Source of the DNA: Raillietiella orientalis
Lineage: Eukaryota
Length of the DNA stretch: 64,000 bases
Assembly (NCBI GenBank): GCA_036172245.1
Contig: JAYWIR010000074.1
Coordinates: 310,001 to 374,000, forward strand
Reading direction: 5' to 3'
The translations under genes and the position numbers were made by a program. Positions within the stretch are counted from its first letter, which is position 1, and the number at the start of each line of letters is the position of its first letter. Below the pieces are notes generated by a model that had not been told where the DNA came from, did no database searches, and saw nothing but the letters and a program-made list of their open reading frames with translations. Below are positions 1 to 64,000 of this stretch, one piece after another.

Positions 1-3000
1 CAAGCGCGACTGGCTGTCGGAGGCAGGCGCGCGCACGGCGCACCTGATAGCCGGCGATTTTAATATTCGCCTGCTATCAGGTGCGGCGAGGACAGAGGCC
101 ACCCCGGTTAACGAGATGTGCGCTGCGGTGCACGCATCCAACTTGTTAGCCGGGGATACCGGGATGGAACGGAGCGTGGACCACGTCTTCCTCGACGATC
201 ACCTGCGCTGTCGCGTGTAAAGGCGAGGTAAGATACAGTCCGCAGTCTCCGACCACTCCCGTGTGGAACTCGTCATTCGCCCGCGCGACAGGGGGCCCCC
301 CGCGCAGGCGTGGCGTCTACCGGGGGACTGGCTGACCAAGCCAGGCGCAGCGGAACACCTCCGCGCGTTCTTGCGAGGTTTCAGCCTGCAGACGCTCGAC
401 GACTGGGACGATTTGAAAGTCTCGGTGCGAGAGTTCTGCCAACAGTTTACCATGGACCGTCTCCCGAAAGGATTTGGAGAAGGTGTTCGGAACGATAGGG
501 CCTACCTGCAGGCCCGTCGTTACTCCCGAACACCAGACGTCCGAAGACTGGCGCAATTTAAAGCCGGGGCCGAGCGGCAGGCCTGGCAATCGGGGTCGCC
601 CAGCCTGCTGGACGACGAAGGCCAAGAGCACTCGGCCCCGGCAGAGGTGAGTAGCCTAGTGCACGGCTATTATTCTTCCTTGTACACCAGGGTGCCTCCG
701 GACCGGGAATTTTCCCAATTTTTGCTTCCGGACGGTGTTCCGGCGATCGGGGAAGAAGAGAGAGTACGCCTGGACGAGCCTTTCACGATGGGTGAAATCA
801 TCACCCCAATAGGGAAGCTCAAAAGGCGGAAGTCACCGTGGGAAGACGGCCTGCCCGCGGAGTTTTTTCAGTGCTTCGCGGCGGAGCTGGCTCCCCTGGT
901 GCAGCGGCTAACGCTGCTGATCCGGGAGACAGGAGACGTTCCCGCCTCCTTCCGATCGGCACGTATGCGTCTCCTACCGAAAGGAGGAGACTTACGGAAC
1001 CTCAACAATTGGCGTCCGATTACCGTACTGAACGCGGACGCCAAGCTGGTTGCGAAGCTATGGTCGGAGCGAATGGGGCGGGTGGCGGAAAGCTTCATCA
1101 GCCCGGAGCAGACCTACGCTGTTCCCGGGCGAAGCATGGACGCCAACCTGCTCTTCGCGAACACCTGGTTCGAACTTCAAAGAACCAGAATGAATGGAGG
1201 GAACAAGGTCGGCAGCCCGATTTGCAGGACGTCCGCTGGTGGTTCGCGGGATAGTAGGGAGAGAGAAGGGGCCCTCGCGGTCGCTGTCGATTTGCGGAAA
1301 GCATTCGACAGTGTCGACCAGGAGCTCCTGCTGGAGCTTCTGAAGCGCTTGGGCTTCCCGGCATCCTTATTGGCCTTTTTGCGCTCTTGCTGGCACGACG
1401 CGCTGACCAACATTTCTTTCAGGGGAAGGAACGTGTTCGGTGTGCCGGTGCGCCGCGGGATACGGCAGGGTGATAGCTTGAGCCCCTTGCTCTTCAGCAC
1501 CTACTTCGAGTTGGTGCTGATGGCATTCAGGGAGACTCTTGGTCGCCTGCCGCGCGTGTGCCCAGGTACACCGGCCTTGGCGGCGTATGCGGACGATCTT
1601 CTGCTGCTGCTCCCCATGTCCACCTGGGCGTCGGCAATCGAAAACTTTTTCGAGCTGCTGCGTCGCGGGACAGGACTGGAGGTGAACAGAGGAAAGTCGT
1701 CCGTTGTTGCAGTCGGTTCCTCGTGGGCAGAGCAGCTAGACTGGTCTTGCTTGGGGATCCGCACGGTACGGTACCTTAAGTACCTCGGTGTGCCGTTGGG
1801 GGACTACTCCCAACGGAACAATGGTCTTCCTGCCTCCAAAAGGCCGAGAGAGCGATCGGCCCGTTCCTGGATGGCAAGTTTTTCTTGCCGGAACGTGCCG
1901 TGCTGTGGAACACTTTCGTGGCCCCCCTGTTTCGCTCCTTGCTTTTTGTTTGTCTATCACCCCGTGGTGTGAGAACACGTACAAAGGACCTCCTCAGAAT
2001 CGTCATCTGGGGCAGAGGAAGGCCCCGCGCGCGTTGGAAGGACTTGTGCGCCTCTCGTCGCGATGGGGGCCTTGGCCTCCTCACGCTGGAGCGCCTCGAA
2101 GTGCAGCTGCAGTTCCGAACAATCGCCCTAGTGGCGAAGTTGTGGAGCGCCAGCTGGTGCGAGCCTGCACGATGCCTGGTTCAGCGAGTCGGCGGCTGCG
2201 CGGGACAGTCTACCTTCCTAGCGCGCCGCAAACGCCGGTACCTGTTCCACTGCGGACTGGCTCTTCGGCGAGTGGCGAAGCTGACCAGGAAGAACACCTG
2301 GATCTCCTGCCGGCCCGCGAACGGCACTTCCTGGTTGCAGGAAGGTCTTCGCACGTCAGCCCAGATCGAGGAAGCGAGCCCGGAGTTGCGGCAGCGAATG
2401 CTGCACTCCTATCATAAGAGCCGCTCTCTGCAGGACATCATCGTGCAGCTTGCCTTGAGTGCGTGGGCTGAGAGGACCTCCCTTGCCACAGCTCTGTCCC
2501 ACCTCAAGGAACATCTGGGCAGTAGCCAGCCGGCCATGTGGGAGGTCCGGTGTACGATCAGCGACACTGAGAAAGAACAAGGTGGTTGGACCACGGGTCA
2601 GCTTGCTGATGCCGCGATCCCAAGTTCCCCACCGAGAGGACTGTTGCGTTGGGGCGAGCTGCTGTGCATCCCGCGGGATGAACTCGAGTGGCCCCCAGTG
2701 CTGAGGAATACTCGGGCCCTCCCCCTAAAGTGCCAGGAGTCGGCGTTCCTGGTGTTGCACTGGGGACTCCCCAGCAACGCCCGCCGCTCTCATTGGACGA
2801 GGGGGGTTGTGGACCCAAACTGTGTCAGGTGCGGGGAACGAGAAACTCTCCCGCACCTGCTCGTTAACTGTGTTGCCCTCCGGCCCCTGTGATTGCGCTT
2901 TGCAACAGCCGATGGTGCACCCTTGCACGATCCCAGAGACGTTTCAAAGCGCCTCTTCGTGCGCGACGCCCTTTCGCCTGCCGCAGCCCTTGCAGCCCTC

Positions 3001-3185
3001 TGCTGCCTACGAGGGATTGTAGCGGCTTGGAGCACCGCCACTGGTGGACCGAACGATTGGGACATCTTGTGCTACGCCCTGCGCTTCCTGAGGACGGCAG
3101 CCAGATGGACCCATCTGGGACACATGCAGTTTGAACTTGCCGGCATCCTGCAAAGGATGTACAGGACGTCTCCAGCGGAACGTGA
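1..3185 (+). pseudogene. E1 ORF2 (APE-RT-zf), disrupted
   Basis: ORFs 263..1972, 1885..2892 and 2893..3216 are consecutive pieces; stop near 219, frameshift near 1820, stop at 2890. Confidence 0.88.
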
Positions 3186-3426
3186 TCCCTTCCCCAACCC
3201 CTCCCTGCTTTTGTAAATAGTGTTTTCTTTTTGCTTTTTTCTATTTGTCCCTTCCCCCTCCGCTGCCGATTCGACCTTGGGAGCCTGCGTGCTGCCCACT
3301 CGGCGAGTTCACAAGAACATGTTCTGAACACTGTAGGGGCGATAGCCCTACACTTGCTAGTTTATTTTTATTTTATTTTATTTTTTTATTAAAGAAATAA
3401 ACGCCCCGGCGCACCCGGTTGTAAAA
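1..3426 (+). mobile_element. E1: L1/Tx1-like non-LTR retrotransposon, 3' part (EN end, RT, C-terminal domain, 3' UTR); 5' end outside window
   Basis: GDFN/SDH, NWRPITVLNAD, DLRKAFD, QGDSLSPLLF, YADD, KYLG, CVRCGERETLPHLLVNC; 3' terminus AATAAA (3396-3401) + CCGG hairpin. Confidence 0.9.
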
Positions 3427-5110
3427 GCAGTGCCGACTGTTGCCACTTCATGGGGAGGGTGCGCGAGTCCAAGAGCACCGGGGGCCACTCCAGATGTTCC
3501 TTCGGAACATCCAGTAGCTCGCCCCAGCGCAAGAGTCCGTGTGGGCTGGTCCTCGCGGTCGCAGCGTTGGTGAGCTGACCCGTTCTCCAATCCCCGATCT
3601 TCTTTGCCCTGCGGGCGATGTTGTAGTTAACCTACCATTGTGGCGCCACGTCGCTGCCTAGAGGTTCCCTTATTGTAGGCGGTACCGCGGCAAGGAAGGT
3701 TCTTTGTGCCCACGCTCTCCTTCGGAGTTCCTCGACGATTTCTCGGAGCTTGCGATATGCGCGCAGCCCGACTATTGCTATTCGCTCGAGTTGCGCGCTC
3801 TGCTCCTAAGTCATCGCCCACGTTCGAAACGTTTCCTGCAGCTCCGGAAGACCGTTTGCGGGGCGTACGAAGATGGATCCCGCGTTGTTTTTGACGAGCT
3901 TGGCCGGCAAAGCTGGGTTCCGCAGTGGAACATCGGCCTTGGGAGTGCAAAGTAGGACGAGAGTCCCGCGTTGCCGGTGGCCTGTTCGACGAGGAGGCGT
4001 GCAGGGACGCATCAGAGGGTGCAACAGTTCTTTGCCATAAAGGTAATTATCCGGAACTGGAGCACAAGCTTCCGCCGATCCAGCGTTAGAAGGCCCAAAC
4101 CACCATCAAGACGCGAAGCGCACAAGTCCGCGAGACGGACTCGGGGTCTCCCTCTGCCCCAAAGGGCTATCCTCAGGAGGAACTTCGTCCTTTTCCCTGA
4201 CTTCGCTGAGGGGGGGCAAACAAAAGCAAGGGGCGAAGGAGGGGTGCTGCGAACGCGTTCCACGCCGCAGCTTGTTCCTGCAGGTAGAAACTGCCGTCCT
4301 GGAACGGACCGATCGCCGCCTGAGCCTTCTGAAGACAGCCGGACCACGCTTCCGCAGTGGAGTAGTCCCCCAACGGCACACCAAGGTACTTGAAGTACCT
4401 CACCATGAAGATCCCCAAACGGACCCATTCCTGCTGCCCTGCCCACGCCGCTCCGACTGGCATTACGGACGACTTTGCCCTGTTCACCATAAGTCCGGTT
4501 CCCCGATGCAGCAGGTCGAAGAACTTCTCGACCGCCGAAGCCGGGGCTGACATAGGGAGCAGTAGCAGAAGATCGTCCGCGTATGCCCAAACCGCAGGCG
4601 TACCGGGACAATCGCGCGGCAGGTGCGCCAGAGTCTCCCTGTACGCTCTCAGCACCAGTTCGGAAAAGGCGCTAAAGAGCAGGGGGCTCAGCCTCTCTCC
4701 CTGCCGTAAACCGCGTCGCACCTGTAAGCCGTGCACAGTCTGCCCGCTTAAAAAGACATTAATTAGCGCGTCGCGCCAACTGGAGCGCAGGTAGGTCAAC
4801 AAAGAGACCGGGAAGCCCAAGCGTTACAGAAGATTCATCAGTAGATTCTTTTCGACGCTGTCGAAGGCTTTACGCAAGTCTAGAGCGTCCGAAAGGGCTC
4901 CCTTCTCCACCCGACCGTGTCGCCTTTCACCAACGTACGCACCGGAATTCCGGCTGCTCAATAAGCCTTTTCCTTCTTAGAGCTTTAACCATGTGAAAGC
5001 GTGGAATAGGTTCGCCTCCATGCTTCGCCCGGGAACAGCATATGTTTTTTCCGGGCTGATGAAGATGTTTGCAACCCGTCCCAAACGCTCCACCCACAGC
5101 TTGGCTATCG
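3427..5110 (-). mobile_element. E2: degenerate ORF2 fragment (RT to pre-zinc-finger region), bounded by insertions E1 and E3
   Basis: ORF 4173..4820 (QGERLSPLLF, YADD, KYLG); the minus strand near 3427-3470 reads LPMKWQQSAL. Confidence 0.8.
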
Positions 5111-5111
5111 A

Positions 5112-7921
5112 CTTGGGGTGCAAACGTGTTGCTTACGCGCTCCTTTGCGCCTGTTGTAAAGCTTTCCTTTTCATTAGTGTTTGTGTGTGGTGCATCTGCG
5201 CTGTCCAATGGCACAAATGCCTGAGGACACCGCGATGGATGTCGGCAGGGAGAGGATTGTTCCTCTCCCCGACCCCATTGAGGTGAGGGCAACTGCCCCC
5301 ACGGAGGAGAAGGCAACCGCTACCTTGAAAAAGGGGGCAACCGCCTCTCCGGAAACGAAAAATACCGCCACTTCAAAAAAGTGTGCAACCGCCTTCGTGC
5401 AAGAGGCCGCAACCGCCCCTCCAAAAGTGGACAACCGCGGTCTTGGAAAAAAGCGCAAACGTCTCCTTGAAAAAGGGGACAACCGCCGCCTTGGAAAAGG
5501 GCGCAACTGCAATCTTGAAAAAGGGGTCAAACGCGTCTTCGGATCCGTTTGCTCCATCCACGAAGACCTGAAGCTCCGTGGCTGCAGCGCCATCTACTTC
5601 AGCCTTAGCAGAACAGCGCGCCTAACTTGAACAAGGATACAAGCCGTCCTTGATTTACAAGGTAGATAATCTGTTTGTGGGGAATACCACCCGCAACTTC
5701 GAGAGGGAGTTGCAGCGGCTAGATGTAAAAGAGGAGGACCTGGAAGGTCTTTCAGTGCTCAGGGGGGTTCAGCGGATGCAGCTAACTTTCAAAGATGCAA
5801 GCTTGGCTTAGCGCCTGCTAAATACCCCCTTTAAGCTGGAAGGCAGAAGGGTCTTCCCGATAACCGAGGTTCGCTCTGTGGTAGCGCATCTTACGGGAGT
5901 AACCCTCCGAATGTCCAAAAGCGGCGCAAAGGACAAATTGAGTAAATTCGGAACGGTACACGCGGTATGAACCAAGCCGAACGTCTTCCAATGTTACGGA
6001 AGATTGTTCAGTGGCATGGCCGCAGCGCGTGTGACCGTCAAGAAACACGGTAGGCTGCCCCACATACTAGACGTCGGCAACGAGGTGATCGACGTCTGGT
6101 ACGTGGGTAAGCCCAAGTACTGTGGGCACTGTGATGCAACAGGGCACCTGAAAAAACGGTGCCCTCACATCCAGTGTTTCCACTGCGGAGAGAAGGGCCA
6201 CCTCCGGAAAGTGTGCTTGAAGCGGGAGCCTCCAGCTCCTTCTGCCTTGAAAAAAGTTAAAGGGAAACGCATTGAGAAAACAAACAAGCCCACAGAAGCA
6301 AAGAAAAGGCCAAGCAAAAAGCCAGAGTTCGAATGCTCCCAGCAAACGGCGTTCGAGAAAACTCCTGACGACGCTGGTGACAACGAGGACTCGAGGAGAG
6401 CGAAGCGGAAAAGTAAAAAAAGCCGAACCACCGAAGAACCGACAGCGAAACCCTCGAAAACTTCTTTAAATAGAAGGCAACGCCACGGTTTGCTCCGCGA
6501 ATGTTCGGTCGCTTTGGAGCGAGTGGAGATCCCCGAGACCTCCACTGGGTGAGATATCCCCCGCCTCGTTGACGCCGAAGCCGTGATCGCGGAAGGCGAA
6601 CCCTCTGTGCAAACAGAGGGGGAGCCGAGAGACGCGCTCGCCGCAATCCAGGAAGCCGCCTTCCAACAGGCGGCGGAAGAGCTTGCTGCCGAGCTCGCGG
6701 ACCGTGAGAACGGAAGGCGAAAGGCCTTTCGATGGCCGGACGCGACCAGGGCACTCCCGACTGGTACCACAACCCCGGTGCCGGAAGTGCGTGCTCCTTC
6801 GCCGAGGCACCTCCGAAGAAGACTGGACGGAGGTCGTAGAATCCGAAGAGGCGCATCCCGACAAAGAAGGAGGGGGACGCACCGGCAGCCGAGGGGAAAG
6901 CCGGTATCGTGGGAAAGGAGAAATGGGTCTTCCCAGCCTCCGCTACCGAGCACCTGGAGACCAGCTTGGAGGAGGGGGAGAAGACTAGTGATTGCCCCCC
7001 CCTTCCAAACGATGGGACCTGCTAAGGAGATAACCAAGGAGCAGGAGGAGCAGACGGTTAACAACCGCTGCCCCCTGCCGTCCAGCGCTGCCGACGAATC
7101 GGCCCCCATCGAGGAGAGAGAACCGGTGCGCAGTCATCCCATTCCTCCACCCTTCCCGCGCAAACAGGTGACGGGAGCTCCATTGCAACTTTTCCAGGGA
7201 AAACACCTAGGCTCACCTGTCGCCGTCGAGTACGCGTGGCGCGTTGGTACGTGAACGGGCTGTGCGACGACTGCAACAGACGGGACACGGCCGCCACCCC
7301 GCGTGACTTCGAGCTGGCGCTCCTGCAGGAGATCCACGTGATTACCGCGGAGAACGCCCAGGAGATCGAGAGGATCCCAGGGAGTCGTCTGTTTTATAGA
7401 TACGGCGCTGGGAACACCAGTGGCGTCGCCTTTTTAATAAAACCAGCGCGACTGGCTTGCGGATAGAAAGGTACGCAAAGTGCATCTGATCGGTGGGGAT
7501 TTCAACATCCGCCTGCTCTCAGGTGTGCCTTGCGGGCAAAAAGATGCAGCCAACGAGCTGTGCGCTGCTATGCGCACGCGCAACTTGTTGGGGGACCTAC
7601 CGGAAATGGTCCAAAGCGTAGACCACGTCTTCCTTGACGACGACCTGTGCCCACGGGTCGGCAGACGAGGAAAACTTCCGTCGACGATATCGGACCATTT
7701 CCGGATGAAAGTAGAGGTTATGCCTCGCGACAAAGGATCACCATTCAGGGCGTGCCGTCTGCCGGGGGACTAGACGCGCATCTCAGATGCGGCGGAACAT
7801 CTCCGCCAAGTACTGGGTGGAGTCATCCTCCAAAATCTTCAAGACTGGGACCGCATGAAGGCCTCAATCTGCGAGTCCTGCGAGGAGTTCCCTGTAGACC
7901 GCTTGCCCCGGGGATTTCGTG
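5112..7921 (+). mobile_element. E3: 5' part of element (5' UTR, disrupted ORF1 from ATG 5208, partially deleted EN), interrupted by E4
   Basis: CGHCDATGHLKKRC/CFHCGEKGHLRKVC knuckles in ORF 6004..6552; YVNG, LQEIH, GDFN, SDH at 7240-7700. Confidence 0.85.
5289..5535 (+). repeat. 24-bp (8-aa) degenerate tandem repeat, about 10 units, in the E3 ORF1 N-terminus
   Basis: Units such as GCAACCGCTACCTTGAAAAAGGGG, GCAACCGCCTCTCCGGAAACGAAA, ACAACCGCCGCCTTGGAAAAGGGC. Confidence 0.8.
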
Positions 7922-10021
7922 TTGCCACCCGAGTACGCCCAGGGCGTTTATTGACACCCTACAAAAACGTGGAAGGAGGCCCTACTAACGGCCGCACAAC
8001 AACGGACCTGCCGAGACGCCGGGACGCAGCCCGGCGTGACGCTCCTCGGCAGTGGAGGGAAGTTTGGGAGAAAACAAAAAAAAATGAAATAAAGAAAAAC
8101 AAAAGGAGTTTGGAGGGAGGGAAAGGGATCACTATCCACTAGGAGAACGACCCCTTCTCCAGAGGATGCCCTCTAGGTCCTTCTGCCTTTGTTTCAGATG
8201 GGGCCATCTCGCAGCTCTTCGCATGAAGCTCACAGCTTTCGGGATGAATTCCCACTCGTTAACATCCACTTCTTCGTCGCAAATGTCGCTCCAGGCCGTT
8301 TCGATGCCCCGGATGCAGCAGAGATCTGCGAGGGCTACGGAGGGCTGCAGGGCGTTCCGCACGAAGAGGGGCCCAAAAACGTCTCTGGGCGCGCTGCCCA
8401 TTGGGTGCCCGAGGGTCCTGCCGAACTGTTCCCACAGGGGTCGGACAGCAGCAAAGTCGACTAGAAGTTGGGGGAGCGATTCCCGCTCTCCACACCTGGC
8501 ACACTCAGGGCTTACACTTCCTCGCGTTCAGTGGAAGCGGCGCGCGTTGCAGGGTAAACTTCAGTGCAACAGCAGCAGTGCGGACTCTTGCCACTTTAGC
8601 GGGAGAAGCCTGGATCCGATTAATACTGGGGGCCACTTGAGGTCATCCGTTGGGATGCCAAGCAGCTTGTTCTATCTAACAATTCCATGCGAAAGGGCAC
8701 TCGGGGTCGTGGCATCTGCCAGTTCGTTTATGTTCCAACCGCTCAGTTTCTTTTTCCCTGCCTGCGATCCGGCAGGAGACGTGCCACTTCGGCGTGCGGC
8801 CGCTGATTAGAGCCCTTCGTAGGTAGGGCAGCGTGAAAGCCAAAGGGGTGTTCTCTGCCCACGTGCTCCTGGCGGGACACTCCAGAGTGGTCCGTAGGGT
8901 GCAGCAGGCGTTGGAGCCGAGTCGCAGGCGGTTCCAGACACGTTAGTCTGGAGGTTTAGCCTGGCCCACGTCCCAACGGATTCCACAAGCCAAGCGGAGG
9001 AGTTGGCGAAGCTACATACCGTCCAACCGTTCTCTCACCAGGGATTCCATGCGCCTAAGGAGAAGGCTGCATCTCCTAACCTTCCGACCGGGGCACAGAA
9101 GGAAAGAAGCGAGTCCTAGCGTCCTCGATACACGGCTGTCGAGAATGCGAACCGGGACGTACCAGAGGGTGTTCCACGTCTTTGCTGCGATGGCTAGGGT
9201 GTGCCATCGCAGCTGTATGTCCATGCGCTCCAACGTCAGGAGGCCAAGACCACCGTCCCGACAAGGAGCGCATGTGTCCTTAAGAGGTGCACGAGGCCTC
9301 TTACTGCATCAGAGGGTGATGCGGAGAAGGGCTTCAGTCCTCTTCTTCAGGTCACGGAGGATGGAGCACACAAAAAGCAGGAGGCGGAAGATGGGAGCCG
9401 GGAACTCGTTACACACCGCGGCCCGTTCCGGCAGAAGGAACTTGCCTTCCAGGAACAGACCGATGGCAAACTCTACCTTTTGGAGACGACCTGACCAGGC
9501 ATCTGCGAGGCAGAATTCCCCCAACGGGACACCCAGGTATTTCAGGTACCTGACCGTGGAGATTCTCATGCGGATGCAGTCAGGCCGTCCATGCCACGTC
9601 GCAACGAACGGTACCACCGACGACTTCGCCTTGTTAACCTGCAATCCAGTCCCACGGCTCAGCAGATCCAAGAAATTCTCGACTGCGACTGCCGAGGCGG
9701 ACATGGGCAACATCAGCAGAAGATCGTCGGCGTACGCAGCTACTACAGGCGTGCCTGGGCACGAGCTAGGCAAGGCAGCCAAAGACACCCTTTACGCTCT
9801 CAGCACCATCTCAAGGTAGGTGCTGAAGAGCAGGGGAATCAGACTCTCGCCCTGCCGTATGCCCCGCGCCACCGGAAGGCCGTACGTTTTCCGCTGAAAG
9901 AGACCTTGATTAACGCATTCCGCCAGCAAGAGCGGAGGTAGGAGAAAAGAGAGGGTGGGAAGCCCATGAGACCCAGAAGCTCCTACAGTAGCTCCTTGTC
10001 CACGCAGTCGAACGCCTTCCG
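7922..10021 (-). mobile_element. E4: 3' part of element (3' UTR, C-terminal domain, RT up to KAFD), interrupted by E5
   Basis: 3' terminal motif at 7922-7952; ORF 9309..9788 with YADD and KYLG; ends at RKAFDCVDKELL. Confidence 0.85.
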
Positions 10022-12724
10022 TGCTCCAGGGAGGCCTTGTTTTCTCGTTGCTCCTCGTGCCAGGGAGTCTCTTCAAGTGCAAGCGTTGTGTGGTTCGGTG
10101 GTCGATCAGGCAGCGATGCCCAACGCGACCACCATTGTTGACCAGGGGGAGCGGCAAAGCCGCCCTTCGAGGCGATGGAGAGCCAGGGGGCGACGGCAAC
10201 GTCGCCCCCAGAAGCGATAGGGGTGGCGGCGTCCGCCCTCACAGAATCAATCACCGCTGCAGCGCTGGCGTGGAGCGCCGCTGTGTCGGTGCCATCGCCT
10301 GCAGCCGCGGCGGAATTGTAGGCCTAGGTAGAGGAGGGGTACAACCCCTCATTGTTCTACAGGGTAGGAACCTTTATTCTCTAGAGAGCGCACGCGTCTT
10401 TTCGAGGGGCGTGCGCGCTCTCGATGTGAAAGGAGGAGCTTAGCGCTATGAACATCCGCAGCGGGGGTCAGTACGTTGAGGTCATCGCAAACATGCAGAG
10501 CTCACCCAACGACTGCTTAAAACCCCCGTTCTGATGGGGACGCGCAAGCTCCTCCCTATTACGGCGGAATGCAGTATGATGGTCCACCTGTAAGGTGTTA
10601 CCGCGCGGATGCGTAAAGAACAGGTTCGCGCCGCTCTAGAACAACTTGAAACGGTGCGCGCGCAGTGGACGAAAGATAGTCCTTTCGAGGACTACACGGG
10701 GCTGCAACACGGCCTCACGGCTGCACGCGTGACCGTTCGGGAGAACTGCACTCTTCCCCACAAAATGGTGGTCGAAGGCGACACAGTCGACCTCTGGTAT
10801 GTGGGGTAGCCGAAATACTGTAGCTTCTGCAATACGTCGGGCCACCTCGAAAAGAGGTGTCTAAACGTGCAGTGCCAAGCATGCGTCACAATGAGTCACA
10901 CGAGGGATGTGTGCCCAAAAGCAGCAATGCGGCTGGTTTCCAAGAGAGACCTTGAAAAACGCGCACGGCTTCTGCAGAAAAGCCTGGCGGCGAAAGCTTC
11001 CTCGAAGGCTGTGCCACCCGCGCCCAAGACCCAGGGTTCAACCGAGACCCCGGCAAGCAACGCCGAAAAAGTTGAGGGAGCCGGCCAGGAGAACGTGTGG
11101 CAAGTGGCAACGGCCGAAAAATCAAACAAGGAGAAGAGGATGGGAAAAAAAATCGCCAACCAACAGAAGAAACAAGAGCAGGGTAGCGCGATATTTAAAG
11201 AGTGCAGCATCGTCGCCGAACGCTTTCTCGATGTTGCCGAACGCTGCAAGAAAGAACTTGCCGCTACCGACGACAACCCATCTGTTAACTCTGTCAACAG
11301 CGAGGGGAGCAAGCCGGCGGCGGCGACCGTCATCGACACCACCATCGATGACGTAGCCTCCGCGCGGGCCGGCTGAAAGCGACTGTCTGTGCGGAAAGCG
11401 AGGAGGCGGCGCGTAAAACCGACGCGACTTTCGCGCAGGTCGCGGAAGATCTTGCAGCCATGTAACGGCAGCCTGCCAAGGCCGAGAAAAAGGCCTTGAG
11501 ACGACCGGCAAAGCTGAAGGGCCCACGAAAATTTTTAGTCCGAAACCGAAGCCGGTTGTTCTACTTCCGCAGCAGCGCCGAAGAGGAAGGCTGGCAAGAA
11601 GACCGGTTGCCCGAGACGGGTCGCCCCTCCGCAGGTGGAGGAGACCATGTCCTCGGGCACGGAGGAGGAGGAAATGTGCGTTGCGCCACGCGACCCCTCT
11701 TTGATCCGTGTCTCGGAAGCCAGCCCCATGGAAGTCGCTGTGGACGACGTGCTCCCGTGTGAGCAGCCGACCGTCGCTACGGCCGCCAACAAGCCGCCTC
11801 CCGCAACGAAGGAGGCCTCCACCACCCCACAATTAACGCACCAATGCGTGGGCTCGCCTCCTGCCGCCGCTTGCGCATCACCTGTTGGAACGTCAACGGG
11901 TTGCGCGACGACGGTAAGAGGCGAGACGTAGCCGCCATACTGCGAGACTTCGACCTGGTGCTCCTGCAAGAGACGCACGTTCTCAAAGCAGAAGAAGTCC
12001 AGTTAATGGAAAGAATCGCGGAAAGGCGGCTTCTGTGGTGGAACGGAAACGACCGCTTTGGCTGAGTGGCCTTTATGCTTAAGCCAGCCGTCGACAACGC
12101 ATTGCGCAGCGTGAGGTTCGACGAGGAAGGTCGAGTTGGGCAGCTTACGTTCAAGTGGTCCGACTCGATCGATTTCGTGGTGACGAACCTGTACGCTCCG
12201 GTGAGCATCCACAGGGCCGAGGAACGCACTGCGTTCTTCGAATCCCTGCGGCGAGACTGGTTGGCTGAAGCAAGCGTACGGCGGGCGCACCTCATCGCGG
12301 GCGACTTCAATCTCCACCTGCTGGCAGGTGCGCCCAGCAGTCAAGCACAACTGGTCAACGAGTTGTGCGCAGCAATGAATGCGCGCAACTTGTTGGCCGG
12401 TGATGCCGGGAGAGATCGGAACATCGATCACATGTTTCTCGACAACCACCTGTGCACGCTGGTGGGAACTCGAGGAACGCTCCCGGCACAGCTGTCCGAC
12501 CATCCACGGCTCGTGCTCGAAACATCCACGCGACAAGGGCCCTCCCCTGAAAACGTGGCGCCTGCCGGGGGACTGGTTGCGCCTCGCAGGAGCGGCGGAA
12601 CATCCGCGCGCCTTCCTGCGAGGATTCCATCTTGAGACGCTCGCGGACTGGGACGAAATGAAGTGCTAAGCCCGCGAATCTTGCGACCAGTTTCCCCTGG
12701 AACGTTTTCCGCCGAGCTTCGGCG
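10022..12724 (+). mobile_element. E5: 5' part of a KAFD-targeting element (disrupted ORF1 about 10116-11843; EN from ATG 11844), interrupted by E6
   Basis: Degenerate knuckles at 10815-10915; MRGLASCRRLRITCWNVNG, LQETH, NLYAP, GDFN, IDH, SDH. Confidence 0.85.
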
Positions 12725-15700
12725 TTATCACCCGGCTACGCCCGGGGCGTTTATTTGTAAGCTCTACATGCGTGGTACGGAACCTTACCACGGCCGTAAG
12801 CACAGGACCTGTCGGGACACCAAGACGAAGCCCGGCGTGGCACTCCCCGACAGCAAAGGGGGATGGGGATAAGACAAAAAGAAAAAGAAAAAAGAAACAA
12901 ACAAAAAGAAGTTCATGGGCAGGGAAGGCATAACTGTTAGCTGTGGGGAGGGCCCATCCGTCAAACGAAGCCCTCGAGGTCTGTGTGCACATTCCCCAGT
13001 TGGGGCCATCCAACAGCTCTCCGCAAGAAGCGTTGGGCACACGGGATGACATCCCTCGCCTGTGGACCCACTCCTTGGCTGTTGGCGTCGCTTCATGCCG
13101 CCACGATGCCACGGAGGCAGCACGAGGCTGCGATGGCTGCGGCTGGCTGCAGTGCTTCCTCCACGGAAAGGGGCCGAAGAACGTCTCTAAGCGTGCTGCC
13201 CCTAGGGAGCCCAAGGGTCGTCCCGAACCGCTACCAAAGAAGTCGGAGGGCAGCACAATCCACAATAAGGTGGGGGAGCGACTCCCGCTCCCCGCACCTG
13301 GCACACGCAGGATCCACAGCTCCTCTCGTCCAGTGGAAGCGGCGCGCGTTGCAGGGTAGACCCCACTGTAACAGAAGCGACGTTGACTTTTGCCACTAGA
13401 GGGGCATAATGCTGGATTCTTTCATCACCGGGGGCCACTTCAGCTCATCCATGGGAATGGCGAGCAGCTCGCCCCATCTTGCTAATCCTCGCGGCTGGAC
13501 GCTCGGGGCCGTGACGACGGCCAGTTCTCCAGCTGTCCTGCCGCTAATCAACTTCTCGCGTCCCTCGATGCAGCAGGAGACTTGCCACCTTGGCGTCCGG
13601 CTGCTGTGAAGTGCCCTCCTCAGAAAGCGCAGCGCCGTAGCTAGGCAGGTCGTCTCTGCCCACGTGCATCTTGATGGACTCTCCAAGAGATTCCGCAGCG
13701 TGCAGCGGGCGTAGGGGCTGCATCGGAGACGATTCCACGTATCGTGGCTTCTCTGGTTGACTACTGCCCACGTTCCAATATTCTCCTCCAGCCAGGCGGG
13801 GGAGTTGGCGGGGCAGCAAACCATCCAGCTGTTCTCCTTGGCCAATGTTGCCATGCGCCCGAGCAGTAGGCCGCATCTTCGCATCTTCCGGCCACGGCTC
13901 AGAAGAAAAGACGCGAGTCCATCGCACCGCGACACACGGCTGGCCAGGAGGCGGGCCGGAGTGCACCAAGGGGTGCTCCACATCTTCGCTGCGATGGCGA
14001 GGGTTCGCCACCGCAGCTGCTTCTCCACGCGCTCCAGCGTCAGGAGGCCAAGACCGCCGTCCCGACGCGGAGCGCACAAGTCCTTCAGTGGGACTCGGGC
14101 CTCCCCTTGCCCCAAAGGGCGATATGGAGGAGGACCTTTGTCCTCTTTTTCGATTCCATGGTTATGGGGGCAAACAAAAAGAAAAAGGCGTAGGATGGGA
14201 GTGGCGAAGGCGTTTTAAACCCTGGTCCGTTCCGGCAAGAGAAACTTGCCTTCTAGGAACGGGCCGATCGCCGTCTCGACTTTTTGGAGGCAGCTGGACC
14301 ACGCATCCTTAGGGGAGCACTCCCCCAACGGCACAACAAGGTACTTGAAGCACCTCGCCGTGAGGATCTTCAGACGGACCCAGTCCTACTTCCCTGCCAA
14401 CGCCGCACCTATTGGCACAACCGACGACTTCGCCCTGTTTACCTGGAGTCCGGTCCGGCGGCTGAGCAGATCGAAGAAGTCTCCGACCGCCTTTGCCGGG
14501 GTGGACATTGGCAACAAGAGCAGAAGATAGTCGGCGCACTCTGCTGCGGCGGGCGTGCCGGGGCATGAGCTCGGCAAGGGTGCCAAAGTCACCCAGTACG
14601 CTCTGAGCACCAACTCAAAGTAGGTGCTTCAGAGCAGGGTGATGAGGCTATCTCCCTGCCTTATGCCCCGCCGCACCGGCACGCCATACAAGTTGTTACC
14701 ACTGAAAGAGACGGTAATCATCTCATTCCGCCAGCAAGAGCGCAGGTAGGAAATCAGGGAGGTTGGGAAGCCCATGCGACAGAGGAGCTCGAAGAGGAGT
14801 TCCATGTCTACACAGTCGAACGCCTTTTGGAGATCGATTGCGAGCGCTAGGGCCCCCTTCCCTGCACAGGGTTCACTTTTTAGCTTGGCTGGCGGCCCCA
14901 ATGGGGGTTGCCGACTTTCCCTATCCCTTCCTTCTCTTTTCTCTGCAGGAGCACCCATGTGCTTGCGAAAAAGTGGTTGGCATCCATACTTTGCCCGGGA
15001 ACAGCATAAGTCTGCTCCGGGCAAATCACGGATTCTGCCACCTGCCCCAGACGCGAAGCCCATAGCCCTGCTATCAACTTGGAATTTGTATTCACGATCG
15101 TGATCGGACGCCAGTTCTTTAACTAATTGAGGTCTCCATGTTTCGGAAGGAGTCTCACTCTGGCTGACCGAAACAAGGCGGGAACATCGTCTTCGTCTCG
15201 GATCAGCCTGATCAACATAAGCAGCAGGGGTGCCAGCTTTTCCGCGAAGCTCTCAAAGAACTTCGCGGGCAAGCCGTCTTCCCCTGGAGCTTTACGCCTC
15301 TTGAGCCTTTTGATACCGGCTAAAATTTCGCCGGTGATAAAAGGCTCGTCGAGGCTTTCCATCTCCTTCTCCCCTATTGCCGGGGCGCCATCCGAAAGCA
15401 AGCGCCGAGAGGCGTTTCGATCCGGGGTTCCCTGGCGTAGTGGGAGGAATAAAAACTCTGCACGACATGCCGTACCGACGTAGGGGACCAACATTCACGG
15501 CTATGGTCGTCCAGCAACCTGGCCGACCCGGATTGCCAGGATTGGCGTTTGGCCCAGGCGCGGTACTCGGCCAGGCGACGCACATTTAGGGTTCTCTCGT
15601 ACCTTTGAGCCTGTTAATAGGCCCGATGGTTGCGAGGACCCTCGCCGAATGCGGGTGGCATGCGGTCCAGGGGCAACTGTTAGCACAACTCCCGGACCGA

Positions 15701-18368
15701 GGCCTTGAGAAGGTCCCATTCCTAGAGATTCTGTCGCGTGACGCCTCTCAGGAATTCGCGAAGGTGTTCCTTCGCACCTGAGAGTCGCGTCCAGTCCCCC
15801 GGCAGACGCCAATCTCTGGATGGCGGTCCCTTTTCGCGAGGCCGCATCTCGAAATTTAACCGGGAATGGTCCGACAACTTCGACGCAACCCTTCCTCGTT
15901 TGCTGACTTGTGAACACAGTTCAGCGTCGAAGAAGACGTGGTCGATGCTGCGAACCATTCCCCTCTCACCTGCGAACAAGTTGCGCGCACGCATGGCGGC
16001 CCACAACTCGTTCATCGCGTTCTCTTGTGTTTCTGGCTCACCTGTTAGCAGACATAGATTGAAATCTCCCGCTATCAGATGAGCCTTCCGCACGTCCGTG
16101 TCCGCCAGCCAGTCGCGCTTCAGGGATTCCAGCAGCCTGGTACGGTCGCTGTATCCCTGTTTACCGCTTGGAGCGTACACATTCGTGACTATCAGTTCGA
16201 TCGAGTCGGACCAGCTGAGAATCTGCTGACCGACCCGACCGTCGTCATCGAAGCGCACGCCCTTCACGGCAGCGTCGATGGCCGGCTTCACGAAGAACGC
16301 GACCCCGCAGATGTTGCGGAGGCCGCACCGCCAATACAACCGGCCCCCCGCGATCGTCTCGATCTCCTGGGCGTCTGCCGCGGTGATACCTTGGATCTCC
16401 TGCAGCAGGGCCAGGTCGAGCTCACGCAGGGTGTCGGCCGTATCTCGCCTGTTACCGTCGTCGCGCAGCCCGTTGACGTTCCAACAGGCGGCGCGAATCC
16501 GACGGCGACTGGCGAGCCCAGGTGTTACTCCTGGGAAGATGGCGATGCGGCGTCCGCCACCTGTTAAGGCGGGACGCTAGGTGGAGGAAAAGGGTCAGGC
16601 GCTGCTTGCACCTGGTCCCCCTCCTCCATGGGTAACGGCGCCTCGAGCGGTTCACCCTCTGGTGGGGTCGCGTTTACCTGTTCGCCCTCCTCCATGGGGG
16701 CGGGCTGTTCAGGCTCGGCGACTGCAGGTAGGACTTTGCCCCCCTGCTCACTCTTCTCCATGGGGGTGGACGGCTCGACGGCTCCCGAGCGTGGGAGTTC
16801 CCCCTCCAGGTTTCCCACGCTGCCACTGACTTCCTGTTTCTCCTCCTCAATGGTGGAGGAGAGGCGCCTTCTGCGTTTCTGGGACTTGCGAACCGACTTC
16901 CAGGAGTTGCCTCCGAGGAGGAGGATGTGCTTTCGGCCCCCAGGTCCAACTCACCTGTGGGGACCTTTTTCGCGGGAGCCGGCCTCCGCACGTCCTTCCG
17001 TGAAGGGTTCTCACGCTCCGCCAGCGTGGCCGAGAGCTCCTCCGTCGCCTTTGAGAATGTAATGTCCTCGGTGTCGACCAGCGCGTCGCGCGGCTTACCC
17101 TCTGCTTGCACAGAAGGTTTGCCGTCGCGATCTTCGGGCGCGACGGAAACGGCGAGGGGAGGCTCGTCGACGCGGGTGGCATCTTCAGGAACGACGATAC
17201 GTTCCAATGCCACCGTGCACTCGCGTTAGGTTCTCGAACGCGGCACGAGTTTTTTCGTTTTACCGGTCGACTTCTCTTTCTTCTCCTTTAAAGGAGCTTT
17301 TTTTTCTTTTCTGGCTGCTACAAGTTGCCAGCCCTCTTTTCCTTCCTACTATTGGGAAGGTTTATCTTCCGTCTTTTCTTTTGGAGGTTGAGGATCTGGC
17401 AGCTTCAGCAGGCCAGCGTCCGCCTTAGGTCTTGTGACCTTTACTGCGCGTTTCCCCTGCGCCTTCTTCGCGGCAGGAGAAACCGGGGTGGGGAGTTTTG
17501 GGCACACACCTTGAACATGGCCCTTCTCCCCGCACATGTGGCTTTGGATGTTAGGACACCTCTTGCGAATGTGTCCTACGGTATCGCAGTAGCCGCAATA
17601 CCGGGGCTTTCCCACGTACCAGAGGTCCACGCTCTCTTGCGCGACCTCCAGCTTGTGGGGAAGCCCACAGTCCTTACTCACGGTTACCCGCGCTGCAGCC
17701 TCGCCTCCGAAATGGCTATTGAAGCCTCCAAAGATTGTTGGCTTAGGCCACAGCGCGTGCACCTCGCCGAACTTCCGTAGTTCTTGTGCTACCGCAGAGC
17801 GAGTCATACGGCTTGTTATTCCAGTGAGATGGACCACCACGGAGCGGTCAATCGTCACCGGCAAGATCTTGCGGCCGTCGACGTTCAACGGGTTGGTGAT
17901 CAGAGTCTGAGCCAAGGTCATCTCCTTGCACACCACCTCGACTCGCTGACCTCCGCTGAGAACGGACAAACCGTCAAGATCTTGTTCTCTTACTCCGGCG
18001 GTTTGCAGCGCTTTCGAAAACGCGCGTGCCGTTTTTCCGTCAAATAAGATGCCTACCTGGTACACCAAGCTGGGCTTGTACTAAGCTGCCCGGTAGGCTG
18101 CCATCTCGGCCACGGTTTCCGCGCTCGGCGCGGCCACCATGGCGCTCCAGCTCCTCGCCTTGGGCGGCGAGTGCGATTCCGGGGCGGACGCCCTTGATTC
18201 TGTAGGCTGTGGGGGTGGGCAAGCCTCCCCCACACCTACCTCCATCGTGGTGTTCTCAGGCATCGCTGCTATCGGACACCAACGATGTTCCACACGAACA
18301 CACACAAAAAAAAAACCGATTCCTCCCGACTCACTTTGGAGCGAAGGAAAAACACGTCCACTCGCCAA
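12725..18368 (-). mobile_element. E6: full-length (about 5.6 kb) degenerate RGFG-targeting element
   Basis: Both termini visible; ORF1 about 18263-16525 (ORF 17349..18068 with CCHC), ORF2 about 16525-12930 with multiple lesions; flanked by GAGCTTCGGCG (12714-12724) and GGGCTTCGGCG (18369-18379). Confidence 0.9.
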
Positions 18369-18379
18369 GGGCTTCGGCG

Positions 18380-21300
18380 TTGTCACCGGGGTACGCCCGG
18401 GGCGTCTATTTGTGAACTCTACATGCGTGGTACGGGGCCCCAACACGACCGTAAACACGCGAACTGTCGGGACACCGGGACGCAGCCCGGCGTGGCACTC
18501 CCCGACAGCGAAGGAAGATGGGGATAAGACAAAAAGAAAAAAAACAGGAAACAAACAAAAAGAAGTTGGAGGGCAGTGAAGGGATCACTGGTCGCTGTGG
18601 GGAGGGCCCATTCGTCGAACGAAGGCCTCGAGGTCAGTCTGCATATTCCCCAGTTGGGGCCATCCGGCAGCTCTTCACAAGAAGCGTTGGGCATATGGGA
18701 TGACATCCCTCGCGTGTTGACCCACTCCTTCCTTGTTGGTGTCGCTCCATGCCTTCACGATGCCTCGGACGCAGCACAAGGCTGCAAGGGCTGCGGCTGG
18801 CTGCAGGGCGTCCTTCACGAAGAGGGGCCGAAGAACGTCTCTAGGGGAACTGCCCGTTGGGAGACCGAGGATCGTCCCAAACCGTTCCCAAAGAAGACGA
18901 AGGGCAGCACAGTCCACAATAAGGTGGGAGAGCGATTCCCGCTCTCCGCACCTGACACACGCAGGATCCACAACTCCCCTCGTCCAGTGGAAGCGGCGTG
19001 CGTTGCAGAGTAGACCCCAGTGCAACAAAAGCAACGCCGACTCTTGCCACTTGAGGGGCAGGATCCTGGATTCTTTCATCACCGGGGGCCACTTCAGCTC
19101 ATCCCTAGGGATGGCGAGCAGCTCGCCCCATCTTAACGATCGTCGCGGCTGGACGCTCGGGGTCGTGGCGTCGGCCAGTTCTCCTGTTGTTCAGCCGCTG
19201 ATCAACTTCTCGCGTTTCTCGATGCAGCAGGAGACTTGCCACCTTGGCGTCCGGCTGCTGTGAAGTGCCCTCTTCAGGAAGGGCAGCGACGTAGCTACGC
19301 AGGTCGTCTCTGACCACGTGCATCTTGCTGGAATCTCCAGGAGATTCCGCAGAATGCAGCGGGCGTAGGGGCTGCAGCGGAGACGATTCCACGTCTCGTG
19401 GCTTCTCTGGTGAATCACTGCCCACGTTCCAATATTCTCCTCCAGCCAGGCGCGGGAGTTGGCGGCGCAGCAAACCATCCAGCTGTTCTCCTTGGCCAAT
19501 ATTGCCATGCGCCCGAGTCGTAGGCCGCATATTCGCATCTTCCGGCCACGGCTCAGAAGAAAAGACGCGAGTTCATCGCACCGGGACACACGGCTGGCTA
19601 GGAGGCAAGCCGGAGTGCACCAAGGGGTGCTCCACATCTTCGCTGCGATGGCAAGGGTTCGCCACCGCAGGTGCTTCTCCACTCGCTCCAGCGTCAGGAG
19701 GCCAAGACCGCCGTCCCGACGCGGAGCTCACAAGTCCTTCAGTGGGACTCGGGGCCTCCGCTTGACCCAAAGGGCGATACGGAGGAGGTCCTCCGTCCTC
19801 TTTTTGGATTCCACGGTGGGAGGGGCAAACAAAAAGCAAGGGGCGGAGGATGGGGGCCGCGAAGGCGTTCCAAACCGCTGCCCGTTCCGGCAAGCGAAAC
19901 TTGCCTTCCAGGAACGGGCCGATCGCCGTCTCGACTTTTTAAAGGCAGCTGGACCACGCTTCCGCAGGGGAGTAGTCCCCCAACGGCACACCAAGGTACT
20001 TGAGGCACCTCGCCGTGAGGATCCCCAGACGGACCCAGTCCTGCTGCCCTGCCAACGCCGCACCTATTGGCACAACCGACGCCTCCGCCCTGTTAACCTG
20101 CAGTCCGGTCCCGCGGCTGTGCAGATCGAAAAAGTCTCCGACCGCCTTTGCCTGGGTGGACATTGGCAACAAGAGCAGAAGATCGTCGGCGTACGCTGCA
20201 ACGGCGGGTGTGCCGGGGCACGAGCTCGGCAATGGGGCCAGAGACACCGTGTACGCTCTCAGCACCAACCAAAGTAGGTGCTGAAGAGCAGGGGACTGAG
20301 GCTATCTCCCTGCCTTATGCTCCGCCGCACCGGCACGCCATGCACCTTGTTACCGCTGAAAGAGACGGTAATTATCGCATTCCGCCAGCAAGAGCGCAGG
20401 TAGCAAATCAGGGAGGGTGGAAAGCCCATGCGATCCAGGAGATCCAAGAGGAGTTCCTCGCCCACACTGTCGACTGCCTTGTGCGCTCCAGGGTGGACGT
20501 GTTTTCTCGGTGCTCCGCGTGCCAGGAACTCTCCCCCAGTGCAAGCGACGTGTAATTCGGTGGTCGATCAGGCAGCGATGCCTGACGCGTCCACCAGGGA
20601 TGGCCAGGGTGCAGCGGCAACGCCGCCCTCAGAGACGATGGAGACCCAGGGGGCGGCGGCAACGTAATCCCCCAGAGGAGATGGAGGTGGGGGCATCCGC
20701 CCCCACAGAATCGGTCCCCGCTGCAGCGCGGGCGTGGATCGCCGTTGTGTCGGCGCCATCGCCTGCAGCCGCGGCGGAATTGTCGGCCTATGTAGAGAAG
20801 TACAACCCCTCATTGTTCTACAAGGTAGGCAATCTATATTCTTTAGAGAGCGCAACCGCCTTCTCGAAGGGCATGCGCGCTCTCGATGTGAAAGAGGAGG
20901 TGCTCAACGCTATGACCATCCGCAGCGGGGGTCACTACGTTGAGGTCATCTGCAAACATGCAGAGCTGGTCCAACGACTGCTTCAAACTTCCGTGGTCAT
21001 GGGGACGCGCTGGCTCTTCCCTATTGAGGCGGACCGCAGCATGGTGGTCCACCTGTTAGGTGTTACCGCGCGGATGCGCTAGAAACAGGTTCGTGCCGCG
21101 TTAGAAGAATACGAAATGGTCCACGCGCAGTGAACGAAAGTCAGTCCCTCCGAGGACTAAACGGGGCTGCAACACGGCCTTACTGCTGCGCGCGTGACCG
21201 TTCGGGAGGGGTGCACTCTTTCCCACAAACTGGTGGTCGAAGGCGAAACAGTCGACCTCTGGTATGTTGGGAAGCCGAAATACTGTGGCTTCTGCAATAC

Positions 21301-24300
21301 GTCGGGCCACCTCAAAAAGAGGTGTCTCAACGTGCAGTGCCAAGTATGCGGCACAATGAACCACACGAGGGAGGTGTGCCCAAGAGCAGCAGTGCGGGTG
21401 GTTTCCAAGAGAAACCTTAAAAAACGCGCCCGGCTTCTGCAGAAATGGCTGGCGGCGAAAGCTGCCGCGAAGGCTGTGCCACCCGCGCCCAAGACCCAGG
21501 CCGCACCCGAGACCCCGGCGACCAACGCCGAAAAAGTTGAGAAAGCCATTCAGGAGACTGGGTTGCAAGTGGCAACGGACTAAAAATCAAAGAAGGAGAG
21601 GAGGATGGAAAAGAAAATCGCCCACCAACAGAAGCAGAAAGAGCAGGGTAGCGCGACTATAGAAGAGTGCAGCGTCGTTGTGGAACGCGTTCTCGATGTT
21701 GCCGAACACTGCCGGAAAGAAGTCACCGCTTGCGACGTCCTCCCCTTTTTTGACACAGTCAACAGCGAGGGGAGCGAGCCGGCGGCGGCGTCCGCCATCG
21801 ACACCGCCATCGATGACGTGGCCTCGCTGCGAGCCGCGGAGGAACTGGCAGCCTCGTTGCAGCCAGAACCTTCCAAGGCTGGCAAGAAGGCCTTAAGGCG
21901 CCCGTCCTCCCCTCAGGAGTCCCCCACTTCCGACCCCGAGGTGGAGGCAGGAAGCGCAGCCTCCGTTTCCACGGCACCGCGCAAGAAGGCTGGACGTTAG
22001 TCCACAAAGCCAAGGAATCTCGTCTCCCCCGTCGAAGGGGAAGAGATGGCTTCCGCAAGCGAGGGCGCCATGAGCGTGGGAAACCCTCGGGACCCATCGC
22101 CCGAGAGACTCTTACGCGCGGACATGGAGGGGATGGAGGGGGTGGAGGCCGTTCAGGTGCCTCAGGTGCCTGAGAAGGCTGAAACCCCCATGGACATCCC
22201 GCATGCCTCGCAAGAGTAGGACTCCCCACACCTTAATCTTCCCAGCAGTAATGCCGGCAATCTCCTCCTGCCGTCGTCTGCGCATCGCCGTTTGGAACGT
22301 GAACGGCTTGACAGACGCCGGCAGGAGACAAGACATGGCCGCCCTTCTGGAGTCCTACGACCTTGCGCTGCTGCAGGAGATCCACGTGATCTCTGCAGAA
22401 CAAGCGCAAGAGATCGAACGGATCTCCGAGGTCGGCTATGGTACAGGTGTAGGAGAGCGAAAAGTTGCGGAGTCGCCTACCTGCTTCGGCCAGCCGTCGA
22501 GGCCGCGGCTCGGGGCGTGCGGTTCGACGAGCACGGTCGTTTCGGCCAGCTGACTCTCAGGTGGTCCGACTCGACCGATCTGATCGTCACGAACGTGTAA
22601 GCACCGAGCGGCAAGGTTTTAATGAACAGTAGGGCGAGGAAAGAGTTTTTCCTTGCCGTCCGGCGAGACTGGCTGACCGATGCAGGCGTGCGGAATGCCC
22701 ATCTAGCTGCAGGCGATTTCAACGTTCGCCTGTAACCAGATGGGCAGAATCCCGAGCGTGACCTGGTCAACGAGGTGTGCATGGTGGTGCACACCTGTAA
22801 TTTGTTGACCAGTGCACCGGGGATGGAAGACAGCATTGACCACGTTTTTCTTGACGAGCACCTGTGCCCTCGCGTGGGCAGGCGCGGCAAGTTACCGTGT
22901 GAGCTGTACGACCATCGCCCGCTAGTCCTCGAGATCCATCCGCGCGACAGGGGCCCCCCCTCGTCAGCGTGGCGTCCCCCAGGGGACTGGTTGAAGCTCC
23001 CGGACGCGGCGGAACATCTCCGCACGTTCATACGGAGCTTCAGGCTGCGAACATTTCAGGATTGGGACCGCTTCAAGCGGTCGGTCCAGGAGTCCTGCGA
23101 CCAGTTCCCTCTGTACCGCCTGCCTACGGGTTTTGGGACCGGGGTCCATAACGAACGAGCCTACCTGCAGGCCCGTCGTAACGCCAGGACCCCCGACGTC
23201 CGCAGGCTAACGGAATACAAAGCGGGAGCCGAGAGGCAAGCCTGCCAGTCCGGTTCTTCCAGCTTACTGGACGATCAGCGCCAGTAGCACTCGGCACCTG
23301 CCCAAATCCGCGGCCTGCTGCGTAGTTAGTACTCCTCCCTGTATGCCAGGGCACCTCCGCAGAGGAACGTCTCACGACTCTTGCTTCCGGAAGGCGCTTT
23401 AGCGATCGGGGAGGAGCCAAGAAAGACCCTCGACGAGCCTTACACGATGGACGAGATGCTCTCGGCCATCGGAAAGCTCAAGACGCGAAAGGCTCCAGGG
23501 GAGAAAGGCCTGCCCGCGGAGTTTTATCAAACTTTCGCGGCTGAGGTTACCCCCCTGGTACAGCAACTCACCTTGCTAATACGCGAAAAAGGTAACGTTC
23601 CCGCGTCGTTTCGTTCGGCAAAGGTGCGGCTCCTCCCTAAGGGAGGAGACCTGAGGAGCATGAACAACTGGCGTCCCATCACAATAGTGAATGGGGACGC
23701 TAAGCTGATAGCTAAGGTTTCGGCAGAGCGGTTGAGAAAAGTCGCCAACATCTGGATGAGCCAGGAACAGACATATGCTGATCCCGGGCGAAGCATGGAG
23801 GCGAACCTGTTCCACGCATCCACCTGGCTAGAGCTCCAACATGAAAGGAGCTTGGTACGCAGCCGGAATTCCGGTGCGTGCGCCGGCAAGAAGTTGGATG
23901 GTCGGGTGAGGGAGGGAGCCCTTGCAGTCGCAATCGACTTGCGAAAAGCATTCAATTGCGTCGACCAGAATCTCCTTCTAGAGCTTCTGGAACGCTTGGG
24001 CTTCCCGGCCTCATTAGTGGCCTATCTGCGCTCCTGCTGGCGCGACGCGCTCATCAATGTTACTTTTAGCGGGCAGACCGTGCGCCTCGTGCCGGTGCGG
24101 CGTGGGATCCCGCAGGGAGACAGCCTGAGGCACTTGCTCTTCAGTACCTACTATGAGTTGGTACTGAGAACGTACAGGGGAACTCCTGCGCACCTGCCGC
24201 ACGACTGTGCCGGTACGCCGGCCGTTTCAGCATACGTGGACGACCCTCTGCTGCTGCGCCCTATGTCCACCCCGGCTGCGGCGGTCGAGGAGTTCATCGA

Positions 24301-27300
24301 CCTGCTGCATCGGGGAACCGGGCTTTCGGTGAACAGGGCGAAGTCGTCGGTGATGCCAGTTGGCGCGGCGTGGCCAGGGCAGCAGGACTGGGTCCGTTTG
24401 GGGATCCCTATGGTGAGGTACTTCAAGTACCTTGGTGTGCCGTTGGGGGACTACTCCCCTGCGGAAGCGTGGTCCGGCTGCCTCCTAAAAGTAGAGACGG
24501 CTATCGGCCCGTTCCGAGGCGGCAGGTTATTCCTGCCTGAACAGGCCGCGGTTTGGAACACGTTCGCGGCTCCTCTCCTCCGCTCCGTGCTTTTTGTTTG
24601 CCCCCCCACAGTGAGGATCAAAAAGCGGACGAAGGACCTCCTCCGTGTCGCCCTTTGGGGCAACGGGAGGGCCCGAGTCCGCTTAAAGGACTTGTGCGCT
24701 CCTCGTCGGGATGGTGGTCTGGGCCTCCTGACGCTGGAGCGGCTGGAGCTTCAGCTCCAGTTCTGCTTGTCGGCACTCGTTCCAGAGTTGTGGTGCACCT
24801 GTTGGTGCGTCCCTGCACGTCTCCTACTCCAGCAAGCCACCGGCAAGACCGGACTGACGTCGTTTCTTGCACTCCGTCGCCGCGTGAACCGATGCGGACA
24901 CTACCTAGGGAGGGTGGCTGCGCTGTATCGAAAAAACCCAGGATTGCTCACCTGTCGCCCGTTGAACGGTAGTGCCTGGTTGCAGGAAACCGTTCGAACG
25001 TGGGGAGAGTTCGGCATGCAACGCTCCCAACAGGAACGAAGGTTCCTGTTTGGGGGTTACAGAAGTTGCACGGTTTGCGAGATCCCAGAGGATCCAAAGA
25101 AGAGAGCGTGGGCAGGAAGAACCCCCCTCGCTGCTGCGCTGCCCTTCCTGATGGAAGATCTGGACAGCGATGTTGCGGCGAAGTGGGTGGTCACAGTAAC
25201 AATCTCCGGAAAGAAGAAGATAGGAGAGTGGAAGCCGGGCCAGTTAACAGACGCAGCGACCCCTAGTACGCCTCCCAATGGACTTCTGCGCTGGGGCGCG
25301 CTGCTCGATGTTCCCATTGAACATCTGAAGTGGTCCCCGGTGCTCATGAACACTTCCGCCCTGCTTTAAAATGGCAGGAGTCGGCTCTCCTGTTGCAGCA
25401 CTGGGGACTCCCCTGCAACTCCCGCCGACACCACTGGACCTGGGGAGCGGTGGACCCCAATTGCGTCAGGTTTGGGGAACGGGATTCCCTCCACCACCTG
25501 CTAGTGGATTGTGTTGCCCTTCGGCCCCTTTGGTTCCCCTTTGTTGCGGCCACTGGAATCCCCTGCGGCAACCCCAGGGACGCACTGAAAGCCCTCTTCG
25601 TTGCCGACGCCCTCCGGCCAGCGGCCTCGTTAGCAGCTTTGTGCTGCCTACGCGGGATCGTCACCGCTTGGAGAAAGGCTACGAGAGGACAACGCGACCA
25701 GAGTGCCATCCAGCAAGCCTCGCAGTTCCTGAGGAGGGCGTCCCGATGGCCCCACCTGGATCCAGGAATACAGAAGGAGCTCCGGCATCCTGCAAAGGAT
25801 GGAACGGCCCCACCAGCAACTGTGATCCCTTCCCTTACCCTCCCACTTTTCTTTTCTTTTTTGTTTTGTTATTTGTTTTCCCCCCTTCACTCTGCTGCCG
25901 TGGTGGACCGTAGCGGTCTGCAAACCGGTGACCCGGCAGGCTCTGTTTCTTCGTGCGTGGCTGGAGCAATGGGCCAGCCACCGCACGTCTTTGTAAAAGT
26001 TTATTTTTCAATAAACGCCCCGGCGAAATCCGGTTGAAAATCGAACGCCTTGTGGAGATGGACTGCGAGCGCTAGGATCCCCTTCGCCGCCCGGGGTTCC
26101 CTTCCCAGCTTGGCTGGCGGTTCCAATGTGGGGTTGCCGACTTTCCCTATCCCTTTCTTTTCTCTTCTCTGCAGGTGCACCCATGTGCTTGCGAAGAAGA
26201 GGTTGCAATTAATACTTCGCCCGGGAACAGCATAAGTCTGCTCCGGGCTAATTACGGATTCTGCCACCTGCCCCAGACGCGAAGTTCATAGCTTTGCCAT
26301 TAACTTGGCGTCCGTATTCACGATCGTGATCGGACGCCAGTTCTTTAAATCCCTGAGGTCTCCATGTTTCGGAAGGAGCCTCACTCTGGCTGACCGAAAC
26401 GAGGCGGGAACATCGCCTTCGTCTAGGATCAGCCTGATCAACTTAAGCAGCAGGGGTGCCAGCTCTTCCGCGAAGCTCTGAAAGAACTCCGCGGGCAAGC
26501 CTCCTTCCACTTAAGCTTTACGTTTCTTGAGCCTTTTGATACCAACTAAAATTCCGCCGGTGGTAAAAGGCTCGACGAGGCTTGCCATCTCCTTCTCCCC
26601 TATTGCCAGGGCACCATCCGAAAGCAAGCGCCGAGAGGCGTTACGATCCGGGGGCTCCCTGGCGTAGAGGGAGGAATAAAAACTCCGCACGAGATGCCGT
26701 ACCGACGCCGGGGACGAACTTTCCCGGCCCTGGTCGTTCAGCAAGCTGGCCGACCCGGATTGCCAGGCTTGGCGTTCGGCCTTGGCGCGGTACTCGGCCA
26801 GGCGACGGACATTAGGGGTTCTCTTGTACCTACGTGCCTGTGAATAAACTTGATGATTGCGAGCACCCTTGCCGAATCCGGGGGGCAGGCGATCCAGGGG
26901 GAACTGCTCACAGAACTCGCGGACCGATTCCTTAAAAAGGTCCCAGTCCTGGAGATTACGGAGCGTGACGCTTCTCAGGTATTCGCGAAGGTGCTCCTTC
27001 GCACCTGAGAGTCGCGTATCGTTTCCCGGCAGACGCCAGTCCCTGGATGGCGGTCCTTTGTCGCGAGGCCGCATCTCGAAAATTAACCGGGAATGGTCCG
27101 ACAACATCGACGCAACCCTCCTTTGCTTGCCGACCCGTGAACACAGGTCAGCGTCGAGGAGGACGTGGTCGATGCTGCGAACCATTCCCCTCTCACCTGC
27201 GAACAAGTTGAGCGCACGCATGGCGGCCCACAACTAATTCATCGCGTTCTCTTGTGTTTCTGGCTCACCTGTTAGCAGACATAGATTGAAATCTCCCGCT

Positions 27301-29603
27301 ATCAGATGAGCCTTCCGCACGTCCGTGTCCGCCAGCCAGTCGCGCTTCAGGGATTCCAGCAGCCTGGTACGGTCGCTGTATCCCTGTTTACCGCTTGGAG
27401 CGTACACATTCGTGACTATCAGTTCGATCGAGTCGGACCAGCTGAGAATCTGCTGACCGACCCGACCGTCGTCATCGAAGCGCACGCCCTTCACGGCAGC
27501 GTCGATGGCCGGCTTCACGAAGAACGCGACCCCGCAGATGTTGCGGAGGCCGCACCGCCAATACAACCGGCCCCCCGTGATCGTCTCGATCTCTTGGGCG
27601 TCTGCCGCGGTGATACCGTGGATCTCCTGCAGCAGGGCCAGGTCGAGCTCACGCAGGGTGTCGGCCGTATCTCGCCTGTTACCGTCGTCGAACAGCCCGT
27701 TTACGTTCCAAAAGGCGGCGCGAATCCGACGGCGACTGGCGAGCCCAGGTGTTACTCCTGGGAAGATGGCGATGCGGCGTCCGCCACCTGTTGGGGCGAG
27801 ACGCTAGGTGGAGGAGGACAATCAGGCGTTGCGTGCACCTGGTCCCCCTCTTCCATCGGTAACGGCGCGTCGAGCGGGTCACCCTCAGGTGGGGTCGCAC
27901 CTACCTGTTGGCCCTCCTCCATGGGGGCGGGCTGTTCAGGCTCGGCGACTGCAGGGAGGACTTCGCCCCCCTGCTGACCCTCCTCCATGGGGGTGACCGG
28001 CTTGACGGCTTCCGAGCGTGGGAGTTACCCTTCCGGGATTCCCACGCTACGGGTAGCTTCCTTCTTCTCCTCCTCGCTGGTGGAGGGGAGGCGCCTCCTG
28101 GGTTTCTGGGAATTGCGTCCCGACTTCCTGGGGGGTGCCTTCGAGGAGGAGGATGCACTTCCGTCTCCCAGGTCCGACTCACCTGTGGGGGCCTTTTTTG
28201 CGGAAGCCGGCTTTCGCACGGCCTTGCTTGAGGGGTTCCCACGCTCCGCCAGCGTGGCCGCGAGTTCCTCCGCCGCCTGAGTGAACGCGGCGTCCTCGGC
28301 TTCGACCGTCGCTATTTCGCGCGACTCACCCTCTATGTAAACAGAGGGTTCGCCGTCGCGAACCTCGGGCGTGGCGCAAACGGCGAGGAAAGGCTCGTCG
28401 CCCAGGGTGGCAATCTCGGGAAAGGCTATGCGCTCCAGTGCTACCGTACACTCCCGCATGGTCTTAGAGCGCGGCCCAGGTTTTTTCGCCTTGCCGGCTG
28501 TCTTTTTTACCGCTTTTGCGGTTTCCGCCGGGGCACCTTGTTCTCCTTCCTGGCCTTGACCAGCTGCGAGCCGTCTTGGACTCCCGAGTCTTCGAAGGGT
28601 TTTTCTTCCAATGCCTGTGTGGGAGGAACAGGGGCTAGCAGCTGCTGCCGGCCAGTATCTCTTTTTGGTCTTCCGACCAGTTTACCGCGTTTTGCCTGTG
28701 CTTTCTTTGCAGCAGGCGGCACCCGAGTGGGGCGTTTAGGGCATACGCGGCGTGAGTGGCCCTTCTCCCCGCATCAGTGGCACACATTGTTCGGGCATTG
28801 CTTGCGCAAGTGTCCTACTGCATTGCAGTAGCCACAAAAGCGGGGTTTCCCCACGTACCAGAGGTCTACGACTTCGCCATTGACCTCTAGTTTGTGGGGA
28901 AGCCCACTCTCGTTCACCGTCACGCGCGCGGCGGCCTGCCCTCCGAAAAGGCTATCGTAGCCATCGAAGATTGTGGCCTTTGGCCAAAGCGCGTGAACAT
29001 CCCCGTGCTTTCTTAACTGATCACCAACCGCAGACCGCGTCATGCGGCTGGTGATCCCTGTCAGATGGACCAGTACGGAGCGGTCCATCGTGACTGGTAG
29101 GATCTTGCGTCCGTCCACGTTCAGCGGGGTGGTAATCAAGCTCTGCGCCAAGGTGATGTCCTTGCAGACAACCTCGACGCGCTAACCCCCGCTGAGCACG
29201 GATAGACCGTCAAGGTCCTGTTCCAACACGTTGGCGTTCTGCAGCGCTTTCGAAAAAGCGCGTGCAGTTCGCCCGTCAAAGAGATTGCCTACCTGGTAAA
29301 CCAAGCTGGGCTTGTACCCAGCTGCCCGGTAGGCCGCCATCTCGGGCATGGTTTCCGCGCTTGGCGCGGCCACCATGGCGCTCCAGCTCCTCGCCTTGAG
29401 CGGCGAGGGCGATTCCGGGGCGGACGCCCCTGATTCTGTAGGGTGTGATGGTGGGCAAGCCTCCCTCACACCTACCTTCATCGTGGTGTCCTCAGGCATC
29501 GCTGCCATCGGACACCAACGATGTTCCACACCAAACAGCACAAGAAAAAACCGCTTCCTTTCGACTCACTCGGGAGCGAAGGAAAAACACGTCCAGTCGC
29601 CTA
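18380..29603 (-). mobile_element. E7: full-length degenerate RGFG-targeting element split by E8 (pieces 18380-20483 and 26041-29603)
   Basis: RT reading continues across the insert (ALAVHLHKAFD / HKAVDSVGEELL); ORF1 29508-27752; EN 27750-27000; tandem with E6 and E9. Confidence 0.88.
20484..26040 (+). mobile_element. E8: full-length (5.56 kb) KAFD-targeting element with 14-bp TSD
   Basis: TSD TCGACTGCCTTGTG (20470-20483) / TCGAACGCCTTGTG (26041-26054); ORF1 20578-22251 and ORF2 22251-25825, both disrupted; RT in ORF 23381..25369. Confidence 0.92.
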
Positions 29604-32224
29604 GGGCTTCGGCGATGTCACCCGGATACGCCGGGACGTTTATTAAAAACATTTCAACGGTCAATACAGAACGTGGTACAAGGCCCCACTGACGGCCACG
29701 GAATGCCGGAACTGCCGTGACACCGGGACGCAGCCCGGTGTGGCTCTCCTCGGCAGTGGAGGGGGATGGGGGAAAAAAGAAAAATAAAAGAAAATAGAAA
29801 AACAAACCACAAAAAAAAAAAAGTTTGGAGGGCCGGGAAGGGATCACAGAAAACTGCTGGGAGCGCCCATCTTCTGCAGGATGCCTTCTAGTTCCATTTT
29901 CAGCTTTCCTAGATGGGGCCATCGGGTACCTCTGCAGGAAGCGCGAAGCATACTCGATGACTTCTCTCACGATGCAGTCTTCATCTTCGGCATCACTCCA
30001 GGCCGCCACGATACCACGAATGCAGCAAAGTGCTGCCAGGGCTGCGGCTGGACTGAGAGCGTCCCGTACGAAGACAAGACTGAAGATACATTCAACATTG
30101 CCGCCATCCGGTATCCGGAGGGCCGTTTTTAGACGATCCCAAAGAATCTGGACGGCAGGGCATTCAACTAAGAGGTGGGGGAGCGACTCCCGCTCCCCAC
30201 ACCTGGCACACGCAGGATTTACTCTTCCCCGCGTCCAGTGGAAGCGGCGCGCGTTGCAGGGTAGACCCCAATGCAGCCAAAGAAGCGCCGATTCTTGCCA
30301 CTTCAGGGGGAGAATCCTGGATCCAAGTAGAACCGGGGGCCACTTCAGGTCATCCAATCGAATGCCGAGCAGCTCGCCCCATCTTCTTAATCCACGCGGC
30401 TGGAGACTAGGGGTCGTTGCATCTGTCAACTCTCCCATGGTCCAGCCGCTCATCATCTTCTCTCTGCCTGCGATACGGCAGCAGACTTGCCACCTTGGCT
30501 TCTGGCTTCCGTAAAGCGCCCTTTGGAGGAAGGGCATCGCCGTAAAAAGGGGTGTGCCTTCCGCCCACGTGCAACTCGGTGGAAATTGAAGAATTTCACG
30601 GAGAGTGCGGCGAGCGTATAAGCCGACTCGCAGGCAGTTCATCCGGTCTTCGCACCTTTGGTTCTGCTTAGCCCAGGTGCCAGCAGTCTCTTCCAGCCAA
30701 GCGAAGGAGTTGGCAGGGCCACAAACCATTTAGTCGTTCTCCTTTGCCAGGGTTGCCATGCGGCCGAGCATTAGACCGCATCTTCGAATCTTCCGGCCAG
30801 GGCACAGAAGAAACGATGCGAGTCCTTCGCAGCGGGACACACGCCTGGCCAGGAGGCGGGCCGGAATGCACCAAGCGGTGCTCCACATCTTCGCTGCGAT
30901 GGCGAGGGTCCCCATGGCAGCTGGATTTCCACGCGCTCCAGCGTCAGGATGCTGAGACCGCCGTCCCGACGCTGAGCGCATAAGTCCTTTAAGCGGACTC
31001 GGGCCCTCCCGTTGCCCCAAAAGCCGATACGGAGGAGGTCCTTCGTCTGCTTTTTGATCCCCTCTGTAAGGGGGCAAACCAAAAGCAGCGAACGAAGGAG
31101 AGGAGTTGCGAACCTGTTCAAAACCGCGGTCCGTTCAGGCAGGAAAAACCTGCCGCCTCGGAACGGACCGATAGCCGTCTCTACTTTTTGAAGGCAGCCG
31201 TACCAGGCGTAAGCTGGGGAGTAGTTTCCCAACGGCACACCGAGGTACTTGAAGTAACTCACCGTGAGGATCCCCAAACGGATTCAGTCCTGCTGCCCTG
31301 CCCACGCCGCACCATCTAGCATCACGGACGACTTCGCCATTTTTACCGTAAGCCCGGTTCATCGATTCAGCATGTCGAAGAACTTCTCGACCGCCGAAGC
31401 CGAAGTGGACATAGAGAGCAGCGGCAGAAAGTCGTGTGCGTACGCTGAAACGGCCGGCGTACCGGCGCATTCATGCGGCAGTTGCGCCACAGTTTCCCTG
31501 TACGCTCTCAGTACCAACTCAAAGTAGGTACTGAAGAGCAAGGGGCTCAGGCTATTTCCCTGCCGAATTCCACGACGCACCGGCACGCCGTGAACAGTAT
31601 GGTCGCTGAAAGTAACAATGATTTGCGAATCGCGCCAGCTAGAGCACAGATAAGCCAATAATGAGGCCGGGAAGCCCAAGCGTACCAAAAGCTCCAGCAG
31701 GAGATTCTGGTCGACGCTGTCGAATGCTTTACGCAAGTCGACATCGACCGCAAGTGCTCCCTCCCCCATCCGAACATCCGTCGCATGACTGACGGACTCA
31801 CCGGAATTCCCGGTGCGCATCAAGCCCCTTTCGTGTTGGAGCTCTAGCCAGGTGGAAGCGAAAATTCTTTCCTAGCCCTCCTGTTCGTCAGGTCCGCTCC
31901 GTTCGGTGCGCAAACGTTCGTGACGATCAGATCGATCGAGTCATACCAACTGAGTGTCAGCTAGCCGACACGACCGTGATCGTCGAACCGCACTCCACGG
32001 GCGGTGGCCTCCATGACGGGTCGAAGCAGGTGGGCAACACCACAACTTCTCGATGTTCCACACCGATACCACAACCGCACTTTGGAGATGCGTTCGATCT
32101 CTTGCGCTCGTACAGTGCAGACGTGTTTCCGTGTCTATCCGCGCCAACGATCGGGCAACTTTGTGCCTGCGGTTTTGCTCGCACTTGTGTGTTTTGTGCA
32201 ATCTGCCAGGTAGCATAGTGCAAC

Positions 32225-34128
32225 ATGGCCAGTACACAAAATAGTGTGGAGGAACAAGCCACTGGATGCACTTCAGCTGCACTTGAAGTGCCCGCATCCT
32301 CCGTAATGGTTTCCTCGCCCCCGGTGAGGAGTTACGCCGCCGTTACCTCCCAAAGACCAGGACCCTGCGATGCGGAGTTCCAGGCATATGTGTCATCAGG
32401 ATACATGCCTGCACTCCGTTATAAGGTCAGTGGGCCACTTAACGGGAGAATCGGTCGTGAGCTCAATGATGAGCTCGTCCGGATAGGCGTTTGCGAGGAG
32501 GAACTCCTTGCCATGATGCCTGCCGGCAGGATGGAATATACGAAGATTCGGTGCAAGAACGCAGCTCTTGTGCAGCGCCTCCTCCGTACGCCGTTGACCA
32601 TCAATGGCAAGGAGGTCCTACCTAGCGCGATGGAAGACTCTTTTGTCGTTCAATTGTGCGACATCGAACCGGAAATCTCCGACCGCGATGTCGTAAGTGT
32701 GCTGGCAAAGTTCGCCACCGTGCACGCTCTGCGGAGGAGGCCAAATCCTCTTAAGGATTTTCCCTCTGTCCACATTGGACAAGCCTCCGCGCGGATAACC
32801 GTCGCGAACAGGCGTGTTGTGCCTGAGCAGTTGCAGGTGAACGGCACGGTCGTTGACCTGTGTTTCATAGGCTAGACTCGCCCGTGCGAGCAGTGCGGCA
32901 ACGAGGGGCACCGAATTAAAGAGTGCCCCTCTCCAAGATGCCGCTATTGCAAAGATTCCGGGCACGAAATCAAAAAGTGCCCGCTACTTGCAAGAAAAAG
33001 AGCCGCAGCGGAAATTCGTCGGGTTCAAGAGACCACTGCACGAAAAGCCGCAGCGGCAAATAAAAAACGTCGTTCGCAAAAACTCGCAAAAAACCACGAG
33101 CGATCCGCGAATGAAAAGAAAGCATCCCCGACCGCAACTCCCCGAAAGGGGAAAGTCACGGCAAGGAAGCCAATTAAAAAGGGGCGCGAGGGTTTGACGC
33201 GTGCCGTGCCTTCCCTCTCTGCCGAACTCGCAGGCACCTTTCCGAGCCTGGAACAAGGGAATCTCCGTAACACCCAGGAGGGAAAGGTAGGAAAACAGGA
33301 AGATCGCAACAGTGCGAAGACTTCTTGCCCCGTTCCGTTGTCCCTTCCGAGTTCCGGACAGCCTTACTGCAGCGCAGGCCCCTCTGCAAAGGCTACGAAA
33401 GCCGTAAAAAGCAGCGTCGCGACGAGCAAAAGCACACTGCATGCAGTCGCCCCATCGCCGACTCGGCAGGAGAGGAGCAATCTCCCGACAGTCAAGAAGG
33501 TGACTCCGTTGCCGTTTTTTAAAGGCGAAGCGAAAGCAACGCCCACAGAGAACGCAGCGAAAATCCCGGAGGTTTCCGCAACTACTGCCGTGGAAGCCTC
33601 CGAAAATCGCGAAGGCGAATGGAAGGTTGTGGAGAGGAGGAAAGAAAAATCTCCAAAAAAAGCTCCGCAACCACCATCCCTGAGCTCTTCCAAAGGAAAG
33701 AGCAGTCGCGTGAATACGAAAACACGCGCGGCTTGTGACTCTTCCAAGGAAAAAGCCAGCGCCTTCAGCGCGTGCAAGTCCGCTTCTATGACCGCCGAGA
33801 AGACCATTCCGGTGCAATCGGACGGATGCAAGCGCACGTCGACCGAGCGAGCATAAGACTCCGCAAAGCAGTCCGATAACGCAGCTGAACGACGCGTAAA
33901 TCGCGCGGGAGCCAGCGCCCGCAGGGCTGAAGCCCTGAGGCGTGACACACTCGCCGCGGAACGGCGAGTGCTCACCCCGGAACCCACAGGTTCTGCACTC
34001 GGGGAGGAGCACCCGATTACGTGCAGCGCAGTAGAGGCCGTTGGAGACCGCGCCCTCCAGCCCGTCGTGCTGCTTACTGCCCGCTCGCCGGGTGAGGCGA
34101 GCACACGACCTCGCTTTCCCAGCCGTGA
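32225..34128 (+). pseudogene. E10 ORF1 (gag-like, two CCHC knuckles), disrupted
   Basis: ORF 32225..32875, then CEQCGNEGHRIKEC and CRYCKDSGHEIKKC after an in-frame stop; low-complexity tail 33194..33856. Confidence 0.8.
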
Positions 34129-37100
34129 TGAGGGCAATCGCGTCTTCTCGTCGTGTTGCCGTAATGTCTTGGAACGTCAACGGGCTCCAACACGAGGAGA
34201 AGAGGCGACTAGTGGCTGACGCTCTGCGCGCCTTCGACTTGACGCTCCTGCAGGAGATTCACAGCATCTTCGGAGAGCAGGCTGCGGAAATCGAACGGCG
34301 CGCGGGCGGAACGCTACTTTATAGGTGCGGCGTGGCACGTACGTGCGGCGTCGCTTTCCTCGTGCGAGGAACTTTGACGGGAGCGGTGCGCAGAGTTCGT
34401 TTCGACACGGATGGCCTAGTGGGACGGCTTGTACTCAAGTGGTACGACTCGATCGACCTTGTCGTAACCAACGTGTACGCGCCGAGCGGTGCTGGACGAT
34501 GGGCCGAAAGGATTGAGCTCTTCGGTACCCTTCAAAGCCAGTGGCTCACTCGATCTCACCCTACTGTGCCCCATCTCATTGCGGGGGACTTTAACGTCCA
34601 CCTGCTTTCCGAGAATAGATCCCACAAAAGGGAAAAGTTGCTAGCGGAAGAGATGTGCGCGTCCGTGCACGCGTGCAACTTGTTCGCTAGCGACCCTGTT
34701 ATAACGGCAACGCCGGACCACGTATACCTTGATGAACACTTGCTCTCTCGAGTGGGTCGGAGAGGTCCCGTGCCGTCCGTGCTTTCAGACCACAACAGGC
34801 TCGAGTTCGAGTTGCTCCCACCAGGCAAGGGTCCTCCAAACTGTTTTTGGAGGATGCCGGGAGACTGGCTAAGCCACCCGGAGGCGGCTGAGCATCTTCG
34901 CCAGTACCTCCTCGGATTTGCCATAAGTGGGCTCGAAGACTGGGACGATCTGAAAAGATCGGTCCGCGAACTCTGCTGCCGGTTTCCCTTGCACCAGCTT
35001 CCGCGCGGCTTCGGAGAGAGCGTAGCCAACAGCAGAGATTTTCTGCAGGCCCGCTCCTTTTCCAGGCGCGCGGACGTTGGTCGATTATCGGAGTACAAGG
35101 CCAAGGCGGAGCGCCAGGTCTGGCAGTCAGGGGCGACAGTTCTGCTCGACGACCAGGATAAGGAATGCTCGGCTCCAGCCGACCTGCGACGGATAGTCAG
35201 GCGCTATTACTCTTCAGTGTATGCAGAGGCACCGACGAAACGCAGCCTTTCCCGGCTGCTTCTGCCGATTGATGCACCTGTTGTAGACGAGGAGGAACGC
35301 GCGCGTCTTGATGAGCCCTTCACGGCAGAGGAAATTTTCTCGCCCATCTCGGGGCTCAAGAGACGAAAAGCGCCAGGCGAAGATGGGCTCCCCGCGAAAT
35401 TTTTTCAGTGTTTTCCGGCGGAGCTCATCCCCCTGGTGCTCCATCTCTCGTCGCAGATGCGAGTCTCGGGCGATGTCCCCGCCTCGTTTCGCTCAGCGAA
35501 GGTGCGTCTACTGCCGAAAGGCGGAGATTTGCGCCAACTGAACAACTGGCGTCCGATCACATTAGTGAATTCGGACGTCAAGTTGTTCTCGAAACTTAAA
35601 GTGGAGCGGATGGGTATGATCGCGGAATCCTTGGTAAGTCCGGAGCAGACGTACGCTGTTCCTGGGCGGTCCATGGACGCGAATCTCTTGTTCATCCGCA
35701 CATGGCTGCAATTGCAGCATCGTGTGGCGGTGGATCGTCGCTCGGAAGCGACGCCTTCGATCTCTCACCGACGGAGGCGCGGGACGCAAAGGGAGATACA
35801 GGGAGCCTTTCCGGGTCAGTCGATCTGCACAAAGCTTTCGATTGCGTGAACCAAAAGCTTCTTCTTAAGCTTTTAGAACGTCTGGGACTTCCGGCATCCC
35901 TGTTGGAGTACTTGCGCTCCTGCTGGCGCCACGCGATTACATCCATTGTTTTCAGTGGCTGTCGCGTTTACGGCGTGCCGGTACGACGAGGAATTAGGCA
36001 GGGTGACAGCTCAAGCCCCCTGTTCCTCAGCATCTATTTTGAATTGGTGCTGGAGGCTTACAGGATGACGCTAGCCAATCTGCCGAGCTCCTGTTCAGGT
36101 ACGCCTGCTGTGGCAGCCTATGCCGACGACCTGCTTCTTCTGTTGCCCATGTCCACCCCGGCGACATCGCTTGAAGACTTCTTTGAGTTGATTCGTCGCG
36201 GTGCGGGCGTGAGCGTTAACAGGAGTAAGTCTATGGTTGTTCCGGTGGGTGCGACGTGGGAGGAGCACTCCGACTGGATCGATCTGGGGATCCCCACGGG
36301 CAGGTACCTCAGGTACCTTGGCGTGCCGTCGGGCGACTTCTGCATCTCAGAAGCGTGGTCGGGCTGCCTTCGGAAGGCAGAGCGTGCACTTGGCCCGTTT
36401 TCTGGAGGCGAGTTCGTCTTGCCGGAACGGGCGTGCCCGTGGAACACCTTCGTTGCCCCGCTCCTCCGCCCCCTGTTTTTTGTTTGTCCACCCCCCCAGG
36501 AAGTCAAAGTCTGGGCGCAGCGCCTTCTACGCAAAGCGTTGTGGGGCGCTGCAAGATCCCGTGTTAGACTTAAAGACTTGGTGGCGCCGCGTCAGGATAC
36601 ATGCTTGGGCATCCTCGACTTAAACAGCATCGAACTGCAGGTGCATTTTTGCATGCTGCGGCTCTGTGCCAAGCTGTGGTGTACGCCGTGGTGCTTACCC
36701 GCACGCCTTATACTGAGGCGCTGCACGGGAAGCGAGGGACTGCTTTCGTTGCTACCCCACTTTCGGCACACCAGAATAGGGATTGCCTTCCCGCTGAGGC
36801 AGCTGTCCTCACTGCTGGAAGCCCAAAGCTGGATCTCCTGCCGCCCCATGAACATTAATACATGGCGGCAGGAATCTTTTTCATCGTGGGCAGCTTCCGA
36901 AGGAACGCGCACGGAAGATCTTCGACGCCTGCGACTTCTCCTCAGTCATCAAATGGAAGTCATGCAGGACCAGAAGTTGTCGGATCGTCTGGCCGCCACA
37001 CCACTCGCCGCAGCGCTGTCCGCCCTCATGGCAATCAACGACAATTGCCTACCGGCGGAATGGGAGTTCTCCTGCAAAATAGCGGGAATCAGTAAGCTCC

Positions 37101-37684
37101 TCGGCAGCTGGACGACAAATGAGCTGGTGCAAGCCGCCACACCTCGGAATCGGGCGAAGGGACTGCTTCGGTGGAGCGAACATTTAAGTGTGCCCCCCGG
37201 AGAGATAGTGGTTCCCCCCGTTTGTTTGGACAGCTCCGTGTTCCCCCTTAAGTGGAAGCAAGATTTACATTGTGCATTTCACTGTAATAGGCAGCGAAGC
37301 ATCGTTTCCGGGGCAGCTGCTTTGCCAAACTGTTTAAGGTGCGGAGAGATCGAGTATTTTCCGCACCTTTTTCTGGACTGCGGTGCCCTCCGGGAACTGT
37401 GGCGAAGGCTCACTTCGGCCATCATGCCACAAGGAGGCACTGCCATTGATGTGCTGCGGCGCTTCTGCAGCAGAAATGGACTTTCGGTTGGCGCGATTGT
37501 CGCAACCATGTGTTCCGTTCGCGCCATTGTGAAGGCCCGCTACGCACTGGAGTTGTCAGCGCAGCGAAGGGAGGCTCACCTGCTTGCAGCTCAATTTTTG
37601 GAGAAGGCTTCAAGGTGGTCTCAACTTCGTGACAAGGTGAATGATGACATCACCGGCATATATCGCATTTATACAGACCTTTGA
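34128..37684 (+). pseudogene. E10 ORF2 (APE-RT-zf) with one frameshift near 35800
   Basis: ORFs 34041..35849 and 35702..37684 join into a complete ORF2 with all EN and RT motifs and CLRCGEIEYFPHLFLDC. Confidence 0.9.
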
Positions 37685-39779
37685 GAACGGCGTAATCCGG
37701 TGACCCCTGCGACCTCTCGCCCACTCATACCTCGTCCCCGTTCGCTCGGTAAAATTTCCGGTGTCCATGCTTTTATCCCCGTGTGTTCCAGAGCGATCCC
37801 AAAGACCCTTATCCCGTCCTCCTTATTCATTGTTTTTATTTTATTTTGGTTTCTTTGTATTCCCCGCCCTTCCACACCGTTCACAAAACTGTTACTCTGG
37901 CCTGCGTGCCAGCAATTTTACATTCATTCTTGTTCAGTCGTCGGTTGTGAGTTTGGTTCCCAACTGGTATATTTTGTATAATTGCTTTTTCACGTTATGT
38001 TATCTGGAATAAACGTTCGGCGTGACCGGTTGAGAAATCTCCTGCTCTTGTTCTGCAGAGATCACATGGATCTCCAGCAGCAGCGCAAGGTCCAACGATC
38101 CTAGAGTGGCGGCCATTTCTCGTCTCCTGCCGGCGTCTGTCATGCCGTTCACGTTCCAAACGGCGATGCGCAGACGACGGCGAAAGGAGATTCCCGGCAT
38201 TACTGCCGGGAAGATGACGGTGTGGTGGATCCCTCCTCTTCCGAGGCGGGTGAGATGACCATTAGGGTTTCGGCCTCCTCAGGCACCTTGGGTACCTTTC
38301 CGGGTTCAACCTCCTCCATCTCCTCCGTGTCTGTGCGTGGTGGTTATTCGGGTGACGATTCCCGGGATCCTCCCACGCTGATGGCACCCTCGCAGTCGGA
38401 AGTCATCTCCACGCCTTCGCTCTGGATAGGGGCTTTCCGGGGTTTGCTGGACTTTCTTCCAGCCTTCCGGCGGGGTGCCGCGGAGATGGAAACTTGGTTT
38501 CCGGCCTGCGCTTCGGGGTCGGAAGTTACCGACTCCTCGGTGGAGGCTGGACGCCTAACTGCCTTCTTTTTAGCCTTGGAGGAGTCTGGCCTCAACGATG
38601 CAGCCAGCTTCTCCGCCGCACGCTCGAGGACGGCGTCATCGATCACGGTCTCGATGACGGACGCTTCCGCCGGTTCGCTCCCCACGCTGTTGACATTTTC
38701 AACAGTGGGTTGCTCGTCGGTAGCAGCGATTTCTTCCTTGCGGCGTTCGGCGGGAACGCGTTTTACGACGACCCTGGATTCTTTTAAATTCTCTCTAACC
38801 TGCTGTTTTTTATTTTGGTAGGCGAGCTTTTTTTCAATTCGTCGTTCTTACTTCGACTTGTTCTTTTTCGCTGTGGCTTCTTGCCATTCCGACACCTGAC
38901 TGCTTTTGTCGATCTTTTTGGCATTCGCTGCCGGGGTGTCGGCTGAGGCCTGGACCACGGGAGTGGATGGCACAGCTTGAGCCGCAGCCTTCGCCGCCAG
39001 CCTTTTCTGTAGCAGCCCCGTGCGTTTTTTTAGGTTTCTCGCGGAAACAACGCGCACAGCGGATTGTCAACACACTTCCTTTGTGTGGCCCATTGTCCTG
39101 CATACCAGGCACTGTACGTTGGGGCACCTCCTTTTGAGGTGTCCCGACGTGTTGCAGAAGCCACAGTATTTGGGCTTCCCCACGTACCAGAGGTCGACGC
39201 TTTCTCCGCCGACCACCAGTTTGTGGGCAAGGGTAGAGCCCTCCCGAACGGTTACACGGGCAGCCGTGAGGCCGCACTGAACTGTGGTATAGTCCTCGAA
39301 AGTACTAGGCTTGGTCCATACTGCATGGACCGTTCTTTCTTTTCCCAACGCGGCGCGTAACTGTTCTTTCCGCATCCGCGCGGTAACTCCTAAAAGGTGG
39401 ACCACCATACTGTGATCCGCCGTAACGGGAAGGAGCCTGCGTGTCCCCATTACCACGGGGGATTTAAGCAGACGTTGGGCCAGATCTGCATGTTTGCAGA
39501 TCACCTCTACGTACTGCCCCCCGCTACGAATGGTCATAGCGCAGAGCTTTTCTTCTTAAACATCGAGAGCGCGCATCCCCTTCGAAAAGGCGCGCGCACT
39601 CTCAGCAGAATAGAAATTTCTTACCTTGTAGAATAGTGATGGGTTATACCCCTCTTCCACATAGGCTGATAATTCCGCCGCGGCTGCAGGCGATGGCGCC
39701 GACACGACGGCGCTCCACGCCCGCGCTGCAGCGTGGACCGGTTTTGTGAAGGCGGACGCCCCACCTCCTTCGCCACTGA

Positions 39780-39900
39780 AGGCGACGTTGCCGCCGTCCC
39801 CTGGCACTCCAATATTTCTAGAGGCGACGTTGCCGCCGCCACCTGGCACTCCATTTCTTCAGGAGGCGACGTTGCAACCGCCCCCTGACACGCACTGCTG
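39780..39900 (-). repeat. 42-bp (14-aa) tandem repeat x3 in the E9 ORF1 N-terminus
   Basis: AGGCGACGTTGC recurs at 39780, 39822 and 39864. Confidence 0.8.
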
Positions 39901-40008
39901 GTCGTGTCAGGCATTGCTGCCTGATCGACCACCACCACACACGAAGCCTACACCTAGGGACGGTTCCCGGCACGAGGAGCACCGAGGAAACACTTCCGCT
40001 CTAACCGA

Positions 40009-40190
40009 CGTAAAGCTTTCGACTGCGTCGACCAGGAGCTCTTTCTGGAGCTCTTAGAACGCTTGGGATTTTCGGCCGTCTTCCTGGCCTACCTGCGCTC
40101 TTGCTGGCGCTTCGCGTACATCAATATTGATTTCAGCGGCCGGCACGTGTTCGGCGTGCCGGTTCGTCGTGGCAACCGGCAGGGTGACGG
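40009..40190 (+). mobile_element. E11: short RT remnant (KAFD to RQGD), host of the E9 5' end
   Basis: Reads RKAFDCVDQELFLELLERLGF...GVPVRRGNRQGD. Confidence 0.8.
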
Positions 40191-40199
40191 ACTCGTTGT

Positions 40200-43100
40200 T
40201 TCGCGCGCAGTGTCTACAAGTGGCGCCACTTAAGCGCTGTAAGGACTCAGCTTGTGCTGCTCCTGAATAGAATCTAGAGGACCTCTCCACGCGCACCGTG
40301 ATCTTTTCCCCGCCCTCCCACCCCTACAACATTTGTTTCCTTCCCACATTTGAACTTCTTGTTTCTTTCTGTTTTTCTTTATTCCCCATACCCGCGCATC
40401 GCGAGGACCTCTCCGTGATCGAGTCGGTAACCAGCAAGCTGTTTTGGAGTGGTGAACCTTTCAGTTCGCCACGCGACATTTCATGTATTTTTATTTCAAG
40501 GAAGGAAATGCCCTGGCACATCCGGGTATAAATCGCGACGGCGCGCGTCACCATGGACGACCGGAGGCTCATGCCTTCGCAGATCTTCCTCGGTGACGTC
40601 GTCGTCTATCTCCGGTTTGCCGGGCAAACATCCCCTTGCGGCAACTGCGGGAAGAAGAGTTACCGTCCACGGAAGTACCCAACACGCCGTTTCCGATACA
40701 GTAAGATGCTCGGCCACTCGATTAACGAGTGCACCGAGCTATAACGTAAGAGGAGGGCAAGAAACCTCCCCGCAAAATCGCCGTCCGCGCCGACACCATC
40801 CGCCCCGTCGTCAGGGAAGAAATCCGGCGCGAACAATGATTTGCACCTGAAAAGTGAACAGTCCGCTTGCGCAGGCAATCCTCGGAGCAATGTTTTACAA
40901 AAAGTCCGCAAGAAAACACAAAACGCTTCAGCAAGCTGCTGCAGTAAAGCCCCGAACGACCCAGACCGCCGATAACATCGGGCAGGCAGCAAAACCACCG
41001 CCGATTCCGTCCGCTCTCGCTCCGGAGCGAAATAGCGGTGCCACGCCCGGAAAGTCAACCGGAGCGTAGAAAAAGGGGTCGCGCGCCCCTTTGCCCACGG
41101 CGGGCAAGCCGGCCACGGAGGACCTAACGTCAGCAAAGGTGGAAAAGCCTTGCGCGACCTCCGAGAATCCCGTCACTCTGTCCGCACCTCGCGGTAAGCA
41201 GGTGAGAAAGGCAGACGTGGCGAAGGAAACACTGGCCTCCTTCGACCTATTCGAGGCCTTGGAAAGTATGCGAAGGACCCTGGAAGCCCTCGCGTCCAAC
41301 AGAGGCAAACTGGAAGGCGGCGAGGATGGCTCGACCTTTGTTGGGGGAAGAAAGAAGAAGCGCAAACCGCGCGATCCTACCCACTTCCCGATCAAAAAGG
41401 TAGGCGGGGTGAAGAGGCAACCCCGCGCGCCAAGAAAGGCGCAAGGGAAAGCCTCTGCTGCCGCCGCGCGCGCCGCCGCAAACAACCGCGGCGAGAGGGG
41501 AGCCGCCAGAGCCGTCACCCCGAAAGGGGGATCGGCGACGAAGGCACCCTCTAAGAGCGCTGGACCAGCTCCGGACTGCCAGCAAAAAAAGAGGCAGGCG
41601 AAACGCCCGCCGCGCGGGCGCATTTCGGACTCCGAGGTGGAGTCCGAAGGCAGCGCTAATGTTCGCCAAGCCCCGGTCAAGGCCAGGGCTGCGCGCAAGC
41701 CAAAACTTGCCAGGCAAGAGCCTGATGCCGGCAACGGTTCCCAATGCTTCACGGAGCCCGAGGCAATGGTCCTCGACTCCACCGAGCCAGCCGCGAGCGG
41801 CGCGGCGGGGACAGGAAGCGCTCGCGCTACCTTATCCGCCGTGCTCCAGGCTGATGCCTCGCCGGACGGGGCGAGGAACGCACCTCCACTTCCGTAGCAG
41901 CGATGCGCGGTCTCGCTTCTTCCCGTCGCGTCCGAGTGGCCTGTTGGAACGTCAACGGGCTGCAGGACAAGTAGTAGAGGCGATTGGTTGCCAACGTCTT
42001 GCGCGACTTCGATCTGGCCCTGCTGCAGGAGATTCACCACTCTCCGAGCAGCAAGCGGCCGATCTGCAAGTTCCCGCAGGCGGGACGCTCCATTGGAGGT
42101 CAGGCTCCCAGAATACCTGCGGATTCGCATTCCTTGTCCGGGGCAGGGTGGCGGGAGCGGTGCGGAGCGTTTGTTTCGACGAGGAAGCTCGTGTGGGACA
42201 ACTTGTTCTCAAGTGGTAGGAATCGATCAACCTTGTCCTTACGAACGTATACGCGCCGTGCGGCTCTGCGGTTCACACCGAGTTACTGGAGTTTCTCGAG
42301 AGACTGCGCGACCGCTGGCTCAGAAACTCCGGCCCCGACTCTGCTCACCTCGTAGCCGAGGACTTCAACGTCCACGCGCTATCGGAGGAGTCTCACCGTC
42401 GCCGGGAGAAACGGCTGGTGAACGAGGTGTGCGCGTCGGTGCACGCCTCGAATTTGCTGGCCGACGATCCCGGAATGCGTGCTTTCCCGGACCATGTGTT
42501 CCTCGACGATCACCTGCATTGTCGGGTGGGCCGAAGAGGTCTTGTGCCGTCGGAGCTTTCCGACCACTTCAGGCTGGAGTTTCAGCTACTTTCGCCTGGC
42601 AAGGGCCCTCGGACGCACGTCTAGAGGTTGCTGGATGACTGGTTGAGAAATCCGGTGGCTGCGGAGCACCTCCGCCAGCATCTCTGGATCTTAACCGTTC
42701 GAGAGCTCGTGGACTGGGAAGATCTGGAAAGATCGGTCCGCGAGTTCTGCAGCCGGTTCCTCTTGCGCCTGCTTATATGTGGCTTCGGGGAAGGCGTGGC
42801 CAACAGCAGAGAGTTTCTGCATGCCCGCCAATTCTACCGATGCCCGGACGTCCTGTACCTTGCGGAGTAAAAGGCCAAAGACAAGCGCGAGGTCTGGCAG
42901 TCAGGAGCGGCTTGTCTGCTCGACGATTAGGGCCGGGAGTGCTCGAATGCGGCCAAAATTCGCTGCCTCCTAAAGCGCTATTACTCCTCGTTGTACGCTA
43001 GGGAGCCGACGGAACGCAGTCTCTCGGAGCTGCTTCTCCCGGCGGATTCCCTTGCGGTCGACGAGAAGAAACGCGTCACTCTTGACTTGCCCTTCACGGC

Positions 43101-43616
43101 GGAAGAAGTATCTTCCGGCATAGCGGGCCTCAAGAAGCGCAAGGCGTCAGGAAAGGATGGTCTCCCTGATGAGTTCTCCCAGTGCTTCGCGGCGGAACTA
43201 ATCTCTCTGGTGTTGAGGCTTTCTACACTGATGCGAGAGACTGGCAATGTCCTGACATCGTTTCGCTCAGCAAGGGTGCGTCTCTTGCCGAAAAGCGGAG
43301 ACATGCGCCATTTAAGCAACTGGCGTCCCATCACCTTGGTGAATGCGGACGTCAAGCTGTTCTCGAGGCTGTGAGTCGCGCGCCTAGGCAGGATCGCTGT
43401 ATCCGTTGTAAGTCCGGAGCAGTCTTACGCTGTTCCCGAGCGGTCCAAGGAGGCGAAATTGTTCTTCGCGCGCACGTGGCTCGAGATGCAACGTTGCGTA
43501 GCGCACGACAGCCAGGCAACCGCATATGCGGCTGTAGACGATACGCGTCGCTTTATTCTACCTGAGGAAGCGCCAAGTGCCTTGACGGTGGCGGTCGATC
43601 TCCGCAAGGCGTTCTA
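40200..43616 (+). mobile_element. E12: degenerate element with a divergent ORF1 (about 40260-41900) and ORF2 41903-43616, interrupted at KAF by E13
   Basis: LRFAGQTSPCGNCG knuckle remnant; WNVNG, LQEIH, SDH, NWRPITLVNAD, VDLRKAF; 5' boundary uncertain. Confidence 0.75.
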
Positions 43617-46600
43617 TTTTTACTCGGATTTCGCTGGGGCGTTTATTATAAAATAAACATCCACAAAGACGTGCAGCGGCTGGACCATTGCTCCAGCTAC
43701 GCACGAAGAAACACATAGCCTGCCAGGTCACCGGTTCGCAGATCATACGGTCCAACACGGCAGCAGGGGGAAAGGGGAAAAACAAAAAACAAAACAAAAA
43801 GAAAAGAAAAAACTGGGAGGGTACGGGAAGGGATCACAGTTGCTGGTGGTGCCGTTGCATCCCTTGCAGGATGCCGGCAAGCTCCTTCTGTATTCCTGGA
43901 TCCAGGTAAGGCCATCGGGACGCCCTCCTCTGGAACTGGGAGGCTGGCTGGATGGCACCCTGGTCGCGTTGTCCTCCCGTAGCCTTGCTCCAAGCGGTGA
44001 CGATCCCGCGTAGGCAGAACAGGGCTGATAACGAGGCCGCTGGCCGAAGAACGTCGGCAACGAAGAGTGCTTTCAGAGCGTCCCTGGGGTTGCTCAGGGG
44101 ATTCCGAAGGCAGCGGCAAAGAGGAATCAAAGGGGCCGAAGGGCAACACAATCCACTAGCAGCTGGGGGAGGGACTCCAGTTCCCCACACCTGACGCAAT
44201 TGGGGTCCACCGCTCCCCAGGTCCAGTGGTGCCGGCGGGCGTTGCAGGGGAGTCTTCAGTGCTACAACAGGATTGCCGACTCCTGCCATTTTAAGGGGAG
44301 CGTGGAGGTGTTCATTAGTACCGGGGGCCACTTCAAACGTTTATTGGGAACGTCGAGCAGCACTCCCCAGCGTAGAAGTCCATCGGGAGGCGTACTCGGG
44401 GTCGCAGCGTCTGTTAACTGGACCGTCTTCCACTCTCCTATCTTCTTCTCCCTTTCGGAGATTCTCACTGTAACCTTCCACTTCGCCGCAACATCGCTGT
44501 CCAGATCTTCCATCAGGGAGGGCAGCGCAGCAGCGAGGGGTTTCTTCCGGCCCACGAGCTATTCTTTGAATTCTCCAGGATCTCGCGGGGCGTGCAACTT
44601 CTGTAACCCCCAACCAGGAACCTTCGTTCCTGTTGGGAGCGTTGCATGCCGAACTGTCCCCATGTTCGAACGGTTTCCTGCAACCAGGCACTACCGTTCA
44701 AAGGGCGACAGGTGACAATACCTGGGTCATTCCGTGACAGCGCAGCCACCCCCTGTAGCTGAAGTCCGCATCGGTTGACGCGGCAACGGAGTGCGAGAAA
44801 CGACGTGAGTTCCGGCTTGCCGGTAGCGTGCTCGAAAAGGAGACGTGCAGGGACGCACCAACAGGTGCACCACAACTCTGGAACAAGTGCCGACATTCGG
44901 AACTGGAGCTGAAACTCCAGCCGCTCCAGCGTCAGGAGGCCCAGATCACCGTCCAGACGCGGAGCGCACAAGTCCTTTAACCGGACTCGGACCCTCCCGT
45001 TGCCCCAAAGGACGATACTGGGGAGGTCGTTTGTCCGCTTTTTGATCCTCTCTGTGGGGAGGCAAGCAAGAAGCAGGGGGCGGAGGAGAGAAGCCGCGAA
45101 CGTGTTCCAAACCGCGGTTTGTTCAGGCAGGAGAAACCTGCCGCCTCGAAACAGGCCGATCGCAGTCTCTACATTTTGAAAGCAGCATTACCACGCTTCC
45201 GCAGGGGAGTAGTTTCCTAACGGTACACCAAGGTACTTGAAGTACCTCACCGTGGGGATCCCAAAACGGAACCAGTCCTGCTGCCCTGCCCACGCCGCAC
45301 AATCTGGCATCACGGACGACTTCGCCCCGTTCACGGTAAGTCCGGTTCCCCGAAGCAGCAGGTCGAAAATCTCATCGACCGCCGAAGCCGGGGTGGACAT
45401 AGGGAGCTGCAGCAGAAGATCGTCCTCGTACGCTGAAACGGCCGGCGTACCGGCACAGTCGAGCGGCAGGTGCGCCAGAGTTCCCCTGTACGCTCTCAGT
45501 ACCAACTCAAAGTAGGTACTGAATACCAAGGGGCTCAGGCTGTCTCCCTGCCTTATACCACGCCGCACCGGCAAGCCGTGCACGGTCTGCCCGCTGAAAG
45601 AAACGTTGATCAGCGCGTCGCGCAAGCAGGAGCGCAGATAGGCCACTAATGAGGCCGGGAAGCCCAAGCGTTCCAGAATCTAAAGGAGATTCTGGTCGAC
45701 GCAATCGAATGCATTCTACAAGTCGATTGCGACCGCAAGGGTTCCCTCATCCACCCGACCATCCAATTCCTTGCCGGCGCACGCACAGGAATTCCGGCTT
45801 CGCACCAAGCTCCTTTCATGTTGGAGCGCTAGCCAGGTGGAAGCGTGCAACAGGTTCGCCTCCATGCTTCGCCCGGGAACAGCATATGTCTGTTCCGGGC
45901 TGATGAAGATGTTGGCAACCCGTCCTAACCGCTCTGCCCAAACCTTAGCCAGCAACTTGGCGTCTGCATTCACTTTTGTGATGGGACGCCAGTTGTTCAT
46001 GCTCCTCAGGTCTCCTTCCTTAGGGAGGTGCCGCACCTTTGCCGAACGAAGGAGGAGGGAACTTCACCTGTTTCGCGTATCAGCAAGGTGAGTTGCTGTA
46101 CCAGGGGGGTAAGCTCAGCCGCGAAAGTTTGGTAAAACTCCGCGGGCAGGCCGTCCTTCCCTGGAGCCTTGCGCCTCTTGAGCTTTCTGATGGCCGAGAG
46201 GATCTCATCGATCGTGAACGGCTCCTCGAGGGTCTTTCTCTCCTCCTCCCCGATCGCTGGAGCGCCTTCCGGAAGAAGAAGTGGTGGGACGTTCCTCTCC
46301 GGAGGTGCCCTGGCATACAGGGAGGAGAAGTAACTCCGCAGCAGGCCGCGGATTTGGGAGGGTGCCGAATGTTCTTCGCCCTGATCGTGCAGCAAGCTGG
46401 CCGATCCGGACTGCCAGCCTTGCCTCTCGGCACCCGCTTAGTATTCCGCCAGCATGCGGAAGTCGGGGGTCCTGACGTAAAGACGGGCCTTCAGGTAGGC
46501 TCTTCAGTTACGGACCCCGGTCCCAAAACACGTAGGTAGGCGGTGCAGAGGGAACTGGTCGCAGAACTACTGGAGCGACCGCTTGAAGCGGTCCCAATCC

Positions 46601-47475
46601 TGGGATGTTCGCAGCCTGAAGCTCCGTATGAACGTGCGGAGATGTTCCGCCGCGTCCGGGAGCTTCAGTCAGTCCCCTGGGAGACTCCACCCTGACGAGG
46701 GGGGGCCCCTGTCGCGCGGACGGATCTCGAGGACTAGCGGCTGATGGTCGGACAGCTCGCACGGTAACTTGCCGCGTCTGCCTACGCGAAAGCACAGGTG
46801 CTCTTCAAGAAATACGTGGTGAATGCTGTCATCCATCCCCGGTGCACTGGCCAACTAATTACAGGTGTGCATTGCCATGCACACTTCGTTGACCATGTCA
46901 CGCTCGGGATTCTGCCCATCTGCTTTGAGGCGAACGTTGAAATCGCCTGCAACCAGATGGGCATTCCGCACGCCTGCTTCCGTCATCCAGTCTTCGCGGA
47001 GGGCAAGGAAAAACTCTTTCCTCGCCCTGCTTATCATCGGGTCCGCGCCGCTTGGACCGTACACGTTCGTGACGATCAGATCGATCGAGTCGGATCACCT
47101 AAGAGTCAGCTGGCCGACACGACCGTGATCGTCGAACCGCACGCTCCGACCCGCGGCCGCGACGGCTGGCCGAAGCAGGTAGGCTACACCGCAACTTTTC
47201 GCTCTTCGACACCTGTACCATAGCCGCCCTCCGGAGATCCGCTCGATCTCTTGCGCTTGTTTTGCAGAGATCACGTGGATCTCCTGCAGCAGCGCAAGGT
47301 TGTAGGACTCCAGAAGGGCGGCCACGTCTCGTCTACTGCCGACGTCTGTCATGCCGTTCAAGTTCGAAACGGTGATGCGCAGACGACTGCAGGTGGAGAT
47401 TCCAGGCATTGCTGCTGGTAAGATTAAGGTGTGGTGGAGCCCTCCTCTTGCGAGGAAGGCGGGATGTCCAAAGCC
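43617..47475 (-). mobile_element. E13: KAFD-targeting family element close to E8; degenerate ORF2 47409-~43833, ORF1 mostly lost
   Basis: 3' motif 43617-43647; ORFs 45188..45667, 45716..46036, 46006..46395; MPGISTCSRLRI start. Confidence 0.85.
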
Positions 47476-47499
47476 CTGGGAGCTGCGTTGGCGACTGCG

Positions 47500-48912
47500 A
47501 CGATCCCTGAGCGGGCAGGGCAAGCCTCCACCTGGCGCAACAAAAAGAGACTGGCACAACGCCAGTCTCGCGCGAGGCACTCGGACTCCGAGGTGGAGTC
47601 CGAGTGCAAACAAATAAAGCGCGCATCTCGGGGTAAGCCGATAGCGCGCCGGGCTAAAGTGCGAAAGCACGAGCCTGTTGCCGGAGGCGGTTGCGGCTCT
47701 TGCACGGAGACCGAGGAGAAGATCCTCGGCTCCCAGGACTCAGCTAAGCGCGATGTGGCGGCGAACGGAAGCGATTTCGCTTCCCAATCCGCTCTCCTAC
47801 CAGCTGATTTCTCGCCGGACGGGGCGAGGAGCACGCCGTCATGTCCGCAGCAGTGATGCGTGGACTCGCGTCCGCTCGTCGCGTCAGCGTGGTCTGTTGG
47901 AATGTCAACGGGCTACGTGGTGCTGACAAAAGGCGGACGTTAGCCAACGCTTCGCGCGCGTTCGATCTGGTGCTGCTGCAGGAGATACATAGCATCACCG
48001 TACGGCAGGCATCGGATCTGAAAAAGCGCGCGGGCGGGACGCTACACTGGCGGCAAGGCTCCTCGCACACGTGCGGAGTGGCGTTCCTCGTCCGAGGCAG
48101 GGTGGCGGAGGCGATGCCGAACGTTTGTTTCGACGAGGAAGGTCGTGTGGGCCAACTTGTCCTGAAGTGGTCCGAATCGATCGACCTGGTCGTTACGAAC
48201 ATCAACGCGCCGAGTGGCGGCCGGCATTACGCCCAGCGACTTGCATACCTGGGTGGCTGGCGCAACCGCTGACTCGCTGATTCCGGCCCTAACGTGGCGC
48301 ACCTCCTTGCAGGAAACTTTAACGTCCACCTGCTAACAGAGGAGAGATGCCGCTTGAGGGAGAAGCAACTGGTGAGCGAGATATGCGCGTCCGTTCGCGT
48401 GCAAAACTTGCTTGCTGGTGAGCACGCGATGGAGAGATCGCCGGACCATGCGTTCCTCGATGAACACCTGCTCTCACGAGTAGGTCGGAAAGGGTGCCTG
48501 CTGTCCGCGATTTCGGATCATCCGAGTCTGGAGTTAGAGCTCTTCCCGCCTGGCAAAGGGCCTCCGATGAATGTCTGGAGGTTGCCGGCCGACTGGCTTA
48601 GCAATTCGGAGGCGGCGGTGCATCTTCGCCAACACCTCCGGGGCTTCGCCATGCGTGAACTCGAGGACTGGGACGATCTGAAAAGATCGGTCCGCGAGTT
48701 CTGCTGCCGGTTCCTCTTCCACCTTCTTCTTCGCGGCTCCGGGGAGGGTGTTGCGAACAGCAGATCCTATCTGCAGGCTCGTACCTTCTCCCGACGCCCG
48801 GACGTCCGGCGTCTGGCGGAGTACAAGGCCAGGGCCGAGCGCCAAGTTTGGCAGTCTGGAGCGACTTCTCTGCTCGATGACGCTGGCTAGGAATGCTCGG
48901 CTGCAGCCGAAG
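47500..48912 (+). mobile_element. E14: fragment related to E12 (ORF1 tail and EN from ATG 47856), interrupted by E15
   Basis: SDSEVESE ORF1 tail shared with E12; MRGLASARRVSVVCWNVNG; ORF 48294..48890. Confidence 0.8.
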
Positions 48913-51896
48913 TTTGCCACCCGGATATGCCGGGGCATTTATTATTCTAATTTTCTACAAAAATTAGATAATAAAGTCTTTCAAAAGTTAATTGTGGGAA
49001 ACACTTGGTTTTCCCACCTTGGTTGACGTGTCTGTTGCCGGTGCATAGACCGGTTAGGTCCATTCCCGAGGCGCATGGGAAGGGAATACTAAAACAAAAA
49101 CAAACAAAAAGAGAGATAACGGGGAGGGAAACAGTTGTATGGGGAGAGGGGGAAGGCAGGGAAGGGATCACTGAGCGCCTGGGTCGGTCCTCCGCATCCT
49201 GTTCAGGATGCAGTCAAGTTCTGTTTTAACTCTGAAAGGTAGACGCCACCTTGTCGCCGTCTCAAAAGAGATCGTCGTCCAGTGGATGGCGTCCCTGCAT
49301 CTTGGGCCTCTTATTCTGGCGTGCCACCTTTGCACAATGCCGCGCACGCAGCAGAGGACTGCTAGAGACGCAGCGGGGCGCAGGCCGTCACGCAGAAAGA
49401 GGCGACGGTAAATTTCCTTAGGGTCGCCTACTGGAAGGTGGAGGATTGGGGCGATTCGACTCCAGAGTCCATCCAGGGCGACACAATCGAGGGTAAGATG
49501 CGGGAAGGTTTCTCTTTCTCCGCACTCGACACAGCGGGCATCCACATTTCCCAGTGTCCAGTGAGACAGGCGTGCTCTGCTCAACAGTCCCCAGTGCAGA
49601 AATAGCAACGCCGTCTCCTGCCACTTCAACGGAAGTGTGGCGCAATCCCAACACGCTAGGGGCCACTTCACCTCCTCCGGAGGTATTGCGAGCAGCTCTC
49701 CCCAGCGAGCAAGTCCGTGAGGCGGGACGATCGGGGTAGCAGCGTCCGTGAGCTCCCGAGTCGTCCACGCCTTTAAAGGTTTTTTCCTGCCTCGGATGAG
49801 GCAGGACACTTCCCACGATGCCAGCTCGTTGCTGCTCCTAGTGTTTTTCAGGGAGGACAGAACGGGGGCAAGGGGGCTGAAAGAAGCCCACAGAAACTTC
49901 CGGGGCGTGTTGATAATATCCTGCAGCGGCTGTCGAGCGTACGGTCCTCGTCGTAGGCAGTTGTATTCCGCCTCGGTCGTGCCGTTGATCTTAGCCCACG
50001 CGGAAGCTGACTCCTGAAGCCAGGCAGTGCAGTTCGCGGGGATGCAGGAGATCCAGGTATTCTCCCTCATCAGGGCGACCATCAGGCGCAAATCGGGACC
50101 ACAGTTGGAGAGGCTGCGCTGGTAGGCCACGAGGATCGAGGACAATCCTTCGCAGCCGGTCGCTCTTCTGGCGAGGAGCCGTGCCGGATCGCACAATGGC
50201 GTCATCCATAAGCTAGCCGCAGGGCTAACTTTCGAATTGTTGTTTGAAGTTGGATGCGCTCCAACGTAAGGAGGCCCAAGCCACCATCCCTGCGTGGAGC
50301 GCACAAGTCTTTCAATCGGACTCGCGACCTCGCTGTGCCCCAAAGGGCAGTCCTCAAGAGGGCTGTGGTCCGTCTCTGTATGATGGGAGGGGCGGGGCAA
50401 ACAAAAAGTAAGGGGCGAAGGAGGGGGGCCGCGAACGCGTTCCACACCGCGGCCCGCTCCTGCAAGTAAAACCTGCCGTTCCGGAACGAGCCGATCGCCA
50501 ACTCCACCGTTTGGAGACGGTCGGACCAGGCTTCTGCAACGCAGAAGTCCCCCAACGGAACGCCAAGGTACTTCAAGCACCTGCCCGTGGGGATCCCCAA
50601 GCGGATCCAGTCCGGCCGTCCGGCCCACGCCGCATGGTTGAATAGTTGTGGTGATGTTGTAACGATTGTGGATTTCTCTCTGTTCACCTCGAGGCCCGTC
50701 CCGCGGCGCAGCAACTCAAAGAAATCTTCGAGCGCCGACGCCGGGGTGGACCCGGGGAGCAGGAGCAGAAGGTCGTCGGCGTTGCCGACACGGCAGGCGT
50801 GCCGGGACACGAGCTTGGCAGGGTTGCCAGAGTCTCCCTGTATGCCCTCAGCACCAGCTCGAAGTAGATGCTGAAGAGCAAGGGGCTCAGACTGTCACCC
50901 TGCCTTATGCCACGCCGAACCGGCACGCCGTACACGTGCCGGCCGCTAAAAGAGATGTTGATTAGAGCGAAGCGCCAGCAGGAGCGCACGTAAGCCCGGA
51001 AGACGGCCGGGAATCCCAAGCGTTCCAGGAGCTCCAGAAGCAGTTCCTGGTCGACGCAATCGAACGCTTTACGCAGATCGACTGCGACCGCAAGGGCACC
51101 GGGCGCGGCTCTTCCATGAAGGGCGTCGCCTCCCTGGTCAGAGGAGAATCCAGGATTCTCTTGACCTCCCTGGTCTTCGCTTTGTTGCAACTGCCACCAT
51201 GTACTGGCGAGGAACAGGTTGGCCTCCATGCTTCGTCCGGGAACAGCGTATGTCTGCTCCGGACTCACCACGGATTCCGCCACCCGTCCCAGTCGCTCAG
51301 CCCAAAGCTTGGCAAGCAACTTCGCATCCGCATTCACTACTGTGATGGGACGCCAGTTGCCTACGTTGCGATTGTCTCCTCCTTTCGGCAGGAGACGTAC
51401 TCTAGCTGACCGGAACGATTTGGGAACGTCCCCTTGTTCTCGGATCAGCATGCATAGCCGATGCACCAGGGGGGCCAGCTCCGCCACGAAGCCTTGGTAG
51501 AACTCCGCGGGCAGACCGTCTTCTTCTGGTGCTTTTCTCTTTCGAAGCTTTCCGATGGCGGAGACGATCTCCGCCATCGAGAAAGGCTCCGCGAGTTCAT
51601 GTGCCTGCTCCTCCTGCAGCGCGGGGGCGCCTTGCGGCAGCAAGCGCTGCGCCACGGCGCGCTCCGTTGTTCTACGCGCGTACAAAGAGGAGTAATAGTC
51701 CCGCAGGATGCGGTTTATTCTCGCCGGAGCTAAGCATTCTTGACCTTGGGCGTCCAGCAAGCTGGGCGACCCGGATTGCCAGGTCTGTCGCTCAGCCCCA
51801 GCTTTATACTCCGCCAGGCGTCGAACGTCGGGAGTCCTAGAGTAAAGACGGGCGTGGTGGTATGCCCGGTCGTTCCTCAGCCCTCCGCCGAAAGCC
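48913..51896 (-). mobile_element. E15: 3' part of a divergent element (RT and C-terminal domain), interrupted at the RGFG site by E16
   Basis: ORFs 50684..52267, 50202..50810, 49168..50628; CVECGERETFPHLTLDC; 3' motif 48913-48943. Confidence 0.88.
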
Positions 51897-51905
51897 GGTG
51901 TGGGT

Positions 51906-51916
51906 GGACGTGTTTT
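51906..51916 (+). promoter_or_regulatory. Conserved 5' motif GGACGTGTTTT, putative internal promoter (DPE-like); representative copy
   Basis: Same or similar motif about 10 nt inside all ten visible 5' ends. Confidence 0.6.
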
Positions 51917-52000
51917 TTGGTCGCTCCGCCAGCGCTTGTCTGGGAAGCACCCGGAGTTTTTTAGTGTAGTCAGGTGTAAAGTGTGGGTCGTCGGTGTCCG

Positions 52001-53752
52001 ATGGCAGTTGTGCCAGAGGACACCGCGATGGATGTAGTTGTGGGGGAGGCAAGTCCTCCCACAAGACCTACAGCTATGGGGGCAATAGTCCCTGGAACGT
52101 CTTCGCAGCCGGCGAAGACTTGGAGTGAAATGGTCGCCGCCCCCAGTGCGGAGGCCATGGCCGAGGAAGCCGCCTATCGGGCCTCTGAATACAAGCCATC
52201 GCTTGTATACAAGGTAGGCCCTTTGTTTGAAGGAAACACGGCGCGCTCTTTCAGCAGAGCGCTTCAAAATGCTAATGTCCGTGAGGAAGATCTGGAAGGT
52301 CTGTGCGTGCTCAGCGGGGCGCAGCGGGTTGAGCTGGTGTGCAAGAGCATCAGCCTAGCCGATCGCCTTATAAATACCCCGCTGATCATGGACGGCCGAA
52401 AGATCTTCCCGGTGTCAATGGACCACTCGGTTGTGGTCCACTTGACAGGAATATCCAAGCGCATGACGCGCACTGCAGTGAAGGACGAATTAAGCAAGTA
52501 CGGGGACGTACACGCGCTGTGGCCGAAGCCCACAATCTTTGAGGGCTACGGACGCCACTTCGGGGGCCTCGCCGCGGCACGTGTAACCCCAAAAGACGAA
52601 GCGAAGCTACCCCACAAACTTGAGGTCGCGGGAGAACCGGTAGACCTCTGGTATGCGGGCAAGCCACGGTATTGCGGCTACTGCGATGCGGTCGGACACA
52701 TCCGAAAGAGGTGCCCAAACATCGTATGCTACTTGTGCGGGGAGAAGGGACACGTCCGTCGCGTGTGCCCTAAACGTCCCACCCCGATTCCCTCGGCCGC
52801 CAAAAAGGCGCAAGGGAAACGCGCGGGGAAAGAAAAATTGCAGAACCGTGAAACTGGCCGAGATAAGCTGCCAATAACCCAAGCTCCCAGCGCGGCATCG
52901 GAGAAAAATCTTCCCGAGACCGCAGAGAGAGAACAGGGCTGGCAGCTAGTCAAAGCCAAAAAAGAGAAAAAGGACAAGCATGTCCCGAAGAAAGGAGAGA
53001 AGGCGGCGGCAGGAACAAAAGCTAAATCCGTGTCGCGCGTAAAAACTCTCCGAGAATGCACGGTTACGCTGGAGCGCATTGACGTTCCCGCCGACACCAC
53101 CGCAGGCGATACGGCTTCGATCGATTTTCACGCCGCGACAAATGCGCGCGAAAACCCACCCCCTGCTTGCGAAGAGGGTCAGCCGGACGACAAAAGCGCC
53201 GAAACGGAGGACGCAGCCTTCGAGAAGGCCGCGGAGGAGCTCGCGGCAACGCTTGCCGAACGCGAGAACCCTTCGCGAAAGGGGTTGCATAGGCCGGCAG
53301 CGGCTAAAATGGCCCCCGCAGGTGAGTCGCAACGGGAGGCCGGAAGTGCATCCTCCTCTGCGGAAGCACCACCAAGGAAAGCGGGGCGAAAATCCCAGAA
53401 ACCTCGAAGGTGCATTCCGCCTCCGCGCGAGGGGGATCCAATGGAGGAGGAACCAGTGGATGACAGCGTGGGAGCCCAAGTCGGGCATTACCCACGTGCG
53501 GAAGCCGATGAGAAGGCGACTCCAATGGAGGAGAGTAACCAGGGGTCAGCAATGCCCTCTGAAACCGCCGAACCTGAACCACCCGCACCAATGGATGTGG
53601 GCCAACAGGTACGAACAACACCCCCTTCGCACGGGCAGCCGGAGACGTCGGCACGTAAGAAGGATGGGGAGTTGGTGGGCAAGACGCCAACCCCGTCCAG
53701 CGACCCGCCCCAAAAGGTGGCGGGAGCACCACCGCCAGGTTCCCAGGAATAA
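52001..53752 (+). CDS. E16 ORF1, intact 583-aa gag-like nucleic-acid-binding protein
   Basis: Open frame 51983..53752; ATG 52001 matches the family start MAxxPEDT; CGYCDAVGHIRKRC and CYLCGEKGHVRRVC. Confidence 0.92.
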   Translation: MAVVPEDTAMDVVVGEASPPTRPTAMGAIVPGTSSQPAKTWSEMVAAPSAEAMAEEAAYRASEYKPSLVYKVGPLFEGNTARSFSRALQNANVREEDLEGLCVLSGAQRVELVCKSISLADRLINTPLIMDGRKIFPVSMDHSVVVHLTGISKRMTRTAVKDELSKYGDVHALWPKPTIFEGYGRHFGGLAAARVTPKDEAKLPHKLEVAGEPVDLWYAGKPRYCGYCDAVGHIRKRCPNIVCYLCGEKGHVRRVCPKRPTPIPSAAKKAQGKRAGKEKLQNRETGRDKLPITQAPSAASEKNLPETAEREQGWQLVKAKKEKKDKHVPKKGEKAAAGTKAKSVSRVKTLRECTVTLERIDVPADTTAGDTASIDFHAATNARENPPPACEEGQPDDKSAETEDAAFEKAAEELAATLAERENPSRKGLHRPAAAKMAPAGESQREAGSASSSAEAPPRKAGRKSQKPRRCIPPPREGDPMEEEPVDDSVGAQVGHYPRAEADEKATPMEESNQGSAMPSETAEPEPPAPMDVGQQVRTTPPSHGQPETSARKKDGELVGKTPTPSSDPPQKVAGAPPPGSQE

Positions 53753-54634
53753 CACCTGGACTCGCCTGTCGCCGTCGGATCCGCGCGGCCAGTTGGAATG
53801 TTAACGGGCTGCGCGACGACGGAAACAGACGAGATACAGCCGCCACCTTGCGAGATTTCGACCTGGTGCTTTTGCAGGAGATCCACGTGATCACCGCAAA
53901 AGACGCTCAGGAGATCGAAACGATCGCGGGTGGGCGGTTGTACTGGCGATGCGGCGCCCGCAACACTTGTGGGGTCGCGTTCTTCCTAAAGCCAGCCATT
54001 AACGCGGCCGTGAAGCACGTGCGCTTTGGGGACGACGGACGGATCGGCCAACTGATTCTCAGATGGTCCGATTCGATCGACCTCATCGTCACCAATGTGT
54101 ACGCTCCTAGCGGTAAACAGGGATACCAGCAGCGCAACGCGTTACTGGAAACCTTAAAGCGCGAATGGCTGGTGGACGCGGACGTGCGAAAGGCGCATCT
54201 GATAGCAGGGGATTTCAACGTCCGTCTGCTCTCAGATCAGCCCGGAGCACAGGGGAACGCGATCAACGAGTTGTGCGCCGCCATGCGCGCGCGCAACTTG
54301 TTGACAGAAATAAGCGGGATGGTCAACAGCGTGGACCACGTCTTCCTCGACGAAGACCTGTGCACACGGGTCGGAAAACGAGGGACACTTGGATCGACGC
54401 TGTCGGACCATTCCCGGTTAGTATTCGAGATGCGCCCGCGCGACAAGGGACCGCCATCCAGGGATTGGAGTATGCCAGGGGACTGGACGCGCCTGTCAGG
54501 AGCGAAAGAACATCTTCGCGAATTCCTGCGAGGCGTCACCCTCCAGAGTCTCGCGGATTGGGACCTATTTAAGGACTCGGTCCGGGAGTTCTGCGAACAG
54601 TTCCCAGTGCAACGTCTGCCCCGGGGATACGGCG
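53752..54634 (+). CDS. E16 ORF2 5' half (APE endonuclease), ACA start, interrupted by E17
   Basis: WNVNG, LQEIH, NVYAP, GDFN, VDH, SDH; no stop up to the insertion. Confidence 0.88.
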
Positions 54635-54665
54635 TTATAACCCGGGTACGCCCGGGGCGTTTATT
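54635..54665 (-). terminator. Conserved 3' terminus AATAAA + CCCGGG-CGTA-CCCGGG hairpin, no poly(A); representative copy
   Basis: Variant present at all eleven visible 3' ends. Confidence 0.7.
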
Positions 54666-54839
54666 ATTAAACTTTACATGCGTAGTACAAGGCCCCACCA
54701 CGGCCCTAAGCACAGGACCTGTCGGGAAACCGGGACGCAGCCCGGCGTGGCACTCCCCGACAGCGAAGGGGGATGGGGATAAGACAAAAGGTAAAATAAA
54801 AAGAAACAAACAAAAAGAAGTTGGAGGGCAGGGAAGGGA

Positions 54840-57800
54840 TCACTGCTCGCTGTGGAGAGGGCCCATCCGTCGAACGAAGCCCTCGAGGTCAGTCTCATAT
54901 TCCCCAGTTGGGGCCATCCGGCAGCTCTTCGCAAGAAGCGTTGGGCATATGGGATGACATCCCTCGCGTGTTGACCCACTCCTTCCTTGTTGGTGTCGCT
55001 CCATGCCGCCACGATGCCTCGGACGCAGCACAAGGCTGCAAGGGCTGCGGCTGGCTGCAAAGCGTCCTTCACGAAGAGGGGCCGAAGAACGCCACTAGGG
55101 GAACTGCCCGTTGGGAGACCGAGGATCGTCCCAAACCGTTCCCAAAGGGTACGAAGGGCAGCACAGTTCACAATAAGGTGGGAGAGCGATTCCCGCTCTC
55201 CGCACCTGACACACGCAGGATCCACAACTCCTCTTGTCCAGTGAGAGCGGCGTGCGTTGCAGGGTAAACCCCAATGCAACAACAGCAACGCCGACTCTTT
55301 CCACTTAAGAGGCAGGATCCTGGATTCCTGAAGAAGCGGGGGCCACTTCAGCACATCCATAGGGATGGCCAGCAGCTCGCCCCATCTTCTTAGTCCTCGC
55401 GGCTGGACGCTCGGGGTCGTGGCGTCTGCCAGTTCTCCTGTTGTCCAGCCGCTGATCAACTTTTCGCGTCCCTCGATGCAGCAGGAGACTTGCCACCTTG
55501 GCGTCCGGCTGCTGTGAAGTGCCCTCTTCAGGAAGGGCAGCGCCGTAGCTAGACAGGTCGTCTCTGCCCACGTGCATCTTGCTGGACTCTCCAGGAGATT
55601 CCGCAGCGTGCAGCGGGCGTAGGGGCCGCATCGGAGACGATTCCACGTCTCGTGGCTTGTCTTGTTAACCACTGCCCATGTTCCAATATTTTCCTCCAGC
55701 CAGGCGGGGGAGTTGGCGGGGCAGCAAACCATCCAGCTGTTCTCCTTGGCCAATGTTGCCATGCGCCCGAGCAGTAGGCCGCATCTTCGCATCTTCCGGC
55801 CACGGCTGAGAAGAAAAGACGCGAGTCCATCGCACCGGGACACACGGCTGGCCAGGAGGCGGGCTGGAGTGCACCAAGGGGTGCACCACATCTTCGCTGC
55901 GAGGGCGAGGGTTCGCCACCGCAGCTGCTTCTCCACGCGCTCCAGCGTCAGGAGGCCAAGACCGCCGTCCCGACGCGGAGCGCACAAGTCCTTCAGTGGG
56001 ACTCGGGGCCTCCCCTTGCCCCAAAGGGCGATACGGAGGAGGTCCTTCGTCCTTTTCTTGGATTCCACGGTGGGAGGGCAAACAAAAAGCAAGGGGCGGA
56101 GGATGGGGGCCGCGAAGGCGTTCCAAACCGCGGCCCGTTCCGGCAAGTGAAACTTGCCTTCCAGGAACGGGCCGATCGCCGTCTCGACTTTCTGGAGGGA
56201 GCTGGACCACGCTTCCGCAGGGGAGTAGTCCCCCAACGGCACACCAAGGTACTTGAAGCAACACGCCGTGGGGATCCCCAGACGGACCCAGTCCTGCTGC
56301 CCTGCCCACGCCGCACCTATTGGCACAACCGACGACTTCGCCCTGTTAACATGCAGTCCGGTCCCGCGGCTGAGCAGATCGAAGAAGTCTCCGACCGCCT
56401 TCGCCGGGGTGGACATTGGCAACAAGAGCAGAAGATCGTCGGCGTACGCTGCTACGGCGGGCGTGCCGGGGCACGAGCACGGCAAGGGGGCCAAAGTCAC
56501 CCTGTACGCTCTCAGCACCAACTCAAAGTAGGTGCTAAAGAGCAGGGGGCTGAGGCTATCGCCCTGCCTTATGCCCCGCCGCACCGGCACGCCATACACC
56601 TTCGGTCCACTGAAACAGACGGTAATCATCGCATTCCGCCAGCAAGAGCGCAGGTAGGAAATCAGGGAGGGTGGGAAGCCCATGCGACCCAGGAGCTCCA
56701 AGAGGAGTTCCTGGTCTACACAGTCGAACGCCTTGTGGAGATCGACTGCGAGCGCTAGGGCCCCCTTCCCTGCCCGGGGGTCCCTTCCCAGCCCGGCTGG
56801 CGGCCCCAATGTGGGGTTGCCGACTTTCCCTATCCCTTTCTTCTCTCTTCTCTGCAGGTGCACCCATGTGCTTGCGAAGAAGAGGTTGGGATCCATACTT
56901 CGCCCGGGAACAGCATAAGTCTGCTCCGGGCTAATTACGGATTCTGCCACCTGCCCCAGACGCGAAGCCCATAGCCCTGCTATCAACTTGGCGTCCGTAT
57001 TCACGATTGTGATCGGACGCCAGTTCTTCAAATTCCTGAGGTCTCCCCCTTTCGGAAGGAGCCTCACTCTGGCTGACCGAAACGAGGCGGGAACATCGCC
57101 TTCGTCTCGGATCAGCCTTGTCAGCTGAAGCAGCAGGGGCGCCAGCCCTTCCGCGAAGCTCTGATAGAACTCCGCGGGCAAGCCGTCTTCCCCTGGAGCT
57201 AACCGCCTCTTGAGCCTTTTGATACCGGCGAGAATTTCGCCGGTGGTAAAAGGCTCGTCGAGGCTTTCCATCTCTTCCTCCCCTATTGCCGGGGTGCCAT
57301 CCGGAAGCAAGCGCCGAGAGGCGTTTCGATCCGGGGGCTCCCTGGCGTAAAGGGAGGAATAAAAACTCCGCACGAGATGCCGTACCGACGCCGGGGACGA
57401 ACATTCCCGGCACTGGTCGTCCAGCAAGCTGGCCGACCCGTATTGCCAGGTTTGGCGTTTGGCCCCGGCACGGTACTCGGCCAGGCGACAAACATTAGGG
57501 GTTCTCTCGTACCTACGAGCCTGTAAATAGGCCCGATGGTTGCGAGCACCCTCGCCGAATCCGGGGGGCAGGCGATCCAGGGAAAACTGCTCACAGAACT
57601 CGCGGACCGATTCCTTAAAAAGGTCCCAGTCCTGGAGATTCCGGAGCGTGACGCCTCTAAGGTATTCGCGAAGGTGTTCCTTCGCACCTGAGAGTCGCGT
57701 CCAGTCCCCCGGCAGACGCCAATCCCTGGATGGCGGTCCTTCGTCGCGAGGCCGCATCTCGAAAATTAGCCGGGAATGGTCCGACAACGTCGACACAACC

Positions 57801-58435
57801 CTCCCCCGTTTGCCGACGCGTGAACACAGGTCAGCGTCCAGGAAGACGTGGTCGATGCTGCGGACCATTCCTTTCTCACCCGCGAACAAGTTGCGCGTAC
57901 GCATGGCAGCGCACAACTCGTTCATCGCGTTCACTTGTGTTTCCGGCTCACCTGTTAGCAGGCGGAGATTGAAATCTCCCGCTATCAGGTGCGCCTTTTG
58001 CACATTGGTATCCGCCAGCCAGTCGCGCTTCAGGGTTTCCAGCAGCCTGGTGCGGTCGCGGTAACCCTGTTTGCCGCTGGGGCCATACACGTTTGTGACG
58101 ATTAAGTCGATCGAGTCGGACCAGCTGAGAATCAGCTGACCGATCCGACCGTCGTCATCAAACCGCACGCCCTTTACGGCAGCGTCGATGGCCGGCTTCA
58201 CGAAGAACGCGACCCCGCAGGTGTTGCGGAGGCCGCATCGCCTATACAGCCGACCCCCCGCGATCGTCTCGATTTCCTGGGCGTCTGCCGCGGTGATCAC
58301 GTGGATCTCCTGCAGCAGGGCCAGGTCGAGCTCACGCAGGGTGTCGGCTGTATCTCGCCTGTTGCCGTCGTCGCGCAGCCCGTTGACGTTCCAACAGGCG
58401 GCGCGAATCCGACGGCGACTGGCGAGCCCAGGTGT
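54840..58435 (-). CDS. E17 ORF2 (APE-RT-zf), open except for a frameshift about 20 codons before the natural stop
   Basis: ORF 54674..58300 (1208 aa) extends upstream to ACA at 58435; the family C-terminus DLEGFVRRMGP..* lies in another frame ending at 54840. Confidence 0.9.
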
Positions 58436-60312
58436 TAGTCCAGGGAAAACGGCGATGCGGCGTCCGCCACCTGCTGGGACGGGACGCTAGGTGGAGGAGG
58501 AGGAGGGACAGGTACTGAAGGCACCTTTTCCTCCTCCTCCATCGGTGCCGGCGCGTCGGCCGGATCACCCGCACGTGGAGTCGCGCCTACCTTTTCGCCT
58601 TCCTCCATGGGTTCGGGCTGCTCAGGTTTCGCGACTGCAGGGAGGACTTCACCCCCCTGCTCTCCCTCCTCCATGGGGGTGACCGACTCGACGGCTTCCG
58701 GGCGTGGGTATTCCCCCTCCGGGATTCCCACGCTGCCGCTTCCTTCCGGTTTCTCCTCCTCGCTGGTGGAGGGGAGGCGCCTCCTGGGTTTCTGGGACTT
58801 GCGTCCCGACTTCCTGGGGGATGCCTCCGAGGAGGAGGATCCGCTTCCGGCCCCCAGGTCGCACTCACCTGCGGGGGCCTTCTTCGTCGGAGCCGACCTG
58901 CGTACGCCCTTGCGCGACGGGGTTTCGCGCTCGGCGAGCGTTGCTGCGAGCTCCTCCGCCGCTTTCTCGAAGGCCGCGTCTTCGCCAGGGGCGACCGTTG
59001 CCGCGGGCTGCTCCGCGACCTTATCGAGCGCGGCGTCATCGTTGACGGCGAACGTTGCCGCGGGCTCCTCCGCGACTTTATCGAGCGCGGCGTCCTGGCT
59101 GTCGGCGCGCGAGTCTCGCGTCTCACCCTCTACACGTAGATTGGGCTCGTCCACGCGAGTATTCATCGCGTCCGCATCAGCTGTTCCGCGAACATTGCCG
59201 CGGGCGGACTCGGCAGGAACGGCTAAGCGTTCCAGTGCCACCGAGCATTCGCGGAGCTTTTGTTTTGAAAGCGGCGCGGCTTTTTTCTTCTTGTTGCCGG
59301 CAGTTTTCTTCTCCGAATTTTCTTCTATCATCACCTTCTTTTTTTTCTCTTTTCTGGCCTGAACCAGCTGCCAACCCTCCTCCATTCCCGCGTCCACGGG
59401 AGCTATTTCCTCCGACGTATGTACGGGAGGAAGGGAGGCTGGCAGTTGGGAACGGCCATTTTCGCGAGCTGGTCTTTCTACCAGCTTTCCACGTTTTCCC
59501 TGCGCCTTTTTGGCGGCAGGGGGCCCCGGGGTGGGGCGCTTGGGGCACACGCGCCGAACGTGACCCTTTTCGCCGCATAGGTGGCACACAATGTTCGGGC
59601 ACCTTTTTCGTAGATGCCCTACTGCATTGCAGTAGCCACAAAATTAGCGTTTTCCCACGTACCAGAGGTCCACCGCTTCTTGGCAGACCTCCAGCTTGTG
59701 GGGAAGCGCACCACCCTCTTTCACTGTGATACGCGCCGCAGCTTGAACTCCGAAAAGGCTATTGTAGCCTTGGAAAATCGTGGACTTCGGCCACAACGCG
59801 TGCACTTCTGCGTGCTTTTCTAACTGTTCGCGAACCGCTGACCTTGTCATGCGACTGGGGATCCCAGTGAGGTGGACCACCACCGAGCGCTCCATCTTTA
59901 GAAGCAAGATCTTCCGACCATCAACGATCAGCGGGTCGGTGATCAGGTGTCGGGCCAAGGTGATATCCTTGCATACCACCTCGACCCGCTGCCCGCCGCT
60001 GAGTACGCAGAGGCCGTCGAGATCTTTTTCGAAAATATTGGCGTTCTGCAGCGCCTTCGTAAAGGCGCGTGCAGTTTGCCCATCGAAAAGGTTGCCTACC
60101 TTGTAAACTTGAGAGGATTTATACCCCGCTTTCTTGTAGGCTTCCATCTCGGCCATGGCTTCCACGCTGGGCACGGCCACCATGGCGCTCCATGACCTCG
60201 GTGTCGCCGGGGACGATTCCGGGGCGGATGCCCCTGATCCAGTAGGCTGTGGGGACGAACAAGCCTCCATCATGCCTACTTCCATCGCGGTGTCCTCTGG
60301 CAACGCTGCCAT
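58435..60312 (-). pseudogene. E17 ORF1 with a single in-frame TAA at 59644-59646
   Basis: ORFs 59644..60336 and 58435..59589 share a frame; two CCHC knuckles follow the stop. Confidence 0.88.
58925..59095 (-). repeat. 57-bp (19-aa) tandem triplication in E17 ORF1
   Basis: DAALDKVAEEPAATFAVND / DAALDKVAEQPAATVAPGE / DAAFEKAAEELAATLAERE; single copy in E16. Confidence 0.85.
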
Positions 60313-60411
60313 CGGACACCGACGATGTGCACGCACAAATCACTAAAGAAGAAAAAACACTCGCTTTGCCACGCAGGCGGAGCGCAGGAAAAGCACGTCC
60401 GCTCTCCACAG

Positions 60412-63132
60412 CGGGGTTTCGGCGAAGGGGCTCGCAACGAACGCGCGTATTTGCACGCGCGTCGTCACGAGAGGAACCCCAATGTCCGTCGCCTGGCCCA
60501 ATACCGCGCCGGAGCCGAGCGACAAGCCTGGCAATCCGGGTCAGCCAGCATGCTGGATGACCTGGGTCGGGAACGTTCGTCAGCGTCTGCGGTACGGAAT
60601 CTCGTGCGGTGTTTTTATTCCTCCCTTTACGCCAAAACGCCACCCGAACAAGACGCCTCGCGGCGATTGCTCATGAGTGGTTCCGTGGCGATAGGGGAGG
60701 AGAAGAGAGAAAGCCTCGATGAGCCTTTCACGACCGGTGAAATTCTCGCCAATATCAAAAGGCTCAAGAGGCGTAAGGCGCCAGGGGAGGACGGCTTGCC
60801 CGCGGAGTTCTTTCAGAGTTTCGCGGACGAGCTGGCGCCCCTGGTGCTCGAGTTAACAAGGCGAATCCGAGACGAAGGCGATGTTCCCGCCTCGTTTCGG
60901 TCAGCCAGGGTGAGGCTCCTCCCGAAGGGAGGAGACCTCAGGAAACTTTGCAACTGGCGTCCGATCACGATTGTGAACACGGACGCCAAGTTGATTGCCG
61001 GGCTGTGGGCGTCGCGATTGGGGCAGGTGTCCAATTCCATAATTAGCCCGGAGCAGACAAACGCTGTTCCCGGGCGAAGTATGGAGGACAACCTCTTCTT
61101 CGCGAGCACATGGATGCACGCGCAGCGGAGTAATAAAGAAGGGGAAGGGAAAATTTGCAACCCTACTTTGAAGCCGCCAGTGGGACAGGGTAGGGAACCT
61201 CATGCAGGAAAGGGGGCCTTAGCGATCGCAGTCGACCTCCATAAGGCATTCGACTGTGTTGACCAGGAACTCCTCTTGGAGCTCCTGGGTCGCATGGGCT
61301 TCCCACCCTCCTTGATTTCTTACCTGCGCTCTTGCTGGCGGAACGCGATAATCTCAATTACTTTCAGTGGACAAAAGGTGTATGGCGTGCCGGTGCGACG
61401 GGGCATAAGGCAGGGCGACAGCCTCAGCCCCCTCCTTTTTAGCACCTACGCTGATTTGGTGCTGAGAGCGTACAGGGTGACTTTGGCACCCTTGCCGAGC
61501 TCGTGCCCCGGCACGCCAGCCGTAGCGGCGTATGCCGACGATCTTCTGCTCCTCTTACCTATGTCCACCCCGGCGAAGGCGGTCGGAGATTTCTCCGACC
61601 TGCTTAGCCGTGGGGCCGGATTACAGGTTAACAGGGCGAAGTCGTCAGTGTTGCCAGTTGGAGCGACGTGGGCAGGGCAGCAGGACTGGGTCCGTCTGGG
61701 GATCCCCACGGTGAGGTGCATCAAGTACCTCGGTGTGCCGTTGGGGGACTTCTCCCCTGCGGAAGCGTGGTCCAGCTGCCTCCAAAAAGTCGAGACGGCG
61801 ATCGGCCCGTTCCTGGAAGGCAAGTTTCACTTGCCGGAACGGGCCGCGGTTTGGAACGCCTTCGCGGCCCCCATACTCCGCCCCTTGCTTTTTGTTTGCC
61901 CCGCCCCCGTGGAATCGAAAAAGCGGACGAAGGACCTCCTCCGCATCGCTCTTTGGGGCAAGGGGAGGCCCCGAGTCCCTTTGAAGGACTTGTGCGCTCC
62001 GCGTCGGGACGGCGGTCTCAGCATCCTGACGCTGGAGCGCGTGGAAATCCAGCTGCGATGGCGGACCCTCGCCACCGCAGCGAAGATGTGGAGCACCGCT
62101 TGGTGCATTCCGGCCCGTCTCCTGGCCAGGCGTATGTCCCGCTGCGAAGGACTCGCATCGTTTCTTCTGTGCCCTGGCCGGAAGATTCGAAGATGCGGTC
62201 TACTGCTCGGCCTCATGGCAACCCTGGCAAAGGAGAACGACTGGATGGTTTGTGGCCCTGCCAACTCCTCCGCTTGGCTGGAAGAGACTGCTGGCACCTG
62301 GGCCAAGCTGAACCAGAGGTGCGAAGACCAGATGAACTGCCTGCGAGTCGGCATTTACGCCCGCCGAACTCTCCGTGAAATACTTGAATTTCCACCGAGT
62401 TGCACGTGGGCGGAAGGCACACCCCTTGTTACGGCGATGCCCTTTCTCCAAAGGGCGCTTCACGAAAGCCGGAAGCCAAGGTGGCAAGTCTGCTGCCGTA
62501 TCGCGGGCAGAGAGAAGACGATGAGCGGCTGGACCATGGGAGAGTTGACAGATGCAACGACCCCTAGTATCCAGCCGCGTGGATTAAGAAGATGGGGCGA
62601 GCTGCTCGGCATTCGATTGGATGACCTGAAGTGGCCCCCGGTTCTACTTGGATCCAGGATTCTTCCCCTGAAGTGGCAAGAATCGGCGCTTCTGTGGCTG
62701 CATTGGGGTCTACCCTGCAACGCGCGCCGCTTCCACTGGACGCGGGGAAGAGTAAATCCTGCGTGTGCCAGGTGTGGGGAACGCGAGTCGCTCCCCCACC
62801 TCTTAGTTAAATGCCCTGCCGTCCGGATTCTTTGGGAACGTCTTCAAACGGCACTTGGGATACCGGATGCAGGCAATGGTGAATGTATCTTCAGTCTTGT
62901 CTTCGTGCGGGACGCCCTCAGTCCAGCTGCAGCCCTGGCAGCACTTTGCTGCATTCGTGGTATAGTGGCGGCCTGGACTGATGCCGAAGATGAAGACTGC
63001 ATCGTGAGGAATGTCATCGAGTATGCTTCTCGCTTCCTGCAGAGAGCTACCCGATGGACCCATCTAGGAAGGATGAAAAAGGAACAAGAAGGCATCCTGC
63101 AAAGGATGGGCCCTCCCAGCAGTTTTCTGTGA
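60412..63132 (+). CDS. E16 ORF2 3' half (RT and C-terminal zinc finger), open frame
   Basis: ORF 60325..63132 resumes at RGFGEGARNE; DLHKAFD, QGDSLSPLLF, YADD, KYLG, CARCGERESLPHLLVKC. Confidence 0.92.
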   Translation, partial: RGFGEGARNERAYLHARRHERNPNVRRLAQYRAGAERQAWQSGSASMLDDLGRERSSASAVRNLVRCFYSSLYAKTPPEQDASRRLLMSGSVAIGEEKRESLDEPFTTGEILANIKRLKRRKAPGEDGLPAEFFQSFADELAPLVLELTRRIRDEGDVPASFRSARVRLLPKGGDLRKLCNWRPITIVNTDAKLIAGLWASRLGQVSNSIISPEQTNAVPGRSMEDNLFFASTWMHAQRSNKEGEGKICNPTLKPPVGQGREPHAGKGALAIAVDLHKAFDCVDQELLLELLGRMGFPPSLISYLRSCWRNAIISITFSGQKVYGVPVRRGIRQGDSLSPLLFSTYADLVLRAYRVTLAPLPSSCPGTPAVAAYADDLLLLLPMSTPAKAVGDFSDLLSRGAGLQVNRAKSSVLPVGATWAGQQDWVRLGIPTVRCIKYLGVPLGDFSPAEAWSSCLQKVETAIGPFLEGKFHLPERAAVWNAFAAPILRPLLFVCPAPVESKKRTKDLLRIALWGKGRPRVPLKDLCAPRRDGGLSILTLERVEIQLRWRTLATAAKMWSTAWCIPARLLARRMSRCEGLASFLLCPGRKIRRCGLLLGLMATLAKENDWMVCGPANSSAWLEETAGTWAKLNQRCEDQMNCLRVGIYARRTLREILEFPPSCTWAEGTPLVTAMPFLQRALHESRKPRWQVCCRIAGREKTMSGWTMGELTDATTPSIQPRGLRRWGELLGIRLDDLKWPPVLLGSRILPLKWQESALLWLHWGLPCNARRFHWTRGRVNPACARCGERESLPHLLVKCPAVRILWERLQTALGIPDAGNGECIFSLVFVRDALSPAAALAALCCIRGIVAAWTDAEDEDCIVRNVIEYASRFLQRATRWTHLGRMKKEQEGILQRMGPPSSFL

Positions 63133-63372
63133 TCCCTTCCCGGCCCTCCAAACTTTTTTTTTTTTGTGGTTTGTTTTTCTATTTTCTTTTATTTTTCTTT
63201 TTTCCCCCATCCCCCTCCACTGCCGAGGAGAGCCACACCGGGCTGCGTCCCGGTGTCACGGCAGTTCCGGTATTGCGTGGCCGTCAGTGGGGCCTTGTAC
63301 CACGTTCTGTATTGACCGTTGAAATGTTTTTAATAAACGTCCCGGCGTATCCGGGTGGCATCGCCGAATCCC

Positions 63373-64000
63373 TTGGCGAGTGGACGTGTGTTTCCTTCGC
63401 TCCCGAGTGAGTCGACAGGAAGCGGTTTTTTTCTATTGTTGTTTTGTGTGGAACATCGTTGGTGTCCGATGGCAGCGATGCCTGCGGACACAACGATGGA
63501 GGTAGGTGTGGGGGAGGCTTGCCCACCCCCACAGCCTACAGAATCAGGGGCGTCCGCCCCGGAATCGCCCTCGCCGCTCAAGGCGAGGAGCTGGAGCGCC
63601 ATGGTGGCCGCGCCGAGCGCGGAAACCATGGCCGAGATGGCGGCCTACCGGGCAGCTGGGTACAAGCCCAGCTTGGTTTACCAGGTAGGCAATCTCTTTG
63701 ACGGGCGAACTGTACGCGCTTTTTCGAAAGCGCTGCAGAACGCAAACGTGTTGGAAAAGGACCTTGACGGTCTATCCGTGCTAAGCGGGGGTCAGCGCGT
63801 TGAGGTTGTCTGCAAGGACATCACCTTGGCGCAAAGCTTGATAACCACCCCGCTGAACGTGGACGGACGCAAGATCCTACCAGTCACGATGGACCGCTCC
63901 GTAGTGGTCCATCTGACAGGGATCACCAGCCGCATGACGCGGTCTGCGGTTGGTGATCAGTTAAGAAAGTACGGGGATGTTCACGCGCCTTGGCCAAAGG
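63373..64000 (+). mobile_element. E18: 5' end of an RGFG-targeting element, ORF1 from ATG 63469, runs off the window
   Basis: GGACGTG at 63382; ORF1 start nearly identical to E7. Confidence 0.88.

What the first reader, a model, noticed from the sequence alone, without database searches (positions are those of the whole stretch)
1..64000. A community of non-LTR retrotransposon families that target each other's ORF2 at specific conserved sites
Seen: the window consists only of related L1/Tx1-like elements, and their junctions recur at the same nucleotides of a host element's ORF2. Six sites occur: RGFG linker, RT DLxKAFD, EN QEIER, ECSAxAE, AKLW and KWQxSAL. Element families, distinguishable by ORF1, UTRs and ORF2 start, pair consistently with one site for the two sites used repeatedly. 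Known: Tx1-clade elements are often target-specific, and Chlorella Zepp nests within itself. Inference: this is a multi-family system that partitions ORF2 into insertion niches, using conserved motifs the victim cannot easily mutate. That would give a gene-free safe haven while inactivating competitors. I do not know of this exact arrangement being described, but cannot search.
Basis: partly seen in the sequence, partly recalled or inferred. Interest (0 to 1): 0.92.

Follow-up and report, generated by a model that had tools for sequence, protein, structure and literature searches.

The report
LINE retrotransposons inserting into each other
This stretch of DNA is built almost entirely from related jumping genes (LINE retrotransposons) that have repeatedly cut into one another at the same few exact positions, each lineage apparently using its own spot.

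Summary
61,586 of 64,000 bases are LINE-derived: about 22 pieces of related non-LTR elements with a CCHC ORF1 and an APE endonuclease plus RT ORF2.

I mapped 12 element 3' ends and 10 5' ends to the nucleotide. None of the 12 3' ends has a poly(A) tail.
- Elements with an A-type 3' tail sit at the ORF2 linker site RGFG. That is 4 host-embedded events plus 3 tandem junctions with exactly 12-nt spacers.
- B-type elements sit in the RT motif HKAFD (4 events).
- Five further sites occur once each, one of them in ORF1.
- Target duplications are 12 nt (A) and 13 nt (B).
- 12 of 13 inserts lie antisense to their host.

Identity steps at junctions (insert about 90%, host about 65-70%) show independent insertions, not one copied event. 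One tandem junction is a duplicated composite, and several pieces are recombinants.

The best reading is a radiation of target-specific LINE lineages that use LINE coding sequence as their landing site. The claim that the targets are motifs the victim cannot mutate fails: only 2 of 6 sites are highly conserved at nucleotide level.

No genome was held, so genome-wide generality is untested. I rate this a new variant of known kinds (target-specific LINEs; Zepp-type nested clusters).

The parts
1..3427 (+). E1: singleton lineage, ORF2 aa 153 to its 3' end (5' part cut by the window). The 3' end at 3427 abuts the KWQQSAL codons of E2.
3428..5116 (-). E2: B2-type host fragment, ORF2 aa 500-1069. 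Broken at KWQxSAL by E1 and at DA|KL by the 5' end of E3.
5117..7919 (+). E3: 5' end, ORF1 and ORF2 aa 1-310. Broken at RGFG.
7920..10021 (-). E4: A3-type, from its 3' end up to aa 585. Its 3' end lies in the RGFG site of E3; it is itself broken at HKAFD.
10022..12723 (+). E5: mosaic element. The 5'UTR and ORF1 are B-like (80-92% to E8) and the EN is distinct. Its 5' end lies at the KAFD site of E4; it is broken at RGFG.
12724..18366 (-). E6: full-length A1 element (5.6 kb). Its 3' end lies in the RGFG site of E5.
18367..18378 (-). 12-nt spacer GCCGAAGCCCTT (a copy of the RGFG target) between the 3' end of E7 and the 5' end of E6.
18379..20483 (-). E7: 3' half (aa 584-1270) of an A1 element that is split by E8.
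20484..26041 (+). E8: full-length B element (5.6 kb) inserted antisense at HKAFD of the A1 host E7/E9. TSD 13 nt, 11 of 13 matching.
26042..29601 (-). E9: 5' half (5'UTR, ORF1, ORF2 aa 1-588) of the same A1 host.
29602..29613 (-). 12-nt spacer GCCGAAGCCCTA between the 3' end of E10a and the 5' end of E9.
29614..31865 (-). E10: colinear chimera. The 3' part is A2-type (92-100% to E21) and switches at about 31000-31050 to B-type (aa 536 to about 820). This is recombination, not insertion.
31866..32109 (-). E11: B-type, aa 62-147. Joined to E10b by an internal deletion. It is the host part on the 5' side of E12.
32110..38038 (+). E12: full-length C1 element (5.9 kb) inserted antisense at AQEI(ER) of the B-type host E11/E13.
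38039..40008 (-). E13: B-type 5' part (5'UTR, ORF1, ORF2 aa 1 to about 72). Its 5' end lies at the KAFD site of E14.
40009..40543 (+). E14: relative of E18. It runs from KAFD to aa 645, then has an internal deletion, then its 3'UTR and a 3' end at 40543.
40544..43614 (+). E15: C2-type, from ORF1 'A(T)ARVT' to HKAF. Broken at KAFD by E16. Its left edge abuts the 3' end of E14 in sense orientation.
43615..47470 (-). E16: B-type, 5'-truncated at the start of ORF2. Its 3' end lies in the KAFD site of E15.
47471..48912 (+). E17: C2-type, from the end of ORF1 to ORF2 aa 370. Broken at ECSAAAE by E18.
48913..51898 (-). E18: singleton lineage, from its 3' end to aa 308. Broken at RGFG by the 5' end of E19.
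51899..54633 (+). E19: A2-type 5' half (5'UTR, open 590-aa ORF1, ORF2 aa 1-311).
54634..60411 (-). E20: full-length A1 element (5.8 kb). ORF2 is open for 1270 codons and ORF1 has one in-frame stop. Inserted antisense at RGFG of E19/E21. TSD 12 nt, 10 of 12 matching.
60412..63362 (+). E21: A2-type 3' half (aa 309 to the 3' end).
63363..63374 (+). 12-nt spacer GCCGAATCCCTT between the 3' end of E21 and the 5' end of E22.
63375..64000 (+). E22: 5' end and start of ORF1 of an A-like element, cut by the end of the window.

Best explanation
The window is an island built by repeated target-primed reverse transcription of a group of related non-LTR retrotransposons. Each has a CCHC ORF1 and an APE-type endonuclease plus RT ORF2, a conserved 3' block of about 30 nt (AATAAA-CGCCCCGG..CCGGGTG plus a 5-8 nt tail), and no poly(A).

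Shown:
- Each lineage's 3' end is joined at one exact nucleotide of another element's coding sequence.
- The matching 5' end lies 12 nt (A-type) or 13 nt (B-type) away.
- The insert is almost always antisense, so the nick that primes cDNA synthesis is in the host element's sense strand. For A-type it falls after ..GGNTTCGGC in the RGFG codons. For B-type it falls after ..AAGGCGTTCG in HKAFD.
- Because the duplicated target is regenerated beside each insert, the same site is hit again. This gives head-to-tail arrays with exactly 12-nt spacers.
- Homologous recombination, gene conversion and deletions between the many similar copies then scramble the nesting.

Inferred:
- The site choice is made by each lineage's endonuclease, by analogy with R1Bm and other target-specific APE LINEs.
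- The lineages have diverged in specificity from one ancestor.
- Landing in LINE sequence serves as a gene-free safe site.
For: Element nature: Pfam RVT_1, Exo_endo_phos and zf-CCHC.

Precise ends:
- 11 3' ends share the AATAAACG.. block (11 true ends among 13 regex matches). A 12th variant end is at 40543.
- 10 5' ends share ..GGACGTGTTTT...

Same-nucleotide junctions and TSDs:
- 6 of 6 A-tail 3' ends are followed by GCCGAA/GCCGTA/CGAAAT, the antisense of GFG.
- 2 of 2 B-tail 3' ends are followed by (C)GAACGCCTTG.
- Host 3' parts start exactly 12 nt (CCGGCTTTCGGC, CGGGGTTTCGGC) or 13 nt (CACAAGGCAGTCG, CGTAAAGCTTTCG, CGGAAGGCGTTCG) before the nick position.
- Three complete nested inserts have matching host halves from one lineage: E8 in A1, E12 in B, E20 in A2.

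Independence of events:
- Identity steps at junctions. E6/E20 are 88-92% identical while their hosts E5/E19 are 62-70%. E8/E16 are 88-91% while hosts E9/E15 are 64-69%.
- RGFG hosts belong to 4 lineages and KAFD hosts to 4 lineages.

Orientation: 12 of 13 host-insert relations are antisense.

Outside the window: contigs of a public run show an A2-type 3' end joined through the same 12-nt copy to an E20-like 5' end, and an E18-like RGFG site joined to an E22-like 5' end. Neither arrangement is present in the window.

One clade: window copies are 47-100% identical to the reference ORF2. The best outside proteins are 68% and 72% (two metagenome fragments of 619 and 132 aa); the next is 36%.
Against: - Only one 64-kb window was seen, and no genome was held. 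How many copies lie outside such islands is unknown.
- Five of the seven sites rest on one event each.
- TSD pairs are imperfect even for elements with open ORFs: 10/12 for E20, 11/13 for E8, and 8/12 for E6 against its upstream spacer.
- The lineage-site link is blurred by mosaics. E5 has a B-like 5' end at KAFD but a non-B endonuclease. The EN of E3 is closest to A-type, yet its 5' end lies at DA|KL.
- One 3' end (40543) abuts ORF1 in sense orientation.
- The tandem junctions E10a>E9 and E21>E22 are about 95% identical on both sides, so they are one event copied.
- Endonuclease specificity itself was not tested.
- Three look-alike GGCTTCGGCGG sites in B-type copies are unoccupied, so recognition must be longer than the 10-nt core, or insertion is rare.
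Confidence: 0.78

Rival explanations
1. There were a few ancestral junctions, perhaps one per site. They were multiplied by segmental duplication or unequal crossing-over in a repeat array, and gene conversion later homogenised the inserts.
For: - One pair of tandem junctions is clearly a copied composite. E10a>E9 versus E21>E22 is 96% identical on the insert side and 95% on the flank side, over about 2 kb.
- E4>E3 versus E20>E19 shows equal divergence on both sides (72% and 73%).
- Patches of 98-100% identity between E6 and E9 show that conversion occurs.
Against: - Identity steps sit exactly at the junctions for E5|E6 versus E19|E20 and for E8|E9 versus E16|E15.
- Hosts at one site belong to different lineages with different ORF1 and 5'UTR.
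- E3 and E19 have their own 5' ends in different target sites (DA|KL versus RGFG). They are therefore separate insertions that were each hit later.
Confidence: 0.1
2. Only the two reused sites reflect real sequence specificity. The single-use junctions (KWQ, DA|KL, QEI, ECS, ORF1) come from lineages that merely prefer the LINE island, for example through centromeric or other special chromatin as proposed for Zepp and ZeppL, and that land at arbitrary positions within it.
For: - Each of these sites is seen once.
- Their nucleotide conservation is unremarkable for 3 of 4 ORF2 sites.
- Run contigs show 3' ends joined at yet other positions of an A1-like ORF2, near aa 81 and aa 285.
- Zepp-type clusters are ascribed to targeting of existing copies without a stated fixed nucleotide (passages read in PMC8226300).
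Against: - These elements share the precise, poly(A)-less 3' ends and full-length 5' ends of the A and B lineages.
- Four of these five single-use inserts are antisense like the others (the fifth, E14's 3' end against ORF1 of E15, is in sense); 12 of 13 overall.
- Each has its own distinct 3' tail.
Confidence: 0.3
3. The junctions are products of homologous recombination or template switching at conserved ORF2 stretches, or of mis-assembly of near-identical repeats. They are not insertions.
For: Colinear switches do occur. E10 changes from B-like to A2-like within a conserved stretch at about 31000-31050.
Against: - Recombination gives same-strand, colinear joins. The recurrent junctions instead join complete 3' or 5' termini, in opposite orientation, to ORF2 with 12-13 nt duplications.
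- The copies are 65-92% identical, which is too diverged to be collapsed by an assembler.
- Similar joins occur in contigs of an independent run.
Confidence: 0.03

Closest known systems
Zepp (Chlorella/Coccomyxa) and ZeppL (Chlamydomonas) L1-clade LINE clusters
   Same: These are LINE-only islands made by insertion into existing copies, with nested and tandem head-to-tail arrangement and a local GC peak. I read passages in PMC3446292, PMC8226300 and PMC9940879.
   Different: As summarised in PMC8226300, those arrays consist mostly of 5'-truncated 3' ends of one family. No fixed nucleotide target or multi-lineage pairing is described in the passages read. In this window most inserts are full-length, there is no poly(A) at 12 of 12 3' ends, at least 8 lineages are present, the targets are nucleotide-precise and the orientation is antisense. 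Relatedness to Zepp could not be tested because no Zepp sequence was available, and the original Zepp papers are not held.
Target-specific APE-type LINEs (R1Bm in 28S rDNA; TRAS/SART in telomeric repeats; Tx1-clade elements)
   Same: An APE endonuclease cuts both strands of a defined sequence, the junctions are precise, and the target is a multicopy sequence. I saw the abstracts of PMC1919474 and PMC4640811 and of PMC7265360. Tx1L inserting into the DNA transposon Tx1D is recalled from memory, not from a call.
   Different: Here the multicopy target is the coding sequence of the LINE clade itself, and sister lineages use different sites within it.
Head-to-tail telomeric LINE arrays (HeT-A/TART/TAHRE of Drosophila; recalled, with the abstract of PMC6581046 seen)
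   Same: Several LINE lineages share one genomic niche and form head-to-tail arrays.
   Different: Those elements attach to chromosome ends and do not use a sequence-specific internal site with TSDs.

Membership tests
Non-LTR (LINE) retrotransposon with APE endonuclease | ORF2 with an Exo_endo_phos (APE) domain upstream of an RT domain | tested here: met
   Exo_endo_phos at 9.2e-12 (aa 32-237) and RVT_1 at 3.2e-21 in the 1270-aa ORF2. The same two domains are found in the C1 element.
Non-LTR (LINE) retrotransposon with APE endonuclease | No LTRs, and target-site duplications flanking complete copies | tested here: met
   12-nt and 13-nt duplications flank E20 and E8. No terminal repeats appear in the self-comparison.
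L1/Tx1 superclade | ORF1 with CCHC zinc knuckle(s) | tested here: met
   two CCHC knuckles in 7 ORF1 copies, and one matching knuckle each in E6 (17597) and E8 (21284).
L1/Tx1 superclade | C-terminal zinc-binding domain after the RT (Pfam zf-RVT) | tested here: inconclusive
   zf-RVT scores 20.3 bits (E 9e-4), below the cut-off of 27.5.
L1/Tx1 superclade | RT/EN phylogeny placing the element inside the clade | not tested
   No reference L1, Tx1 or Zepp sequences were available. The named distant hits are plant, fish and tick L1-like proteins at 21-30% identity.
Zepp / ZeppL | Poly(A) tail and frequent 5' truncation (feature as recalled and as summarised in PMC8226300) | tested here: not met
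   0 of 12 3' ends carry poly(A); 10 intact 5' ends, and only E16 is clearly 5'-truncated.
Zepp / ZeppL | Sequence relatedness to Zepp ORF2 | not testable with these tools
Target-specific LINE | Independent copies joined to the same target nucleotide | tested here: met
   RGFG: 4 host-embedded events in 4 host lineages, plus 2 independent tandem events. KAFD: 4 events in 4 host lineages.
Target-specific LINE | Endonuclease that cleaves the target specifically | not testable with these tools
   This needs a biochemical assay.

The most novel reading that the evidence does not exclude
A radiation of endonuclease specificities within one LINE clade. At least seven sister lineages, 55-80% identical in the EN region, have each evolved their own nucleotide-precise landing site inside the coding sequence of the clade itself, nearly always nicking the sense strand. 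Together they build and maintain a self-renewing, gene-free LINE island, possibly a centromere as with Zepp. Parasites here live on, and disable, each other rather than host genes.
Probability: 0.35. Interest if true: 0.85.

Novelty: new variant of a known kind. Interest (0 to 1): 0.7.

Why it matters
Target-specific LINEs are usually studied one lineage and one host-gene target at a time. This window holds close relatives in one genome that differ in cut site (RGFG versus HKAFD, and probably more), with intact and occupied targets side by side.

That makes it a natural swap experiment for how APE endonucleases change specificity, which bears on programmable insertion tools. It also offers a concrete, nucleotide-level mechanism for how LINE-only islands such as the Zepp-type algal centromere clusters grow: regenerated target duplications are re-targeted, giving nested and tandem arrays.

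Finally, it gives a testable case of transposons whose main insertion target is other transposons.

Tried and rejected
- Whole genome: none is held, so a genome-wide junction map was impossible.
- Metagenome scan with the shared 3' block: 34 loci returned, and 0 of 34 had any LINE ORF1/ORF2 match.
- Sequencing runs: one run with a 0.14 word share, kept as contigs. Laid on 44000-63999, it gave a few informative joints, but 298 loose ends and 19 joints were not shown, so no systematic count of breakpoints could be made. Depth and uncovered parts were not used.
- Protein word-index search: best hits were only 25-30% identical. The search with P0099 gave no named close relative, so the host organism and clade remain unnamed.
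- Atlas search and cluster look-up were unavailable.
- Earlier-findings look-ups returned nothing.
- A 3' hairpin was proposed from the conserved block. RNAalifold gave a weak 7-pair stem (-2.76 kcal/mol) with 0 compensatory pairs, so only sequence conservation is claimed.
- The 5' target copy might be carried in the RNA rather than duplicated from the target, which would explain the imperfect TSDs. I rejected this for 3 of 3 B-type and 2 of 2 host-embedded A-type 5' junctions, because the copy continues seamlessly into host-specific sequence and codon usage.
- 3' tail-to-target base pairing: I saw no complementarity by eye between the tails and the nicked strand. This was not computed.
- Global-alignment identities have a high random baseline (mean 62%, maximum 66%). 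Host similarities of 63-70% from that call are therefore near noise, and I rely for them.
- Literature: searches, plus passages in five papers, found no description of nucleotide-precise mutual ORF targeting by several LINE lineages. Higashiyama 1997 and Yamamoto 2003 are not held and might bear on this. Supplements were not examined.


Full report
WHAT IS THERE

The window has 57-62% GC throughout. A tblastn search used the only fully open ORF2 (54674-58486, minus strand, 1270 codons) and its ORF1 as queries. It tiles the window with 22 blocks on both strands, 47-100% identical to the reference ORF2. Pfam finds Exo_endo_phos and RVT_1 in ORF2 and CCHC knuckles in ORF1; zf-RVT scores below its cut-off. 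Counting nucleotide paralogues and ORF1/ORF2 protein matches, 61,586 of 64,000 bases are element-derived. The ten uncovered stretches (66-813 nt) lie in UTRs and the divergent ORF1 tail. The window therefore contains nothing but related non-LTR retrotransposons.

LINEAGES

Region-by-region MAFFT identities separate these groups:
- A1: E6, E7, E9, E20, at 85-100% to each other.
- A2: E21 and the 3' part of E10 (93-96%), with E19 as the likely 5' half.
- A3: E4.
- B: E8, E16, E13, E11 and the middle of E10. E2 is a more distant B2.
- C: E12, E15, E17, at 67-78%.
- Singletons: E1, E3, E5, E18. E14 is related to E18.

ORF1 and the 5'UTR are modular. E5 has a B-like 5'UTR and ORF1 (80-92% to E8) but a distinct endonuclease region. 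The best proteins outside the window are two short metagenome fragments at 68% and 72% identity; the next is 36%. The word-index search gave only 25-30%. The window's lineages therefore form one clade of their own, whose host organism and named clade I could not establish.

ENDS

Eleven 3' ends share AATAAA-CGCCCCGG-(4-6 nt)-CCGGGTG plus a 5-8 nt tail (11 true ends among 13 regex matches). A twelfth, variant end lies at 40543. None of the 12 has a poly(A) tail. The block is conserved in sequence, but a hairpin is not supported by covariation (7 pairs, 0 compensatory). Ten 5' ends share ..GGACGTGTTTT... Four elements are complete at 5.6-5.9 kb: E6, E8, E12, E20.

JUNCTIONS

A-type tails (TTATAAC, TGATAAC, TGACAAC, TGACATC, TGGCATC, TGGCAACA) are followed in 6 of 6 cases by the antisense of the GFG codons of the linker motif RGFG. 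The priming nick is thus in the host's sense strand, right after ..GGNTTCGGC. B-type tails are followed in 2 of 2 cases by the antisense of HKAF(D), with the nick after ..AAGGCGTTCG. On the other side, host 3' parts begin exactly 12 nt (A) or 13 nt (B) upstream of the nick in 5 of 5 host-embedded 5' junctions. These are ordinary staggered-cut target duplications.

Three inserts are seen whole between two halves of one host:
- E8 in the A1 element E7/E9.
- E12 in the B element E11/E13.
- E20 in the A2 element E19/E21.

Three head-to-tail junctions (E7>E6, E10a>E9, E21>E22) have spacers of exactly 12 nt that read GCCGAA[G/T]CCCT[T/A]. This is what re-cutting of a regenerated A-type target copy would produce.

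In all, 12 of 13 host-insert relations are antisense.

INDEPENDENT EVENTS OR COPIES?

Long self-matches run straight through several junctions, so duplication had to be excluded. Sliding identity along those matches and 400-nt comparisons on either side show steps exactly at the junctions:
- E6 versus E20 is 88-92% identical, while their hosts E5 versus E19 are 62-70%.
- E8 versus E16 is 88-91%, while hosts E9 versus E15 are 64-69%.
- E7 versus E10a is 70-76%, while the downstream E6 versus E9 is 88%.

The hosts hit at RGFG belong to four lineages (E3, E5, E18, A2). Those hit at HKAFD also belong to four (A3, A1, E18-like, C2).

Against this, E10a>E9 and E21>E22 are about 95% identical on both sides over about 2 kb and count as one event. 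E4>E3 versus E20>E19 is equally diverged on both sides (72% and 73%) and is uninformative by this test. However, E3 and E19 have their own 5' ends in different sites.

My count is six independent RGFG events (four host-embedded, two tandem) and four HKAFD events. If 13 insertions fell uniformly on a 5.7-kb element, three further hits on one nucleotide would have a probability of the order of 1e-10. This is my arithmetic, not a tool result.

OUTSIDE EVIDENCE

One public run (coded X1, contigs, word share 0.14) laid on 44000-63999 gave two joins that are absent from the window:
- 60427 joined to 63360 on opposite strands (side 108). I read this as an A2-type 3' end, then the 12-nt copy, then an E20-like 5' end.
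- 51893 joined to 63370. I read this as an E18-like RGFG site joined to an E22-like 5' end.

Two further joins place similar 3' blocks against an A1-like ORF2 near aa 81 and aa 285, which hints at more sites. The output was truncated, so no systematic count was possible. A metagenome scan with the 3' block found only chance matches (0 of 34 loci LINE-related).

REARRANGEMENT

Not every junction is an insertion.
- E10 switches colinearly from B-like to A2-like at about 31000-31050, inside a stretch conserved between lineages.
- E10b/E11 and E14 carry internal deletions.
- E16 is 5'-truncated against E17.
- E6 and E9 share a 400-nt patch of 98-100% identity within an 82-91% background.

Such exchange explains why the expected 3' remainders of E3, E4 and E5 are missing. 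It also explains why some TSD pairs disagree: 10/12 for E20, 11/13 for E8, and 8/12 for E6 against its spacer. The imperfect TSDs of elements with open reading frames remain only partly explained. One possibility is survivorship, in that intact target copies attract further insertions.

Across 12 lineages I scored the conservation of the 15 nt upstream of each nick against all 3742 such windows of ORF2. The percentiles were DA|KL 94, HKAFD 89, KWQ 60, RGFG 47, QEI 41 and ECS 21. So the sites are not, as a rule, the least mutable nucleotides.

The B lineage writes GFG as TTTGGG and is unhit at that site, so synonymous escape looks possible. A1 elements carry a perfect A-type target themselves (E9, E20) and A-type elements hit A-type elements, so this is not purely competitor-directed. 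The 9-mer core GGNTTCGGC occurs 13 times. Three look-alikes (GGCTTCGGCGG in the B-type 'PASAVE' codons) are unoccupied, so recognition extends beyond the core. HKAFD cores occur 11 times, all at that site: 3 are occupied, and two further occupied sites have mutated copies.

COMPARISON WITH WHAT IS KNOWN

Zepp and ZeppL clusters of green algae are LINE islands formed by insertion into existing copies (passages read). In those passages I found no fixed nucleotide target, no multiple lineages with separate sites and no orientation rule. The summarised Zepp features (5'-truncated 3' ends; poly(A) as I recall it) are not met here.

Target-specific APE LINEs such as R1Bm cut both strands of a defined multicopy target (abstract), and the mechanism proposed here is the same. 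What differs is the target (the LINE clade's own coding sequence) and the presence of several sister specificities side by side.

Four full-text searches found no description of this arrangement. The original Zepp papers are not held and might bear on it.

VERDICT

Sequence-specific mutual insertion at RGFG and HKAFD is well supported within this window. The wider 'one lineage, one site' guild is plausible but rests on single events. The 'unmutable motif' and 'competitor-killing' parts are not supported. I rate it a new variant of known kinds, with interest 0.7.

Noticed in passing
window 10810-10822 (E5), 32873-32875 (E12), 59644-59646 (E20): Three of nine ORF1 copies have an in-frame stop in the four codons between '..VG' and the first CCHC knuckle. 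E5 and E12, from different lineages, both have TAG at the same codon (VG*P / IG*T), and E20 has TAA two codons on. This could be coincident decay (AAG>TAG) or a read-through or regulatory stop.
   Followed up: partly
window 16014-16414 vs 27241-27641: E6 and E9 share a 400-nt patch of 98-100% identity inside copies that are otherwise 82-91% alike. This suggests recent gene conversion between A1 copies 11 kb apart.
   Followed up: partly
window 40543|40544: The 3' end of an E18-related element abuts ORF1 (motif A-T-A-R-V-T) of a C2 element in the same orientation. It is the only junction in ORF1 and the only sense-oriented one. It could be a seventh target site, or a 5'-truncated C2 copy inserted behind the 3' end.
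   Followed up: partly
window 43615-43654: The 3' block of E16 carries CCGG>CCAG and CCGG>CCGA changes relative to its relative E8. This looks like CpG decay and hints at cytosine methylation of the island.
   Followed up: no
window 4534-4542, 31393-31401, 45381-45389: B-type copies contain GGCTTCGGCGG in the 'PASAVE' codons of the RT region. This closely resembles the A-type target, but all three are unoccupied.
   Followed up: partly
all 5' ends, e.g. 18345-18366, 20484-20510, 51899-51925: All lineages share a 5'-terminal ..GGACGTGTTTT(T/C)C.. motif within about 20 nt of the first base. It may be an internal promoter or initiator element.
   Followed up: no

Follow-up and report, generated by a model that had tools for sequence, protein, structure and literature searches.

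LINEs that insert into their own kind are known from green algae, and the nested clusters formed there by Zepp (in Chlorella and Coccomyxa) and ZeppL (in Chlamydomonas and its relatives) appear to be the closest known counterpart of the 64 kb window considered here, by which we mean the whole stretch of DNA that was analyzed. As far as the accessible text of the reports goes, Zepp and ZeppL are L1-type LINEs that target their own existing copies, as the elements in the window do, and they likewise form dense nested and tandem clusters, although their arrays consist mostly of 5'-truncated 3' ends (PMC3446292, PMC8226300). (In the window, nesting is at least nine levels deep, and there are three head-to-tail junctions.) The base composition is similar too, with 61% GC for Zepp in Coccomyxa and 55–62% in the window, both being GC-rich relative to the genome (PMC3446292, PMC8226300). 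Compared by description, the window differs in holding several diverged lineages side by side, in its many full-length copies, and in its exact target codons and strict antisense rule, the accessible text being silent on orientation and target position.

Other LINEs share single features with this locus. Site specificity is known from LINEs with an AP endonuclease, such as R1, TRAS/SART and the Tx1 group (Tx1L in Tx1D, Keno, Mutsu). Like the elements in the window, these enter a short target within a multicopy conserved sequence, at the same nucleotide and in one orientation, and their specificity differs between related lineages. The targets in the window, however, lie within the coding regions of other LINEs, one of them in reverse transcriptase (RT) motif A, rather than in rDNA, snRNA genes, telomeric repeats or a DNA transposon. 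The rDNA-specific elements lie in sense orientation and are co-transcribed with the rRNA, whereas those in the window are all antisense to their hosts. HeT-A, TART and TAHRE form head-to-tail arrays at telomeres. The arrays in the window also resemble products of repeated targeted addition at one place, but they lie inside the ORF2 of another LINE, where a regenerated internal target would be reused, rather than at chromosome ends (the telomeric arrays are mentioned in the available text of PMC10088271). Human L1, finally, is found preferentially antisense to the transcription units in which it resides, a bias that the accessible part of one report ascribes partly to the insertion process itself (PMC5717806). 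For human L1, the preference is a statistical one among non-specific insertions into host genes. In the window, polarity is absolute within the sample, insertion sites are exact and the role of the "gene" is played by another retrotransposon.

When copies were mapped on both strands by tblastn, with ORF1 and ORF2 of the copy at 54635–60424 as queries, and the junction sequences were read, the window resolved into 19 elements in 21 blocks, with nothing in it but LINE copies (Table 1). They belong to at least five related lineages (A–E) of L1-type non-LTR retrotransposons, which are 62–94% identical in nucleotide sequence in the RT region. ORF1 encodes about 600 amino acids with two CCHC knuckles (zf-CCHC, E 5e-06), lies upstream of ORF2 and is continuous in most copies, for example in B17a, B3, B8 and B11. 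ORF2 begins with an AP-endonuclease domain (Exo_endo_phos, E 5e-14 and 6e-08), followed by the reverse transcriptase (RVT_1, down to E 3.5e-23); a zinc motif (zf-RVT) at its C terminus is weak and below the cutoff. In a protein search, its best database relatives were L1/LINE-1 ORF2 proteins at 22–30% identity, and no named algal relative was returned. Twelve 3' ends were located on the two strands, 10 by a motif scan and two by reading the sequence, and all have AATAAA and a GC-rich, palindromic, hairpin-like motif, followed by 2–5 A (or ..CAT). None of the 12 carries the long poly(A) tail of L1-type elements. Covariation support for the hairpin is weak (1/7 pairs), but in form these ends resemble those of "stringent" LINEs, which recognize a 3' stem-loop. 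Judged by their sequence, the elements agree with L1-type (APE-bearing) non-LTR retrotransposons in ORF1, ORF2 and target duplication, and their 3' ends were presumably joined at the nick by target-primed reverse transcription.

Table 1. Blocks, target sites and target duplications in the 64 kb window; a slash within a target sequence marks the insertion point.
Feature	Position	Strand	Lineage	Description
B1	2..3426	+	E	ORF2 codon ~91 to 3' end (..AATAAACGCCCCGGCGCACCCGGTTGTAAAA); passes window start; 3' end adjoins B2 at codon ~1007
B2	3427..5111	-	B-like	outermost host fragment seen; ORF2 codons ~1007 to ~438; broken at both sides by + copies
B3	5112..7921	+		5' end, ORF1, ORF2 codons 1–248; internal gap at codons 38–90; broken at site 1
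B4	7922..10021	-	A3	3' part of ORF2 (from codon ~523) and 3' end; at site 1 of B3; broken at site 2
B5	10022..12724	+	B-type 5' end	5' end, ORF1, ORF2 codons 1–249; at site 2 of B4; broken at site 1
B6	12725..18379	-	A1	full-length; 3' end at site 1 of B5; bases 18375–18379 are a CGCCG target remnant
B7a	18380..20483	-	A1	3' part of B7 (3' end to codon ~522); head-to-tail behind B6
B8	20484..26040	+	B	full-length; nested in B7 at site 2
B7b	26041..29614	-	A1	5' part of B7 (codon ~526 to 5' end), including CGCCGAAGCCC prefix
B9	29615..32108	-	A2/B	chimeric; 3' end to ~30950, 91–99% identity per 200-nt window to B17b (A2); ~30950 to 31860, 79–88% per window to B8/B14 (B); 31861–32108, ORF2 codons ~85–7 of lineage-B element "Y", after internal deletion
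B10	32109..38036	+	D	full-length; nested in Y at ORF2 start (site 3)
B11	38037..40007	-	B	5' part of Y (end of ORF1, ORF1, 5' end); 5' end at site 2 of B12
B12	40008..40532	+	C	remnant; ORF2 codons ~523–583, internal deletion, ORF2 C-terminal end and 3' UTR; ends ..GGGTATAAA
B13	40533..43616	+	D	inside ORF1 (about residue 200) to ORF2 codon ~525; broken at site 2
B14	43617..47470	-	B	3' end (at site 2 of B13) to end of ORF1
B15	47471..48912	+	D	mid-ORF1 to ORF2 codon ~308
B16	48913..51896	-	C	3' part (from codon ~246), with 3' end at codon ~308 of B15; broken at site 1
B17a	51897..54634	+	A2	5' part of B17 (5' end, ORF1, ORF2 codons 1–249); inserted at site 1 of B16
B18	54635..60424	-	A1	full-length; nested in B17 at site 1; ORF2 open for 1208 aa; ORF1 with one in-frame stop
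B17b	60425..63361	+	A2	3' part of B17 (ORF2 codon ~249 to 3' end)
B19	63362..64000	+	A1-like	5' part of further copy, CGCCGAATCCC prefix; head-to-tail behind B17; passes window end
Site 1	7922, 12725, 51897, 54635		A (always here)	ORF2 codon ~248, just after endonuclease domain; host sense ..GGATTCGGCG/A..
Site 2	10022, 20484, 40008, 43617		B (always here)	ORF2 codon ~523, RT motif A (..HKAFD..); host sense ..AAGGCGTTCGA/C..
Single-use site	3427		E	ORF2 codon ~1007
Single-use site	5112			ORF2 codon ~438
Single-use site (site 3)	32109		D	ORF2 start
Single-use site	48913		C	ORF2 codon ~308
Duplication, B8	20470–20483 / 26041–26054			14 bp, 2 mismatches
Duplication, B10	32097–32108 / 38037–38048			12 bp, 2 mismatches
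Duplication, B18	54622–54634 / 60412–60424			13 bp, 2 mismatches

The initial annotation had claimed that every nested insertion lies antisense to its host, and this holds at all 12 junctions that it listed, each of which is a strand flip that sets an element terminus or a broken end against the interior of an opposite-strand copy. Its list lacked a 13th antisense junction (47470/47471, between B14 and B15) and the closing ends of inserts at 26040, 38036/38037 and 60424. Three further junctions (18379/80, 29614/15 and 63361/62) are same-strand and head-to-tail, with a site-1 remnant (CGCCGAA..) separating the 3' end of one copy from the 5' end of its neighbor. Within the 64 kb window, no nested insert was found that is clearly in sense orientation; a possible case is 40532/40533, where the 3' end of B12 adjoins the ORF1 interior of B13, another + copy. 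Read along the host sense strand, each of the 13 nested junctions passes into sequence complementary to the 3' end of the insert, and the priming nick was thus always on the coding strand of the host.

The six target sequences given earlier are also correct for the listed junctions, yet two of them hold 8/12. At these two sites, the same nucleotide position has been reused in different hosts that are 59–77% identical to each other, and here the elements qualify as site-specific LINEs (four uses each); the other five sites, counting 47470/47471, were used once each. Comparison of the site sequences revealed no common motif that would make them one target. Specificity probably resides in the endonuclease or the integration complex of the element.

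All three inserts that have both ends in the window are flanked by duplications of 12–14 bp. The two copies of the duplication differ at two positions in each of the three cases, which is not what a simple staggered cut predicts. In R2 and R1, the 5' junction is formed through host-derived sequence on the RNA. Similarly, each complete insert in the window has, on its 5' side, 11–14 nt of target-like sequence with two differences from the local target, as expected if this sequence was carried with the RNA or formed by annealing. Unlike in R2 and R1, however, co-transcription with the host sense RNA is impossible for antisense inserts, and an Rfam scan of the whole window returned no self-cleaving ribozyme (only one irrelevant miRNA match, E 0.55).

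Why, then, do all sites share one polarity? The initial annotation had reasoned that sequence-specific integration fixes the orientation at each site, so that only the agreement between sites calls for a further cause. This logic is sound, but its consequence is that the trials are sites, not junctions, and 12/12 shrinks to 6–7 independent choices. A single polarity then has a two-sided p of 0.031 at six sites or 0.016 at seven; if 40532/33 is a sense insertion, agreement drops to 7/8 sites, with p about 0.07. Moreover, the trials come from lineages that are related to each other and may not be independent. The residual signal to be explained is small: beyond the coin-flip expectation and far weaker than "12 of 12" implies, it is suggestive, not compelling. 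Most of the orientation rule would follow from a few hard-wired target sites. For the remainder, the candidate causes are an inherited targeting geometry, a strand bias at the time of insertion, loss of direct-repeat nests and selection for dsRNA. The earlier interpretation is supported in part: among the causes that it put forward, strand choice at priming fits the geometry, with the nick on the host coding strand at every junction, while escape from transcriptional interference and dsRNA silencing would be further candidates.

On balance, we lean towards the view that site-specific lineages with a coding-strand nick built the antisense nest, and that the common polarity arose without dedicated selection. 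Each lineage would have its own conserved position in the coding sequence of other copies at which it integrates, with the priming nick in the host's coding strand at every site and the second nick 12–14 bp away. If the first nick is in the coding strand, the newcomer is always antisense, and since each newcomer brings along the same sites, the strand is reversed once more by the insertion that follows. Repeated flips could have produced the depth of the nest and its strict alternation, and where the target was regenerated at the 5' side of an insert, its reuse would yield head-to-tail arrays, antisense to the common host as before. The common polarity of the 6–7 sites would then reflect a property inherited by related lineages, combined with the small number of trials. 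(Were the sites independent coin flips, the p value of 0.03–0.016 would make chance alone an uncomfortable explanation.) Read in this way from its sequence, the cluster is a self-feeding pile of mutually nesting site-specific LINEs.

A strand bias at insertion could explain the polarity instead. If the host copies are transcribed, a primer nick in their coding (non-template) strand might be the only one, or the main one, that leads to integration. Transcription or R-loops could lay that strand open; alternatively, intermediates that form on the template strand could be lost to transcription-coupled repair. In the long run, the surviving lineages would be those that read their target on the coding strand, leaving all sites antisense. 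The primer strand does coincide with the coding strand at 13/13 nested junctions, and a comparable bias of human L1 in transcribed genes is ascribed, in the available text of the report, to transcription-coupled nucleotide excision repair (PMC5717806). However, the human bias is partial, not absolute, transcription of the host copies is a premise, and exact site specificity already fixes the strand, leaving only 6–7 effective trials. We consider this rather unlikely.

Survivorship could also leave only antisense nests. A sense insert forms a long direct repeat with its homologous host, and unequal recombination could reduce such a pair to a chimeric or tandem element. An antisense insert forms an inverted repeat, which cannot be deleted in that way, so that antisense nests would be the only ones left to see. 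Several features of the window are in keeping with such losses: B9 looks like a recombinant of same-strand copies, switching from lineage A2 to B at ~30950, and the host segment between sites 1 and 2 is missing there; mosaic copies occur, such as B5, whose 5' 600 nt are 86% identical to B8 and whose endonuclease region is only 64% identical; and 40532/33 has the form expected for the 3' side of a sense insertion. (Across 29615–40532, we infer that B9 is a chimera and that B5 and B12 were one host, B5 probably being the 5' half and B12 the remainder of a single element.) Unequal exchange is reported for the ZeppL centromeres of Chlamydomonas in the accessible part of PMC9977147. On the other hand, host and insert are often only 60–80% identical, a poor substrate for homologous recombination, and the B9 chimera is equally well explained by template switching during reverse transcription. 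Moreover, if polarity is fixed per site, sense insertions would never have been made at these sites. As the cause of the common polarity, survivorship is therefore unlikely.

Selection might instead act on the product, if convergent transcripts and kilobase-long inverted repeats gave rise to dsRNA or small RNAs that silence the cluster or mark heterochromatin or a centromere; this corresponds to the dual-strand cluster idea of the initial annotation. Long inverted homologies are indeed present, such as 55137–57562 versus 60415–62840 (2426 nt, 83%). In the available text of the reports, nested Zepp and ZeppL clusters, one per chromosome, coincide with putative green-algal centromeres (PMC3446292, PMC8226300), and ZeppL associates with CENH3 (10.1101/2025.03.28.645958). 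But the transcripts and small RNAs would be predictions from the arrangement, and a polarity that the integration machinery fixes can be explained without cell-level selection, making this quite improbable.

It is very hard to credit, finally, that misassembly of repeats, or segmental duplication of one nested unit, reduced the 12 junctions to a few events, even though some self-matches span junctions (11849–17051 versus 53757–58965 and 22191–26531 versus 47470–43129), since the junctions lie at exact conserved positions with 12–14 bp duplications. At paralogous junctions, the inserts (89.4% and 88.3% identical) are far more alike than their hosts (only 64.5% and 59.2%), which argues for independent site-specific insertions into different hosts and not for segmental copies. 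Contigs from an independent DNA run also show a tandem junction and a bridge over 48913, and one of them joins 54627 to 60418, representing a B17-like copy without B18, that is, an empty site.

Nested LINE copies in the window meet their hosts in antisense at 13 junctions. The initial annotation had listed 12 of these, and its coordinates all proved base-exact: at each, the terminus of one element meets the interior of an oppositely oriented copy (Table). It lacked the junction between B14 and B15 at 47470/47471, as well as the closing ends of three complete nested inserts (26040, 38036/37 and 60424). A twin-priming inversion at B14/B15 was rejected by reasoning, the two blocks overlapping in element coordinates and belonging to different lineages. 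Site 1 is occupied by A-type 3' ends (..GGGTGATAA and variants) and site 2 by B-type 3' ends (..GGTTGAAA, ..GAGTAAAAA).

Table. Target sites, target duplications and lineages of the nested LINE copies (B1-B19, numbered left to right; Y, end of B9 plus B11)
Feature	Description	Positions	Sequence or members
Site 1	ORF2 codon ~248, directly behind endonuclease domain	7922, 12725, 51897, 54635	host sense ..GGATTCGGCG/A..
Site 2	ORF2 codon ~523, RT motif ..LHKAFDCVD..	10022, 20484, 40008, 43617	host sense ..AAGGCGTTCGA/C..
Single-use site	codon ~1007	3427	
Single-use site	codon ~438	5112	
Single-use site	ORF2 start	32109	
Single-use site	codon ~308	48913	
Target duplication, B18	13 bp	54622-54634 / 60412-60424	
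Target duplication, B8	14 bp	20470-20483 / 26041-26054	
Target duplication, B10	12 bp	32097-32108 / 38037-38048	
Lineage A1			B6, B7, B18, B19
Lineage A2			B17, 3' part of B9
Lineage A3			B4, perhaps B3
Lineage B		Y: 30950-32108 + 38037-40007	B8, B14, Y, 5' region of B5, B2
Lineage C			B16, B12
Lineage D			B10, B13, B15
Lineage E			B1

A single kind of mobile element, in repeated copies, makes up the whole 64 kb (55-62% GC). In its long open frames, Pfam detects an AP-type endonuclease, a reverse transcriptase (RT), CCHC knuckles and, weakly, a C-terminal zf-RVT motif. The reference copy, B18 (54635-60424, minus strand), is full length, and its ORF2 of 1208 aa is uninterrupted. Its ORF1 and ORF2 were placed on the window by tblastn and its DNA by blastn; the map was completed by self-comparison, and by tblastx for the stretch lacking nucleotide matches. 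This gave 19 elements in 21 blocks, in the strand order + - + - + - -(+)- -(+)- + + - + - +(-)+ +, and the lineages were defined by comparing pairs of copies for identity in the RT, endonuclease, 5' and 3' regions. Nesting reaches nine levels. On the left, B2 contains B1 and B3, B3 contains B4, and B4 contains B5, whose site 1 holds a minus-strand array of B6, B7 (with B8 inside it) and the A2 part of B9. Right of B12, B13 contains B14, B14 contains B15, and B15 contains B16, which holds B17 and B19, with B18 inside B17.

The middle part of the nest has been rearranged. B9 (29615-31860) is a chimera that switches near 30950, at homologous ORF2 positions: per 200-nt window, its 3' 1.3 kb is 91-99% identical to A2 (B17b, one half of the interrupted B17) and the next 0.9 kb 79-88% identical to lineage B (B8/B14). 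Recombination or an RT template switch would account for it. Stretches 31861-32111 and 38037-38261 are continuous in B14, with a 15-nt overlap, and the 5' end of the array at 40007 forms a canonical lineage-B junction in site 2 of B12. On the simplest reading, B5 and B12 would be one plus-strand host with minus-strand inserts at sites 1 and 2, the stretch between them presumably lost through recombination between same-strand inserts or a template switch during reverse transcription.

Are these insertions real and independent? Target duplications surround the inserts that have both ends in the window, and the duplication copies differ at 2 positions in all three. In B10, it is the 3'-side copy that deviates; the one on the 5' side agrees with the lineage-B relatives B14 and B8. 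These mismatches, together with the B10 match, suggest that the 5' copy is carried by the element RNA or made by annealing, not copied from the local target. A DNA run of short contigs (X1), found through words shared with the window (share 0.19), includes a contig joining 54627 to 60418, that is, a B17-like copy without B18 whose break lies inside the duplication. Another joins 63367 back to 51879, a tandem junction, and a third spans 48913. Over 43400-63390, 343 X1 contigs matched the window; their likeness to it was 99% or higher in 37, 95-99% in 116 and 90-95% in 190. Since most lie in the 90-99% range, X1 must contain numerous diverged members of these lineages or come from a relative. 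A further X1 joint connects 52661 with 59655 on the opposite strand. One nested unit multiplied by segmental duplication is excluded, because paralogous junctions are 89.4% and 88.3% identical on their insert sides and just 64.5% and 59.2% identical on their host sides. Repeatedly, therefore, hosts of different lineages have been invaded by one lineage at one codon.

Three further junctions (18379/80, 29614/15 and 63361/62) are same-strand and head-to-tail, running from a 3' end through the site-1 remnant CGCCGAA.CC to the next 5' end, and their copies remain antisense to the host they share. In our reading, such arrays would form when the target is regenerated next to an earlier insert and used again. 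Two plus-strand copies adjoin with zero spacer at 40532/33, B12 with its 3' end and B13 with the interior of its ORF1; this may mark another insertion into that same B4 target, truncated at its 5' end, or alternatively the 3' side of an insert in sense orientation. B3 joins B2 through microhomology, and the site is non-canonical: the B3 5' end (5107-5116) is without the CGCCGAA prefix typical of other A-like copies, and the two copies share a 5-nt overlap, CTTGG, which the homologous uninterrupted B18 has there too.

Why do the junctions share one polarity? On the plus strand at 54635, host sense sequence passes straight into the complement of the insert 3' end, and this geometry is common to 13/13 nested junctions. 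It is the structure that target-primed reverse transcription would leave if it started at a nick in the host coding strand. A fixed target sequence fixes the polarity, and since each newcomer imports sites 1 and 2, alternation follows automatically. The initial annotation had claimed that all 12 nested inserts are antisense across six target sequences. As an observation this was correct and even understated, none of the 13 junctions being clearly sense, but the weight given to it was too great, because site-specific integration accounts for the repetition. Counting sites rather than junctions as trials, the same polarity at all of them has a two-sided p of 0.031 for six sites (the annotation's count), and 0.016 for seven with the ORF1 site included; if 40532/33 is sense, seven sites of eight share a polarity, with p ~0.07. 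Furthermore, the lineages are related, so polarity may be inherited along with the integration machinery. The residual agreement over six to seven sites is modest and unexplained, and merits a genome-wide count.

Inspection by eye of the target sites in the window revealed no common motif linking them. One candidate cause of a polarity rule is survivorship, whereby sense nests, being direct repeats, would be lost preferentially. From the B9 chimera and the mosaic copies it is clear that recombination or template switching between same-strand copies does take place in the window, and unequal exchange is reported for ZeppL arrays (PMC9977147). Another candidate is a strand bias at the time of insertion, favoring the non-template strand; for human L1, such a bias is proposed to act through transcription-coupled repair (PMC5717806). 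Selection for inverted repeats that yield dsRNA is a third candidate, an example of such a repeat being the 2426 nt at 83% between B18 and B17b. RNA-guided targeting through a 3' tail resembling the target was rejected by a tail/flank shuffle test, in which at least 122 of 500 shuffles reached the observed score for every one of the 12 pairs; in two of these the window was a few bases out of register. Nor is there support for lineage B being immune to insertion at its own site 2, where its sequence is close to that of a targeted host.

A broader reading, which as a whole we consider doubtful, would make the common antisense polarity a functional rule of a LINE guild. In it, the integration complex would complete target-primed reverse transcription solely where the coding strand of another LINE has been nicked; alternatively, elements would be expressed solely if they lie antisense to their host and point the same way as the next layer outward. 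The lineages would share out conserved ORF2 codons of one another as private landing sites, and the result would be a self-renewing alternating array whose convergent transcripts could supply dsRNA-based silencing or centromeric chromatin. Sense polarity is the rule for rDNA-specific LINEs, and by analogy an antisense rule here would parallel it.

The closest comparison is with Zepp and ZeppL of green algae, described in the available parts of the accounts as L1-type LINEs that target existing copies and form nested clusters at putative centromeres (PMC3446292, PMC8226300, PMC9940879). The likeness is one of cluster descriptions and does not imply clade membership by sequence. Orientation and target codons, both defined in the window, go unmentioned in those parts. 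A full-text literature search, which covered papers other than the original Zepp ones, found no stated orientation rule for nested LINEs; the original papers may already describe one. So far as checked, what is new relative to the described Zepp kind is that the sites are exact and divided up among the lineages, that full-length copies are frequent and that insertion follows a polarity rule. Such clusters are thought to form algal centromeres, and their construction is poorly described. The window offers a nucleotide-level view, in which related lineages each own a landing site in the conserved coding sequence of others, one of them the catalytic RT motif. Each lineage inserts with one polarity and so makes the next target, which explains how a cluster can grow without spreading into genes. 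Whether the common polarity arose by inheritance of an accident, through a strand rule at insertion or under selection is a testable question, and a true rule would mean that strand-selective target-primed reverse transcription occurs in nature.

The closest proteins are L1/LINE-1 ORF2 sequences at 22-30% identity, none of the 88 matches in a 5.8-billion-sequence collection exceeding 30%. Scanning metagenomes for the 3' end motif turned up three loci, which lack any LINE protein match and are therefore chance matches, and none of 44 pattern matches from a prokaryote genome scan with ORF2 was confirmed as a relative. An Rfam scan of the whole window detected no self-cleaving ribozyme at the 5' ends (one irrelevant miRNA hit, E 0.55). 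The 3' ends are without long poly(A); 12 of them terminate in AATAAA followed by a palindromic motif rich in GC and then 2-5 A. This terminal module is conserved (3387-3426, 7922-7961, 12725-12764 and others) as AATAAA, the near-palindrome CCCGG..CCGGG and a short A-rich tail, with lineage-specific endings: ..GATAA/..GGCAA/..GACAT in A, ..TTGAAA in B and ..GGCAAA/..TATAAA in C. A hairpin is predicted for the consensus; covariation is weak, with a compensated change in 1/7 pairs.

ORF1 is a single frame with two CCHC knuckles, unbroken in B17a, B3, B8 and B11. Two separate upstream ORFs in B18 were rejected in favor of one ORF1 split by one in-frame stop (59644-59646, minus strand), where ..WYVGKR-stop stands for the ..WYVGKPR.. 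of other copies. Several other copies also have stops at or near this position, B5 and B10 reading ..G-stop... Internal deletions occur in B12 (40188-40200), which keeps nothing of ORF2 between codon ~583 and the C-terminal end, in Y (31860/31861; codons ~85-474) and in B3 (7444-7448; codons 38-90). In lineage B, B8 (23999-24100) has ..KAFN.. in place of ..KAFD.. at RT motif A, so that the presumed catalytic Asp is gone, and B14 (45600-45850) has a stop codon three codons 5' of the motif; because of these changes both copies are probably inactive, B8 despite its full length.

Follow-up and report, generated by a model that had tools for sequence, protein, structure and literature searches.

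The window analyzed here is a single 64-kb stretch of a GC-rich eukaryotic genome, 88% of which is repeated LINE sequence; the remainder includes the ORF1 regions of single-copy families. One of its LINEs, termed E8 (20484-26040, plus strand), is an L1-like element of 5557 bp that is full length yet decayed, with an APE endonuclease, a reverse transcriptase (RT), a CCHC-bearing ORF1 and no poly(A). E8 splits a minus-strand LINE, E7, within the x-K-A-F-D codons of RT motif A. This target is called site 2 and its family F2, and two further targets within ORF2, sites 1 and 3, are occupied by other families. The features are as follows.

10008-11371, plus strand: second site-2 event; the 14-mer at 10008-10021 (TCGAACGCCTTCCG) of minus-strand host V (7927-10021), then the 5' 1350 bp of F2
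12724-18378, minus strand: element A (site-1 family) with a 10-bp spacer, GCCGAAGCCC (18369-18378), head to tail with E7
18379-20483, minus strand: host E7, 3' part (KAFD to 3' end), 92% identical to the reference element F1ref
20470-20483, no strand assigned: left copy of the target-site duplication (TSD), TCGACTGCCTTGTG, the reverse complement of host codons H-K-A-V-D(2 nt)
20484-26040, plus strand: E8 (F2), with a 5' UTR and a decayed ORF1 region; ORF2 homology at 22236-25890, frames broken
23942-23955, plus strand: the homologous site of E8 itself, CGAAAAGCATTCAA (R-K-A-F-N), unoccupied
26041-26054, no strand assigned: right TSD copy, TCGAACGCCTTGTG, the reverse complement of H-K-A-F-D(2 nt)
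26041-29604, minus strand: 5' part of host E7, from its 5' end to KAFD; positions 29595-29604 are the 10-bp site-1 duplication
32122-38036, plus strand: element C (third family, F3), antisense within an F2 copy (38037-40008 and 31861-32121), just after the LQEIH endonuclease motif
38037-40022, minus strand: third site-2 event; the 5' part of F2 (40008 to 38037) adjoins the 14-mer 40009-40022 (CGTAAAGCTTTCGA, R-K-A-F-D) of a plus-strand host (40009-40188)
43603-47470, minus strand: fourth site-2 event; the 14-mer 43603-43616 (CGCAAGGCGTTCTA) ends a plus-strand F3-like host (about 40190-43616) and is followed by an F2 copy, F2b
54634-60414, minus strand: F1ref (site-1 family), 5781 bp, inserted into plus-strand host Z (about 51908-54633 plus 60415-63362) at its PGFG codons

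The first-pass annotation had proposed that E8 is flanked by a 14-bp TSD within the motif A codons. Both 14-mers lie where it placed them, and the copies match at 12 of 14 bases. When E7 is mapped onto the uninterrupted F1ref, the left flank corresponds to F1 positions 5781 to 3678 and the right flank to 3691 to 1431, an overlap of exactly 14 bases. Removal of one TSD copy lets the E7 host frame read through (...LALAVHLHKAFDSVGEELL...), and these two results bear the proposal out. A search of the window with the TSD pattern, allowing up to two mismatches, gave four matches versus 0.43 expected, a number reached in none of 100 shuffles. Apart from the two copies beside E8, the matches are uninterrupted homologous sites in two other elements (56724-56737 and 61240-61253). 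At its 3' end, E8 carries AATAAACG, a CCGG..CCGG inverted repeat and then TTGAAAA.

The same 14-nucleotide register was also said to be used at 10008-10021, 40009-40022 and 43603-43616. This holds, with E8-like 5', 5' and 3' ends, respectively, adjoining the three 14-mers. The window contains five strong matches to the ends of E8 (5' ends at 10022, 20484 and 40008; 3' ends at 26040 and 43617), and every one of them sits against KAFD codons in a single register, with the insert antisense to the host ORF. The inserted pieces are 85% (10022-11371), 75% (40008 to 38037) and 88.5% (F2b, with its 3' end at 43617) identical to E8. Thus, there are four site-2 events, in hosts of four subfamilies, one of which is only about 47% identical to F1ref in protein. 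Because E8 alone has both junctions inside the window, the 14-bp length is measured once, and the three 5' and two 3' site-2 boundaries agree with it. Taken together, these junctions show F2 as an element that, to judge from sequence, integrates in this window solely at the x-K-A-F-D codons of related LINE ORF2s and always antisense.

The site-1 subfamily uses the PGFG codons of ORF2 (GGGTTTCGGC), with a 10-bp duplication and seven events. The 10-bp length was measured at the F1ref/Z junctions (GCCGTATCCC and GCCGAAACCC) and in three tandem spacers that consist of a 3' end, 10 bp and a 5' end. Because the duplication regenerates site 1, head-to-tail arrays of this subfamily can form, and the arrangement of element A and E7 is that of a tandem re-insertion at the regenerated site 1. 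At site 3, the duplication of element C is 15-21 bp, and the same base is used in a contig of run X1. E8, A, E7, F1ref and C all extend to canonical 5' ends. Nested insertion into existing copies, which yields LINE clusters, is thus present in the window.

Several features indicate what kind of LINE is involved. The ORF2 frame of F1ref is open for 1270 codons (stop to stop, start codon not considered), and its 1270-aa product matches the Pfam models Exo_endo_phos (9.2e-12) and RVT_1 (3.2e-21), with LQE, GDFN, SDH and YADD motifs visible in the translation. Two ORF1s match zf-CCHC in Pfam (5.7e-06 and 2.9e-05), and weak C2H2-like matches lie beside the CCHC knuckle. A CCHC knuckle also occurs in ORF1 of plant and algal L1s. 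Among solved relatives, the best match to the whole ORF2 is human L1 ORF2p (2.4e-47; R2, 1.5e-14); for the stretch from motif A to motif C alone, R2Bm scores slightly better than L1 ORF2p. ESM-Atlas provided a weak lead toward the Tx1 group (0.88), and a metagenome scan for relatives found none. All 11 of the 3' ends consist of AATAAACG, a GC-rich inverted repeat and a tail of 6-10 nucleotides; they contain no A-run and so lack the 3' poly(A) tail expected of an L1-superfamily element. Table 3 of PMC3747384 lists five green-algal L1 families that are without a 3' repeat. The reading frames of the two long F2 copies are broken, and the window therefore shows no active source.

Could the shared junction instead reflect common descent, from a single ancient KAFD insertion after which segmental or tandem duplication, unequal crossing-over or gene conversion multiplied host and insert together? 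Self-alignments do cross the junctions (7921-11371 versus 18379-21836 at 77.9%; 22191-26531 versus 47470-43129 at 85.6%). The element at 29605-31860 is a chimera of two subfamilies, so recombination has also shaped the array, and copied composites with identical duplications are described from centromeres in a preprint (10.64898/2026.09.17.752431). However, each of the four matching comparisons shows clearly greater divergence in the host flanks (79.1, 69.1, 65.0 and 68.7% identical) than in the inserts (85.7, 77.3, 77.2 and 88.7%), which argues against one composite having been copied several times. The hosts moreover come from four subfamilies, and the neighbors outside each host differ. We therefore regard copying of a composite as very improbable. 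Still harder to credit is insertion targeted to a region, such as centromeric chromatin, without sequence specificity, the KAFD junction being a product of chance or of misassembly at a conserved sequence. The window is indeed a LINE-only island like the Zepp and ZeppL centromere clusters, as these are described in PMC8226300 and PMC3446292, and repeats are difficult to assemble. However, four independent events share the same base and orientation, for which simple arithmetic gives a chance of about (1/11,000)^3 if hits are random over a 5.6-kb element and two strands. At the junctions, canonical element termini meet the interior of a host rather than a homologous stretch, which is not what a collapsed assembly would produce, and taking the insert out restores the host frame.

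Site specificity could also be genuine but arise elsewhere than in the endonuclease. The site might be read by a DNA-binding part of ORF1 or ORF2, or the target might pair with read-through element RNA while the displaced sense strand of transcribed hosts is nicked. The pairing route would also account for the antisense bias: as read junction by junction, antisense orientation holds, with one exception, for the inserts at single-event sites and at all three replicated sites. That exception is a 5' junction at about 40188/40189, where an F3-like element lies beside a same-strand host fragment. The C2H2-like ORF1 matches fit a reading by DNA-binding domains, tandem arrays would give read-through RNAs bearing the target sequence, and in other target-specific LINEs RNA-target pairing is described, as are zinc fingers that read the target in R2 (PMC5035012). 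However, the elements have an APE-type rather than an R2-type endonuclease, and in APE-type site-specific LINEs the endonuclease is itself specific, as stated for R1, TRAS1 and Tx1L (PMC1919474). The 3' tails also show no clear complementarity to the targets by eye. On balance, recognition by something other than the endonuclease is unlikely.

The reading that we favor, and consider quite probable, is that F2 is an L1-like non-LTR subfamily that inserts at the RT motif A codons of related LINEs and belongs to a guild of LINEs with sequence specificity for one another's ORF2. By analogy with R1, Tx1L and Zepp, guild members are presumably directed by their own endonucleases, with each other's ORF2 as a safe target. 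Extrapolating from R1, Tx1L and L1, the element endonuclease would nick the host-sense strand at 5'-..AAGGCGTTCGA^C, and the freed 3'-OH would prime reverse transcription from the element 3' end (..CCGGTTGAAAA). A second nick in the other strand, 14 nucleotides away (..CGCCTTGTG^G), would then produce the 14-bp duplication and a full-length insert. The outcome would be a self-feeding, LINE-only island in which insertions harm only other transposons. A stronger version is more tentative, and we would lean slightly against it: that each guild subfamily evolved an endonuclease specificity for a different ORF2 stretch (RT motif A, the PGFG linker, or after LQE), antisense, and that sequence-directed self-targeting is by itself enough to produce and sustain LINE-only, centromere-like islands.

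Zepp (Coccomyxa/'Chlorella' C-169) and ZeppL (Chlamydomonas) are likewise L1-type, with gag-like and RT ORFs and nested clusters that target existing copies, and they form LINE-dominated GC-rich islands (PMC8226300, PMC3446292). However, as far as these papers describe Zepp and ZeppL, the fixed codon-level targets and apparently fixed duplications seen here set the present elements apart. Frequent 5' truncation leaves Zepp arrays consisting largely of 3' ends (PMC8226300), whereas the inserts here are mostly full length; Zepp and L1-1_CR carry (A)n tails (PMC3747384, Table 3), whereas poly(A) is absent from the present elements; and at about 8.3 kb ZeppL is longer than these, which measure 5.6-5.8 kb.

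R1 (R1Bm), TRAS1 and SART1 resemble the present elements in combining an APE endonuclease and RT with a single fixed insertion site used in one orientation, and R1Bm likewise has a 14-bp target region (PMC1919474). The R1Bm endonuclease cleaves the bottom strand specifically and then the top strand (PMC1919474). Members of the R1 clade insert into 28S rDNA or telomeric repeats, whereas the elements here target LINE coding sequence and have an ORF2 whose closest solved relative is L1 ORF2p. Tx1L, of the Tx1 group within the L1 clade, is likewise target specific and inserts into another transposon (PMC1919474, PMC3747384), but that target is the DNA transposon Tx1D rather than the RT motif of related LINEs. 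Transposons are among the known targets of site-specific non-LTR elements (PMC5035012).

Thus, site-specific LINEs and LINE-in-LINE nesting, as in Zepp, are both already known. In the parts of the literature consulted, self-targeting of the Zepp type is described only as an element that 'targets existing copies' or as a possible centromere hotspot (PMC8226300, PMC3446292). At the level of single bases, the present junctions follow rules: three subfamilies each have a fixed ORF2 target, with apparently fixed duplications and antisense orientation at all three. Such rules help account for the self-construction of transposon-only islands, and they indicate that relatives of a transposon can use its conserved catalytic motif as a landing pad. 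If they apply genome-wide, it becomes directly testable whether sequence or chromatin directs the clustering of LINEs of this kind, from which the centromeres of several green algae are built, and they would add to the available APE endonucleases new ones whose recognition sites are long and defined. The stronger version of the guild reading, if true, would supply Zepp-type cluster formation with a concrete mechanism based on sequence, and it would imply an arms race between LINEs, each vulnerable at its own catalytic motif.

Homing endonuclease genes and mobile introns exploit a conserved position in coding sequence, where the target has little freedom to change, and the first-pass annotation had drawn a parallel, offered here as an analogy only, between such elements and site 2. 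Homing differs in mechanism, since target-primed reverse transcription with a duplication would operate here, with no splicing and no allele-to-allele copying. The conservation of the motif across LINE clades stands, because it aligns with AKAFD of R2Bm; the catalytic Asp, which we take to be the first D of DLxKAFD, lies one codon upstream of the duplicated 14 bases. Insertion at the DLxKAFD codons is likewise upheld. However, conservation of site 2 at the DNA level is only moderate: among nine ORF2 copies, its 14-mer ranks 684th of 3103 windows, and site 1, which is more heavily used, ranks 2039th of 3103. Therefore, the homing logic is at best partial.

KAFD sites in the window are empty in 10 of 14 cases, including those of F1ref, whose 14-mer is identical to that of E7, and of A (13/14). 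Either insertion is a rare event, or the 14-mer alone does not suffice for specificity. On the self-immunity raised in the first-pass annotation, the codons give a mixed picture. F2 copies have AAA/AAT-GCA at their own KAFD site; occupied sites have AAG-GCG in three of four cases and AAA-GCT in the other, and AAG-GCG is also present at the empty sites of F1ref and A.

Reciprocal insertion between the site-1 and site-2 families, also proposed earlier, is seen in one direction. Site-2 elements lie in site-1-type hosts (E8 in E7; 10022-11371 in 7927-10021), but no site-1 element in the window lies in a host of the site-2 family; the hosts of site-1 inserts are F1-like or of other subfamilies. The only reciprocity seen is between the site-2 family and the third family, with C in an F2 copy and F2b in an F3-like host. 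The 3' end of the F2 family is given as AATAAACGCCCCGGCGAAATCCGG.., and site-2 targeting predicts TCGAACGCCTT.. directly after it.

GC content lies between 0.55 and 0.62 across the 64-kb window, 88% of which is repeated, with one or more homologous copies at other window positions; the stretches that lack such a copy include ORF1 and the 5' regions of subfamilies that are present once. What repeats is a non-LTR retrotransposon ~5.6-5.8 kb long, with a CCHC zinc knuckle in ORF1. Pfam detects an APE-type endonuclease and a reverse transcriptase (RT) in ORF2, and a zf-RVT match is weak, falling under the Pfam cut-off. An uninterrupted element of the family that inserts at a position called site 1, termed "F1ref," retains a long ORF2 frame:

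54674-58486, minus strand: ORF2 frame of F1ref, open for 1270 codons from stop to stop, with LQE, GDFN, SDH and YADD present

Every catalytic motif looked for is present in this ORF2. Its closest solved relative is human L1 ORF2p (2.4e-47), with R2 far behind (1.5e-14). F1ref may be young or still active. The frames of the copies examined from a second family, F2 (E8 and F2b), are broken.

E8 resides within a LINE called E7:

20484-26040, plus strand: E8, F2 family, 5557 bp

Because E7 is on the minus strand, E8 is antisense to its host. The first-pass annotation described E8 as an insertion, with a 14-bp duplication, into the codons for the RT motif DLxKAFD (site 2), and this observation is borne out by the flanks, by mapping to F1ref and by restoration of the host frame. 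The E8 flanks, TCGACTGCCTTGTG and TCGAACGCCTTGTG, are identical at 12 of 14 bases. With up to two mismatches allowed, the flank pattern has four matches in the window versus 0.43 expected, a count reached in none of 100 shuffles; the remaining two matches are intact homologous sites in two other elements. On F1ref (54634-60414, minus strand), the left E7 flank stops at coordinate 3678 and the right flank starts at 3691. Therefore, exactly 14 bases are duplicated around E8. Once E8 and one copy of the 14-mer are removed, the host frame ...LALAVHLHKAFDSVGEELL... is restored. The duplicated bases are the codons x-K-A-F and two bases of the last D in DLxKAFD, which aligns with LDFAKAFD of the R2Bm RT. 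Among sequencing runs, one DNA run, X1, shares 0.12 of the words, and no RNA run is listed; X1 contigs over 18400-28300 are short, and none among the listed pieces spans the E8 junctions.

When 150 bases of each E8 terminus were used as BLAST queries against the window, five strong E8-type termini were found:

10022, plus strand: 5' end
20484, plus strand: 5' end
26040, plus strand: 3' end
40008, minus strand: 5' end
43617, minus strand: 3' end (F2b)

The few other matches are short and cover solely a motif common to all subfamilies. In insert orientation, the 14-mers directly before the three 5' ends are TCGAACGCCTTCCG, TCGACTGCCTTGTG and TCGAAAGCTTTACG, and TCGAACGCCTTGTG or TAGAACGCCTTGCG directly follows each of the two 3' ends. 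All five termini share the same register on the R/H-K-A-F-D codons, with the host in the opposite orientation, and the positions previously proposed for this 14-nt register in three other hosts (10008-10021, 40009-40022 and 43603-43616) are exact.

In element coordinates, the fragments at 40008 (1-1931) and 43617 (1708-5557) overlap. Therefore, they derive from different copies, and there are four site-2 events in all. Copying of one composite predicts equal divergence of host and insert. However, host flank identities are 79.1, 69.1, 65.0 and 68.7%, versus 85.7, 77.3, 77.2 and 88.7% for the corresponding inserts. The four hosts also represent distinct subfamilies: an F1-like one (74%), an F1a member (92%), one with 85% identity to a copy at 50894-51073, and one with only ~47% protein identity to F1ref. 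Because the hosts are more diverged than the inserts and differ in subfamily, we take the four site-2 events as separate insertions within one 64-kb window. By hand arithmetic, three more random insertions into a 5.6-kb element would share both base and strand with a chance of ~(1/11,000)^3. The proposal of site-specific insertion into KAFD codons is thus supported by four antisense events in the same register of diverged hosts.

Site 1 is a second recurrent break point, at ORF2 amino acids 309-311 (PGFG; host-sense GGGTTTCGGC). Its duplication is 10 bp, as in GCCGTATCCC / GCCGAAACCC around F1ref, and it has seven users in the window:

7927, minus strand: 3' end
12724, minus strand: 3' end
18379, minus strand: 3' end
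29605, minus strand: 3' end
54634, minus strand: 3' end
63362, plus strand: 3' end
63373: 5' end

At three places (18369-18378, 29595-29604 and 63363-63372), only 10 bp separate one element's 3' end from the 5' end that follows, and these spacers read GCCGAAGCCC / GCCGAATCCC. Such head-to-tail arrays look like repeated insertion into a target that the preceding duplication restored; spacer-joined tandems would be expected if every insertion re-creates the target that it uses. E7 is a member of one tandem site-1 set.

Site 3 is used by a third family, F3:

32122-38036, plus strand: element C, third family, antisense in an F2 copy (31861-32121 / 38037-40008, minus strand), just past LQEIH

The duplication around element C is 15-21 bp. 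A loose end of an X1 contig, at window position 22414, marks a third-family 3' end in another F2-like copy, at precisely the base used by element C. Four termini are seen singly:

3426: 3' end of element X0
~5120: 5' end of element W
48918/48919: 3' end of element Y
~47470: 5' end of an F3-like element

These adjoin ORF2 or 5' sequence of antisense hosts (amino acids ~1069, 496 and 370, with one close to where ORF2 begins), and the single junctions within ORF2 suggest further subfamilies. Inserts at replicated and single-event sites are antisense to their hosts with one exception, at ~40188/40189, where the 5' end of a plus-strand F3-like element adjoins a 180-bp plus-strand host fragment (amino acids 584-645). 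To judge by these junctions, the system is probably a guild of several LINE subfamilies, each with its own ORF2 target, rather than a lone oddity.

One element is composite:

29605-32121, minus strand: chimeric element, F1b-like 3' part joined to F2-like part

Its 3' 1.4 kb, to ~31000, is 92-100% like F1b (60415-63362, part of the plus-strand host of F1ref), and the portion from ~31000 to 31860 is 81-88% like F2. From there the element resumes at F2 coordinates 1909-2166, with ~1.2 kb deleted internally. Given the structure at 29605-31860, recombination or template switching also occurs; the joined segments suggest that neighbouring copies recombined, underwent template switching or lost the sequence between them.

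With two spurious regular-expression matches (14180 and 53524) left out, the window contains 14 KAFD sites, 4 occupied and 10 empty. The empty sites include those of element A, a site-1-family copy (13 of 14 bases), and of F1ref, whose 14-mer (CACAAGGCGTTCGA) matches the E7 target at every base. AAG-GCG is present in three of the four occupied versus two of the ten empty sites, an enrichment that is not significant (one-sided hypergeometric ~0.095, by hand over 14 sites). Three F2-like copies have AAA-GCA or AAT-GCA at their own KAFD site, and that of E8 also reads KAFN, a change that falls on the base of the inferred nick. Because one occupied site is AAA-GCT, the suggested self-immunity of F2 copies is a hint and is not established.

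Among nine ORF2 copies, the site-2 14-mer ranks 684 of 3103 windows in DNA-level conservation (0.76 versus a mean of 0.68); the amino acids of the KAFD motif are highly conserved and its nucleotides moderately so. Site 1 comes only 2039th among the 3103, and a preference for the most conserved site is therefore no general rule. On these ranks, the homing-like targeting of a conserved site envisaged in the first-pass annotation is not established. Nor is reciprocity between the site-1 and site-2 families established.

All eleven 3' ends found terminate in AATAAACG followed by a short inverted repeat rich in GC and a tail of 6-10 nt, and poly(A) is present at none of the eleven. By eye, the inverted repeat is CCGG/CCCGGG (for example, 25996-26040, 54634-54679 and 63318-63362), and TGTAA lies upstream of the AATAAACG block in several elements. 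The tail is subfamily-specific: TTGAAAA for site 2, and T[GT]A[TC]AAC or TG[AG]CATC for site 1. The F2 3' end reads AATAAACGCCCCGGCGAAATCCGG... A consensus fold of the eleven ends gives a 4-pair helix that differs from the CCGG/CCCGGG repeat; the alignment is structurally inconsistent, and we make no claim of covariation. A metagenome scan with the shared 3'-end motif produced 119 loci, of which 0 match the window (blastn, 1e-10) and 0 match ORF2 (tblastn); these loci are chance matches.

F2 insertions directly display a fixed site and orientation, with a 14-bp duplication that is measured once, at E8, and agrees with the other termini, and full-length inserts have canonical ends. The endonucleases of the APE-type site-specific LINEs R1Bm, TRAS1 and Tx1L are described as themselves specific (PMC1919474), and we infer the order of nicking and priming by analogy with these elements. 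The F2 endonuclease would nick the host-sense strand after ..AAGGCGTTCGA, and the freed 3'-OH would prime cDNA synthesis at the structured 3' end of the element. On the opposite strand, a second nick at a distance of 14 nt, after ..CGCCTTGTG, would then prime second-strand synthesis. Another protein domain could instead read the target, or pairing with read-through RNA could be coupled to a nick in the sense strand displaced in a transcribed host, a route that would account for the antisense bias.

Transposons are among the known targets of site-specific non-LTR elements (PMC5035012), and Tx1L is an L1-clade example of a transposon-targeting LINE (PMC1919474). The window elements resemble R1 and Tx1L as APE LINEs that use a fixed site, and resemble Zepp in that a LINE inserts into a LINE. 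Zepp (Coccomyxa) and ZeppL (Chlamydomonas) form nested, self-targeting clusters of L1-type LINEs that mark centromeres; in the passages cited here, their targeting is characterised by no more than "targets existing copies," and 5' truncation is said to be frequent (PMC8226300, PMC3446292, PMC9940879, PMC11005252, 10.1101/2025.03.28.645958). Table 3 of PMC3747384 gives (A)n tails for Zepp and L1-1_CR. By these described traits, poly(A) and 5' truncation, the window elements differ from Zepp and ZeppL. In our literature search, no LINE was described as inserting into the RT motif, or into other fixed ORF2 codons, of its relatives; the primary accounts of Zepp (PMC1169995, PMC169880) may be relevant here.

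The nearest proteins among 1.84 billion representatives (HMMER) are P0004 (68% identity, 619 aa) and P0010 (72%, 132 aa), and the next is at 36%. A word-indexed protein search gave three distant matches among 8000 scored candidates. The ESM Atlas returned generic RT clusters only, and a Tx1-named cluster (0.88) is a lead, not evidence. Rfam and tandem-repeat searches yielded nothing relevant. Three elements contain short tandem repeats in their 5' or ORF1 regions, at 5376-5539, 39780-39891 and 58931-59107 (periods 24/48, 42 and 57).

Follow-up and report, generated by a model that had tools for sequence, protein, structure and literature searches.

A clade of L1-group LINEs inserts repeatedly and antisense at a single nucleotide within the ORF2 of related LINEs

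We analysed a 64-kb stretch of DNA (hereafter the window, at its full length) and confirmed that one clade of LINEs inserts repeatedly, and backwards, at a single nucleotide of the ORF2 of related LINEs, members of its own family included. The window is a nest of L1-group LINEs in which LINE-homologous segments run end to end in tblastn and blastn maps, with a GC content of 55–62%. These elements carry an ORF1 with a CCHC knuckle and an ORF2 with an APE endonuclease (EN), a reverse transcriptase (RT) and a zf-RVT domain, and an A-run or poly(A) tail is found at none of the 11 LINE 3' ends in the window. As a functional class, the inserting elements are predicted to be naturally sequence-specific LINEs with other LINEs as their landing pad, given that they share the same 3' junction nucleotide and the same orientation.

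Thirteen copies have the Gly-Phe-Gly codons that lie between the EN and RT domains, and aligning them with protein anchors defined the position. In four of them (C/E3, E5, E15 and E16) the break falls in one and the same alignment column, directly 3' of the host-sense sequence TTCGGCG (site 1). Seven inserts occupy this site (D, E6, E7, F, E16, E17 and M), each antisense to its host; all site-1 counts given here come from this one 64-kb window. The elements and sites are located as follows.

7909-7921, + strand: site 1 of host C/E3, CGGGGATTTCGTG, decayed; followed by the 3' end of D from 7922
7922-10018, - strand: D, site-1 element in host C/E3, its 3' end adjoining 7909-7921
12712-12724, + strand: site 1 of host E5, CCGAGCTTCGGCG; followed by the 3' end of E6 from 12725
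12725-18370, - strand: E6, full-length site-1-clade element, first of three in a head-to-tail array in E5
18371-18379, - strand: 9-bp spacer CGCCGAAGC (minus-strand reading) between E7 and E6
18380-29605, - strand: E7, site-1 clade, in two pieces (18380-20483 and about 26040-29605)
29606-29614, - strand: 9-bp spacer CGCCGAAGC between F and E7
29615-31020, - strand: F, 3'-terminal 1.4 kb of an E16-like element, third array member
48913-51898, - strand: E15, host of a different lineage; its ORF2 starts at codon ~308, site 1
51886-51896, + strand: site 1 of host E15 (itself on the - strand), CGCCGAAAGCC; followed by the E16 5' end at about 51899
51899-54634, + strand: left part of E16 (5' UTR, ORF1, ORF2 codons 1-311), from tblastn/blastn maps, the 5' junction and the EN tree
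54622-54634, + strand: target duplication copy 1 in host E16, CGGGGATACGGCG; followed by the 3' end of E17 from 54635
54635-60411, - strand: E17, full-length 5777-bp site-1-clade LINE, EN motifs aligned to human L1 EN
60412-60424, + strand: target duplication copy 2, CGGGGTTTCGGCG, where the host frame resumes
60425-63361, + strand: right part of E16 (ORF2 codons 312 to end and a 3' UTR ending in ...CCGGGTGGCAT)
63362-63370, + strand: 9-bp spacer CGCCGAATC between the E16 3' end and the M 5' end, a target copy in a head-to-tail pair
63371-64000, + strand: M, 5' part of a further site-1-type element, cut by the window end

The four junctions reported by the initial annotation (7909-7921, 12712-12724 and 54622-54634, and at a 5' end 51886-51896) lie where it had placed them, with agreeing junction sequences, and the three spacers at 18371-18379, 29606-29614 and 63362-63370 are further site-1 junctions beyond its list. 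The motif that it proposed, GGNTTCGGCG, holds as a consensus and fails as an exact sequence at the 3'-junction hosts, where C has three mismatches, E5 one and the upstream copy in E16 one; since none of the three carries it exactly, we treat GGNTTCGGCG as the consensus. E17 is flanked, as had also been claimed, by a 13-bp duplication with two mismatches (54622-54634 versus 60412-60424, 11 of 13 positions identical). The first copy is the end of the Gly-(Phe/Tyr)-Gly codons of host E16; past E17 the E16 frame indeed resumes as RGFGEGARNE, and removing E17 together with one copy of the duplication restores the host frame. Contigs of X1, a DNA sequencing run from outside the assembly (small share, 0.19), were compared as well. 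One of them joins 54627 to 60418, a gap of 5790 that equals the 5777 bp of E17 plus 13 bp; judged by this joint, the contig represents an E16-like copy without the interruption.

All six clade 3' ends abut a CGCCGAA-like sequence (four are exact, one differs at a single letter, and D agrees at 4 of 7). On its two strands together, the window contains CGCCGAA 27 times, or 2.1e-4 per position, which gives a binomial P of 3e-14 for at least four exact matches among six ends. The window's remaining five 3' ends (A, E8, K, E15 and G) are those of other lineages; none of the five has a site-1 flank, and each adjoins some other sequence. Rather than lying mostly at unrelated sequences, the clade's termini are thus at the site at six of six 3' ends and five of six visible 5' ends, and five of the seven site-1 elements reach their full-length 5' end. 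E17 terminates at its 3' end in ...AATAAACGCCCCGGGCGTACCCGGGTTATAA and lacks poly(A). Throughout the clade a conserved 3' motif, AATAAACGYCCCGG...CCGGGT, is followed by 6 nt, and no microhomology was seen between element tails and target. A 3' hairpin was considered: CCGG..CCGG can pair, yet its folding energies are ordinary (z +0.4 to -1.5, for 11 stretches of 40 nt at 3' ends, the E15 stretch being misplaced by about 9 nt). Because of these ordinary values, and because a palindromic stem bars a covariation test, CCGG..CCGG is termed here a conserved motif rather than a demonstrated structure.

The inserting elements encode the expected machinery. The ORF2 of E17 comprises 1270 codons without a stop, and its ORF1 has one in-frame TAA. 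Pfam matches (Exo_endo_phos, 9e-12; RVT_1, 3e-21) identify an N-terminal apurinic-like endonuclease and a reverse transcriptase. The best solved relative of this ORF2 in the PDB is human L1 ORF2p (E 2e-47), human L1 EN is a further match (E 7e-8), and no chain named R1 is among the PDB matches listed. The EN motifs N (WNVNGL), E (LLQEIH) and D-N (AGDFN) of E17 align with human L1 EN, and the later ID-H and SDH motifs (SIDHVF and LSDHSRL) are kept across the window copies; these motifs are taken to contain the catalytic residues. The EN of the window copies also has variable loops at codons ~177-190 and ~201-210. Searching with the RT region gave the Xenopus Tx1 149-kDa protein as best named match (E 1e-41, 32% identity), and searching with the whole ORF2 gave only two distant matches; neither protein search returned an alga-named protein. 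LINE-like clusters are present in a protein atlas, and a metagenome scan with the E17 ORF2 found seven loci, all just 25–37% identical and of no use for junctions.

Insertion at site 1 is confined to one clade. In a tree of 1781 RT-region columns, the six inserters group together with support 100/100, and E8 and K, whose 3' ends lie at KAFD codons of the RT (the KAFD site), form a separate clade, also with 100/100. The hosts come from at least three lineages according to the EN tree, C and E16 falling inside the inserting clade and E5 and E15 outside. The insertions form sequential nests: C holds D, D holds E5 and E5 holds E6, E7 and F; elsewhere, E15 holds M and E16, and E16 in turn, inserted at site 1 of E15 with a 5' end uncertain by about 4 nt, holds E17. 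E7 is itself split at its RT KAFD codons by antisense E8 (about 20484-26040). Two apparent complications were set aside. E15 has its 3' end at codon ~365 of L, but E15 lies outside the site-1 clade. Likewise, F and the adjacent H could be taken for one element hosting G, but F is E16-like (93–99% identical to E16) and H is of the KAFD-site family; since F runs into H in register and the two adjoin different hosts at their outer ends, we read them as a recombination between two insertions.

The motif alone is not sufficient for insertion. TTCGGCG occurs 27 times in the window and the 10-mer GGNTTCGGCG nine times: four at junctions, one at E17's own empty site and four elsewhere. None of these last four has received an insert (a single RT position accounts for three, in B, H and K, and the ORF1 region of C for one), and they predict a role for the RRGG that follows the nick or for positions farther upstream. 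The own sites of E6 and E17 are perfect yet empty, and the 5' end of C, which the EN tree places within the clade, adjoins codon ~500 of B, away from site 1. Between lineages, the Gly-Phe-Gly codons of site 1 are kept but their DNA is not. The idea that site 1 was picked as the best-conserved DNA was rejected, as the between-lineage identity of its 21-nt segment, 0.46, lies below the ORF2 mean of 0.57 (18th percentile). The duplication copies of the E15 array differ at 2 of 9 positions; these mismatches and the 2 of 13 at E17, which is apparently young, are unexpected under simple duplication with little decay.

We consider it very probable that the clade (D, E6, E7, F, E16, E17 and M) moves by target-primed reverse transcription into a fixed position in the ORF2 of related LINEs. 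More specifically, the element's EN would nick the host sense strand directly 3' of 5'-TTCGGCG-3', with which the Gly-Phe-Gly codons of the EN–RT linker end and which is usually followed by purine-rich RRGG; at E17, this first-strand nick would fall on the host-sense strand directly after 54634. The freed 3'-OH would prime cDNA at a fixed point, a few nucleotides past the conserved 3' motif, and such priming would explain why there is no poly(A) tail and why the insert is always antisense to its host. A cut of the second strand 9–13 bp away would produce the target duplication, which recreates the site, so that later copies could land there and build head-to-tail arrays with 9-bp spacers. The hosts would be those lineages still carrying the DNA motif, the clade's own members among them. 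What we infer is that the EN domain reads the site, that nicking begins with the host-sense strand, and in which order array members arrived; EN is the main determinant of target choice in APE-type LINEs according to passages of PMC4494074 (citing Takahashi and Fujiwara 2002).

Alternatively, one or two ancestral junctions might have been multiplied within the repeat island through segmental duplication, unequal crossing-over or gene conversion. Ectopic recombination is present in the window, F switching in register to another family at about 31020-31050, and when the C|D junction is compared with the other two, host sides (63–72% identity) and insert sides (66–68%) are similar. Against such copying, the junctions are nested (C>D>E5>E6 and E15>E16>E17) and so represent successive events that cannot be copies of each other; E5|E6 and E16|E17 are 66% identical on their host sides and 88% on their insert sides; the hosts are of at least three lineages; and array members E6 and E7 belong to a different subclade from F. 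We therefore regard copying as very improbable, and the repeated independent hits in different hosts proposed by the initial annotation are borne out by the nests, the flank identities and the host lineages, which indicate insertions independent of one another. Still less credible are assembly artefacts, that is, false repeat joins at a short shared word. A window made up to 100% of nested repeats is difficult to assemble, and the support from outside the assembly consists of contigs of one run rather than of reads. However, a shared word of 7–13 nt is much too short for misleading an assembler, the joins fall at complete element termini and go with a duplication and with reading frames that are restored, and the independent X1 contigs give the uninterrupted form, skipping exactly the element plus the duplication.

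A different question is whether the site is read by EN alone. In an alternative that we judge distinctly unlikely, it would be read largely through RNA-DNA pairing: putative read-through transcripts including flanking target would anneal to the nicked target, the flanking copy being the 3' CGCCGAAGC or the 5' duplication copy, and the target would be inherited with the donor's flank. Target sequence borders every clade donor in the window at either end and would be included in any read-through RNA, and insertions with a resolved 3' junction are antisense to their host in every lineage in the window. A donor-derived 5' copy would also explain the mismatches (E17 2 of 13, E15 array 2 of 9) despite the open ORF2 of E17, and for R1 it is described that the RNA's upstream target sequence can anneal to the cDNA (passages of PMC2718515). 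On the other hand, the last nucleotides of the elements (..CAA, ..CAT, ..TAA) are not complementary to the primer end ..GGCG, and ordinary mutation could give the same mismatches: the empty site CGGGGATTCGGCG, inferred from the coordinates of the X1 joint, is one letter from each copy. Pairing would, moreover, be no substitute for a nick at a fixed bond.

Target-primed insertion guided by EN can be compared with known systems. In a quick ML tree of RTs (41 rows and 456 columns, with animal Tx1, plant L1 and Mucorales L1 among the rows), the window clade (SH-aLRT 100) has a long branch and joins these three groups in a polytomy. Elements of the Tx1 clade (Tx1L of Xenopus; Keno, Kibi and Koshi) resemble it in combining an APE-type EN with an RT and in nucleotide-precise, fixed-orientation insertion into another multicopy transposon. 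Passages of PMC4494074 give as examples crocodilian Tx1-Mar in Mariner-N4_AMi and Tx1-8_Crp and Tx1-4_AMi in LTR retrotransposons, describe tandem copies of the Tx1-dependent SINEU-3 that sandwich the target duplication, and report that the clade occurs in animals and also targets snRNA genes. In contrast to DNA transposons, LTR elements, snRNA genes or microsatellites, the target here is coding sequence of LINEs of the same family group, the own clade included, and the polytomy of the 41-row tree does not place the window clade inside Tx1.

R1, which inserts into arthropod 28S rDNA, is similar in its rigid 3' junction and variable second nick: the passages of PMC2718515 describe a rigid bottom-strand nick, a flexible top-strand nick, duplications of 8–14 bp (9–13 bp in the window clade) and head-to-tail arrays with target duplication between members, explained by re-insertion into the duplication. 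R1 differs in that its target is a host rRNA gene rather than LINE ORF2, and the sequence evidence for the window elements, among the PDB matches listed, points to L1. Zepp of Coccomyxa ('Chlorella' C-169) and ZeppL-1 of Chlamydomonas form nested L1-type clusters in which new copies target existing ones, and Zepp is GC-rich at 61% (passages of PMC8226300 and PMC3446292). PMC3747384 (its Table 3) lists Zepp and L1-1_CR with a terminal (A)n, which none of the 11 3' ends of the window has; and whereas Zepp arrays, as far as these passages describe them, consist mostly of 5'-truncated 3' ends, full-length 5' ends prevail among the site-1 elements. Neither a fixed nucleotide site nor an antisense rule nor several lineages with separate sites are mentioned in the same Zepp passages.

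A broader reading, which we hold to be unlikely, is that these sister LINE lineages form a closed community inhabiting only each other's and their own ORF2, each with its own precise antisense site, the choice of which is inherited at least in part through RNA. If this were true, inheritance would run through read-through flanking target or through pairing of sense RNA with a host copy, and a new site-specific lineage could arise from just one off-target insertion into a LINE. It would also explain the antisense rule, the mismatched duplications of young insertions and the differences in site between sisters.

What appears to be novel is the target, a LINE coding motif hit by target-specific LINEs of the same family group. 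In the passages that a full-text literature search yielded, which for Zepp were secondary to Higashiyama 1997, no LINE is reported to hit a fixed position within LINE coding sequence. Target-specific LINEs serve as models from nature for inserting long DNA in a programmable way and without breaks. In the same window, a sister lineage targets another motif, the RT KAFD codons, with four junctions; the site-1 and KAFD lineages thus offer closely related ENs with differing known targets, a comparison for the determinants of specificity in L1-type ENs. LINE-only islands have been proposed as centromeres in some green algae. Homing to site 1 would provide a nucleotide-resolution mechanism by which such LINE-only islands may grow through self-nesting, and it raises a population question, that of an element destroying copies of its own family at each move.

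GC content is 55-62% along the whole window, and LINE proteins are found throughout it: an ORF1 containing a CCHC knuckle, and an ORF2 that combines APE-type endonuclease (EN), reverse transcriptase (RT) and zf-RVT (stop-to-stop frames and Pfam). With the 5777-bp element E17 (minus strand, 54635-60411) as the reference for blastn and tblastn against the window, we partitioned the entire 64 kb into some 20 pieces of elements, named here by letters or E-numbers. ORF2 of E17 comprises 1270 codons with 0 stops, while ORF1 has a single in-frame TAA at 59644-59646 (E17 nt 766-768). The closest solved structure to ORF2 is human L1 ORF2p (E 2e-47), and the N, E and D-N motifs align between the two ENs.

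The initial annotation reported four insert ends at the Gly-Phe-Gly codons between EN and RT of LINE ORF2 (site 1). All four junctions are real, and three 9-bp spacers mark further ones; site 1 therefore carries seven elements, 7/7 of them antisense to their host.

Junctions at site 1
7921/7922: host C (also E3) up to 7921, 3' end of D from 7922
12724/12725: host E5 up to 12724, 3' end of E6 from 12725
54634/54635: host E16 up to 54634, 3' end of E17 from 54635
~51898: host E15 (minus strand) stops, 5' end of E16 begins
18371-18379, minus strand: 9-bp spacer CGCCGAAGC between E7 and E6, head-to-tail
29606-29614, minus strand: 9-bp spacer CGCCGAAGC between F and E7, head-to-tail
63362-63370: 9-bp spacer CGCCGAATC between head-to-tail E16 and M

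As had been proposed, E17 is flanked by a 13-bp duplication with 2 mismatches (CGGGGATACGGCG and CGGGGTTTCGGCG, identical at 11/13 positions), and the E16 host frame resumes past it, reading on as RGFGEGARNE. Related sequence is present in one public run only (share 0.19), stored as contigs. In one run contig (91% similar to E16), 54627 is joined directly to 60418; the 5790 bp left out correspond exactly to E17 and a single copy of the duplication. Judging by the joint coordinates and a one-letter ambiguity, the uninterrupted form would read CGGGGATTCGGCG, one letter off each E17 flank. In a second contig, to which we give little weight, E17-like ends meet tail to head, separated by different letters. 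The region is present in 13 window copies, four occupied (C, E5, E15, E16) and nine unoccupied (A, E6, E7, E8, G, J, K, L, E17). The breaks fall in one alignment column in 4/4 cases, right after host-sense TTCGGCG, a word that has decayed in two of the hosts (TTTCGTG in C; in E16, TACGGCG at the upstream copy).

The inserting elements are related. In a maximum-likelihood tree of 1781 RT-region columns from the 12 copies having that region, six elements inserted at site 1 (D, F, E16, E6, E7, E17) group in one clade with support 100/100; the F row held ~650 nt later assigned to H, and F grouped with E16 all the same. E8 and K, whose 3' ends lie at the RT KAFD codons, form a separate clade (100/100), and A, E15 and G fall outside both. 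The window holds 11 true 3' ends, ten from a pattern search (one further row was spurious) and that of G from its junction sequence; a poly(A) tail was found at 0/11. The five non-clade 3' ends adjoin other sequences, so the site follows the lineage. As originally suggested, more than one lineage serves as host: the EN tree places C and E16 within the inserting clade (100/99) and E5 and E15 outside it, and the clade thus strikes itself plus others.

CGCCGAA occurs 27 times on the two strands of the window; after the clade 3' ends it is exact in 4/6 cases and has one mismatch in 1/6, and D matches 4/7 letters (binomial P 3e-14). The junctions are nested one in another (C > D > E5 > E6/E7/F and E7 > E8; in a second stack, E15 > M/E16 and E16 > E17, the outer element holding the inner) and therefore represent successive events. 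Comparing E5|E6 with E16|E17, identity over 400 bp is 66% on the host side and 88% on the insert side, which together with the nesting upholds the claim of independent hits on one site. Between C|D and the other junctions both sides are similar (63-72% against 66-68%), and here the nesting is the one argument for independence.

The 10-mer GGNTTCGGCG has nine matches in the window: four at junctions, one at E17's own empty site and four unhit elsewhere (three sharing an RT position, in B, H and K, plus a match in the ORF1 region of C). Judging from these unhit matches, the recognised sequence must be longer than 10 nt. RRGG (AAGG, GAGG, AGGG) follows hit or own-clade sites, and GTCG follows the unhit RT-region matches. 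Gly-Phe-Gly is kept in copies of other lineages that vary in the 3-4 nt leading up to the nick (GGAG, GGGA, GGGG), and no such copy is hit. Identity between lineages across the 21 nt surrounding the nick is just 46% (18th percentile of ORF2), thus the peptide is conserved but the DNA word is not. C, a clade member by the EN tree, has its full-length 5' end away from site 1, at 5112-5116, head-to-head with B at ORF2 codon ~500, and its 3' end beyond the window; this junction may have arisen by off-target insertion, through deletion of the target or in a subsequent rearrangement.

The RT KAFD codons (host-sense ..CACAAGGCGTTCGA) are another recurrent site, holding four second-lineage junctions, all antisense. 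Site-1 and KAFD-site lineages alternate as hosts (D > E5 > E7 > E8). Two further antisense 3' junctions are single.

Junctions at the KAFD site and single junctions
10018/10021: 5' end of E5 in D, KAFD site
20483/20484 and ~26040: both ends of E8 in E7, KAFD site, 14-bp duplication with 2 mismatches
43614/43615: 3' end of K in J, KAFD site
~40010: 5' end of H in I, KAFD site
~3424/3425: A in B, single antisense 3' junction, ORF2 codon ~1069, zf-RVT region
48912/48913: E15 in L, single antisense 3' junction, ORF2 codon ~365, flank CTTCGGCTGCAGCC

At ~31020-31050 (minus strand) an in-register switch separates F below (93-99% E16-like) from H above (81-88% like E8/K). Because the outer junctions occupy separate hosts (E5 at site 1, I at the KAFD site), the switch appears to be the product of two insertions recombining ectopically; it removed E5's expected continuation. 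ORF2 codons ~147-536 are deleted internally in H at 31860/31861, where ~1166 bp of E8 (22649 to 23815) have no counterpart. The lineage that diverges most, G (~32120-38036), lies antisense in H just past the EN LLQEIH motif (codons ~66-72, AEQAQEI), with a visible 15-17-bp duplication (4 mismatches); it is a single event and so carries no evidence of specificity. The 5' part of J (40195-41580) resembles no other window piece; at ~40190 it comes after I (E15-like, codons 585-645) with orientation unchanged, which makes this the only non-antisense junction in the window, visible on its 5' side alone. Similarity of K to its relatives ends at ~47470, leaving most of ORF1 missing; K meets L within 47470-47813 (similarity of L to J starts at 47537), at a junction matching none of the recurrent sites. 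A common 5'-terminal motif, (G)GACGTGTTTT(C/T)C, occurs ~11 nt from the first base in lineages whose targets differ (5' ends at 60411, 18370, 29605, 63371, ~51899, ~20484, ~10021 and ~32120); it could serve as an initiator or as an internal promoter element.

Taken together, the junctions fit a target-specific APE-type LINE. In the mechanism we propose, the host-sense strand would be nicked first, always at one bond, priming would start at a fixed RNA point just past a conserved 3' motif and leave no A-tail, the second nick would fall 9-13 bp from the first, and re-insertion into the duplication would build arrays. The same behaviours are described for R1 in the text covered (PMC2718515); if arrays grow as in R1, E6 would have arrived before E7 and E7 before F, and M would have preceded E16. 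By analogy with R1 and Tx1 elements (PMC4494074), EN is the likely reader of the site. A less likely rival explanation is that the RNA contributes to the choice of site 1, in keeping with mismatched duplications in apparently young copies and an antisense orientation uniform across all lineages.

Nearest in behaviour are Tx1-clade elements, with fixed landing places in other transposons according to the text covered (PMC4494074). The best named protein match is a Xenopus Tx1 protein, yet an RT tree with outside references does not resolve the window clade within Tx1, leaving it in a polytomy with the Tx1 group, plant L1 and fungal L1. Zepp/ZeppL share self-nesting with the window LINEs (PMC8226300, PMC3446292, text covered) but end in (A)n (PMC3747384, text covered), unlike the window LINEs, which lack an A-tail; fixed sites are not described in the text covered. 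Transposons as a target class are already in print; LINE coding sequence, own family included, was not found as a target in the full texts searched. The insert ends first reported at site 1 are confirmed, and the interpretation first put forward is supported.
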